From Clostridiales bacterium (GTDB lineage: Bacteria > Bacillota > Clostridia > Christensenellales > Borkfalkiaceae), in contig DOCD01000154.1 of the NCBI GenBank assembly GCA_003503945.1, positions 1-28,821 of the forward strand: a stretch of DNA of 28,821 nucleotides. The letters run 5' to 3'. Shown here piece by piece: positions 1 through 28,821 of this stretch. Under the pieces are notes generated by a model. The model worked only from the letters and a program-made list of their open reading frames with translations, ran no database searches and was not told where the DNA came from. Position numbers and translations under genes: made by a program. Numbering within the stretch: position 1 is the stretch's first letter; each line of letters opens with the position of its first letter.

Positions 1-2
1 GC

Positions 3-26
3 GGCGGGCGCTCTACGGCGCCCGCC
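3..26 (-). terminator. GC-rich hairpin downstream of rex, probable intrinsic terminator
   Basis: GGCGGGCGC-tctacg-GCGCCCGCC is a perfect 9-bp stem 17 nt past the rex stop. A U-tract cannot be checked because it would fall off the window edge. Confidence 0.5.
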
Positions 27-43
27 CCCGATTAAACAATTTC

Positions 44-655
44 TCAAATCATACTCGATAAAATAGCGAGGTTTGCCGCCACGTCGATATGGCGCACAAC
101 CACCCCTTCCGGCGCCTTTATGAGCACCGGCGCGAAATTGAGTATCGCTTTTATGCCGCAACTTATTAAAACGTCGGCAACTTCCTGCGCGAACTGCGCG
201 GGCACGCAGACGACTGCGAGCTCCGCGTTGCATTTTTTGATTTCGCGCTCCGCGTCGGCGATATCGTAAACGGGTTTACCCGCAATTTCCTTGCCGACCT
301 TTTCGGGGTTCGTATCGAAAGCCGCGACTACGTTTATGCCGTAGTTGGAAAATCCGCCGTAGCCGAGCACCGCCCTGCCCAGCGCGCCCGCGCCCGCTAT
401 GACCGCGTTGCGGCAACCGTTGCAGCAAAGAAAATCTTCGAGCGCGGCGATAAGCTCCGCGACGGAGTAGCCCACGCGCGGCTTGCCCGTGGCGGACGTA
501 TAGGCGAGGTCCTTGCGTACGAGCACTTCGCCCATACCCAACGCCTCGGCAATATGCCCCGACGAAACGTAAGCCCTGTCCGCGGGCATAGATTTTAAAT
601 AGTTGAGGTAAATCGGCAATCTTTGAAGGGAGATTACCGGTATTTCGTTGTTCAT
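44..655 (-). CDS. rex: Redox-sensing transcriptional repressor Rex
   Basis: Winged-helix N-terminus (LQRLPIYL...VSSxxIAEALG...VRKDL), Rossmann motif GAGALG and C-terminal GIKAILNFAP. Start moved to ATG 655 because AGAGGG SD lies in the end of the glucokinase gene. Confidence 0.93.
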   Translation of the reverse strand: MNNEIPVISLQRLPIYLNYLKSMPADRAYVSSGHIAEALGMGEVLVRKDLAYTSATGKPRVGYSVAELIAALEDFLCCNGCRNAVIAGAGALGRAVLGYGGFSNYGINVVAAFDTNPEKVGKEIAGKPVYDIADAEREIKKCNAELAVVCVPAQFAQEVADVLISCGIKAILNFAPVLIKAPEGVVVRHIDVAANLAILSSMI

Positions 656-660
656 AAAAT

Positions 661-1599
661 TCAACCCTCTAACCACAACGCGGCGGCGCCGTATGCGCCC
701 GCGGCGGAGCCGAGTTTTGCGATTTTTATTTTAACGGGGGCGTAGAACGAACCGAACGCCTCCCTGTCGAGCATGGCTTGCAAAGGCACGGTAAGGTTTT
801 CGCCCTGATTTGAAACGCCGCCGCCCAGCATAATCACCTGCGGGCGGAAAATGTTGGCGATGTTTATAAGTCCGCACGCAAGGTATTTTATGTACCACTC
901 GACAACCTCGCTCGCGGCGATATCGGTGTCGGCGTAGTCGAAAGCCGTCCTGCCGTCGCACGTTTCGGAGGTGTACGTTTCCCACATAGCCGAGCTTGCA
1001 TCCTCCTCCATAGCCCATTTGGTGCGCTTAATGAGCGCGGTTGCCGACGAATACGCCTCGAAACAGCCGCGCCTGCCGCAGGTGCATTTATTGCCGCCGT
1101 GCTCTATTACCATATGCCCTATTTCGGCGCCCGCGGATTTATAGCCCTCGAACAGCTTGCCGCCTATGACTATGCCGCCGCCCACGCCCGTGCCGAGGGT
1201 AACGAGCACGCTGTCCTTGTACTCCTTGCCCGCGCCGAACTTCGCTTCGCCGAGCGCCGCGGCGTTCGCGTCGTTGGTTATTTTGACGGGAAGGTTAACC
1301 CTCTCTTCAACGTGTTTGGAAAGCGGAAAGTTTTTGAGCTTCAGATTGCCCGAAACGACTATCGTGCCGTTTTCCGAATCTATTATGCCGGGGCTGCCTA
1401 TACCGACGCCTATTACGTCCTGCTTTTTGCCCGCGCGGGCAATAAAGCGGTTGCAGATAACCGCTATACCGTCGGCGAGCTCTTCGCCGTTGCCGATTGC
1501 GGTGGGAACGCTGTCCTCGCCGTAAAGTTTACCCTTTTCGTCGATGAGCGCGCCTTTGATTGTTGTGCCGCCGACGTCGATGCCTATATAGAAAGCCAT
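661..1599 (-). CDS. glcK: ROK-family glucokinase
   Basis: IGIDVGGT, NDANAAALGE, TLGTGVGGG, GEIGH and CxCGxxGCxE ROK motifs. Confidence 0.88.
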   Translation of the reverse strand: MAFYIGIDVGGTTIKGALIDEKGKLYGEDSVPTAIGNGEELADGIAVICNRFIARAGKKQDVIGVGIGSPGIIDSENGTIVVSGNLKLKNFPLSKHVEERVNLPVKITNDANAAALGEAKFGAGKEYKDSVLVTLGTGVGGGIVIGGKLFEGYKSAGAEIGHMVIEHGGNKCTCGRRGCFEAYSSATALIKRTKWAMEEDASSAMWETYTSETCDGRTAFDYADTDIAASEVVEWYIKYLACGLINIANIFRPQVIMLGGGVSNQGENLTVPLQAMLDREAFGSFYAPVKIKIAKLGSAAGAYGAAALWLEG

Positions 1600-1631
1600 A
1601 CAATTTCTCCCTAATTGTTCTTTTTATATCT

Positions 1632-1660
1632 ATTATACTACACAAATACTGTACTGTCAA
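1632..1660 (-). promoter_or_regulatory. sigma-A promoter for glcK-rex
   Basis: TTGACA (1660-1655), 17 bp, TATAAT (1637-1632); perfect consensus. Confidence 0.85.
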
Positions 1661-1692
1661 GATTAAAAATAAATTCCTTGCACAATAAAAAT

Positions 1693-1720
1693 GCGCGCCG
1701 CGGGTTATCCCGCGGCGCGC
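1693..1720 (-). terminator. Intrinsic terminator
   Basis: Perfect 12-bp stem GCGCGCCGCGGG-ttat-CCCGCGGCGCGC followed by ATTTTTATT on the minus strand. Confidence 0.75.
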
Positions 1721-1766
1721 TCGCTGTAAAAAGCGTCTGAAATTACTTGAAAACACTAATGTTGCC

Positions 1767-2042
1767 GCCCAAAATCACACTTTTGGGCAGGCAGACCCAA
1801 TTTGCGAAAACTTCCGCCTTTGCGCCATAATATTGAAAAGATTTCTCGGCTATGCTCGAAATGACAATAAGGTGCGCAAAGCGTCGCTACGCTCGCACAG
1901 CGGATTGAATATGATTGCGCAAAGAAAGACGAGAACTGTTTCTCAAAACAGTGAACACTCACTGTTTTGCCGTTCGAGATAAGTGCTGCGCATTATTCGC
2001 GCAGTCACGGTGACCGAGCACGCCGCTTTCATTGCGGCGTGC
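1767..2042. repeat. Hairpin-dense non-coding element between dut and glcK
   Basis: Perfect stems at 1767-1788 (8 bp), 1944-1969 (11 bp), 1986-2004 (6 bp) and 2018-2042 (9 bp). It shares a 32-bp motif with 9807-9838. Confidence 0.6.
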
Positions 2043-2065
2043 AAGAAAGCGCCTTTCAAATCACG

Positions 2066-2099
2066 GAAATTGTCGCGCGCATAATAGCGCGACAATTTC
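2066..2099 (-). terminator. Hairpin after dut
   Basis: 13-bp perfect stem GAAATTGTCGCGC-N8-GCGCGACAATTTC just past the dut stop. Confidence 0.65.
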
Positions 2100-2104
2100 G
2101 TGAA

Positions 2105-2542
2105 TTACTTACTGCCCGTCGAGCCGAAGCCGCCCGCGCCGCGCGCTGTGTCGGAAAGCTCGTCCGCCGCAACGAACTCGGCGGTGATATAGGGGGTTAT
2201 GACGAGCTGCGCGACCCTCTCGCCGACAGCTACCGTTTGAGGAATATCGGTATGGTTGTGAAGGGCTACCTTTACTTCGCCGCGGTAGTCGCAGTCGACG
2301 ACGCCGACCTTGTTCGCGGGGGCGAGCCCCTTTTTGGTGGCAAGCCCGCTGCGCGCGTAGATAAGCCCCGCGTAGCCCACGGGCAATTCCAGCGCGAGCC
2401 CCGTAGGTATAACTACCGTCGCGTGCGGCTGCACGGTTATATCGCCGTCGACGCACGCGTATAAATCCGCGCCCGCCGCATATTCGCTGCCGTACGTAGG
2501 CAAAATCGCCCTTTCGCTGAGTTTTTTTATATTGATTTTCAT
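2105..2542 (-). CDS. dut: dUTP diphosphatase
   Basis: AGADL, RSGLA, GVVDCDYRGEV, RVAQLVI and RGAGGFGSTG (dUTPase motifs I-V). Confidence 0.96.
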   Translation of the reverse strand: MKINIKKLSERAILPTYGSEYAAGADLYACVDGDITVQPHATVVIPTGLALELPVGYAGLIYARSGLATKKGLAPANKVGVVDCDYRGEVKVALHNHTDIPQTVAVGERVAQLVITPYITAEFVAADELSDTARGAGGFGSTGSK

Positions 2543-2559
2543 ATGCGCTTCCTCCCGAG

Positions 2560-3093
2560 TTACACAACCGTTTTTTCGTCCCAGAGCACGACGTCGTCGG
2601 TTTTGAGCGAAGGTTTAACCAGAATTATGCGCTGGTTGGACGAACCGCGGAATAAAAGGTTCAAATCTTTGAGCTCTTCTACGAATCTGCCGTCGACGAG
2701 CACGTCAAGGCACTTCAAAAGGCGCATAACGGTATTGATATCGCCCTTTTTGCCCGTAAGCAAATCGGCTTCGTAGTCGTAACCCGTAAAGCACCAGAAT
2801 GATTTTTGAGGGAACTTTTTCCTCAGCCTTTCCATGAACGGAGCGAGCACGGCGGCGTTTTCGGGTTCGAACGGGTCGCCGCCCAAAAGGGTGAAGCCCT
2901 TTATGTAATCGGGTTCGAGCCCCTTTATTATTTTATCCTCGACCTCTTTGGTAAAAGGCTCGCCGTAACAGAAATCCCACGTTTCGGGGTTGAAACAGTT
3001 TTTGCAGTGATTGCGGCAGCCGCTGACGTACAGCGACACCCTGACCCCGGGGCCGTTGGATATGTCGTACCACTTTATTTTAGCATAATTCAT
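2560..3093 (-). CDS. nrdG: Anaerobic ribonucleotide reductase activating enzyme (radical SAM)
   Basis: NGPGVRVSLYVSGC, CxxxCxxC (CRNHCKNC), GGDPF, DVLVDGRF, FRGSSNQR; lies next to nrdD. Confidence 0.96.
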   Translation of the reverse strand: MNYAKIKWYDISNGPGVRVSLYVSGCRNHCKNCFNPETWDFCYGEPFTKEVEDKIIKGLEPDYIKGFTLLGGDPFEPENAAVLAPFMERLRKKFPQKSFWCFTGYDYEADLLTGKKGDINTVMRLLKCLDVLVDGRFVEELKDLNLLFRGSSNQRIILVKPSLKTDDVVLWDEKTVV

Positions 3094-3115
3094 TTATTCA
3101 CCTCTTATGAAAAGC

Positions 3116-3234
3116 AAACTGCGGAGATGCAAGCAAGACAAGGCAAGCGAGCATTCCCGCAGGGGAGTTTACTTATAGTAAATGACCCAAGAAAGCGGAG
3201 CTTAACGCAGTATTGCGCAGTATATACGCAGTTT
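3116..3234. repeat. Imperfect palindromic element between nrdD and nrdG
   Basis: Terminal AAACTGCG (3116-3123) pairs with CGCAGTTT (3227-3234); central TTTACT-tat-AGTAAA hairpin at 3168-3182. Confidence 0.5.
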
Positions 3235-5360
3235 TAAAGGTGCAGTACGCGAGCTTTTATTTCTTTTGTCTTACCCACATTCCAGAAGTTTTCGCCGAGG
3301 TAACCGCAGGTACGGCGGGTTACGTTCATTTTGCGCTGGTCTTTATTGTGGCAAACGGGGCACTCCCATTCGTTATCGTCGTTTATTAAAATTTCACCGT
3401 CGAAGCCGCATACGTGGCAGTAGTCGCTCTTCGTGTTGAATTCGGCGTACTGTATGTTGTCGTAAATAAATTTGACGACGTCCTCCATAGCCGTAAGGTT
3501 ATGGCGCATGTTGGGTATTTCGACGTAGGATATAGCCCCGCCCGAAGAAATCTGCTGGAACTGACTTTCGAACGTAAACTTCGAGAACGCGTCGATATGC
3601 TCGCGCACGTCCACGTGATAGCTGTTCGTGTAGTAACCCTTGTCGGTTACATCCTTTATGTCGCCGAATTTTTCCTTGTCTATTCTCGCGAAGCGGTAGC
3701 ATAAAGATTCGGCGGGGGTGCCGTAAAGCCCGAAGCCCAGCCCCGTTTCCTTCTTCCACTTTTCGCAATGCTCGCGAAGAGTATTCATTACCTTCACGGC
3801 GAACTCCATACCCTTGGGGTCGGTGTGAGAAACGCCCTTTACAAGCTTCGTGACTTCGTAAAGCCCGATATAGCCCAGAGATATCGTGGAGTAGCCGTTC
3901 AGAAGATATTTATCAATCTTTTCGCCCTGCTGCAACCTTGCAATCGCGCCGTACTGCCAGTGCACGGGCGACACGTCGCTCGTAACGCCCATAAGCGCGT
4001 TGTGGCGGCACATCAAAGCGTCGAAGCAAAGCTGCAACCTTTCTTCGAGAATTTCCCAGAATTTTTTCTCGTCGCCCTTGGCAAGAATACCGCACTGCGG
4101 GAGGTTTATCGAAACTACGCCCTGATTGAACCTGCCCTCGAACTTGTAATTGCCGTTTTCGTCCTTCCACGGAGAAAGGAAAGAGCGGCAGCCCATGGGC
4201 GAGAATACGTTGCCCTCGTAATTTTCGCGCATCTTCTTAGCGGAAATGTAATCGGGGTAAAGGCGTTTTGAAGAGCACTTTACCGCAAGGCGGGTAAGAT
4301 AGTCGTACTTGCCGCCCTTCAAGCAGTTGTTTTCGTCCAGAACGTATATGAGCTTGGGGAACGCGGGGGTTACGTAAACGCCCTTTTCGTTCTTAATGCC
4401 CTGATAGCGCTGTTTTAAGATTTCTTCTATTATCATCGCGTTTTCTTCTATATACTCGTCCTTTTCGTCGAGATAGAGGAAAAGCGTTACGAACGGCGAC
4501 TGACCGTTCGTGGTCATAAGCGTGTTAATCTGGTACTGTATTGTCTGCACGCCCGCTTTGAGCGACTCCTGCAAGCGCATGTTGACGAAGCTCGCCTTTG
4601 TTTCCTCGTCGAGTGTGCCGCCGAACTGCTCCTCGCACTGCTTTACGTACTTTTCTTTGGTGAGCCTTAAATATTTGCCGAGGTGCGCGATATTGACCGA
4701 CTGCCCGCCGTATTGCGAGGAAGCGACAGAAGCTATTATCTGCGTGGTAATCGTGCAAGCCGTCTGGAAGGATTTGGGGCTTTCAATCATTTTGCCGTTC
4801 ATCACGGTGCCGTTGTCGAGCATATCCTTAATATTTATAAGGCAGCAGTTGAAAATGGGCTGCAAAAAGTAGTCCGCGTCGTGGAAGTGAATAGCGCCCT
4901 CGTCGTGTGCCTTGGAAATATATTCGGGCAAAAGGATACGGCGGGTCAAATCCTTCGAAACCTCGCCCGCAATAAGGTCGCGCTGGGTGGAAGCCGTGCG
5001 CGCGTTCTTGTTGGAGTTTTCCTCCATAACGTCCTTGTTGGAATTTTTTATAAGCGAAAGAATGCTCTCGTCCGTGGTGTTCGCTTTACGGATAAGCGCG
5101 CGTTCGTAGCGGTAAAGGATATACGACTTCATAAGCTGATACTTCTGAAGCTCCATCAGCTTTTCTTCGACCATATCCTGAATATCTTCGACGAGCACGC
5201 GTCTTCTGTGGCGCGAAGCTATATCGTCCACAATCGCGTTTATCTGTTCGTCGGTCACGCGGTCCTCGAAATCCACCGCCTCGTTTGCCTTGCCTATCGC
5301 CCTCGTTATCTTGTTTTTGTCAAAATCCACCGTAGAGCCGTCGCGTTTAATAACTTTCAT
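3234..5360 (-). CDS. nrdD: Anaerobic (class III) ribonucleoside-triphosphate reductase
   Basis: N-terminal ATP-cone (VIKRDG), GAIHFHD, PMGCRSFL, GRFNQGV, two Zn-site CxxC motifs and the glycyl-radical motif RRTCGYLG. Start at ATG 5360, after a GGAGGG SD. Confidence 0.97.
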   Translation of the reverse strand: MKVIKRDGSTVDFDKNKITRAIGKANEAVDFEDRVTDEQINAIVDDIASRHRRRVLVEDIQDMVEEKLMELQKYQLMKSYILYRYERALIRKANTTDESILSLIKNSNKDVMEENSNKNARTASTQRDLIAGEVSKDLTRRILLPEYISKAHDEGAIHFHDADYFLQPIFNCCLINIKDMLDNGTVMNGKMIESPKSFQTACTITTQIIASVASSQYGGQSVNIAHLGKYLRLTKEKYVKQCEEQFGGTLDEETKASFVNMRLQESLKAGVQTIQYQINTLMTTNGQSPFVTLFLYLDEKDEYIEENAMIIEEILKQRYQGIKNEKGVYVTPAFPKLIYVLDENNCLKGGKYDYLTRLAVKCSSKRLYPDYISAKKMRENYEGNVFSPMGCRSFLSPWKDENGNYKFEGRFNQGVVSINLPQCGILAKGDEKKFWEILEERLQLCFDALMCRHNALMGVTSDVSPVHWQYGAIARLQQGEKIDKYLLNGYSTISLGYIGLYEVTKLVKGVSHTDPKGMEFAVKVMNTLREHCEKWKKETGLGFGLYGTPAESLCYRFARIDKEKFGDIKDVTDKGYYTNSYHVDVREHIDAFSKFTFESQFQQISSGGAISYVEIPNMRHNLTAMEDVVKFIYDNIQYAEFNTKSDYCHVCGFDGEILINDDNEWECPVCHNKDQRKMNVTRRTCGYLGENFWNVGKTKEIKARVLHL

Positions 5361-5415
5361 ATGCTTTCCCTCCGTAAACAAAAAATGACTGCCTGAATTA
5401 ATCGTAGTGAAATCA

Positions 5416-5444
5416 AGTATAGTACTTTATACTGCCGTTGTCAA
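5416..5444 (-). promoter_or_regulatory. sigma-A promoter for nrdD-nrdG-dut
   Basis: TTGACA (5444-5439), 17 bp, TATACT (5421-5416). Confidence 0.8.
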
Positions 5445-5452
5445 GCCTTAAA

Positions 5453-5501
5453 ACACAATATCTTGTATGTTATTTTTTTTCGGTAATACTATATATAGTA
5501 T
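5453..5501. promoter_or_regulatory. Tandem NrdR boxes
   Basis: ACACAATATCTTGTAT (5453-5468) and ATACTATATATAGTAT (5486-5501) fit the NrdR-box consensus acaCwAtATaTwGtg; 33 bp start-to-start, upstream of nrdD. Confidence 0.8.
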
Positions 5502-5674
5502 CGCATTCGGGCTGAAAATAAATAACATAATACACGGAAATACGACGGAGCCTGATAAAATTATGTATAATCCTACAAAAAATACCTTCCTCCCCCACCT
5601 TTTTACTTTTTCGTCATAAATCGAGTAGCGCGTCGTATCGGCGGCTCTTGCATAGCGAGCCTTAGTTTAGGATG

Positions 5675-5713
5675 GCAATAAAAAACCTTCCCAAACACGG
5701 GAAGGCATTTTAT
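5675..5713. terminator. Bidirectional-type terminator at the left border of the AT-rich cassette
   Basis: A-run, CCTTCCC-aaacac-GGGAAGG, T-run; near-copy of 7072-7113. Confidence 0.75.
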
Positions 5714-5723
5714 ATAAATTTTT

Positions 5724-5933
5724 TTAATATTCTTTTCTTCCAACCAATTCGTCAATAGAAATATCGAATACATCACTCAATATCCACAGATTGGAAAGTG
5801 TGGGTTCCATATTGTATTGTTCCCACTCGCTCACGCACTGTTGGGTTACCCCAATCATATTTGCAAGTTTTGCCTGCGACAATTTATTTTCAGTTCGGAA
5901 TAATTTTAAATTATCACCAAATTTATTATTCAT
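5724..5933 (-). CDS. Xre/Cro-C1 family HTH regulator (cassette 1)
   Basis: FGDNLKLFR...LSQAKLANMIGVTQQCVSEWE...EPTLSNLWILSDVFDISIDELVG. Start placed at ATG 5933. Confidence 0.9.
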   Translation of the reverse strand: MNNKFGDNLKLFRTENKLSQAKLANMIGVTQQCVSEWEQYNMEPTLSNLWILSDVFDISIDELVGRKEY

Positions 5934-5942
5934 AATATTATG

Positions 5943-5987
5943 ATACAATTATACTTGTTAAATTAGTTGACATACAATTATACTTGT
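5943..5987. promoter_or_regulatory. Paired operators in a divergent promoter (cassette 1)
   Basis: Exact 16-bp direct repeat ATACAATTATACTTGT at 5943-5958 and 5972-5987, each with an ACAA-N6-TTGT dyad. TTGACA at 5967-5972 abuts the second copy. Confidence 0.75.
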
Positions 5988-6029
5988 GATAATATGTTAT
6001 CAATAAATTATTTTTTAAGGAGAATTAAT

Positions 6030-6260
6030 ATGACAATTGAAGATGCTTTAATTAAGTATTATGGCGGTAGAGCAGAATATTCCTGCGGAAGACTTTATAG
6101 AATCGGAGATAAAAGAGTTGAATACTCTTGCGGACAATTAAGTTATGTAGGTAATGACAGAATTGATTATTCCTGCGGAAGACTATATCAAGTTGGCGGA
6201 AACCGCGTAGAGTACCAATCTAATGAAATTTATAAAATCGGCGGAATTGTAATCAGATAA
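6030..6260 (+). CDS. Small protein with four tandem 15-aa repeats
   Basis: AAGGAG SD at 6017-6022. Repeats: RAEYSCGRLYRIGDK / RVEYSCGQLSYVGND / RIDYSCGRLYQVGGN / RVEYQSNEIYKIGGI. Confidence 0.75.
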   Translation: MTIEDALIKYYGGRAEYSCGRLYRIGDKRVEYSCGQLSYVGNDRIDYSCGRLYQVGGNRVEYQSNEIYKIGGIVIR

Positions 6261-6310
6261 AACAAAAAATCACTATTGAAATCTAACCTTAGTAAAGTGA
6301 AAATATAAAA

Positions 6311-7063
6311 ATGTTCAGCAAAGACGTTTGCAATAAAATCGGATACTATGTATATCGCTTGGTTGATCCCAGAAACGGTCAGACATTTTACGTCGGTAAA
6401 GGAATTAATAACAGAGTATTCGACCATGTTGGTTATGCAGAAAAATTACTTGAAGAAGAAAGCGATGAATCAAAAACCGAAATTGAAAAAATATTAAAAT
6501 TATCTACAATTCACGCCATTAAAGATGCCGGGCTTGAAGTAATACATATTATCCAAAGATGGGGAATGACCGAAGACGAAGCTTTTTTAGTAGAATCTGC
6601 CGTTATGGATTGTTTTCCCGGACTTACAAACGCCCAAGCGGGACACGACGACGAGCACGGAGTGATTAATTGTAATACTTTACAAGTCTCACTTTCCTCA
6701 AAAGAATTTGAAGAACCCGAAAACATAGAAAATTTTATGATAATTAAGGTTAAACAGTCGATAGTCGAAGATAGAAGAAGTCGTTACGAGGCAACAAGGC
6801 GAAGCTGGAAAATTAACCCCAACGAAGCAAGCAAACACCCCTATATTCTTTCCGTTACCGACGGTATCGTCAAAGAGATTTATTATGCAAATAAATGGGA
6901 AAAAGTTACCGAAGGCATTTTAGAAGACATAGGCAGATATCAGTTCGAAGGTTACGTTGTTAATAACAAAAAAGTACGGGATAGATTTTTAAATAAACGA
7001 ATACCATCCAAATACTCAAAAAAAGGTATGGCATCCCCTTATCTGTACTGTAATAAAAAATAA
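6311..7063 (+). CDS. GIY-YIG nuclease, LEM-3/ANKLE1-like
   Basis: YYVYRLVDPRNGQTFYVGKG..NRVFDH and EDEAFLVESAVMD match the GIY-YIG LEM-3-like motifs; AT-rich sequence. Confidence 0.82.
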   Translation: MFSKDVCNKIGYYVYRLVDPRNGQTFYVGKGINNRVFDHVGYAEKLLEEESDESKTEIEKILKLSTIHAIKDAGLEVIHIIQRWGMTEDEAFLVESAVMDCFPGLTNAQAGHDDEHGVINCNTLQVSLSSKEFEEPENIENFMIIKVKQSIVEDRRSRYEATRRSWKINPNEASKHPYILSVTDGIVKEIYYANKWEKVTEGILEDIGRYQFEGYVVNNKKVRDRFLNKRIPSKYSKKGMASPYLYCNKK

Positions 7064-7071
7064 TATTTAGC

Positions 7072-7113
7072 GCAATAAAAACACCTTTCCCAAATAAGGG
7101 AAGGTGTTTTTAT
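7072..7113. terminator. Bidirectional terminator at the right border of the AT-rich cassette
   Basis: AAAAACACCTTTCCC-aaataa-GGGAAGGTGTTTTT between the convergent GIY-YIG and HNH genes. Confidence 0.8.
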
Positions 7114-7541
7114 TAAGTAAATTTTTTCAGGTAACTCAAATCGAGTTTCCATTCGGGCACGAGGTTGCGGCGGCGGTGCGCCTCGTTCGCCTCGCCAAGC
7201 GCCTTGCGGTATTCCGCGTAAGTGCAGCCGTTCACCTTCATAAAGTGTTCGCTTGCCCGTTCTTCCCCGCCCGTAAGCTGGGTGCGCCCTATGTGAATGA
7301 CCTCGTGGCAGCTTTTGCAGATTGCAACCACGTCCGCAAGCTTCTGTACGGCGTTCCTTTCGTCGTACTCCCACCTTTCGTGCGCTTCGAGCCGCCGCGT
7401 CGGCGCGCCGCAAATCATACATCTGCCGCCCGCGCGCGCATACGCCTCCCTACGCACAACGTCCCACTGCGCGGGAGATAAAATACTTCTTAAATTACTG
7501 TACCAGCAACTGTCGGGCACAAGTTCGAAATTTAGCTTCAT
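7113..7541 (-). CDS. HNH endonuclease-like protein
   Basis: CxxC (RCMICG), LEAHERW and CxxCHxxxH (CKSCHEVIH). Its start overlaps the upstream EEP stop (ATGA). Confidence 0.82.
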   Translation of the reverse strand: MKLNFELVPDSCWYSNLRSILSPAQWDVVRREAYARAGGRCMICGAPTRRLEAHERWEYDERNAVQKLADVVAICKSCHEVIHIGRTQLTGGEERASEHFMKVNGCTYAEYRKALGEANEAHRRRNLVPEWKLDLSYLKKFT

Positions 7542-8673
7542 AATAATTTGAATTGCAAAACTACGGGGTTATGGTCGCTGAACGCGTATTCTGTGTTCTG
7601 CGTGTTCACCGCAACGACCTCCACGTTATCCGAAACTATAAACCCGTCGATAGTGTTGGTATAATTTACTCCCTTTTCGTAAGGGATATCCGCGCCGCGG
7701 CAGGTGGCGTTGTCCTTATCCGCCGCAATGCGGAAGCCTTCCGCCAGCTCGGAATTGTGCAAAACCGAATTTTTAACCCATTCGGGCACATGCTGCTTGC
7801 TTTCGAAGTTAGACAGCGCCTTGTCGTCGCTGTCGAAGTAATCCGCGATAAGGCAGTGATTGAAGTCGCCGCCCGCAACCACGTAGTTGCCCTTTCCCCG
7901 CTCCTCCTTCAAAACGCCGTTGAGCATTTCAAGCTGACGGGCGCGCACCGTGCCGCCCTTATCGTACGCGGACATATGCAGATTAATCAGAACGAGAAAT
8001 TTGTCGCTGTCCTCTAACGGCAGATAGTGCACCGCAAAGCACCTGTCGAGGTCGAACAGCTTGTCTATAAAATTATCGGTAAGCGGAAAAGAACGGCGCA
8101 CCGCGCTATGTATATTATATTTCGAAAGCGTGAGTATTCCCGCGTTGGTCTTGCCTATCGGGTCGTTGAAAGGATAAAAAAGGTTTGCGGTATGAAAGTT
8201 TTCCGCATAGGTCGAGCTATGCCCTTCGGCAGCGGCGGAAAATACGCTTTTCATATTTATATCGTAGCTCCTGTCCGCCTTTTCGTCAACCTCCTGCAAA
8301 AAGTAAAAATCCGCGTCCATGCTCCTTATAATCCCCGCCTGACCCGTTACGTTTGTAAGAACGTCTCTTTCGTTAAACCCCTTAGCGTATTTGCCGACAA
8401 CCTCCGAGCCGTCGTCCATAACCCCCGTATCCATAAAAAAGGAATAGTCGGGCGAATACGCGCCGAAGCCGGCGTTATAGGTCATAATCGTGAAAGTCCC
8501 GTCTTTTGAAATTTTCTGTTCCTTTTCGTTTTCGGTTGTAAGAACGAAGTTATCCTCTATTCTGTAATACTGAGCGGCAACGTAGCCACGTAACCGCCGA
8601 TAATAAGTGCCGTCGCCCCGATAACGGAGGCAAGAACTATCGCAACTATTTTAATAATGCGTTTTGCTTTCAT
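7538..8673 (-). pseudogene. Endonuclease/exonuclease/phosphatase (EEP) family protein with an N-terminal membrane anchor; 1-nt frameshift near 8586
   Basis: Catalytic motifs MTYN, LQEVD, NLHMSAY, GGDFN, IDG and SDHNPV lie in ORF 7538..8485. The upstream ATG 8673 encodes a hydrophobic anchor (MKAKRIIKIVAIVLASV...GGYV) that stops after 38 aa. Adding one base restores YVAAQYYRIEDN... in frame; the span of 1136 nt is 3n-1. Confidence 0.75.
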
Positions 8674-8679
8674 AATTCA

Positions 8680-8708
8680 ATTATACAAACTTTAAAAGAA
8701 TTTTTCAA
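8680..8708 (-). promoter_or_regulatory. sigma-A promoter for EEP-HNH (predicted leaderless)
   Basis: TTGAAA (8708-8703), 17 bp, TATAAT (8685-8680), 6 nt, then ATG. Confidence 0.7.
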
Positions 8709-8715
8709 CAAATTA

Positions 8716-8768
8716 TTGACAACACGCAAAATTTGTACTATAATTAAATTGATATCAATATGATATCA
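8716..8768 (+). promoter_or_regulatory. sigma-A promoter of the SPFH gene with tandem TGATATCA boxes
   Basis: TTGACA 8716-8721, 17 bp, TATAAT 8739-8744; palindromic TGATATCA at 8750-8757 and 8761-8768. Confidence 0.8.
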
Positions 8769-8797
8769 TAAATTTTCTAAAAAGGGAGTTATTATTT

Positions 8798-9739
8798 ATG
8801 AACGAAGTTAAAGAAAAGGAATTAAAAGGCTTAAACGGCTGGCTTATGCTTATTGCGGTATTCGGCGCGCTTATAGTCGGCATTGCAATGCTCGTTATGG
8901 GTTTCATGCTCGCCGGCGGCGACGAAGTCCCCGAAAACCCCGGCTTTTTCGCCATGTCTGCCGTGGGGGCGGTAATCGCTTTCGTTTCGGTATTCTGCTT
9001 TATAGGCTTTAAGGTCGTAGCACCCAACGAAGCGATAGTTTTCACGCTGTTCGGAAAATACCACGGCACGCTTAAAAAGGACGGCTTTTATTTCGTCAAT
9101 CCTTTCTGCACGGCGGTCAACCCCGCGGCGGCGTTCGGCGGGCGCATGGGCAAAAAGCTTAGCCTTAAAGCAATGACTTTGAATAACGACAAACAGAAGG
9201 TAAACGACGAAGAGGGCAACCCCATTGAAATAAGCGTAGTCGTTATCTGGAAAATCCGCGATACGTCGAAAGCGGTTTTCGCGGTGGATAATTACGTAAC
9301 CTTTATTTCCACGCAGTGCGACTCCGCCATAAGGCAGGTTGCAAGGCAGTACCCTTACGACGTTTCGGAAAACGGCGACGAAAAATCGCTGCGCGGCTCC
9401 TCGCAGGAAATCGCGGAAGTTCTTAAAGCGGAGCTTCAATCCCGCGTGAACACCGCGGGCATAGAGATACTCGACGCGCGCATTAACAACCTTGCATACG
9501 CGCCCGAAATCGCGGCGGCTATGCTGCAACGCCAGCAGGCGGCGGCGATAATCGCGGCAAGGCAGAAGATTGTGGACGGCGCGGTTTCGATGGTGGATAT
9601 GGCGCTCAAAAAGCTTTCCGACAACAACATAGTAGAGTTGGACGACGAAAGAAAGGCGGCGATGGTATCCAACCTCCTCGTCGTGCTCTGCGGCAACCGC
9701 GACGCGCAGCCCATAGTCAACAGCGGTTCGATATACTAA
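8798..9739 (+). CDS. SPFH/band 7 domain membrane protein
   Basis: Two N-terminal TM helices, [29 protein letters not shown], and [21 protein letters not shown]. Confidence 0.92.
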
Positions 9740-9748
9740 ATAATTCTC

Positions 9749-9782
9749 AAATTTTTGTTTCTATTCTACGAAACAAAAATTT
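9749..9782 (+). terminator. AT-rich hairpin after the SPFH gene
   Basis: 13-bp perfect stem AAATTTTTGTTTC-N8-GAAACAAAAATTT. Confidence 0.55.
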
Positions 9783-9890
9783 CGAGATTTTCAGCGGCTC
9801 CACTTCTATGGCGCAAAGGCGCAGGTATGCGCAAATTGAGGCGTGCTGCGGAGGGTAACCCTCCTTGCACCGTTAATTTTACAATATTAT

Positions 9891-9953
9891 AGCCTTCCCC
9901 TTTCGGGGAAGGTGGATTGTTCGCAGCGCAGCGAGAACAAGACGGATGAGGTT
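9891..9953. repeat. REP-like double-hairpin unit
   Basis: CCTTCCCC-tttc-GGGGAAGG, then TTGTTC-N12-GAACAA, then GACGGATGAGG. Resembles clostridial REP-like units as I recall them; not searched. Confidence 0.55.
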
Positions 9954-10057
9954 ATATTCGACTTAACCCTCGAAAACCCCGAAGCGCTCGCTCCCTTCGT
10001 GACGTTGGAATAATATGCTTAAATATTACGGCGCGCCCGATAATACTCAGGTAGATA

Positions 10058-10249
10058 ATGGATAATAAAAAGAACGGCAAAAAACAAATCCCTTTGAGGA
10101 TTTCAGACGAGCTGTACACCGAGCTCGAGCGCTGGGCGGAGGACGAATTCCGCTCGGTGAACGGTCAGATAGAGTATCTTCTGACGCAAAGCGTCAAATA
10201 CCGCAGGAAAGGTGCGAGAGGGCTTACGACGGAACAAACCGAAAGTTAA
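10058..10249 (+). CDS. Arc-like ribbon-helix-helix DNA-binding protein
   Basis: [34 protein letters not shown], a family commonly encoded downstream of SPFH genes. Confidence 0.88.
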
Positions 10250-11724
10250 TCCCTCGCTTTCGCCACCGCTTTTTCCCAGCCGCTTAATAGCTTTGCGCGC
10301 GTTGGCTCAGGCATATTCGGGCTGAAAACGCCGTAACCGCTCGCCGTAGCCCTGATTTCGCCCTCGTCTTTCCAGAAGCCGCACGCAAGCCCCGCAAGGT
10401 ACGCCGCGCCCTGCGCCGTCGTTTCGACCGTTTGCGGGCGAACCACCTTTAAATCGGATATATCCGCCTGAAACTGCAATAAAAAATCATTCTTACTCGC
10501 CCCTCCGTCCACGTTGAGGCGGGTTATTTTTATGCCCGAATCGCGCTGCATCGCGCGCACTATATCTTCAACCTGATAGGCAATGCCCTCCAAAGCGGCG
10601 CGCACTATGTGCGCGCGAGTCGTGCCGCGGGTTATGCCCGTAATGAGCCCGCGCGCGTCCGCGTCCCAGTACGGCGCGCCAAGCCCCGTAAACGCGGGCA
10701 CAACGTACACCCCGCCGTTATCTTGAACCTTTAACGCGTAGCTTTCGCTTTCGTCTGCCGAGTTTATTATCCCGAGCCCGTCGCGCAGCCATTGCACCGC
10801 CGCCCCGCCGACGAATACCGAGCCTTCCAGAACGTACGGCGGCTTTTCCGTCAGTGTCGCGCCCAGAGTGGTTACGAGCCCGTTGCGGCTTTTTACCGCC
10901 CTTTCGCCCGTGTTCATAAGAAGAAAACAGCCCGTGCCGTAAGTGTTTTTCAAATCGCCCTCTTCGGTGCAGAGCTGCCCGAAGAGGGCCGCCTGCTGGT
11001 CGCCCACGGCGCCGCAAATGGGCACGGGCGAGCCGAACACGCTCTTGTGCGTATAGCCGAATTTACTGCCGCTCGGCTTGACCTCGGGCAGCATACTGCG
11101 GGGTATACCGAAAAGCTTTATAAGCTCGTCGTCCCACTCCAAGGTATGTATGTTGAACAGCATTGTGCGCGCGGCGTTGGTGTAGTCGGTGGCGAATATT
11201 TCGCCCTTCGAAAGCTGCCACATAAGGAAAGTGTCGACGGTGCCGAACAACAGCTCGCCCCTTTCCGCGCGTTCGCGCGCGCCCGACACGTTATCCAAAA
11301 TCCATTTGATTTTGGTTGCGGAAAAGTACGCGTCGGGGATAAGCCCCGTCTTATCGTAAATCAAATCCGAATACTTTTCTTTAAGCTTTTCGCAGTAGTC
11401 CGCCGTCCTGCGGCACTGCCATACTATAGCGTTGTATATGGGCTTGCCCGTAGCCTTATCCCATACGAGCGTGGTTTCGCGCTGGTTTGTTATGCCCGCC
11501 GCCGCGATATCCTCCGCGGATATATCCGCGCGAACCAACGCTTCGGCAATAACAGCCATCGTTGAGCCCATAATATCCTGCGGCGAATGCTCGACCCAGC
11601 CCGCCTCGGGATAAATCTGCTTGAACTCCTGCTGGGCCATACAGACTATGCGCGCCGATTTGTCGAATACGATTGCGCGCGAACTCGTCGTGCCCTGGTC
11701 TATCGAAAGTATATATTTTCCCAT
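10246..11724 (-). CDS. glpK: Glycerol kinase
   Basis: [67 protein letters not shown]. Confidence 0.97.
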
Positions 11725-11730
11725 AAACCC

Positions 11731-11759
11731 ATTATAACACGGCTTTTTTAAAATTTCAA
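11731..11759 (-). promoter_or_regulatory. sigma-A promoter for glpK (predicted leaderless)
   Basis: TTGAAA (11759-11754), 17 bp, TATAAT (11736-11731), 6 nt, then ATG; no SD. Confidence 0.7.
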
Positions 11760-11787
11760 TACCCCGAACGCATAAAAAACAGCGGCG

Positions 11788-12000
11788 TCAGCCGCTGTCG
11801 TTAAGTCCGAGCAAGTAATCGACGCTCACGCCGAAAAACACCGCCATATCCGCAAGAAGGGATAAGGGCGGCTCGCGCTGCTCCTTTTCGTAATGCAGAT
11901 AGGTTACGCTGTTTATGCCAAGCCTTTCTGAAAGCTGCTTTTGCGTGAACCCCCTGTCCTCGCGCAATTCCTTTAACCTTTCCCCCAAAATTGTTTTCAT
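11788..12000 (-). CDS. Xre/Cro-C1 family HTH regulator (cassette 2)
   Basis: LGERLKELREDRGFTQKQLSERLGINSVTYLHYEKEQREPPLSLLADMAVFFGVSVDYLLG. Confidence 0.92.
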   Translation of the reverse strand: MKTILGERLKELREDRGFTQKQLSERLGINSVTYLHYEKEQREPPLSLLADMAVFFGVSVDYLLGLNDSG

Positions 12001-12016
12001 AACACTACTTCCTTAC

Positions 12017-12072
12017 TTGACATATTACCATTTTGGTAATATAATTATTCAGTAACTACCATTTTGGTAGTT
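12017..12072 (+). promoter_or_regulatory. Perfect sigma-A promoter with two palindromic operators (cassette 2)
   Basis: TTGACA 12017-12022, 17 bp, TATAAT 12040-12045. ATTACCA-ttt-TGGTAAT (12024-12040) fills the spacer; AACTACCA-ttt-TGGTAGTT lies at 12054-12072. Confidence 0.82.
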
Positions 12073-12097
12073 ACTAAATAATTCAAAGGAGTTAGTT

Positions 12098-12868
12098 ATG
12101 GAAAATGAAAATTTAAAAGAAGATCTGCACGAAGATGCGACTTCGCTCTATACGGGCGGGGCTGTCGTAAGAAAACTGATAAGCTGGGCAGCGTTTATCG
12201 TCAGCCTTATCACCCTGACGCTTGCAAACCCCGCAATGGTATGCTGGAAGCAGCGCTGGGAATGCAAACACACTTATATAGACGGCAAAAGACTTGTGTT
12301 CGACGGAAAAGCCATGCAGCTTTTCGGCAAGTACATAGTATGGATATTGCTGTCTTTGGTAACGCTCGGCATATATCTTTTCTGGCTTTCCGTCAAAAAG
12401 AAAAAGTGGATAACAAAGCACACGCATATAGTTACCGACGAAAACGCGCAGGAATACGCCGAAGCGGAAAGCAAAACTTCCGTCGTTGAAAATATGTCCC
12501 CCGAGGAGCGCGCCGCATACGAGGAAAAACTGTTCACAAAAAAGAGACAAGCGCACAGCTTCGGGCTCGTCGCACTGATACTGACTTTCGTTATGCCACC
12601 GTGGGGATTTATAATGGGCATTGTCGGGATTATTACGGGCGCGATTTATAAAGAAAAATTCGGGCTAAGGGCAAGCTGCGTTGCGGTAAGCATTGTCGGT
12701 GTTGCGATAATCATAGTGCTTTCGTTTATACTTCAAGCGCCGAAAATTCCGTTTTTTATCGCCGCAGGAGTGTTTGCTGCGGTTGCGCTAATCGCCTGTA
12801 TCGCCGTTTTCGTGTTTACGGGCAAGTGGGAAAGCGTAAAAATGAAAGAAAAAACCGAGCAGCAATAG
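12098..12868 (+). CDS. Multi-pass membrane protein with a DUF898/YjgN-like N-terminal unit
   Basis: AAAGGAG SD and several hydrophobic segments. KHTYIDGKRLVFDGKAMQLFG...WITKHTH resembles small DUF898-like membrane proteins (from memory). Confidence 0.7.
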   Translation: MENENLKEDLHEDATSLYTGGAVVRKLISWAAFIVSLITLTLANPAMVCWKQRWECKHTYIDGKRLVFDGKAMQLFGKYIVWILLSLVTLGIYLFWLSVKKKKWITKHTHIVTDENAQEYAEAESKTSVVENMSPEERAAYEEKLFTKKRQAHSFGLVALILTFVMPPWGFIMGIVGIITGAIYKEKFGLRASCVAVSIVGVAIIIVLSFILQAPKIPFFIAAGVFAAVALIACIAVFVFTGKWESVKMKEKTEQQ

Positions 12869-12898
12869 AGAAAAGGAGGAAATTATTCCTCCTTTTCT
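12869..12898. terminator. Bidirectional terminator between convergent units
   Basis: AGAAAAGGAGGA-aattat-TCCTCCTTTTCT, 12-bp stem. Confidence 0.75.
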
Positions 12899-13035
12899 TC
12901 TATAAACTGTTTATGAAATTTTGCTATTTCCCTTTTGTCGATAGAAACCTTCTGATAGAGCCCCGTACATTCGTTGGCGCACACGCACTCCTCGAAAAGG
13001 TCGTGAACCTCGTTTTTGGATTTATGCTTTTCCAT
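12883..13035 (-). CDS. 50-aa small protein absent from the ORF track
   Basis: My translation is MEKHKSKNEVHDLFEECVCANECTGLYQKVSIDKREIAKFHKQFIEEKEE*. It starts 21 nt after the M60-like gene stop. No clear SD. Confidence 0.5.
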   Translation of the reverse strand: MEKHKSKNEVHDLFEECVCANECTGLYQKVSIDKREIAKFHKQFIEEKEE

Positions 13036-13056
13036 ACTAAAAGTTTACGCAGAAAT

Positions 13057-16000
13057 TCACTTTTTATCCGCGTCCGCTTTCTTTTTACGCTTTATAAAGT
13101 ACACTGTCGCGCCCGCAATCGCGGCTGCCGCCGCAACGCCGCCCGCAACGCCCAACGTTATCCATAGCTTGCGGTTGTCCTTTACGATAATCGGTTCGCC
13201 CTCCTTGTCGACGTACAGGGCGGTTATAATCGTATCCGCTGTGATTGTAATTCTGTCGCCGGGGCGCAGCTTTTTGCCGTTTACCTCCCAGCACGTGAAA
13301 ATCCTGTCCGCGTCGGTGGGCTCGGGCACGGGCAGCTTGAAGGTGTCGCCGTGCGAAACCGTGTAGTCCTGCGCGCGCTCCTTCCCGTCGATTAGCTGCA
13401 CAACCGTAACCTTATACTGCGCCGAATACACCGCTTTGACCGACAAGTCTTTGAGCACGGTCACGGTAGCGCCGCTCGCATACCGTACCCCGTTCACGTC
13501 CCAGTAATGGAATTTATCGCCGAACAGCTTGTCGTCGGCTTCGGGCAGAACGAATTTATCGCCCTCGGTAAACTTCTTCTCGGTATCCTTTATTTCCCCG
13601 TCGATCTCGCCCGAAAAAGTCACCGTGCATACCGAAAGCTCGCGGTAGACTGCTTTAAGGCTAATATCGGCAACAACGGGGATTTTTTCGCCCGCGGCAA
13701 GCTTTATATCGCCCAGCGCCCAGTGCGTAAATATTTTGCCCTGCGGGCTTTCGGGGACGGGCAGAACGAATATGCGGGAGTTGCCGTATTCGAATACTTC
13801 AACCTTTTCTTCCCCGCCCGAAATATAATTAAGCTCGATTTTATGCGCGTCGTCGTAAACCGCCACTACCGCGCAGTTTTCCTTTATGACGAAGCTTTCG
13901 CCCGCCTCTTTCCTTTCGCCGTTAATCGCCCAGTGCGAGAACACTCTGTCCGACGGTCTGTACTCGGGCACACCCAGAAATATCCGGCTTCCGTACGGGT
14001 AGCGATAAACCTTCAGCTCCTCGCCGTCCGAAGTGTGGACGAGCACCGCCACGGTAACATCGCCCTTTGCTTCCGCGGAGGCGTACTCCGCAATTGCGAC
14101 AAAATCGTCGGTGGCGAATATCTCGTCGTCGGCGGAATATGCCGCGCCGTTTATGCGCCAGCATACGAATACGCTGCCCTCTTGCGCGGCGGGCGTGCCG
14201 AGCTTTACCTTTTCGCCGAAGCCGTATTCGGAAATCGTTGCCTTGTGCCCGTCGCCGCCCGACGTTACCGTAGTTATTTCAACCCTTTCCTTCGCTTCGC
14301 CGTACACGGCGGTCAGCACCGCGTCGCCGCGCACGACGTACGTTCCGCCCGCGAAGTATCTGACCCCGCCCGAAAGCCAGCAGATAAATTCGCCGCCCGC
14401 GTGCCCCGACGGCATCGGAAGGGATATTTTTTCGCCCTCTTCGTATTGCTCCGCGCGTTCGCCGTCAAAGGTAATAATTTTCACGGTGCGCTGTGCGGAA
14501 TACACGGCAACCGCTGAAAAATCCGCCCTGACAATCAAAGTTTGCCCCGCGGCGTATTTAATTCCGTCCGCAAGCCAGTGCGAGAAGGACTTCCCGAACT
14601 CGGGTTCGGGCGCGGGAAGAGTGAACGAATCGCCGTAAGCGACAAGCGCGGTTTTAGTGAGCCCGCCCGCTTCGAGCGCGACGGTATAAGCGGGCTTTTC
14701 GTCCGCGGTGAACGCCGTGTCGTACTCGATTTCCTTTTGCTCGCCGCAGGCGTAGTATTTACCGTCCGAGCAGAACCAGCCGAAAACGGGCTTGCCGTCG
14801 GGCGTTTCGGAAGGCAGGCAGAACCCGCCGTATTTCACAACCTTGTATTCTTTTACGTGCGCCCCGTTTGCGAGCGTGACCGCGATATAGGGCGTCAGCT
14901 CCGCGTCGAACGAACAGTTGCCGTCAATCGTCACCGTATCGCCCGCAAAATAATCCTTGCCGTCGGCGCTCCATTTGCCTATATATAAATTTTCGTCCAG
15001 CCCGTCGACCCGTTCGGGCAAAACGAATCTGCCGCACTCTATCTGCACGACGGCGGTTTCGCCGCCGAAATTTAAGGTTATATTCGCGATTTTGCGTAAA
15101 GCCGTTATCTTTGCCCCGTCGACCGCGGCGACGCCGAACGCGATATTGAAAGCCGAAGCTATTTCCGCCGTGAGCGAAAAGCCCGTTACCGTATCTATGA
15201 GCGTGGTGCCCGAGGAGGCTATTTCGGGCAGAACGAACTCCGCGCCCTTAACGTCGGGCATGCTGCCGTTTACGTTCAGTCTGGCGCCGTCCGCCTTGTA
15301 TATCCCGCCCGAGAACTTGCCGCCGTTCAGCGTCGAGTACCCGCCCGCAAGATACATCGCGGTGGAAGAGGTTTCGCCCGCTATGTTATCCTCCATGGTG
15401 CAACCCGAAAGCTCGAAACGGCGGACTATGCTGCCTGCCGCGACGTACGCGCCGCCGCCCTTGCCCGAAGCTGTGTTACCCGTAAACACGGCGTTTTTCA
15501 TATTAACCGTCGCTTCCGAATAAATCCCGCCGCCGTCCTTCGCCTTATTGCCTATAACCGCGCAGGAGGGATATCCCTCGGCGGGCGAACAAGACACAGC
15601 GGTGAGCCCGTCCGCACCCGACAGATAAATCCCGCCGCCGAAATACTTTGCCGTATTGCCGCCGACGGTAACGCCGTACATATTCAACCTCGGGTAATAA
15701 TTGCCGTCGCGGTCGTTTTTAAGGCACGCGCCGCCGCCGTTTGCCGCGCGGTTGTTTTGCATTACGCAGCCGTACAGGGCGACCTGCCTTGCGCCGTAGG
15801 TTATATAAAGCGCGCCTCCGTCGCCGTTATTGAAGTTGTTTTTAAAGATTACGTTAGTAAAAGTTATACTCTGCGGAACGCCGGAAAACTCCGTTTCGAC
15901 AAGCGCGCCCGATTGATAGAAGTCCTTGCCGTCGAGTATGATTTTCGCGTCCGCGCCGCCCATATTCAGCGACGCCCGAACCGTAAGCAGCGCGCCCGTG

Positions 16001-18678
16001 CCGCTTCGCGATAAGGTAACGCTTTCGCCCGCGGACGGGTCGGGCAGCACGGTGAGATTTTTATCTACGACTATGCCGCAGTCGGAAAAGGATTTCAAAA
16101 GGTACACCGTGTCGTTTTCGCGCGCGGCGGCAACCGCCTCTTTAAGCGAGTTGTACTTCACGTTGCCTATCCTGCACACCTCCGACTGAACACCGCCGAC
16201 GGGCTCGGTTTCGCGCGGAACGCCCGTGCGGTTCAAAAGCCTGTCGTAAGCGTAAACCCTGTACTTGGGTCTGACGCCGTCGGCGTAACGGTAAGTATCG
16301 GTAAACGCGGCGTCATAGGTTATGCCGAGCACCTTCCAGCCGCCCTCCATAAAGCCCTGCACCTCATAACAAAGGTGCGCGTCCTCCTTAACCTCGGGCA
16401 TAAACAGCGTATAGCCCACCGAGGAGCGAACTATCTGCGTTACGCCGACCGTATCGGTCGAAGAATATCTGCCCGCCCACTCTTTATCGAGTATGAAATC
16501 ATTCTCCTTTAAAAGCTCGAACTGTCTTTCGTCTATGTAATAATATTTTTTATCCCCGCCGGAAATTCTGCCGCCCGATTTCGCCGCGGAGATACACTCC
16601 TTATAATCGGGCGAAGCCTTATCGCAGGAAAACCTGTTGTCCCCATTATATTTCGAGCCGCCGTGATAATAGCCCCACCTTTCGAAGTACCCGCCCGCGT
16701 CCTGCCCGAGCGCAAGCGAGGAATAGTATATAAATCGCTCCGTAGGGTCGAGAGACTTGCCCGTCGCCTCCTTAGAGTAAAGGTTTTGTAAGTTCGCCCA
16801 GTAATCGGGGTTGGCGCCGAAAAGCAGCCACCACGCCGCGTCGCCGCCGTTAAGCCAGAGGTTTTTGTCGGTCGCGTATCTGCCGAAATCGGAGGCGAGC
16901 TTCTCGGCTGCACCCGCGATATCCGCGGCATATTCGCCCGTCAACAGCCAGTTGCCGTACTCCGCGAACATTTCGTCGGTGTATCCCGCCCATTCGCTGC
17001 CGCGCCTGTCGAGCGCTCGGCCGAGCGAACGCATAGTTTGCCCCGAAAGGCTGCCCGATGCGAAAATACTGTCGAAATCGTCCTCGTCTATGTATATAAA
17101 ATCGGACTGCACGGTGTCATACATCCCCGAATATGCCTTTGCGAAACGGAAATTCACCTTTATGTACGGGTTTCTTTGGTCGTAGGAGTCGGCTTTTTCG
17201 TCATAGGTTATGCCGCCGAAGCCGAGCATTTTACGTATGAACGAATTAAGCTCGCCAAAGGTTTCGCCGATATCCGCCGCTTCCGCCGCCGAAAGGTAAT
17301 TATAGGCGAGCTTTGCCGAGCCCGTTATCGTCACGTTGTCGAAAACCGCCTCAAACACGTCGGCGTACGTGCTCGCGTTAAGGGAAGAAAGCTTTGAAAC
17401 GTAGTCCTTCACGGTCGCCGAAAATTCGCTTTCGTTGCCGCCCTTGCGGTATACGGGATAGTTATACCCGCCCTCAAAATAAACCTTCACGTTGCCGCGG
17501 GTATCCTGCGGGCATGTATAAATAAGATAAACCTGCCCGCCCGAATTGCTCGGGCTTGCCGTCGTCGGCAGAGGGAAAGTAAACTTGTTTACTCCGCGCG
17601 AAAGCGGGCGCACGATAAAATCCACCCCTTCGCCGTTTTCGACCGCGAACGCGAGAGAGGGCAACAACGTACCCTTTTCCGCCTCGACGTACGCGGTCAG
17701 CGTTTCGCCGTATGAAGCGCCTATGCCGAGGGTCTGCCTGTCCGTGCCTATGCCGTCGGTGAGCAGCGTGTCGCGCGCGTATTCCTTCACGTTGCCGCCG
17801 CGAAGAATTGTATTCGCAGCGCCCTCTTCGGTGGAAAATTCGCGGCGGGCGTCCTTTCTGAGCGCGCCCGTCAGCACCGCCTCCGCCCTGTCGAGGATAG
17901 GCTTTAACGCCGTTTCGTAATTGACGCAGCCCTCTGCGCGCCCGCGGAGCGCGGCAAGCTTTTCAAGGTCGTATTTTTTGTCGGGAAGAAAGCGAGCGTA
18001 ATCGGTAAACACCGACTTCACCTCTTCGGTAACGCTTTGCTCATCGTCCCCGAACGAGTTTATAAAATAAATTTCGGAAGCCGCCGCCCTTCCTCCGTCC
18101 GAAAGGGGCGAGGGGCTTATTTCGGAAAATTCCAGAACGAGGGTTTTAAACGTGACGGGGCTTTCGAAATTGAACGCCGTGAGCGTCGACTCCGCTTCGC
18201 CCGCGAAGGTTGCGACAAGCTCGGGCGAGCCCCCGTCCGCGCGGTACGCCTTCAAAAGCTGCGGAAAGCCGTAATAGACGTTTTCGCCGTCGACGGCCGA
18301 ATACGCCCCGCCGTAAATTATGCAGGAAACCGTAACCGGCGCCGAAGAGGTTATCGTAACCGAATTCGTAAAGCCCGCCGCGTTGCTTAAATCCGAACGC
18401 CATACGGAAGCCGTGTTTTTATCGAACGCGTCGGCTATACTCCCGCCGCCGTTCGCGCGGACGGTAAGGTTTGCGATATCCGCCGAGTTGAGCGCGAGAA
18501 AGCTTTCGTCCGCAAGCTTGCCCTTTGCGGCGACCGTGGCAATTGCCCCCTCCGGCATATCGCGCTTACCGTAGGCTTTATCCGCAAACGCGGTGTTTAT
18601 TAAAACCGTAAGGGCGGCGCACAGCGCAAAAAGTATTGCAAGCGCGGCAAGCGCCCCTTTTCTGATTTTAAGGCACAT
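13057..18678 (-). CDS. Large membrane-anchored surface protein: signal peptide, F5/8-like domain, M60-like peptidase (degenerate), beta-helix, 9 InlB-B/Flg_new-like repeats, C-terminal TM
   Basis: Signal peptide ends ...NTAFA. DRQTLGIGASYGETLTAYV is M60-like N-terminal sequence. FxxN/GGxxY repeats, nine 63-75-aa repeats with LP..F..W...G..Y..G, then TM LWITLGVAGG...VYFI and KRKKK tail. Confidence 0.85.
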   Translation of the reverse strand: MCLKIRKGALAALAILFALCAALTVLINTAFADKAYGKRDMPEGAIATVAAKGKLADESFLALNSADIANLTVRANGGGSIADAFDKNTASVWRSDLSNAAGFTNSVTITSSAPVTVSCIIYGGAYSAVDGENVYYGFPQLLKAYRADGGSPELVATFAGEAESTLTAFNFESPVTFKTLVLEFSEISPSPLSDGGRAAASEIYFINSFGDDEQSVTEEVKSVFTDYARFLPDKKYDLEKLAALRGRAEGCVNYETALKPILDRAEAVLTGALRKDARREFSTEEGAANTILRGGNVKEYARDTLLTDGIGTDRQTLGIGASYGETLTAYVEAEKGTLLPSLAFAVENGEGVDFIVRPLSRGVNKFTFPLPTTASPSNSGGQVYLIYTCPQDTRGNVKVYFEGGYNYPVYRKGGNESEFSATVKDYVSKLSSLNASTYADVFEAVFDNVTITGSAKLAYNYLSAAEAADIGETFGELNSFIRKMLGFGGITYDEKADSYDQRNPYIKVNFRFAKAYSGMYDTVQSDFIYIDEDDFDSIFASGSLSGQTMRSLGRALDRRGSEWAGYTDEMFAEYGNWLLTGEYAADIAGAAEKLASDFGRYATDKNLWLNGGDAAWWLLFGANPDYWANLQNLYSKEATGKSLDPTERFIYYSSLALGQDAGGYFERWGYYHGGSKYNGDNRFSCDKASPDYKECISAAKSGGRISGGDKKYYYIDERQFELLKENDFILDKEWAGRYSSTDTVGVTQIVRSSVGYTLFMPEVKEDAHLCYEVQGFMEGGWKVLGITYDAAFTDTYRYADGVRPKYRVYAYDRLLNRTGVPRETEPVGGVQSEVCRIGNVKYNSLKEAVAAARENDTVYLLKSFSDCGIVVDKNLTVLPDPSAGESVTLSRSGTGALLTVRASLNMGGADAKIILDGKDFYQSGALVETEFSGVPQSITFTNVIFKNNFNNGDGGALYITYGARQVALYGCVMQNNRAANGGGACLKNDRDGNYYPRLNMYGVTVGGNTAKYFGGGIYLSGADGLTAVSCSPAEGYPSCAVIGNKAKDGGGIYSEATVNMKNAVFTGNTASGKGGGAYVAAGSIVRRFELSGCTMEDNIAGETSSTAMYLAGGYSTLNGGKFSGGIYKADGARLNVNGSMPDVKGAEFVLPEIASSGTTLIDTVTGFSLTAEIASAFNIAFGVAAVDGAKITALRKIANITLNFGGETAVVQIECGRFVLPERVDGLDENLYIGKWSADGKDYFAGDTVTIDGNCSFDAELTPYIAVTLANGAHVKEYKVVKYGGFCLPSETPDGKPVFGWFCSDGKYYACGEQKEIEYDTAFTADEKPAYTVALEAGGLTKTALVAYGDSFTLPAPEPEFGKSFSHWLADGIKYAAGQTLIVRADFSAVAVYSAQRTVKIITFDGERAEQYEEGEKISLPMPSGHAGGEFICWLSGGVRYFAGGTYVVRGDAVLTAVYGEAKERVEITTVTSGGDGHKATISEYGFGEKVKLGTPAAQEGSVFVCWRINGAAYSADDEIFATDDFVAIAEYASAEAKGDVTVAVLVHTSDGEELKVYRYPYGSRIFLGVPEYRPSDRVFSHWAINGERKEAGESFVIKENCAVVAVYDDAHKIELNYISGGEEKVEVFEYGNSRIFVLPVPESPQGKIFTHWALGDIKLAAGEKIPVVADISLKAVYRELSVCTVTFSGEIDGEIKDTEKKFTEGDKFVLPEADDKLFGDKFHYWDVNGVRYASGATVTVLKDLSVKAVYSAQYKVTVVQLIDGKERAQDYTVSHGDTFKLPVPEPTDADRIFTCWEVNGKKLRPGDRITITADTIITALYVDKEGEPIIVKDNRKLWITLGVAGGVAAAAAIAGATVYFIKRKKKADADKK

Positions 18679-18689
18679 ATTTTTCTCCG

Positions 18690-19592
18690 TTAAATAAAAA
18701 TCATCACCACGCCGAGGATAAAACCTATCAGCGCGCCGAGATTTACGATTGCGTTCAGCTCCTTCTTCATTACCGAAAGAACGAGCTTTTCAAGCTCCTT
18801 CACGCTCATCGCGTTTATCTTTTGTTCGACTATGCCGCACACGTCGAGCCCGTCCGCAATCCCCGCGAGCATTTCCTTTACGGCAAGCGAATAGAGCGTG
18901 CGGGCAACCTCCGCAACAGTCTGTTCGTCTACCTTTTCCAAAAGGGGCGAAAGGGGTTCGTTCATAAGCTTCTCCGCCTCGCGCGAAACGGCTTTTTTTA
19001 CCGCCTCTCTGCCGTTTGCTTCTACGTAAGCGTTCACCCCGTCCGCAAGCTTGTCCGCAAGAGAAGTTATGAGGTCGTCCGAAAGGAACATGGCAAGCAT
19101 GCCCAAAGACGCCTTTTTACTTTTGATTACCTTAACGCCCTCGCTTGCGACCACGCCGCCCAGCCCGAAATCCTTTACGGCGGAAAAAACTCTGTCGCAT
19201 ATAGCTTCCTGCGCGGCGTTGTAAAACGCCTCCGCCTTTTCCGCGGGCGCGACAAGGCTTAAAAGCTCCGCCGCGGTTTTGCCGCCTGCGGACTTAAAGA
19301 GCTCTTTGGCGCGTTCGCCTACCTTGTCGAGCGCGGCTTCGGAAACAATCGCCTCCGCCAGGTCGTCCTTTGTAAAAAGCTGTTCGCCGACCGCTTTGCC
19401 GACGGCGCTTGCAAGCGCCGCCTTGCGCTTGGGGATAATCCCCGGCGTAAACGGCAGCCGCCATTTGCCTATTTTTTTGGGGTAGTACGGGCGGAAAAGC
19501 ATTCTGACCGCAAGCCAGTTTGTAAAGTAACCTATAAGCGCGCCCAAAAGCGGCCCCGCCGCATATTTTAAAATTGTAAGAAAAATTTCCAT
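18690..19592 (-). CDS. DUF445 (YheB-like) membrane protein
   Basis: GALIGYFTNWLAVRMLFRPY...PFTPGIIPKRK at the N-terminus and KELNAIVNLGALIGFILG at the C-terminus. Confidence 0.88.
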   Translation of the reverse strand: MEIFLTILKYAAGPLLGALIGYFTNWLAVRMLFRPYYPKKIGKWRLPFTPGIIPKRKAALASAVGKAVGEQLFTKDDLAEAIVSEAALDKVGERAKELFKSAGGKTAAELLSLVAPAEKAEAFYNAAQEAICDRVFSAVKDFGLGGVVASEGVKVIKSKKASLGMLAMFLSDDLITSLADKLADGVNAYVEANGREAVKKAVSREAEKLMNEPLSPLLEKVDEQTVAEVARTLYSLAVKEMLAGIADGLDVCGIVEQKINAMSVKELEKLVLSVMKKELNAIVNLGALIGFILGVVMIFI

Positions 19593-19605
19593 ATGTAAAC
19601 CCGAA

Positions 19606-20955
19606 CTATTTACGTGTAAGCACGGCGAGCGTTTCGCACCACTTGCTTTGGGGAAACATGTCGAAGGGGGTCACGCTTTTCAAAACGTAACGGCTTTCGG
19701 GCTCGGCGCATTTTTTAAGCTCTCCGCCCTCCTCTACGAGGGTGCCCAGCAAAATCCCCAAATCGCGCGCGAGCGTCGCGGGGTTGCAGGAAACAAGTAT
19801 TACCTTATCCGCGCCCGAGGCGGCAATGGCTTTAACCACGCTCCGCTCCATACCCTTTCTGGGCGGGTCGCAGACTATTATCCTGCGCATGCCTTCGGTC
19901 TCGGAAAATACCTTGCCTACATTGTCCTCCACCGCGCCGCAGATATTGAACATTTTTTTATCGAGCCCGTTTGCGGTTTTCAGCTCGTCCGCGCAGCGCG
20001 AAGCCTCCTCCACGATTTCTATTCCGTACGCCCGCCCGCATTTTTTCGCGAGCATAGCGGTCAGCATGCCGCCGCCGCTATACAAATCGATTGCCGCCGA
20101 GCTCTCCTCCGCCTCGTTAAGAACCGCCGAATACAGCTTTTCGCGCATAACGTCGTTGACCTGCAAAAAGGTCATCGCGCCCGCCTTGTACTTTATTCCG
20201 TTTTGCTCCGCTTCGAAAAAGCCGTCGCCGCGCAATATGCGCCACTTATCGTCGAAAATCACGTTCGTGTCGCCGTCGTTAATATTGAGTAAAAACGTAA
20301 AATCCTTAAAATATTCCCCGAGCGAGGATATGAGCGGGGCGGCGTTTATCGCCTTTTTTACGACAAGCGCGAATATGTGCCTACCCTGCAATTCGCGCAC
20401 AACTATATGGCGGATAACTCCCCTTTCCGCCGTCGCCGCGAAGTTTTTTACGGCGGCGAACACCTTCTCCGCCCACTCAGCCTGAATGGCGCAGCTTTGC
20501 GTTTCGACTATGCGGTGGCTGTGCCTCGCGTAAAAGCCGAGCTCGCCGTTTTCGCCCACGGGCAGAACCAACTTATTCCTGTAACCGAACTGCTTTTCGC
20601 ACGGAACGGTTTCGTTCACCGCGGCATATATGCCGCCTATTTTATTTAAAGAATTTAAAACGCCGTCCTTTTTGAATTTAAGCTGCGCGTCGTAATCCAT
20701 ATGCTGCAAATCGCAGCCGCCGCATTTGCCGAAAACGGGGCAAACGGGCTTAACCCGCGCATATGACGGGGTCAACACCTTTAAAAGCTTGCCGTAGGCG
20801 ATATTTCCTTTAACTTTAAGCGCCTTGATAAGCACCCTTTCCCCCGTTACGCAAAAAGGCACAAACACAGTTGTGCCATTGATTTTGATTATTCCCTCGC
20901 CGTCCGTGCCGTATCCTTCGACGAGTCCTTCGTATTCTCCGTTTTTAACCAACAT
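19606..20955 (-). CDS. rlmD: 23S rRNA (uracil-C5) methyltransferase, RlmD/RlmCD family
   Basis: TRAM domain, CPVFGKCGGCDLQH 4Fe-4S motif, FLQVN, DLYSGGG, DPPRKG, VSCNPATLARD, DMFPQSKWCE. Confidence 0.92.
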   Translation of the reverse strand: MLVKNGEYEGLVEGYGTDGEGIIKINGTTVFVPFCVTGERVLIKALKVKGNIAYGKLLKVLTPSYARVKPVCPVFGKCGGCDLQHMDYDAQLKFKKDGVLNSLNKIGGIYAAVNETVPCEKQFGYRNKLVLPVGENGELGFYARHSHRIVETQSCAIQAEWAEKVFAAVKNFAATAERGVIRHIVVRELQGRHIFALVVKKAINAAPLISSLGEYFKDFTFLLNINDGDTNVIFDDKWRILRGDGFFEAEQNGIKYKAGAMTFLQVNDVMREKLYSAVLNEAEESSAAIDLYSGGGMLTAMLAKKCGRAYGIEIVEEASRCADELKTANGLDKKMFNICGAVEDNVGKVFSETEGMRRIIVCDPPRKGMERSVVKAIAASGADKVILVSCNPATLARDLGILLGTLVEEGGELKKCAEPESRYVLKSVTPFDMFPQSKWCETLAVLTRK

Positions 20956-20961
20956 ACACTT

Positions 20962-21327
20962 TTAACCGCACCCGTCGCAAATTGCTTGGCACAAGCCGGA
21001 ACCGCAACATTCGCAAAACCCTAACGCGCAGACCTCCGCGCCGCCCATCTGACCTTTCTTCTGCTGCTTGTACTCCTCGCTCTTTCGGAAATTTTCGAGG
21101 TCGTCGAACGCCGCCCTGTACTGCTCGTTTTCGGGCTCTTCCTTTACCGCGCGCTTATACTGTTTATAAGCTTCCGCATACCAATTCTTAGCCATAAACA
21201 GCTTGCCCTGCAAATAATATTTTCTGCCGCTCTTTTCCCTGACCGCGTCCAAAAGCTTCTGCGCCTCTTCCAACTCTCCGCTTTCGATAAGCTCTTCAAC
21301 GCGGTTTAAGCTTTCGTTTTCGTCCAT
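20962..21327 (-). CDS. Small TPR protein with a QMGG plus Cys-rich tail
   Basis: TPR-like YYLQGKLFMAKNWYAEAYKQYKRAVKEEPENEQY; tail QMGGAEVCALGFCECCGSGLCQAICDGCG. Confidence 0.82.
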   Translation of the reverse strand: MDENESLNRVEELIESGELEEAQKLLDAVREKSGRKYYLQGKLFMAKNWYAEAYKQYKRAVKEEPENEQYRAAFDDLENFRKSEEYKQQKKGQMGGAEVCALGFCECCGSGLCQAICDGCG

Positions 21328-21329
21328 AA

Positions 21330-21887
21330 TTATTTCCTTATTCTGTAAACGAGCATATCCACAGCCGTCTGCGTTTTGAAAATAAGATAGTCGTACGGGA
21401 AGAAAATTATCGTTCCTCCCAGAAAAATGAACCAGTAAATATAGGTGTTCAGAAATTGATAAAAGGAATTATCCGCGCTGTCGCCGCCGAGTATTCCGCC
21501 GAAGATAAGTATATACGCGACCCACAGCGTGAAATCGAACCACACCGTTTTGACGGCGAGCGCAATCCACCTGTTTATTTTATATTTGACCTGCAAACAG
21601 TTGATTAACGGGTGCAGCCCGAAAAACATTATAAAGGGCACCAAATCCCAGAAGCGGACCGCCGCGCCCATTACTATTGCAAGAATAACCGTTCCGAGAT
21701 ACGCGAGAAAGCCGCCCCTTATAAACTGTTTTGAAAGGGGCACCATAAGCGCGACCATGCCGAAAAGATAGCCCGAGGCAAGGAGCACGTTGCTCCAGAA
21801 CCCCAGCAAAAGGCACACCACCGCCACGGCGCACGATATTGCGGACAGCGCTATTTCAAACGAACGGGAATACTTGCGTTTACTCAA
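21330..21887 (-). CDS. Uncharacterised multi-pass membrane protein
   Basis: About five to six hydrophobic segments; tight spacing with its neighbours. Confidence 0.8.
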   Translation of the reverse strand: MSKRKYSRSFEIALSAISCAVAVVCLLLGFWSNVLLASGYLFGMVALMVPLSKQFIRGGFLAYLGTVILAIVMGAAVRFWDLVPFIMFFGLHPLINCLQVKYKINRWIALAVKTVWFDFTLWVAYILIFGGILGGDSADNSFYQFLNTYIYWFIFLGGTIIFFPYDYLIFKTQTAVDMLVYRIRK

Positions 21888-21902
21888 CTTTTCACCACGC
21901 CG

Positions 21903-22523
21903 TCAGCGGCAGCAAGTGTTGCAAAGGCAGTTTATGCACATGTTTATATAGCAACACTCTATGCAGTTAGCGCAGAAATTCCCGCCCATCTGATTATCTG
22001 CCTGAGAGTTCATAGTCTGCCCCTCGTACACGGTCTGCTGTTCGCCCGCAGCCGAACGGCTCGCGTCGTAATTGACCTTTTCGTTGAGCTTTTTGTATGC
22101 TTCCTTGTACTTTTCGTTATCGGGTTCCAACTGAATGGCGATTTCAAGCTGTTTTTTGCTTTCGTTTATCCAGTTTTTGCGGTAGAACACAACGCTTTGA
22201 AGGTAGTGCCATCTGCCGCCGCGCTCGTTAAAGCTATCCAGAACGCGCTGCGCTTCGGCGATATTGCCGTCCTTTATAAGCTCCTCCACGCGCGTGAACG
22301 AGCTGTCGCCGTCCTCCGCGGCGGCGTTTTCGGAAAGCTCGCGCATTAAGTCGTTATACGCGTTTTCAAGCTGCGTGAGCATTTTCGCCGCGTGGTTGCC
22401 GACCTCCCCGTCCATAAACCGCTCTTCGAGATATTTCGCCCTCAGCGTTTCATAAGCCGAAGTTACGTCCTCTTTTGTCGCCCCCTCCGAAAGTCCGAAA
22501 AGTTCAAGATTTTTTTTGTTCAT
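21903..22523 (-). CDS. J-domain-like plus TPR protein with a QMGG plus Cys-rich tail
   Basis: AAGGAG SD before ATG 22523. J-like LELFGLSEGATKEDVTSAYETLRAKY(LEE); TPR WHYLQSVVFYRKNWINESKKQLEIAIQLEPDNEKY; tail QMGGNFCANCIECCYINMCINCLCNTCCR. Confidence 0.85.
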   Translation of the reverse strand: MNKKNLELFGLSEGATKEDVTSAYETLRAKYLEERFMDGEVGNHAAKMLTQLENAYNDLMRELSENAAAEDGDSSFTRVEELIKDGNIAEAQRVLDSFNERGGRWHYLQSVVFYRKNWINESKKQLEIAIQLEPDNEKYKEAYKKLNEKVNYDASRSAAGEQQTVYEGQTMNSQADNQMGGNFCANCIECCYINMCINCLCNTCCR

Positions 22524-23382
22524 TTTTAGCTCCTTTTTTCTTGCACTCGCATTTGACAAGACTTCTTGTCTTTAAAGGTATTCCCCTTAATATTATATTG
22601 TCGGTCAAGTCGTGATTGAATTTGAAATTGATCTCCGAAAGTCTTTGCCGCATATCGGCGAAAAGGCTGTCGAACATAAAGTTTATTTCATCGCGGTTTG
22701 CGGCTACCGCCTCCGCCTTCGAAGGAAGCTTATACGCATTGTACAGCGCGTTGTATCTGCCTTTTTTTACGTCCTTGTCGTAATCGTCCAAAGCGTCGGC
22801 GAGATATACCCACTTGCCCAAATCGTAAAACAGCGCTTCCGTCGCGGGGGTGGAAAATTCCTTTAACGCGTACGCCGAAAGCCGCTGCATCATAACCGCC
22901 GTAGGCTCGCACGCCATATCGATTATCGCGCAGCCCGCTTTTTCGAGCTCCGCCTGCGCCCTCATCTGTTCTTCTATGATATCCACAGCCTGTTTATGCC
23001 TTTTCAGCGCGCGTTTCAAACCCTTTTTGTAGAGGTGGCGCAAAACCCCCTTTTTGTCGCCGTCCGCCTTGTCGTCGCAGAGCTTATAATACGCAAGCGC
23101 GGTATTGATACAGCCCAAAAGCACGGTGGTATCGTCCTTCGAAGCAATCGGGCGGCGTTTGAACCAGTGAATGGCGCAGCGCGCCTTTTTGATTTCGACG
23201 TCCTCGTGCCTTATGTTATGAATAAGCGCGGACATAAACGCCATATCGTAGGTCAGGGCGGTGCGCGCCCTCTGCCCGCAGCCCGAGCCTATACTTTTAC
23301 ATAACCCGCAGTACAAAGCCTGATACAGCTTTTCGTCCTTTTTAAAAAGATAGGGCGAATCGGGCTGAATATAACCGAACAT
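22504..23382 (-). CDS. DUF5685-like protein
   Basis: GGAGG SD, then MFGY...YCGLC...ALTYDMAF, an N-terminus I recognise as DUF5685 (from memory). Asp-rich motifs DDKAD and DALDDYDKD. Its 3' end overlaps the next gene by 20 nt. Confidence 0.8.
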   Translation of the reverse strand: MFGYIQPDSPYLFKKDEKLYQALYCGLCKSIGSGCGQRARTALTYDMAFMSALIHNIRHEDVEIKKARCAIHWFKRRPIASKDDTTVLLGCINTALAYYKLCDDKADGDKKGVLRHLYKKGLKRALKRHKQAVDIIEEQMRAQAELEKAGCAIIDMACEPTAVMMQRLSAYALKEFSTPATEALFYDLGKWVYLADALDDYDKDVKKGRYNALYNAYKLPSKAEAVAANRDEINFMFDSLFADMRQRLSEINFKFNHDLTDNIILRGIPLKTRSLVKCECKKKGAKNEQKKS

Positions 23383-23515
23383 ATGCCTCCGGCTCACGCA
23401 AATCTTTTGCAATGCAAAACATTTGCCGTGAATTTATTTGTCGTAAATTTTCTTAACGGGCGAAATCAATCCGCCCTTGAAAATTTTCGGCATTATTATT
23501 TATATAATTTGGGCA

Positions 23516-24514
23516 TTAATTTTGATAAAACCCTATTTTTTTATAAACTTTACTGAGCGTTTTATTCGCCGTAAACGCGGCGCGTTCCGCGCCCGACTTC
23601 AACACACCGTCGAGGTACGCCTTGTCGGCGAGCAGCCTTGCCTGTTCGCACTGAATGGGCGCAAGCTTATCGGCGACCGCCTCCCCCACGGCAAGCTTGA
23701 AATCGCCGTAGCCCTTGCCCGCGAAGTCCGCCTCCGCCTCCGCCATGCTTTTATCCGTGAATACCGAATAAATAGAAAGCAAATTGCTCACGCCGGGTTT
23801 ATTTTCGGGGTCGAATTTTATTACCGCTTCGCTATCGGTTACGGCGCGTTTGAATTTACGAATAACGGTATCCTTGTCGTCCGAAAGGAATATGCTGCCG
23901 TTCGCGTTTTCCGCCGACTTCGACATCTTTTTGGACGGGTCCAAAAGGTCGCAGATCTTCGCGCCGGCTTTGACGTAAACGCATTCCGGCACGGTAAACG
24001 TGGGCGAATATGCGTTGTTGAAGCGCTGGGCGATATCCCGCGCGATTTCCACGTGCTGGGTCTGGTCCTTGCCGACGGGCACGTAAGCCGTCTGATATAA
24101 GAGGATATCCGCCGCCATTAAAACGGGGTAATCCATAAGCCCCATATTTATATTATCGGCGTGTTTTCTGCTCTTATCCTTAAACTGCGTCATTCTTTCC
24201 ATTTCGCCGACGTAGGTGAACGTGTTTAAAACCCAGCAAAGCTCGGCATGCGCGGGCACGTGCGACTGTACGTATAAAACGCACTTTTCGGGGTCTATTC
24301 CGCAGGCTATATACAGCGCGGCGAGTTCGAGCGTGCGCCGCCTGAGCTCCGCGGGGTTCTGCCTGACGGTAATCGCGTGCATATTCGCGATTGCGTAAAA
24401 GCAATTGTAATCGTTTTGCAGCGCGACGAAATTTTTTACCGCGCCCAGATAATTGCCTATCGTTAAACTGTTTGTCGGCTGAACCGCCGAATACAGATTT
24501 TTATTTTCTTCCAT
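23516..24514 (-). CDS. trpS: Tryptophan--tRNA ligase
   Basis: QPTNSLTIGNYLGA (HIGH-like), QSHVPAH, YPVLMAADIL, VPVGKDQTQH, KMSKS. Confidence 0.97.
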   Translation of the reverse strand: MEENKNLYSAVQPTNSLTIGNYLGAVKNFVALQNDYNCFYAIANMHAITVRQNPAELRRRTLELAALYIACGIDPEKCVLYVQSHVPAHAELCWVLNTFTYVGEMERMTQFKDKSRKHADNINMGLMDYPVLMAADILLYQTAYVPVGKDQTQHVEIARDIAQRFNNAYSPTFTVPECVYVKAGAKICDLLDPSKKMSKSAENANGSIFLSDDKDTVIRKFKRAVTDSEAVIKFDPENKPGVSNLLSIYSVFTDKSMAEAEADFAGKGYGDFKLAVGEAVADKLAPIQCEQARLLADKAYLDGVLKSGAERAAFTANKTLSKVYKKIGFYQN

Positions 24515-24537
24515 AAGTTTTACACAACCTCACAATA

Positions 24538-24566
24538 ATGATAACATATCCGTACCCAAAAAGCAA
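24538..24566 (-). promoter_or_regulatory. Probable trpS promoter
   Basis: TTGCTT (24566-24561), 17 bp, TATCAT (24543-24538); 23 nt from the -10 box to the ATG. Confidence 0.55.
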
Positions 24567-24702
24567 AGATTTTTTTGACGAATAACCCATAATCACCAAA
24601 CTTGCCCCCGTTTAACACCTCAAATACACGAAAACGGCGCCGCTTTTTACAAAAATCACGCACAATAATTAACCCGCGTTTTTAGTTGCCAAAATAAGGA
24701 AT

Positions 24703-25746
24703 ATGGCGTATAATGTGATTAATATGGATAACTGGGTATTAAAAGGCGTGAAAAACCTTGTCAACGAACCGGCGGAAACGCTCGAAGTTTCTCCGACGCA
24801 GGTCAAGGTGAAAATTACGCATCTTCTCATTTCCAATTTCGACGTACTGCTGTATAACGGCGATTTAACCGCGAATTACCCCAAAACTATCGGCAGATTT
24901 GCCGTGGGGCTGGTTACCGAAGTCGGCGAAAACTGTTACGGCGTAAAGAAAGGCGAACGCGTCTATCTCGAATCGGCGAAGTCGTGCGGGGTCTGCTATA
25001 ACTGCAAGAGCGGCAAACGCGACCTGTGCGACGATATTCAGCTTGCCGGAAGGGATTTCGACGGGTTTATGCGCGACTTCGTCGTGTGCGAATATACCGA
25101 CGTATCTCCCTTGCCCGACGCGGTGGACAACTTGAAGGCGCTGTGCATAGAAATGGTCGGCATTGCGGAAAATATCTATGATAAACTTAATCTGTCCGCG
25201 GGTCAGAGGGTTGCCGTAATCGGTTGCGACTGTTTGGGCAATATCATCGCGCAGGTTCTGCAATATCATAAGGTCATTCCGATAGTTATCGACAATACGC
25301 CCGAAAATCTGGAAAAGGTTAAAAAATGCGGCGTTTACTATACGTTTGCCGCCGACGACGAGGTCGTGCGCAACGTATCGGAAGCAACCAACGGCAACAT
25401 GTGCGACGCGGCGATATATTCCTCCGCCTCCCGCCTGCCCGTATCTCTTCCGCCCAGACTCGTGGGCAACGGCAAAGCGCTGGTTTTAAGCGGCTCTACT
25501 TCGATGCACAGCTCGGTTGACGCGCGCGACATTCTCGAAAAGAACCTTACCGTGTTCGGCGTAACCAACGCGGCGAACTACACCGATTCGGTAATAAACA
25601 TGCTGTTGCACGGCGCGGTTAACGTGGATTGCTTCGATAAAGAAATTTTAAGCCAGTTCGACCCTGCGGATATACTCGCGCGGTTCAGCGAGGGCTTCAA
25701 TACGACCGACAGCGGAAAACTGACCGTTTTGAAGATGATTTTCTGA
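24703..25746 (+). CDS. Medium-chain dehydrogenase/reductase (zinc ADH-like) fold protein with a degenerate catalytic site
   Basis: GroES-like VKVKI...GLVTEVGENCYGVKKGERV and structural Zn motif C-x2-C-x2-C-x7-C. Catalytic Cys and GHE are replaced (ISNFD, GRF). Confidence 0.82.
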   Translation: MAYNVINMDNWVLKGVKNLVNEPAETLEVSPTQVKVKITHLLISNFDVLLYNGDLTANYPKTIGRFAVGLVTEVGENCYGVKKGERVYLESAKSCGVCYNCKSGKRDLCDDIQLAGRDFDGFMRDFVVCEYTDVSPLPDAVDNLKALCIEMVGIAENIYDKLNLSAGQRVAVIGCDCLGNIIAQVLQYHKVIPIVIDNTPENLEKVKKCGVYYTFAADDEVVRNVSEATNGNMCDAAIYSSASRLPVSLPPRLVGNGKALVLSGSTSMHSSVDARDILEKNLTVFGVTNAANYTDSVINMLLHGAVNVDCFDKEILSQFDPADILARFSEGFNTTDSGKLTVLKMIF

Positions 25747-25766
25747 CGCGCGGAACTATCCGTGAT

Positions 25767-27182
25767 ATGCGCAAACTTACAAAATTATTATTTTCATTGA
25801 ATTTTCTATACGTTTTACTTATTGCGGCGGAAACTGCCGCAATAATTTTTTTATGCCTGTATCTGCCCGCCTTTATGTCGGTTGCGGCGGCTTTTGCGGG
25901 CGTGTGGCTTGTCACGGTTATCGCCGCCGTCTGCGCCGTGGTGAGCGGGGGCTCCGCCGAAACCAACTGCGCGGCAATCCTGTTTATCGTGGCGCTGCCC
26001 GTCGCGGGCGCGGTTATCTACTTTATTACGCGTGCGGGGAAACGAAAATGCTGCCGCCTTAAAGTTACGGGCGGCGTTTCGGTAAACGGCGAGGAACGCG
26101 CGGCGCAACTGTACTGCGGCACGGGCGGCGCGGACTACGACAAAGCGGTATACTTTAAAAGCGGCGCGGACTACTTTTCCACCCTGTTTTCGGAAATCGA
26201 ACGGGCGCAAAAATACGTCTGCCTCGAATACTTTATCGTCTGCCGCGGCAAAATTTTCGCAAGGCTCGTATCCGCGCTGCGCACGGCGAAAAGCCGCGGC
26301 GCGGAAATCAAAATAATAATCGACGGGATAGGCTCGGCGTTCAAGGCGGGTCGGCGGGAATACAAAACGCTGAAAACGCTGGGCGAGGTGAAAATTTTCA
26401 ACAGGCTCTCCCCGCTTGTCTGCACGGGCATAAACAACCGCGACCACAGAAAAATAGCCGTCGTCGACGGCAGGGTCGCGTTTACGGGCGGCTTCAACAT
26501 TGCGGACGAATACGCGAATATCACTAGCCCTCTGGGGTATTGGAAGGATACGGGGGTCGCGCTGTACGGCTGCGCGGCGAAGGTGTTCGGCGGAATGTTT
26601 TTCGCAATGTGGAACGACGGGTACGAAATGCGCGCGGAGTCGGGCGGAAAATACCGCTGCATCCCCTTTTGCGACAGCCCGCCCTCCCGCACGGCTTACT
26701 GCGAAAACGCATACCTTACCGCAATCAGCGCCGCAAAACGGCGGGTGCATATATTCACGCCCTACTTCTGCACGGGCGAAAAGCTGACCGCCGCGCTCGT
26801 GAGCGCGGCGGCACGAGGCGTCGACGTGCGGATTATTATCCCGCATATCCCCGACAAGAAATACGCATTCGAGCTTTCCAAAGCCTGCGCCGCGGAGCTT
26901 TCCTTGCGCGGGGTGAAATTCTACGAATATACCCCCGGATTTATGCACGCGAAAAGCATGGTCTGCGACGACAAGCTGTATATAGGCAGCTACAATATGG
27001 ATATCCGCTCTATGCGTTTGAATTACGAATGCGGAGTCGTGCTGGAAGGCAAGGTCTGCGAACAGGCGGAGCGCGACTTCTGGGAATGCGTGCGGCTGTC
27101 CGCGCCGTTTACGGAGGGAAAGCTTTCACCGCCGCGGCGGGCGTATCGTTTTATAATAAAGCTGCTTGCACCGCTTATGTAA
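25767..27182 (+). CDS. cls: Cardiolipin synthase (phospholipase D family)
   Basis: N-terminal TM helices and two HKD motifs (RDHRKIAVVDG...GGFNI; FMHAKSMVCDD...GSYN). Confidence 0.92.
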   Translation: MRKLTKLLFSLNFLYVLLIAAETAAIIFLCLYLPAFMSVAAAFAGVWLVTVIAAVCAVVSGGSAETNCAAILFIVALPVAGAVIYFITRAGKRKCCRLKVTGGVSVNGEERAAQLYCGTGGADYDKAVYFKSGADYFSTLFSEIERAQKYVCLEYFIVCRGKIFARLVSALRTAKSRGAEIKIIIDGIGSAFKAGRREYKTLKTLGEVKIFNRLSPLVCTGINNRDHRKIAVVDGRVAFTGGFNIADEYANITSPLGYWKDTGVALYGCAAKVFGGMFFAMWNDGYEMRAESGGKYRCIPFCDSPPSRTAYCENAYLTAISAAKRRVHIFTPYFCTGEKLTAALVSAAARGVDVRIIIPHIPDKKYAFELSKACAAELSLRGVKFYEYTPGFMHAKSMVCDDKLYIGSYNMDIRSMRLNYECGVVLEGKVCEQAERDFWECVRLSAPFTEGKLSPPRRAYRFIIKLLAPLM

Positions 27183-27194
27183 GCCGTTTCGTTC

Positions 27195-27223
27195 TTGACA
27201 AAATGTAATTTAAAAAGTATAAT
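27195..27223 (+). promoter_or_regulatory. Perfect sigma-A promoter
   Basis: TTGACA 27195-27200, 17 bp, TATAAT 27218-27223. Confidence 0.85.
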
Positions 27224-27243
27224 GTAATTATAATAATATATAT

Positions 27244-27523
27244 AGGCAAGCTGTCATAAATTAGAACAACCTTAGCGGCGTCTTTTCGTTGCTTTCCGTA
27301 CGCGGCTCCGTTCGGAGTACGTCTTTGTACGCCTCAGTCGCCGCGCGCACAAATCAATCGAAAATGCGCACGCTAAGGCGCGAAGCGGTTTTAACGGAGC
27401 AAATTTGCCGATTAGACGAGGAAATGACCGCAGATAATCCATAGACGGATTATCAAGGGCTTTGACGAAGTATAAGCCCAAATTTGCCCGTTAAAACTTG
27501 CTCGAACTTATAACAGCTTGCCT
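27244..27523 (+). other. About 280-nt structured element with paired ends (MITE-like or structured leader/ncRNA)
   Basis: Ends 27244-27269 and 27498-27523 pair at 22/26. Internal stems: 27270-27277/27371-27378, 27388-27407/27479-27497 and 27433-27454. Confidence 0.7.
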
Positions 27524-27556
27524 GCGTTACTCATTACGCAACAATAAGGTGAATAT

Positions 27557-28156
27557 ATGAAATTTGTGATTGCATCCGACGTACACGGTTCGGCAAAGTA
27601 CTGCAAGCTTTTAATCGACGCGTTCAGGCGCGAAAATGCGGATAAGCTTCTGCTACTCGGCGATATCCTCTACCACGGGCCGAGAAATCCGCTGCCCGAC
27701 GGATATTCGCCCAAAGAGGTTGCGGAAATGCTTTCGGAAATAAAGGAAAAAATTATTGCGGTAAGCGGGAACTGCGACGCGGAAATCGACGCAATGATTT
27801 TACCCTTCCCGCTTTCGGACTACGCGGCGGTGTTTGCCGACGGAATTAACTTTTATATGTCGCACGGGCACCGCGCCGTGCCGCCCCTCTGCGGCGGCGA
27901 CGTGTACCTTACGGGGCACACCCACGTGCCGCTGAAAGAAGCGGGGCAGTATATCCACCTCAACCCCGGCTCGGTTTCGCTGCCCAAAGAAAACAGCAAA
28001 CGCGGCTATATACTTTACGACAACCGCAGGTTTGTTTTCAAAACGCTCGAGGGCGAACAGTACGACAGCCTCGAAGTGACGAGCGGAATTCCGCAGAGCG
28101 CGCCCCGCGCCCCCGCCGTCCGCCGCAAGGTAGTGCGCAGAAGAAGATTGATTTAA
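27557..28156 (+). CDS. yfcE: YfcE-family metallophosphoesterase
   Basis: SDVHGS, LGDILYHGPRN, GNCD, SHGH, TGHTH, NPGSVSLPK. Confidence 0.92.
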   Translation: MKFVIASDVHGSAKYCKLLIDAFRRENADKLLLLGDILYHGPRNPLPDGYSPKEVAEMLSEIKEKIIAVSGNCDAEIDAMILPFPLSDYAAVFADGINFYMSHGHRAVPPLCGGDVYLTGHTHVPLKEAGQYIHLNPGSVSLPKENSKRGYILYDNRRFVFKTLEGEQYDSLEVTSGIPQSAPRAPAVRRKVVRRRRLI

Positions 28157-28160
28157 GTAT

Positions 28161-28199
28161 AAGCCCTCTCGGAACCATCAAACGATTCCGAGGGGGCTT
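28161..28199. terminator. Terminator hairpin between convergent yfcE and Cys-rich genes
   Basis: AAGCCCTCTCGGAA-N11-TTCCGAGGGGGCTT (one G-U pair). Confidence 0.7.
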
Positions 28200-28423
28200 A
28201 TTATTTCAAAAATTTTTTTTAAATCCGCTTCCGCTTCGTCGAACCTCTGAGGCGAAAGCTCGTATTCGACTTTGCGTTTGTACCACTCGCCGCAGCTGTT
28301 TTCGCGGTCGATAATTTCCTCGCGTAAAGCACAGTAATATTTCTTTTTTCTGAATAATCTATACCATCCGCAGTCGTAAAGCGTTTTACAGTTTCCGCAA
28401 TATTTACATATCTTCGTTGTCAT
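28178..28423 (-). CDS. Small 4-Cys protein B (C-x2-C-x21-C-x12-C)
   Basis: GGAG 10 nt before ATG 28423; MTTKICKYC...YYC...NSCGEW followed by a C-terminal helix. Confidence 0.65.
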   Translation of the reverse strand: MTTKICKYCGNCKTLYDCGWYRLFRKKKYYCALREEIIDRENSCGEWYKRKVEYELSPQRFDEAEADLKKIFEIISPLGIV

Positions 28424-28676
28424 CGCGCTCACACTCCAGCAATTTGCGTAATTGAGACAGTTCCGTCAAAAAATTGTTGAGATTTATTTTTATAAGTCTG
28501 TTGCTCCGACGGCTTTTTGTAGCGGGCACAAATTTGTCGCAGGTTTCGTGAATATTCACATCTGCGACCTTTTTCGAACACCAACCGCACTTCGCCTTAT
28601 TAAAGCTTTTTACGCCCTTTGTGTAATATCTGTCTAAATTCTTACATCTGAAACATTGATTGCTACCGTTTTCCAT
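28404..28676 (-). CDS. Small 4-Cys protein A (C-x2-C-x21-C-x12-C)
   Basis: AAGGAG SD; QCFRC...GWC...ETCDKF followed by a Leu-rich C-terminal helix. Confidence 0.72.
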   Translation of the reverse strand: MENGSNQCFRCKNLDRYYTKGVKSFNKAKCGWCSKKVADVNIHETCDKFVPATKSRRSNRLIKINLNNFLTELSQLRKLLECERDDNEDM

Positions 28677-28695
28677 TTTGTTACTCCTTAATAAA

Positions 28696-28766
28696 ATAGG
28701 TATTACCTATATATAATCTACCATAGGTAGTGCCTATAAGTCAAGTATTTTATAGGCATTTCCTAT
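28696..28766. promoter_or_regulatory. Three ATAGG-N5-CCTAT operators in a divergent intergenic region (cassette 3)
   Basis: Perfect dyads at 28696-28710, 28723-28737 and 28752-28766. Confidence 0.78.
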
Positions 28767-28788
28767 AAAATAAAATTAAGGAGTTAAT

Positions 28789-28821
28789 ATGATTACACTT
28801 GAACAAATTCAAAAAAGATTA
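28789..28821 (+). CDS. 5' end of a probable Xre-family regulator (truncated by the window edge)
   Basis: AAGGAG SD, then MITLEQIQKRL. Only 11 codons are visible, so the Xre identity is inferred from helix-1 style and context. Confidence 0.5.
   Translation, partial: MITLEQIQKRL

Follow-up and report, generated by a model that had tools for sequence, protein, structure and literature searches.

Three divergent repressor-cargo cassettes on one contig

The window analysed here, 28.8 kb in length, is contig C66 in full, from a metagenome-assembled genome (MAG) of rodent-gut Clostridia that is 1.56 Mb long and 65% complete. It holds three cassettes, each with an Xre repressor gene, operators and cargo, and its remaining genes are all housekeeping. 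The 28.8 kb contain no phage genes and no gene for an integrase, recombinase or transposase, and no mobility gene accompanies the cassettes; a preliminary description of this DNA had already noted the lack of phage and integrase genes. That description had also placed three sets of dyads over face-to-face promoters and terminators at the ends of the units; both are found in the sequence at the positions given below. All three repressors are HTH-only and have no sensor domain.

Cassette 1 (5561-7110) is a 1.5-kb AT-rich insertion with clean borders (34% GC against 50-56% in the flanks). It is missing from the closest relative (G122), where ~57 bp with one terminator hairpin replaces it. Xre1 (5724-5948, minus strand) is a repressor of ~69 aa (HTH_3, E 6e-13; 49.1 bits, above the Pfam cut-offs of 23-30). 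Translation probably begins at ATG 5933, which has no Shine-Dalgarno sequence, and orthologues begin at the equivalent residue. An exact 16-bp direct repeat, ATACAATTATACTTGT, occurs at 5943 and 5972 (spacing 29 bp), each copy being a 14-bp near-palindrome with 6 of 7 pairs matched. Dyad significance was assessed with 2000 shuffles per motif, and 310 of the 2000 equalled the bare ACAA-N6-TTGT pattern; the exact repeat, together with its conservation in orthologues, nonetheless argues that these dyads are not a product of chance. The dyads are kept in G016, G019, G086, G113, G075 and L190. The two predicted operators (5943-5987; ACAATTATACTTGT at 5945 and 5974) flank the -35 element TTGACA of the cargo promoter (5967-5972), and TATAAT inside each of them on the minus strand is a candidate -10 of Xre1's own promoter. 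Here and in the other cassettes, the promoters of the Xre genes, picked out by eye, are weak or depart from the canonical form.

Two plus-strand genes make up the cargo. Cargo 1a (6030-6260) encodes a 76-aa protein with four 15-aa repeats, without a family match and with neither an HTH nor a Pfam DNA-binding domain. Judged by full-length similarity, cargo 1b (6311-7063) is a homologue of the known anti-phage nuclease PD-T4-3/CMoRE, a type IV restriction nuclease. It matches the PADLOC profile PDLC04031 (E 7e-56; residues 2-248 against profile positions 6-254 of 256), PDB 9u75_A (E 5e-38; residues 3-247 against 12-259) and Pfam LEM-3_GIY-YIG (7.7e-11), and the similarity spans the N-terminal GIY-YIG and the C-terminal modified-cytosine-sensing region. 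This identity had been overlooked in the preliminary description. No methyltransferase gene lies in or beside cassette 1. Terminator-like hairpins called by a scan lie 3' of Xre1 (5685-5706, both strands) and, bidirectionally, between cargo 1b and a convergent HNH-like gene (7085-7104), and the two resemble each other in sequence.

In cassette 2, Xre2 (11788-12000, minus strand) is a 70-aa repressor (HTH_19, E 1e-14; 52.7-54.6 bits, above the same cut-offs) beside a terminator-like hairpin called by the scan (11778-11799). The motif TACCATTTTGGTA occurs at 12026 and 12057, 31 bp apart, which at most 1 of 2000 shuffles equalled. The cargo-2 promoter and its two predicted operators occupy 12017-12075. 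The promoter is a perfect consensus (TTGACA-17-TATAAT, 12017-12045) with the operator TTACCATTTTGGTAA in its -35/-10 spacer, and the second operator lies downstream of the -10 within a 25-bp perfect palindrome (12051-12075). Cargo 2 (12098-12868, plus strand) encodes a polytopic membrane protein of 256 aa whose N-terminal segment is DUF898/DUF6693-like (DUF898, 39.0 bits against a cut-off of 28; DUF6693, 35.8 against 31; residues 65-118 only, with no assignment for the remainder). It has no HTH, Pfam DNA-binding domain or PHROG match, and its GC content is only mildly lowered (47% versus 57%). A hairpin identified by eye (~12872-12899) closes the cassette.

Cassette 3 runs into the contig end, which cuts the repressor gene so that only the first 11 codons of Xre3 (MITLEQIQKRL; 28790-28821, plus strand) are present. 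Its earlier assignment as an Xre from these codons is borne out by full-length orthologues in relatives: the orthologous locus of G009 encodes a complete 69-aa HTH protein that starts MITLEQIRERL and matches an HTH profile built from the present genome at 1.3e-15. Three predicted operators, ATAGG-N5-CCTAT at 28696, 28723 and 28752 (28696-28766; spacings 27 and 29 bp; equalled in 0 of 2000 shuffles), overlap the minus-strand cys promoter (TTGACT, 28744-28739; TAGATT, 28720-28715). This promoter serves cysA (28404-28676, minus strand) and cysB (28178-28432, minus strand), which overlap by 29 nt, have a GC content of 40-42% versus 55% for yfcE, and are closed by a hairpin identified by eye (~28160-28200). 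CysA (90 aa) carries four invariant Cys, an RYYTKG motif and a long C-terminal helix, and CysB is a small 4-Cys paralogue. The family comprises ~950 clusters (948) at 50% identity and has no name, and the four Cys are invariant among 36 CysA/CysB-type sequences. CysA and CysB have no Pfam or PHROG match, and neither Pfam nor PADLOC places them in a toxin family; CysA has no HTH or Pfam DNA-binding domain. The AF2 model of CysA (pLDDT 88) points to a weak resemblance to HiPIPs, and the pair is possibly Fe-S: the best ten VIA matches are HiPIPs or HiPIP-like glycyl-radical enzyme subunits throughout, with Z of only 3.5-4.6, and Foldseek gave E 0.3 or worse. A zinc site is equally possible.

Cassettes in related genomes

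As comparison set we used Christensenellales relatives (Borkfalkiaceae/'Coproplasma'-like gut MAGs), with genes taken from crude ORF calls. The sites that correspond to cassettes 1 and 3 are empty in G122, on contiguous contigs, and these cassettes are thus variably present; absence elsewhere in the relatives' genomes is uncertain because they are MAGs. The gap between nrdD and the HNH-like gene is occupied by different cassettes in G016, G009, G020, G011 and G015 but is empty in G017. None of the 120 genus genomes searched yielded a CMoRE homologue. Synteny of cassette 2 extends to G122, G126 and G017, with 100% conserved operators and a cargo 2 that is 55-84% identical; one contig from run X9 (depth 4) keeps Xre2 and its operators with cargo 2 deleted. 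Across the relatives, such units come and go and acquire different cargo or another DNA specificity.

Orthologues of Xre1 and Xre2 have retained recognition helix and operators but sit opposite different cargo. Among 80 orthologous Xre2 loci, the operator ACCA-N3-TGGT is present twice, ~31 bp apart, in 38 and in at least one copy in ~60. A cargo2-like divergent gene is found at only 5 of the 80, with diverse genes at the others, and the FGGY-kinase neighbour is kept at only 6. Among the swapped cargoes that were read by eye, many seem to have a hydrophobic or lipoprotein-like N-terminus. Xre1 orthologues share a GVTQQCVSEWE helix and ACAA-N6-TTGT dyads, and their cargo varies between a Zn-ribbon membrane protein, a lipoprotein, and proteins of 313 aa (membrane) and 202 aa; in G019 there is no cargo. 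On one metagenome contig, an Xre1 orthologue is divergent from a 239-aa gene and the closest CMoRE homologue (64% identity); other CMoRE homologues adjoin WYL regulators. Operators common to orthologues partly reflect inheritance by descent.

In the Xre3 clade, recognition helix and operator change jointly. The 30 loci fetched yielded 26 divergent Xre/CysA pairs, and each of the six recognition-helix classes compared has one operator class. The ATAGG class was found in 5 genomes and pairs with a KQPT(I/V)(G/R)QY helix in G110, G125, G111 and G080. Co-resident Cys-pair modules differ in specificity in G000, G111, G047, G125 and G080; given some ten or more specificity classes, chance alone would often make such modules differ. 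Within the present genome, each operator motif clusters only at its own cassette when searched across the 1.56-Mb assembly. The preliminary description had proposed modular cassettes with distinct specificities. The modularity holds for Xre1 and Xre2, whose repressor/operator pairs carry different cargo from genome to genome, and the helix and operator comparison favours the distinct specificities as well.

A probable model of gated, exchangeable units

The anatomy and homologies of the cassettes, their presence and absence, the swapping of cargo and the concerted change of helix and operator lead us to a model we consider probable: self-contained, terminator-insulated units in which each Xre acts on its own locus, and in which repressor/operator and cargo parts are exchanged independently. 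A 65-70-aa HTH-only Xre would stand back-to-back with a strong sigma-A promoter driving accessory cargo. Xre dimers would bind two or three dyads with centres 27-31 bp apart, which is about three helical turns and would place the dyads on one face of the DNA. As the dyads sit in the -35/-10 spacer, immediately downstream of the cargo promoter and across the weak promoter of the repressor, bound dimers would keep the cargo off and let the repressor limit its own level, each of the three repressors acting solely on its own locus. As the repressors lack a sensor domain, and neither an inducer nor an anti-repressor was identified, switching itself is an inference. Cargo 1, a small repeat protein with a CMoRE/PD-T4-3 nuclease, would serve anti-phage defence, and cargo 3 would be a translationally coupled 4-Cys pair, possibly Fe-S. 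Across Christensenellales the units would be accessory islets that occupy intergenic hot spots, spreading by recombination with flanking DNA, their two parts exchanged independently and with no mobility gene of their own in the window.

A more speculative extension, which we hold only tentatively, is that Xre3-type repressors and CysA/CysB form a new conflict-driven multi-copy module (up to 5 per genome) for defence, exclusion or addiction, perhaps triggered by redox or oxygen. Such modules would be possibly Fe-S small-protein pairs, each behind a private mini-repressor, and co-diversification of helix and operator would keep the copies free of cross-talk. Elsewhere, such co-diversification typifies phage immunity regions, restriction-modification (R-M) controllers and toxin-antitoxin systems.

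Independently exchanged units have to be weighed against three unrelated, ordinary local regulators that share a contig and show the usual build of small Xre autoregulators, with no modular system. The Xre proteins are mutually only ~20% identical and belong to three different Xre lineages, their cargoes are unrelated, and cassette 2 stays in synteny in G122, G126 and G017. With 33 HTH genes in 1.56 Mb, 0.6 Xre genes would be expected in 28.8 kb against the 3 seen (Poisson P = 0.024, post hoc), so the window is only mildly enriched, barely above the genome's own Xre density. The three cassettes claimed for 29 kb are real, and the proposed family is upheld as a set of modular units but not as one family. 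Unrelated regulators, however, do not account for one repressor/operator pair with varied cargo and neighbours in many genomes, for one cargo pair joined to many specificities, or for the clean empty sites in the closest relative, and we regard this explanation as unlikely.

The units might instead be addiction or toxin-antitoxin-like modules, in which the cargo (nuclease, Cys pair) is harmful and Xre is a transcriptional antidote whose loss is lethal. This would account for the diversified, non-cross-reacting specificities and the differences between co-resident copies, and it fits the strong consensus cargo promoters opposite weak repressor promoters, the nuclease among the cargo, and the weak similarity of the HTH proteins to CapH and R-M controller proteins. 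However, the genes are divergent and not bicistronic, CysA/CysB and cargo 2 belong to no recognised toxin family, and Xre1 in G019 and Xre2 in X9 lack cargo. E. coli CMoRE is reported to protect against T-even phages and to cleave 5hmC/ghmC DNA only, so it need not harm its host (PMC12923530). We therefore judge addiction still less probable. A type II toxin-antitoxin system with an Xre antitoxin of the HigA/MqsA type was likewise rejected on the divergent arrangement and the lack of a toxin family in Pfam/PADLOC.

Decay of a prophage's or integrative element's immunity region seems a very improbable origin of the cassettes. The HTH proteins match phage repressor PHROGs, cargo 1b matches phrog_5356, and cassette 3 has a three-operator layout; yet the 28.8 kb contain neither phage genes nor genes for an integrase, recombinase or transposase, the 1.5-kb insert has clean borders, no second HTH gene opposes the repressor, and CysA/CysB and cargo 2 have no PHROG match. 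Lambdoid CI/Cro OR-type switches likewise have back-to-back promoters overlapped by two or three spaced dyads for Cro/C1-type HTH proteins, and the diversification of specificity resembles that of heteroimmune phages. Unlike those switches, the cassettes lack an antagonistic second HTH, a C-terminal oligomerisation/cleavage domain and a prophage, and a CI/Cro switch was rejected, as cargo 1a, cargo 2 and CysA have no HTH and the window has no phage genes. The 'phage-switch-like' label given earlier need not imply bistability, because no second HTH gene stands opposite the repressor. Hardly credible at all is that the dyads are RNA hairpins of cargo leaders or terminators: the second dyad of cassette 2 would be transcribed within its palindrome in the cargo-2 leader, but the first dyads fall within promoter spacers, ahead of any transcript, the half-sites themselves are conserved across species beyond their pairing potential, and operator class follows the recognition-helix residues.

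Among known systems, the controller (C) proteins of R-M systems (C.PvuII, C.Esp1396I, C.AhdI) are likewise very small Xre-type HTH dimers with paired C-box dyads, and cassette 1 alone shares their combination of small HTH and paired dyad operators beside a restriction nuclease gene; to PADLOC 'Control_protein', Xre1 and Xre2 are weakly similar. C proteins form families with distinct operator specificities that travel with mobile defence genes (PMC2175313, PMC3488213). In contrast to Xre1, which is divergent and without a methyltransferase, they are co-transcribed with, and first activate, a type II nuclease gene in the presence of a methyltransferase. As the cargo promoter here is already consensus, only repression would be expected. 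Furthermore, the nuclease of cassette 1 is type IV, and the same repressor types also drive non-nuclease cargo. PD-T4-3/CMoRE from E. coli ECOR68 (PDB 9U75, 9U7U), with which cargo 1b aligns at full length, is described as a single-gene system, whereas cargo 1b and its closest homologue are each the last gene of a predicted Xre1-gated operon in which a variable small gene precedes the nuclease. The Pseudomonas XRE-cupin local repressors of Trouillon et al. reportedly each silence one neighbouring operon; they carry a cupin sensor domain and act on metabolic operons, whereas the repressors here are HTH-only.

Overall, these data suggest that accessory genes, an anti-phage nuclease included, enter and leave a small-genome gut lineage without mobility genes, and that they may arrive pre-insulated and repressor-gated, able to drop into intergenic hot spots. 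Cassette 1 would represent a regulated form of PD-T4-3/CMoRE, and the 4-Cys family always stands under such predicted Xre gating, which offers a handle on its function. The 65-70-aa repressors, with one scaffold, matched operators and at least six to ten helix/operator classes, form a natural specificity series that is material for studies of DNA-specificity evolution and for orthogonal genetic parts in Firmicutes.

Palindromic dyads overlap the promoters of three divergent Xre cassettes

In each of the three cassettes, palindromic dyads that are candidate operators lie between an Xre gene and its divergent cargo, and we confirmed in the sequence all three dyad sets reported in the preliminary description. 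Cassette 1 carries an exact 16-bp repeat at 5943 and 5972, and each copy forms a near-palindrome of 14 bp built on ACAA-N6-TTGT. They stand on either side of the -35 box of the cargo promoter, TTGACA (5967-5972), and each contains TATAAT on its opposite strand. Cassette 2 has TACCATTTTGGTA at 12026 and 12057; the first copy is an exact fit to the 17-bp spacer of a promoter with perfect TTGACA and TATAAT boxes, and the second lies within a 25-bp perfect palindrome immediately downstream of the -10 box. Three copies of ATAGG-N5-CCTAT (28696, 28723 and 28752) span the promoter that serves both Cys-protein genes of cassette 3. Centre-to-centre dyad spacing is 27-31 bp. The cassette 2 and 3 patterns were reached in at most 1 of 2000 shuffles, and significance for cassette 1 comes from the exact 16-bp repeat and from conservation in relatives, not from the short dyad alone. 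Across the whole 1.56-Mb assembly, each motif clusters solely at its own cassette, which fits putative dedicated local regulators.

Xre1 and Xre2, each ~70 aa long, consist of an HTH alone. Xre3, previously proposed from 11 codons, is not continued on another contig, as none overlaps the last 20-55 bases; the orthologous yfcE-cysB-cysA locus of relative G009 (87% DNA identity) encodes a complete 69-aa HTH protein starting MITLEQIRERL, which bears out the proposal. The three HTH genes in 28.8 kb compare with 33 genome-wide, a mildly raised density (Poisson P = 0.024, post hoc). Further small Xre genes with upstream palindromic repeats are found elsewhere in this genome (C11:8838-9449, C108:9262-9857, C45:4751-5706, C57:3458-4020, C86:125-328, C111:4431-4810 and C166:916-1125), most of them divergent from small genes of no assigned function; their dyads include a GTCACTATAATGAC-type on C108 and TAGGTCA-N2-TGACCTA on C57.

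The cargo includes a CMoRE homologue and a family of small Cys proteins

Cargo 1b (6311-7063) is a full-length PD-T4-3 homologue (PADLOC 7e-56) that matched PDB 9u75_A at 5e-38 across residues 3-247, and on these sequence matches we assign it to the PD-T4-3/CMoRE family. Work of 2026 identified PD-T4-3 as CMoRE, a type IV restriction endonuclease of the GIY-YIG kind that cleaves 5hmC or glucosyl-5hmC DNA (PMC12923530). A search of genome contigs returned no relatives of cargo 1b, and a CMoRE homologue was present in 0 of 120 genus genomes searched. The closest homologue anywhere (64% identity) lies beside spoIVA on a metagenome contig, where the repressor in front of it is again of Xre1 type, with the same operators, and a 239-aa gene replaces the repeat protein; other CMoRE homologues adjoin WYL regulators.

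Neither PADLOC nor PHROGs recognised cargo 1a (76 aa, four repeats), cargo 2, CysA, CysB or a 50-aa ORF at 12883-13035. Cargo 2 (12098-12868), 256 aa long, is a membrane protein in which a short segment matches DUF898/DUF6693. CysA (28404-28676) and CysB (28178-28432), both on the minus strand, are paralogues with four invariant Cys, an RYYTKG motif and a long C-terminal helix in common. Their family comprises 948 clusters at 50% identity, including one CysA-CysB fusion. CysA and CysB have no Pfam match, no consistent Pfam family emerged from 36 members at E up to 1, and DUF6472, an atlas lead (cosine 0.86), was not borne out by Pfam. In a confident AF2 model (pLDDT 88), the N-terminal domain of CysA bears a weak, consistent resemblance to HiPIPs and HiPIP-like [4Fe-4S] subunits of glycyl-radical enzymes (ten best VIA rows, Z 3.5-4.6); Foldseek against the PDB returned nothing at E <= 0.001. 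Fe-S and Zn are both candidates for a putative metal site in CysA/CysB. Complex prediction for CysA with the G009 Xre3 orthologue scored 0.00, which has no bearing either way on an anti-repressor role.

Cassettes vary among relatives

The closest relative, G122 (89-91% DNA identity), has ~57 bp, including one terminator hairpin, instead of window positions 5561-7110, where our genome holds the 34%-GC cassette 1 insert between two similar hairpins, an arrangement confined to this cassette. Cassette 3 is likewise missing downstream of yfcE in G122; cassette 2 keeps its synteny in G122, G126 and G017. In an independent rat-gut run (X9, ~97% identical), one contig of depth 4 joins 12093 to 12801 via TGATG, keeping Xre2 and both operators and losing nearly the whole cargo 2 ORF. 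No read contig joined across cassette 1, and coverage gaps in runs X6, X7 and X9 were uninformative.

The gap between nrdD and an HNH-like gene, occupied here by cassette 1, is a hot spot. It holds an Xre1 orthologue with a Zn-ribbon membrane protein in G016, an Xre1 orthologue without companion in G019, a different Xre with a CysA homologue in G009, a CysA homologue in G020 and an HTH-membrane fusion in G011 (L153, contig C3) and G015 (L154, contig C4); in G017 it is empty. The fusions (293-297 aa) consist of an N-terminal Xre HTH followed by a linker rich in proline and alanine and by a membrane region. The HNH-like gene itself (7113-7541, minus strand; 142 aa) has no Pfam match and matches phrog_5200 'HNH endonuclease' at 4e-41. 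Because it stands beside nrdD throughout the genus, we regard it as a resident gene outside cassette 1.

In relatives, tandem or dispersed repeats of ~135 bp, readable as '...IRPRLRRGHFPRQGKATIASGFPFGEAVTSASK', closely follow yfcE or Xre3 (L011:549-815 in G122, L012:1076-1246 in G009), with similar ones on contig C111 of our genome; they may mark an insertion hot spot. Two Xre-CysAB modules of relatives come directly after operons for ribosomal proteins, rplJ-rplL in a MAG from mouse gut (L158:1655-2758) and rpoA-rplQ in G009 (L012:1-743), and such modules may prefer sites behind strong terminators.

Cargo and control regions are exchanged independently

Xre2 orthologues occupy 80 loci in 80 records, are 58-97% identical and have an unchanged recognition helix. 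At 38 of the 80, the same upstream position holds two copies of ACCA-N3-TGGT ~31 bp apart, and at least one copy is present at ~60. A cargo 2-like divergent gene accompanies only 5 of these loci; the others have unrelated genes, many with hydrophobic or lipoprotein-like N-termini among those read by eye, and the FGGY-kinase neighbour is retained at 6. Across four species, the Xre2 operators are identical, against 55-84% identity in the cargo protein and differences in the remaining spacer, a pattern we read from these alignments as a phylogenetic footprint. Xre1 behaves similarly: in five genus genomes, its orthologues retain the helix GVTQQCVSEWE, the ACAA-N6-TTGT dyads recur two or three times with 28-29 bp between them, centre to centre, and the cargo differs.

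The Cys pair shows the converse, one cargo type with a changing control region. We found 26 divergent Xre/CysA pairs across 30 genus loci fetched, in most of which TTGACx is surrounded by two or three palindromes, and the arrangement recurs in a mouse-gut MAG. Operator sequence varies from module to module, and Xre3-clade proteins share a conserved scaffold (MITLEQIQ...LPALDTLANLCKLLDVDANYILCQE) on which the residues of the recognition helix change with the operator. Helix KQPT(I/V)(G/R)QY goes with ATAGG-N5-CCTAT in four relatives, the operator also present in the window; KQSQISCY with ATATCT-N3-AGATAT and (S/T)QS(A/T)IAHY with ATGAT-N5-ATCAT, each in three genomes; CQQAISSY with ACTACCAA... 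and SQSNISHY with ATGCCCA..GGCGAT, each in two; and VHHSAIGQY with AGCAATGCT in G009. The G009 cargo is 82% identical to the CysA of the window, yet it comes with another class of repressor and another operator, so that cargo has been recombined with a different control region. Modules resident in one genome are always of different classes (four loci in our genome, on C66, C152, C97 and C121; four in G047, three in G111 and two each in G125 and G080).

Overall, the original observation was confirmed and its interpretation, a family of modular switches, partly supported: the units are modular, with cargo and control exchanged among relatives, but a single repressor family was rejected on the ~20% identity of the Xre proteins.

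Genome setting

The source MAG is 65% complete (194 contigs, 1.56 Mb, 46% GC) and belongs to a Christensenellales lineage of small genomes (1.3-2.3 Mb). A sequencing-run search placed the window DNA in rat and mouse gut metagenomes of 11 studies; none of the runs listed that hold the locus was an RNA run. As described earlier, the 28.8-kb window contains no phage or integrase genes, nor any transposase gene. An integron-like or transposon mechanism is unsupported, with no recombinase and no end repeats common to the cassettes. The remaining genes are housekeeping genes: Rex, a ROK kinase, dUTPase, NrdG, NrdD, an Exo_endo_phos protein, an SPFH protein, an FGGY kinase, a giant surface protein, DUF445, an RNA methyltransferase, DUF5685, a class I tRNA synthetase, an alcohol dehydrogenase, a PLD-type synthase and YfcE.

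Two dispersed repeats were also observed. The ~120 bp between nrdG and the nrdD end (3116-3238) have at least five further copies, 78-82% identical, on contigs C10, C28, C48 and C59, and many more in genus relatives. A ~280-nt structured element (27243-27523) between a perfect promoter and yfcE has a 92%-identical copy at C194:7612-7892 and copies at other loci in G014, G069 and G122, and is missing at the G122 yfcE locus; it is without an Rfam family match, and the window gave 0 Rfam matches at gathering scores.

A model for repressor-gated cargo

The cargo promoters are of consensus sigma-A type, with one dyad in or beside the -35/-10 spacer and a second just downstream, an arrangement in which Xre dimers bound to the dyads would obstruct RNA polymerase. 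As judged by eye, these dyads also overlap the promoters of the repressors themselves: that of Xre1 has TATAAT inside the proximal operator and an SD-less ~8-nt leader, and that of Xre2 an extended -10 (TGnTAATAT) over the first operator, so that negative autoregulation is predicted. Neither a sensor nor a cleavage domain accompanies the HTH in these repressors, so relief would have to come from dilution, proteolysis or some partner. With terminators on both sides, each unit would be transcriptionally self-contained and work wherever inserted. The lack of mobility genes and the hot-spot behaviour suggest spread by homologous or illegitimate recombination.

The nearest mechanistic counterparts are restriction-modification controller proteins with C-boxes and lambdoid operator regions. 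However, controller proteins are co-transcribed and accompanied by a methyltransferase, whereas here the repressor is divergent and there is no methyltransferase; lambdoid regions have a second HTH protein and a prophage, and the cassettes have neither. A literature search on Xre, defence systems and divergent repressors found nothing. What is new is that cargo and control modules are exchanged independently, that a helix/operator series is built on a single scaffold, that an unnamed 4-Cys family is tied to this series and that CMoRE occurs in what its sequence context indicates would be a repressor-gated form.

Follow-up and report, generated by a model that had tools for sequence, protein, structure and literature searches.

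On its minus strand, the 28,821-nucleotide stretch of clostridial DNA analyzed here (the window) carries a copy of a three-gene module that is conserved in Clostridia and related Bacillota, in which the gene for a DUF5685 protein is almost always followed by that for a protein with a Cys-rich C-terminal tail and then by that for a small membrane protein whose predicted fold is ECF-S-component-like. DUF5685 is a protein with a predicted trans-prenyl-synthase fold that holds both putative Mg-diphosphate Asp motifs as well as an invariant Cys triad, and its co-occurrence with Cys-tailed proteins is near-absolute. We consider it plausible, if short of probable, that DUF5685 prenylates the Cys tail of its partner and thereby tethers a J/TPR adaptor to the membrane.

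The locus consists of four co-directional, tightly packed genes downstream of trpS (23516-24514; Pfam tRNA-synt_1b, 257 bits), which encode the DUF5685 protein (22504-23382, 292 aa), a J-like/TPR partner (21903-22523, 206 aa) composed of an HPD-less J-like domain, TPR-like repeats, a Gly-rich linker, and a Cys-string tail, the module's polytopic membrane protein (21330-21887, 185 aa), and a TPR-only Cys-tailed paralog (20962-21327, 121 aa; tail at 20965-21030). A RumA/TrmA-type RNA methyltransferase gene, assigned by Pfam matches, follows downstream in the same direction (19606-20955). Both the DUF5685 gene and the J-like/TPR gene start with an ATG, preceded by GGAGG and AAGGAG, respectively, and the start of the latter overlaps the stop end of the former by 20 nt (22504-22523). 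This overlap, the position of the membrane protein gene between both Cys-tailed genes, and all other sequence statements of the first-pass annotation were borne out. The trpS-DUF5685 order recurs in 4 related loci (L089, L096, L126, and L130), and in L126, L089, and L096, the RumA/TrmA-type methyltransferase gene lies directly 3' of the membrane protein gene. An Rfam scan of the whole window gave no match. Metatranscriptome contigs matched short pieces only (21772-22013, 22410-22604, and 22976-23192) and, being contigs, do not demonstrate transcription.

Co-occurrence of DUF5685 with Cys-tailed proteins in other genomes had been set beforehand as a test, which was passed. The 301 sampled genomes included 26 with Cys-tailed TPR proteins (strong tail-family matches); every one of these carried DUF5685, and no such protein occurred in the 264 DUF5685-negative genomes. 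The genes for DUF5685 and its partner were adjacent at 25 of 29 loci as well as at 79 of 80 further loci. Two search patterns matched at least 597 species genomes, the partner proteins formed more than 7,000 clusters, and the module occurs in approximately 12% of the sampled genomes of the phylum; it is present in Carboxydothermus hydrogenoformans, Ruminiclostridium cellobioparum, and Acetivibrio cellulolyticus. In the literature, DUF5685 was mentioned a single time, within a list, and nothing specific was found on bacterial cysteine-string J-proteins.

The only constant part of the partner is its C-terminal Cys-rich tail, for which a J-domain plus TPR scaffold is the usual carrier. In the window, the J-like/TPR partner ends in CANCIECCYINMCINCLCNTCCR (21906-21974; 9 Cys in 23 residues) and the TPR-only paralog in CALGFCECCGSGLCQAICDGCG (7 Cys in 22 residues), both directly preceded by QMGG, as had been noted before. 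Given a base rate of 2% Cys, taken from the window's long ORFs, the binomial probability of such tails is approximately 3e-10 and 2e-7, respectively, and neither NCBIfam nor Pfam scans assigned the tail to a family. The TPR segment shared by both proteins, which had been proposed from the sequence, was confirmed as homologous (36% identity across the aligned C-terminal halves in a 24-member family alignment), and the TPR-only paralog matches the family profile with an E-value of 2.3e-30. None of 80 related loci harbors a second Cys-tailed copy; the paralog was found in the same context in two other assemblies.

The first-pass annotation had described the partners as TPR adaptors; it had missed that the N-terminus of the 206-aa partner is a J-like domain that lacks the HPD motif (YLEERF versus YHPDKF in relatives). 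The window copy yields no Pfam DnaJ match and a weak ActJ match (E-value 7.7e-4), whereas partner orthologs in other families contain a true DnaJ domain (PF00226) with HPD, at 60 to 73 bits. HPD is missing from 60 of the 73 partners of the window's clade, and the Carboxydothermus partner has retained the tail, with the J domain absent. A more fitting description of the partners than plain TPR adaptors is that of J-domain/TPR co-chaperone-like proteins.

The further proposal that QMGG represents a double-glycine cleavage signal found no support. Although a Gly-rich stretch often precedes the tail, its register varies in the family alignment, and QMGG was therefore rejected as a cleavage site. 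We also regard as very improbable a RiPP or pheromone system like ComQ/ComX, in which the tail would be prenylated, cut after GG, and exported. Such a system would fit the Gly-Gly ahead of both window tails and the ranking of ComQ as top Swiss-Prot model match of DUF5685, yet the register of GG varies, genes for a C39 peptidase, an ABC exporter, or two-component signaling are missing from the cluster, a folded J/TPR "leader" of 170 aa would be atypical, the tails show conservation across families and not diversification, and the gene context of the module is housekeeping (trpS, tyrS, uvrAB, and atp).

DUF5685 itself matches PF18937 with 219.2 bits (gathering cut-off 26.7) over profile positions 1 to 270 of 272. 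Its AF2 model (pLDDT 95) predicts the all-alpha class I isoprenoid synthase fold, with trans-prenyl diphosphate synthases as the nearest structures, and ComQ accounts for the top three Swiss-Prot model matches in a structure search, so that the fold prediction proposed as a check came out in favor of an isoprenoid synthase. MoeN5 and Ord1, both small-molecule enzymes, are among the best structural matches, and NDUFAF6 is among the AFDB matches. Translation confirmed the 2 Asp-rich motifs, DDKAD at 23062-23076 (D103-D104-K-A-D107, FARM-like) and DALDDYDKD at 22771-22797 (D196-A-L-D199-D200-Y-D-K-D204, SARM-like). Among 118 diverse homologs (25% to 66% identity), D103 is kept in 117, D107 and D204 in 116 each, and D196 together with D200 in all 118; E147 and N211 are likewise invariant or nearly so. 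The best hhalign path places these motifs on the FARM and SARM DDxxD of 30 polyprenyl synthases; as its probability of 3% to 8% is not significant alone, which speaks against the prenylation reading, the alignment was used for the motif register only. Together, conservation and register place both motifs on helices equivalent to those of trans-IDS enzymes and support the earlier assignment of isoprenoid-synthase-type Asp motifs. In some DUF5685 subfamilies, the first Asp of motif 1 is weakened, which also counts against prenylation.

Significant sequence or profile similarity to the trans-IDS superfamily was not found by hhalign or by a PDB profile search, the latter returning designed helical repeats only, which were judged to be compositional matches. 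Furthermore, the GGKRxR motif, a basic motif for IPP binding, was not found in DUF5685, where the region forms a hairpin with C69 and K75-K76-R77; DUF5685 is therefore not classed as a chain-elongating synthase.

For the 185-aa membrane protein, encoded by the conserved third gene of the module, the resemblance to the six-helix S-component fold comes from a model of moderate confidence (pLDDT 77), 8 of its orthologs gave no Pfam or NCBIfam match, and no ECF A or T genes are found in the cluster. Its putative resemblance to a small-molecule-binding ECF S component, in conjunction with the isoprenoid synthase fold and motifs of DUF5685 and the structural matches to MoeN5 and Ord1, would suit an enzyme that makes or modifies a small isoprenoid lipid, with the Cys-tailed and membrane proteins as regulatory or scaffolding partners rather than substrates. 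We consider this unlikely, since the co-occurrence tracks the tail itself, whichever domain carries it, and since one lineage (L029/L039) has a DUF5685 with a fused Cys/His tail, an arrangement that would make little sense unless DUF5685 acted directly on the tail or together with it.

The fused DUF5685 has a His-rich stretch before the tail and is encoded between hypF and hypD/C/B/A (Ni-handling), an observation that stands against prenylation. In addition, DUF5685 contains exactly three Cys that are invariant in all 118 homologs: C25 and C28 of a C-x-x-C motif in helix 1 (23299-23310) and C69 in the loop of a beta-hairpin formed by residues 64 to 80 of the model. C69 is accompanied by a variable position 72 (23167-23178), which is His in the window copy and H in 63, N in 31, and S in 12 of the homologs; His72 was therefore ruled out as a constant fourth metal ligand. 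A set of three invariant Cys plus a fourth position that varies is typical of open-site Fe-S or catalytic Zn centers. The tails, for their part, commonly contain 8 to 11 Cys and 3 to 5 acidic residues, with no basic ones and with a spacing conserved across families, and the commonest type, C.DCCCECMGGDLISCC, is an acidic one with strong conservation from family to family. A defined metal site would account for this type no less well than a lipid anchor would, again to the detriment of prenylation.

These features could be explained if the tail were a metal- or Fe-S-binding module that shares or exchanges a metal center with the DUF5685 triad, with an intact J domain recruiting Hsp70 for hand-over, comparable to HscB with HscA and IscU, and with DUF5685 acting as a metal-dependent isoprenoid-diphosphate enzyme or as a client. 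Hsp70 genes directly upstream of the module in L004 and L017 would be in line with this explanation, which we rate as possible but rather doubtful. The number and spacing of tail Cys differ sharply between subfamilies, from 5 Cys in a greasy 19-mer to 11 in an acidic 25-mer, with the window's own tails as a further departure from both types, and this variability counts against a single fixed cluster geometry. Moreover, the invariant Mg-diphosphate motifs would still call for a diphosphate substrate, and the loss of HPD from most partners of the window's clade indicates that Hsp70 recruitment is not essential.

The greasy 19-mers (GRAVY 1.2 to 1.6) could alternatively serve as unmodified hydrophobic or amphipathic anchors, for which E. 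coli DjlB/DjlC provide a precedent (PMC8215388), and DUF5685 would then be an inactive assembly factor with an isoprenoid synthase fold, like NDUFAF6, which was recovered in the structure search. This appears improbable to us, as the invariant catalytic-type Asp, Glu, and Asn residues point to an active site and as the acidic tail type would be unable to span a membrane.

Prenylation of the tail remains our preferred reading. In its favor are the predicted fold and the near-invariant motif residues of DUF5685, its tight coupling to Cys-tailed partners, the fusion in L029/L039, the retention of the tail where the J domain is absent in Carboxydothermus, and the polyprenyl synthase genes described next. 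DUF5685 would bind a prenyl diphosphate such as FPP or GGPP, which might be supplied by the one polyprenyl synthase encoded in the window's own genome; in two divergent lineages, a polyprenyl synthase gene is found in the same operon (L039) or in a neighboring convergent operon (L071). The diphosphate would be ionized on the Asp-bound Mg cluster, and the prenyl group would be passed to the tail thiolates, while a role in positioning or activating the acceptor thiol may fall to a Zn or Fe-S center bound by the Cys triad. Once lipidated, the tail would anchor the J/TPR adaptor at the inner membrane face, possibly on the co-encoded membrane protein. Co-folding of DUF5685 with the 206-aa partner gave scores of 0.64, 0.01, and 0.20, which speak neither for nor against this reading. 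In its full form, the proposal that DUF5685 is the founding member of a family of bacterial protein S-prenyltransferases with a trans-prenyl-synthase fold, in which a triad-held metal activates the thiol and lipidation of Cys-string tails fixes co-chaperone-like J/TPR adaptors to the membrane, is a tentative one that we hold less firmly than tail prenylation as such.

According to one paper, it is largely unknown whether a prokaryotic farnesyltransferase exists (PMC8669142). The module bears on the question of whether bacteria attach prenyl groups to cysteines of their own proteins, for which it offers a testable enzyme-substrate pair. The cassette may be a bacterial means of lipid-anchoring a chaperone helper. 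If prenylation holds true, it would extend the known routes of protein lipidation as well as the known ways in which Hsp70 co-chaperones are placed at membranes, and with an S-prenyltransferase, prokaryotes would have their own endogenous equivalent of protein prenylation in eukaryotes and of cysteine-string protein. Should the tail turn out to bind metal instead, the result would be a novel Cys-string metal motif associated with isoprenoid-fold enzymes. New in this analysis are the ECF-S-like predicted fold of the third gene product, the exactly three invariant Cys of DUF5685, and the polyprenyl synthase in or beside the cluster in two divergent lineages.

Several known systems share parts of this architecture. 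Trans-prenyl diphosphate synthases (FPPS, GGPPS, and long-chain IDS) and MoeN5 have the FARM- and SARM-equivalent Asp residues in common with DUF5685 at 8% to 12% identity, whereas the region corresponding to the GGKRxR of FPPS-type enzymes is, according to a weak global alignment, the beta-hairpin with invariant C69 and basic residues. ECF S components (RibU, FolT, BioY, and ThiT) differ from the third gene in that the latter lacks membership in their sequence families and A/T partners. In eukaryotes, J-proteins are lipid-anchored via Cys, as in the farnesylated CaaX proteins Ydj1/DNAJA and the palmitoylated cysteine-string protein DNAJC5, which gives the prenylation reading a precedent. Like the module partners, DNAJC5 and Ydj1/DNAJA combine a J domain with a Cys-dense segment, which in the eukaryotic proteins is lipidated and membrane-tethering, and many of the bacterial tails end in CC, as do Rab proteins. 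However, there is no homology outside the J domain, which in the window copy is devoid of HPD, and lipidation in eukaryotes is carried out by DHHC acyltransferases or by Zn prenyltransferases with an alpha-alpha-barrel fold rather than by enzymes of the class I isoprenoid synthase fold.

A further precedent in favor of prenylation comes from ComQ, PalQ, and the P domain of ChrPC, trans-IDS-like enzymes that prenylate peptides encoded adjacently (PMC13290415). They share with DUF5685 the predicted fold superfamily and two Asp-rich motifs. As in ComQ/ComX-type systems, the DUF5685 gene adjoins a gene whose product's C-terminal region is the likely target. The acceptor of all characterized trans-IDS-like peptide prenyltransferases is Trp rather than Cys, according to a 2026 review (PMC13290415), which is a further point against prenylation of the tail; ComQ-type targets are Trp residues in short secreted peptides, whereas in the module, the Cys string considered as the target belongs to a cytoplasmic protein of 120 to 240 aa. 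Moreover, the invariant Cys triad is an addition relative to ComQ-type enzymes, and the cognate signaling kinase and regulator genes of ComQ systems have no equivalent in the module, with no comP- or comA-like genes nearby. With regard to the partners, the specialized E. coli J-proteins held at the cytoplasmic membrane, namely DjlA, which works with DnaK, and the tail-anchored DjlB and DjlC, which work with HscC, offer a bacterial parallel (PMC8215388). While their anchor is a transmembrane helix, without a Cys string or a prenyl-synthase-fold partner, some copies of the module adjoin their own Hsp70 gene.

On the minus strand of the window, the gene for DUF5685 (22504-23382; 219 bits to Pfam DUF5685), whose ATG lies behind a GGAGG, belongs to a co-directional run behind trpS (23516-24514). 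The gene for the 206-aa partner (21903-22523) opens with an ATG that has AAGGAG in front of it; it shares 20 nt with the end of DUF5685 and is followed after 15 nt by that for a 185-aa membrane protein (21330-21887), after another 2 nt by that for a 121-aa protein (20962-21327) and after 6 nt by that for a RumA-type methyltransferase (19606-20955), behind which a DUF445 protein is encoded. A search for minus-strand terminators between the cluster genes returned none that was convincing, and Rfam gave no family at gathering score in the whole window (1-28821), including the trpS upstream leader (24515-24700), in which one could expect a T-box. Translation places DDKAD at 23062-23076 and DALDDYDKD at 22771-22797, exactly as read in the first-pass annotation, and also reproduces the Cys-dense tails of the two proteins that carry them: 9 of 23 residues are Cys in one and 7 of 22 in the other (binomial P ~3e-10 and ~2e-7, respectively, against a background of 2% Cys). 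The combination of DUF5685 with a Cys tail is a real, widespread and uncharacterised feature.

An alignment of 118 DUF5685 homologues (24-66% identity) was supplied to AlphaFold2, and the predicted model (pLDDT 95.1, pTM 0.92) displays a trans-prenyl-synthase fold. Every Foldseek match in the PDB was a class I isoprenoid synthase, at marginal E-values, and the best three matches among Swiss-Prot models were ComQ, in agreement with the isoprenoid-synthase-type fold expected from the first reading of the sequence. Similarity to prenyl synthases at the sequence level was not significant; even so, the best hhalign path places D103-D104-x-x-D107 on the first Asp-rich motif (FARM) of trans-prenyl diphosphate synthases and D196-x-x-x-D200 on the first and last Asp of the second (SARM). 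E147, D196, D200 and N211 are found in 118/118 homologues, D103 in 117/118, and D107 and D204 in 116/118 each, a pattern of conservation that an active Mg-diphosphate site would be expected to show. Exactly 3 Cys are invariant among the 118 homologues (C25, C28 and C69), and position 72, a candidate fourth ligand, is His in only 63 of them. This three-Cys pattern would suit a metal or Fe-S role for the Cys triad and the tail, which is the main rival to prenylation of the tail without being exclusive of it; however, such a role leaves the invariance of the diphosphate-binding motifs unexplained. In the weak global alignment, a hairpin with C69 and K75-K76-R77 takes the place of the GGKRxR IPP-binding loop of elongating synthases, from which we infer that the acceptor site of DUF5685 has been rebuilt relative to these enzymes.

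The coupling of DUF5685 to its neighbors was assessed in 2 sets of loci. In a sample of 301 genomes of the phylum, 29 other loci contain DUF5685. Of these, 24 encode a protein of 130-240 aa with a Cys-rich C-terminus directly downstream; a contig end truncates the partner in one more, one was not assessable, and the partner is missing in 2 (L030 and L009, the latter with its upstream side cut by a contig end). In the remaining locus (L029), DUF5685 itself is extended, in a single fused protein, by a His-rich stretch and then a 44-residue tail that contains 14 Cys. When the same 301 genomes were searched with a profile covering the TPR segment and the tail, the outcome was bimodal: full-length matches (E < 1e-18) occurred in 26 genomes, all of them DUF5685-positive (26/26), while generic TPR matches had E > 1e-10 and left the tail uncovered. 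With no strong match in DUF5685-negative genomes (0/264), the co-occurrence of DUF5685 with Cys-tailed proteins predicted in the first-pass annotation held.

The second set comprised 80 further loci from species genomes, most of them of Christensenellales-like bacteria and other Clostridia, with Ruminiclostridium cellobioparum among them. The partner lies downstream of DUF5685 in 79/80, almost always immediately so, with 484 nt between the two in L130, and the membrane gene then follows in at least 75/80. The divergent DUF5685 of Carboxydothermus has a TPR-only protein ending CCECMGGDFISCC behind it, and the membrane protein comes next; therefore, what stays constant in the module is the combination of DUF5685, tail and membrane protein, and the J domain is optional. 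The sole locus of the 80 without an intact partner ORF (L133:3879-4580) has ~700 nt between DUF5685 and the membrane gene, with no ORF of at least 50 aa on the DUF5685 strand, and may contain a decayed partner gene. At L089:2193-3080, a frameshift or an assembly error breaks DUF5685 into one ORF of 169 aa and another of 121 aa, with the partner and membrane genes intact. One genome (G190) carries 2 complete DUF5685-plus-partner pairs on separate contigs (C22:23866-25377 and C1:64086-65568).

In most loci of the 301-genome set, the partner starts with a J domain that has an HPD motif (60-73 bits against Pfam DnaJ), continues with two TPR-like repeats and reaches its tail through a polar linker rich in Gly and Gln. 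The 206-aa protein of the window likewise has an N-terminal J-like domain (22329-22511, minus strand), absent from the first-pass annotation, in which HPD is lost and YLEERF is read instead. HPD is missing in 60 of the 73 partners of the window's clade (related Christensenellales-like loci, L078-L157) and kept by partners in other Clostridia, as if the capacity to stimulate Hsp70 had been lost across the clade and the remainder of the partner retained. The 121-aa TPR-only paralogue is a lineage-specific extra: a second Cys-tailed copy was seen in 0/80 loci, and the arrangement of the window is also present in two more assemblies of this organism.

The 185-aa membrane protein had no match in family searches. 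Its model (pLDDT 77) matches AFDB clusters named 'ECF transporter S component' (TM 0.72-0.74), and a language-model atlas points weakly to DUF2232; we assign it, with moderate confidence, an ECF-S-like fold, as a statement about fold and not function. In some Clostridia, the module is flanked, upstream of DUF5685 or downstream of the partner, by a membrane protein of ~135 aa with a C-terminal CxxC...CxxC zinc ribbon (L002:1079-1489, L006:458-877 and L036:6475-6870), which takes the place of the ECF-S-like gene in loci read far enough to tell.

Neighbors that could supply a prenyl donor or an Hsp70 are few, but come from independent lineages. At L039:6553-9488 (G165), a divergent DUF5685 fused to a His-rich stretch and a 14-Cys tail overlaps into an operon for a 161-aa protein, a polyprenyl synthase (168 bits) and an A24-peptidase-like membrane protein. 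This block is flanked by hypF and hypD/hypC/tatC/hypB/hypA, a context that again favors a metal or Fe-S role. At L071:4748-7999 (G282), a 409-aa divergent DUF5685 is convergent with an operon for Hsp70, a polyprenyl synthase (145 bits) and a membrane protein. In two further loci (L004:3-1439 and L017:1-1458), the gene immediately upstream of DUF5685 encodes an Hsp70. The genome of the window has one polyprenyl synthase gene.

The tails were sorted into three types: an acidic, very Cys-dense type (C..C...L.C.DCCCECMGGDLISCC; 8-11 Cys, 3-5 Asp/Glu and zero basic residues), a greasy type (e.g., CLGLCMTRLCMTVCCGSPL; 5-6 Cys) and that of the window (CANCIECCYINMCINCLCNTCCR). A much reduced tail (...ACGGGGGNGGMC) ends an HPD-less J-like/TPR protein at L076:2865-3374 (G115, contig C19), which is not adjacent to the DUF5685 of that genome, located at a contig start. 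The conservation of the acidic type across distant families would fit metal or Fe-S binding, whereas the number and spacing of Cys vary between subfamilies, which argues against it. A Gly-rich stretch commonly precedes the first tail Cys and reads MGG within the window's clade; since its register is not conserved family-wide, it is read as a linker, and the earlier suggestion that GG marks a cleavage site was not borne out. A ComX-like secreted peptide is likewise unlikely, because its leader would have to be a folded 170-aa protein, exporter and sensor genes are absent from the cluster, the tails are conserved rather than diversifying, and the surrounding genes are housekeeping ones. On the best-supported reading, DUF5685 would take a prenyl diphosphate and act on the Cys tail, most likely by S-prenylation, and the J/TPR adaptor would thereby be tethered at the membrane.

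Public names for these families are limited to 'DnaJ/J domain-containing protein' for the partner and 'hypothetical protein' for DUF5685 and the membrane protein. In function, the closest analogues of the proposed system would be the eukaryotic lipid-anchored J-proteins DNAJC5 and Ydj1. A further analogy is offered by DjlB and DjlC of E. coli, which are tail-anchored and work with HscC (PMC8215388). The existence of a prokaryotic protein farnesyltransferase has been described as largely unknown (PMC8669142), and the systems nearest to the DUF5685 module are the trans-IDS-like peptide prenyltransferases ComQ, PalQ and ChrPC, all of which act on Trp (2026 review, PMC13290415).

Follow-up and report, generated by a model that had tools for sequence, protein, structure and literature searches.

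A probable mobile DNA element with a conserved core and a sequence-free but paired terminal stem, inserted upstream of yfcE in a member of the Clostridia

Small palindromic repeats and the element between cls and yfcE

The Correia elements of Neisseria (CREE or NEMIS), ERIC (or IRU), RUP and the bcr1 repeats of the Bacillus cereus group are small non-coding repeats, 100-300 bp in length, that have inverted repeats at their termini. They lie between genes, near gene ends and in either orientation, they are co-transcribed with their neighbours and they form long hairpins. Correia elements have TA at both ends, and their long stems are known as substrates for RNase III. REPINs (REP-BIME; RAYT, Y1 HUH) are about 100 nt in length. 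They form a long hairpin with an arm sequence that varies between species while pairing is kept, and the target is not duplicated; a trans-acting enzyme recognizes the folded form. Integron attC sites and the ends of IS200/IS605 are read as folded single-stranded DNA, so that structure counts for more than sequence. The attC sites are single hairpins of 57-141 nt attached to gene cassettes, and IS200/IS605 has separate left-end and right-end hairpins and a strand bias.

Here we describe a 282-bp element that works most like the transcribed palindromic MITEs (i.e. Correia, ERIC, RUP and bcr1) and the REPINs. It resembles the former in architecture, as a small, non-coding, dispersed palindromic repeat. 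It shares with REPINs the long hairpin and the variable but paired arms, and may share the lack of target duplication, and we propose below that an enzyme likewise acts on it in trans and in its folded form. However, the element fails the defining tests of both groups. No parent IS was found, no duplication was shown, there is no link to RAYT, and the pattern of conservation is reversed. In Correia, ERIC, RUP and bcr1 the terminal repeats are conserved and each family is confined to a genus or family of bacteria, whereas here the ends are free and a three-part core of ~230 nt is found class-wide. By contrast with the element, REPINs lack a large conserved core; a GTAG or CGTC tag is conserved in them, and a RAYT gene is found in the same genomes. 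The attC sites and IS200/IS605 ends are the nearest precedent for a paired stem that is free in sequence; in the element, unlike IS200/IS605, a single stem joins both ends and there is no orientation bias.

The window is the whole stretch of DNA that was analysed, of 28,821 nt. We consider it probable that positions 27243-27524 are a copy, with slight decay, of a mobile DNA element that is non-coding and non-autonomous and belongs to an undescribed family spread through the Clostridia. The features of the locus, all on the + strand, are as follows.

25767-27182, + strand: cardiolipin-synthase-like PLD gene (cls), the upstream neighbour of the element
27195-27223, + strand: sigma-A-type consensus promoter; host sequence, outside and upstream of the element
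27243-27524, + strand: whole repeat element, 282 bp, TAGGCAAG...CTTGCCTG, an insertion relative to the closest relative
27243-27269, + strand: left terminal arm, forming the 5′ side of the outer stem, slightly decayed in the window copy
27270-27378, + strand: arm 1, a long hairpin with imperfect pairing that is closed by CCTTAGCG/CGCTAAGG and has GTAC-loop-GTAC at its tip
27379-27387, + strand: mini-hairpin CGC-GAA-GCG, a 3-bp stem with a variable triloop, between the arms
27388-27497, + strand: arm 2, closed by GTTTTAACGG/CCGTTAAAAC and containing the GATAATCC/GGATTATC hairpin
27498-27524, + strand: right terminal arm, forming the 3′ side of the outer stem; TCGAAC is close to the inner end and CCTG is terminal
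27545-28156, + strand: yfcE-like phosphoesterase gene including its RBS (AAGGTG, 27545-27550; ATG at 27557), a neighbour outside the element

A first-pass annotation made from the sequence had described a multi-stem element between a perfect sigma-A promoter and yfcE, and its account of the anatomy was borne out. In a promoter scan TTGACA (27195-27200) and TATAAT (27218-27223), separated by a 17-nt spacer, match the consensus at 12 of 12 positions. The ends pair over 26 nt, 27244-27269 with 27498-27523, with 85% complementarity (22/26). Within them CCTTAGCG (27270-27277) pairs with CGCTAAGG (27371-27378) to close arm 1, and 27388-27407 pairs with 27479-27497 to close arm 2. Each of the enclosed arms is roughly 110 nt in length. 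The two inner hairpins are also present, GATAATCC/GGATTATC at 27433-27454 and GGGCTT/AAGCCC in the minimum-free-energy fold. The most conserved unpaired motifs, GATTAGACGAGGAAA and GACGAAGTATAAGC, are both located in arm 2. The element ends 33 nt ahead of the ATG at 27557, and the reading frame that begins there (27557-28156) encodes a YfcE-like phosphoesterase that matches Metallophos_2 (E = 8.5e-19).

The sequence that flanks the element on the promoter side is not common to other copies. Its TATAAT box is also found in the closest relative, G009, at a site that is empty of the element, whereas the -35 box lies within a 60-nt segment absent from G009. This extra segment (27157-27216) is placed between the end of cls and the common TATAAT box. 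It extends the C-terminus of Cls, holds a weak terminator-like hairpin (27164-27184) and provides TTGACA as the -35 box, and with it the perfect match of the promoter to the consensus. G009 has no -35 box, and its TATAAT box lies across the stop codon of cls. We also note a minus-strand promoter-like site at 27230-27257 (ATGACA, 16 nt, TATTAT; 10/12) that faces outward; the -35 box falls within the left arm and the -10 box within the AT-rich sequence beside the element. This is probably fortuitous.

Dispersed copies, empty sites and the extent of the family

The ends of the element were placed at 27243/27244 and 27523/27524 by alignment of genomic copies and from the loose ends of contigs in other samples. 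Contigs of other copies, from public rodent-gut runs, diverge from the window exactly at 27243 and after 27523. The right arm terminates in CCTG in the window copy, and in CCTA in the consensus of the other copies.

The genome to which the window belongs (G000) is a 1.56-Mb assembly of 194 contigs that is 65% complete. Dispersed copies occur within it, of which at least three are full and two diverged, together with four internal-deletion derivatives. The full copies other than that in the window are C194:7612-7892, at the end of its contig, and C130:1856-2136, with 92% identity to the window copy. Those of the diverged subfamily, on C121 and C17, have ~73% identity. The derivatives are mini-elements of 25-43 bp on C25, C59, C76 and C81, in which only the two terminal arms are left, with short microhomology at the junction. 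There are also partial copies at contig ends. The outer arms of the window copy have four mismatches, compared with one in the C130 copy; the window copy is probably older and slightly decayed, and may no longer be mobile. Contigs C194, C17 and C44 each start or stop inside a copy, and the repeat is one cause of the fragmentation of this metagenome assembly.

Sites that lack the element are found at this locus. In G009, where yfcE is 93% identical, cls and yfcE are ~40 nt apart and the element is absent. Its spacer runs from GTATAATGTAATTAGAATATTATATA directly into CGTATT, where the window has ATATATA, then the element (TAGGCAAG...CTTGCCTG), then CGTTAC. The two genes are close together in most of the 57 genus genomes that hold the locus, the distance between them being ~40-160 nt in most genus members. 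An independent mouse-gut contig (X25) carries an empty allele in which 27242 is joined to 27545 with CGTATTATTTGT in between. At an element locus of another genome, G251, seven relatives have no element at the orthologous position. The public runs that hold the window sequence are from rat and mouse gut, and in another sample (a public rodent-gut run) the read depth over the element exceeds that of the flanking sequence 3-8 times. Further clean empty sites were sought by comparing the flanks of the C130, C121, C76, C59, C25 and C81 copies with G009, and the G251 flanks with relatives; all of these flanks were either not syntenic or too diverged for a target duplication to be read from them.

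The first-pass annotation had offered two readings, a MITE-like non-autonomous element or a structured leader or ncRNA. The first is supported by the dispersal of copies within this genome, by the empty sites and by the hundreds of copies in the Clostridia (below). The details of a MITE were sustained in part: the element is small, non-coding and dispersed with terminal repeats, while neither a target duplication nor a parent IS was found. The second reading did not survive in the form of a structure specific to yfcE. A cis-regulatory leader (i.e. a riboswitch or attenuator) dedicated to this gene was suggested by a highly structured sequence with a perfect promoter on one side and the start codon of yfcE on the other, and yet nearly all members of the genus have adjacent cls and yfcE genes with no element. 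The closest relative is one of these, and other copies lie beside unrelated genes in either orientation. Moreover the fold contains no terminator or anti-terminator, does not sequester the RBS, is equally stable on both strands among the copies and has no match in Rfam. The empty sites and dispersed copies refute such a dedicated leader, to which we give virtually no credence. The element is a passenger at yfcE, and not a sensor dedicated to it.

The extent of the family was determined using a covariance model of the core (R1), comprising 229 positions and 64 pairs. Matches were distributed as follows.

Genus: 52 of 151 genomes
Order: 14 of 151 genomes (11 of 95 genera, in at least 8 families)
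Class Clostridia: 23 of 151 genomes (16 of 108 genera)

In all, the core-model search indicates hundreds of copies across the Clostridia. Several genomes hold at least 14 each, and the total per genome may be much higher. No match was found in plasmids or phages by BLAST, nor in viral contigs by a motif scan, and partial matches to the core model in other families led nowhere. Comparison with Rfam 15 gave no match in the window at the gathering threshold, and nothing relevant at E ≤ 10 across 27100-27650, so the structure is not that of a known family there. We found no description of the element in the literature. The family is an undescribed one, spread across the class Clostridia.

The element has practical consequences for annotation. 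A strongly covarying fold of ~280 nt that separates a gene from a perfect promoter resembles a riboswitch, and yet the fold here belongs to a mobile repeat. With the covariance model of the core hundreds of such copies can be flagged in gut Clostridia, in which they are also a cause of breaks in metagenome assemblies.

A variant from which arm 1 has been removed exactly was observed in a genus genome (L090, G122:C9) and in a contig from a second public run (X24), with 27277 joined to 27384 in the window numbering. Its presence in both indicates a deletion form that has been propagated.

A conserved core closed by a free but paired stem

Throughout the family a terminal stem of 24-28 bp closes a conserved core of ~230 nt that comprises two long hairpin arms and the mini-hairpin. 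We aligned 93 distinct copies. Three or four types of Watson-Crick pair occur at nearly every stem position of the core, and all 64 of the model pairs change on both sides in the stored core alignment. Of the cells in paired positions 91% can pair, compared with 65% in shuffles and 36-43% when the partners are slid. The covariation extends to helices 1-8 of the model (arm 1) and helices 10-14 (arm 2), and helix 9 (the mini-hairpin) is 97% paired, with alternation between UA and CG. Unpaired motifs of the core are also conserved, e.g. CAAGGCAAAG, CTTTAACG and AGTATAAGC. On this evidence the structure of the core is under selection. There is no conserved open reading frame; no frame is open across the copies and the differences in length are not multiples of three. 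In its size of 282 bp and the lack of a conserved frame the element is as expected for a MITE.

The terminal stem is very different. It is 24-28 bp in length, with 88% of positions Watson-Crick paired over 78 distinct copies, in agreement with the terminal inverted repeats of a MITE, and yet its sequence is unrelated between subfamilies (TAGGCAAGCTG..., TAACCAAAGC..., TACCCGTTG..., TAGCCACAC... and TATACCTGATG...). The left arm is hypervariable across the family, usually with TA at its start and GAAC(C) at its end, and the only semi-conserved sequences in the stem are the terminal TA(A/G)(C/G)C and the inner GAACC/GGTTCG. Conservation is therefore inverted relative to an ordinary MITE, the ends being the least conserved part and the core the most.

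Copies fall into discrete within-genome subfamilies that share both stem and core. G251 has approximately ten copies with TAACCAATTCAATATAATCCGAACC. Stem and core thus move together, and the stem is not assembled afresh at each locus. Stem and core together are one insertion unit here, which moves as a unit and forms subfamilies within genomes. It spawns mini-elements by internal deletion, and inserts into intergenic spacers in either orientation.

In the recent G251 family the same substitution is found in both arms, converting a T-A pair to G-C and a C-G pair to G-C. In two copies a G-C pair has become A-T, and both the G·T and the A·C intermediates are present in others. One position of the stem is divided between three copies with C-G and three with T-A. 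Matched changes in the arms would be of no use to a transposase that reads each end as a duplex; they are what would result where pairing of the arms is required, or where one arm is corrected from the other. The compensated changes could thus reflect selection in master copies or arm-to-arm repair. In one copy (L034) the outermost T-A pair is replaced by C-G. This suggests that the terminal TA is a paired part of the stem and not a duplicated TA target.

Several subfamilies (L167, L139, L146, L151 and L178) have a right arm that is like the 3′ half of a tRNA (i.e. T-arm plus acceptor), e.g. CGCGGGTTCGACTCCCGTCACCTTA, and GGTTCG(A/G) is semi-conserved at the inner end of the right arm across the family. 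We rejected the possibility that these are tRNA genes, as ARAGORN finds none overlapping the copies and the T-arm hairpin is not general.

Target sites and the search for a mobilizing enzyme

The absence of a target-site duplication, noted in the first-pass annotation for the window copy, was found likewise here; the copies inspected have no direct repeat beyond the TA...TA ends. The sole readable empty site lies in a (TA)n run. The filled and empty sites differ by the core plus 4 nt, and not plus 2 nt, so that the comparison fits no duplication better by 2 nt, while a 2-bp TA duplication is possible.

An ordinary cut-and-paste MITE derived from a DDE IS (e.g. IS630/Tc1-mariner, with TA duplication), in which the transposase binds the duplex ends and the core is left over from the IS, merits consideration here. 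It would account for the TA...TA ends of most copies, the terminal repeats of 24-28 bp, the discrete subfamilies and the internal-deletion derivatives, which are typical of DNA transposons. Nevertheless we think this origin unlikely. The core-plus-4-nt difference between filled and empty sites is not that expected, the conservation is inverted as discussed above, and matched substitutions in both arms would not restore the binding of a sequence-specific transposase.

Candidate enzymes and parent elements were sought directly. The IS630-type DDE_3 domain (PF13358) occurs in no more than 4 of the 151 genus genomes, and the element is in none of these. DDE_Tnp_1 (IS4/5) was found in 14 of the 151, with no enrichment among carriers. 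Y1_Tnp (PF01797) is present in 50 of the 151 and overlaps with the 52 carriers in 16 genomes, compared with 17 expected by chance, in contrast to the association of REPINs with RAYT; several high-copy genomes have no Y1_Tnp. TnpB (PF07282) is absent from five high-copy genomes, a further difference from IS200/IS605. A partner enzyme was thus not found among the IS630, IS4/5, Y1 and TnpB types tested. A parent IS with the same ends was sought in the draft G000, where an end-sequence search yielded only small elements and a loose end-motif scan was too noisy to use. In G251, which is 100% complete and has ~10 fresh copies, the end sequence occurs only in the copies of the element and in one solo match. 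In favour of an ordinary MITE, most of the genomes are draft metagenome assemblies, and these often lose IS copies, so that the absence of a parent IS is weak evidence.

Matches to rve were rejected as a partner. They are diverged genes of the IS3 family that are missing from two high-copy genomes, and their flanks have no inverted repeats resembling the arms of the element.

The family reverses the pattern of a MITE, with a class-wide core and ends that are free in sequence but obligatorily paired, and no transposase that was tested tracks with it.

A probable DNA fold, the proposed movement of the element and the predicted yfcE transcript

The + strand of the window copy folds with -121.7 kcal/mol (z = -6.6), and the - strand with -135.9 kcal/mol (z = -9.9); for neither strand was any of 100 shuffles as stable. 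The greater stability of the - strand was a first hint that the structure is a DNA palindrome, and not that of one RNA strand. On folding the full element from 74 copies, each of the two strands was the more stable in 37; the mean difference was -0.2 kcal/mol (Wilcoxon p = 0.86). In the outer stems there are 92 G·T and 72 A·C mismatches, and these numbers are nearly equal. In the core there are 202 G·U against 128 A·C, in an alignment fitted to the + strand, and this small excess leaves room for some selection on one strand.

The neighbours of the copies are unrelated and there is no preferred orientation. Among 88 copies classified by their flanking ORFs, 21 were co-oriented (+,+), 25 anti-oriented (-,-), 15 lay between divergent and 12 between convergent genes. 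In Firmicutes the lack of orientation bias is a rough proxy for the lack of a leading- or lagging-strand bias. A preference for landing just ahead of an RBS was considered and dropped, as this was seen in only 8 of 79 copies compared with 3 controls.

These data bear on whether the element might be a mobile gene for a structured ncRNA, i.e. an RNA of ~280 nt from one strand that is either useful to the host or reverse-transcribed, with the terminal stem as its closing helix. The very strong covariation in every helix, the conserved unpaired motifs, the conservation of the core across a bacterial class, the G·U excess in the core and the position of the window copy 3′ of a consensus promoter would all be consistent with such an RNA. 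Yet a functional RNA of one strand should give strand asymmetry, and of four tests none was in its favour. The near equality of G·T and A·C in the outer stem, the tie between strands on folding and the lack of orientation bias relative to neighbouring genes favour a palindrome at the level of DNA over a functional RNA. In addition, a scan of the window copy found no + strand promoter-like site within the element and no stem plus T-run at its end, and mini-elements consisting of the arms persist and spread without a core. No RNA run was found to contain the locus. We regard a mobile ncRNA gene as quite improbable, and return to the element as mobile DNA.

A mechanism of movement can be proposed from patterns in the sequences. 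Mobility probably depends on the pairing of the ends with each other together with the shape of the core, and not on a transposase that reads a fixed end sequence. The paired form would most likely be DNA, as a hairpin or cruciform, or as one strand of either polarity folded on itself. A putative enzyme acting in trans would make its cuts at the TA...TA ends, close to the foot of the stem, with no obvious target duplication left behind. A more specific proposal, which we advance only tentatively and with some doubt, is that the element represents a class of mobile DNA recognized by shape. The trans-acting enzyme would read the conserved two-arm core and cut ~25 bp away, a distance that is fixed, at the foot of the stem; the sequence of the stem would be irrelevant, and the arms would be kept complementary by the mechanism itself. 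This might occur by folding of the transposing strand, or by repair of one arm templated by the other. The shape-reading enzyme would possibly be encoded by the host or by another mobile element. If the requirement for pairing is true, then the family would indicate a structure-reading mechanism of transposition or repair that has not been described in Firmicutes, and the hundreds of compensated stems would provide a natural data set for working it out.

At the locus itself, the element is probably located in the 5′ UTR of the yfcE transcript. The promoter lies upstream of the element and the scan revealed no further + strand promoter-like site between the element and yfcE, so that the transcript should carry it. 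The claim of the first-pass annotation that the element is obligately transcribed is therefore a reasonable inference only. A very stable structure has been added to the predicted leader, and may alter the expression of yfcE. In the minimum-free-energy fold the RBS (AAGGTG, 27545-27550) is left unpaired, which means that translation could proceed. The long stem could affect the processing or stability of the mRNA, and by analogy with Correia elements a stem of ~26 bp is a plausible substrate for RNase III.

Several individual copies have unusual structures. L249 (G251:C8:18559-19083) is chimeric, with a left arm TAACCAATTCAATATAATTCGAAC and a right arm ...GGGTTCAATTCTTGTCAGGTTA that come from different subfamilies, which suggests recombination between elements. 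In G365 three identical copies (L307:5940-6870, L308 and L309) lie within a composite repeat of ~930 bp, which also holds at least one other repeat unit that is found elsewhere in inverted form. The composite was considered as an autonomous element and rejected, as it is non-coding. Lastly, L283:2146-2196 (G104) is a mini-palindrome of arms alone, GAGCTGTAATCCGAAC and GTTCGTATTACAGCTC separated by 7 nt. It directly adjoins opposite-strand sequence that resembles the 3′ end of a tRNA gene, and lies ~150 nt after a transposase gene of the IS3 family.
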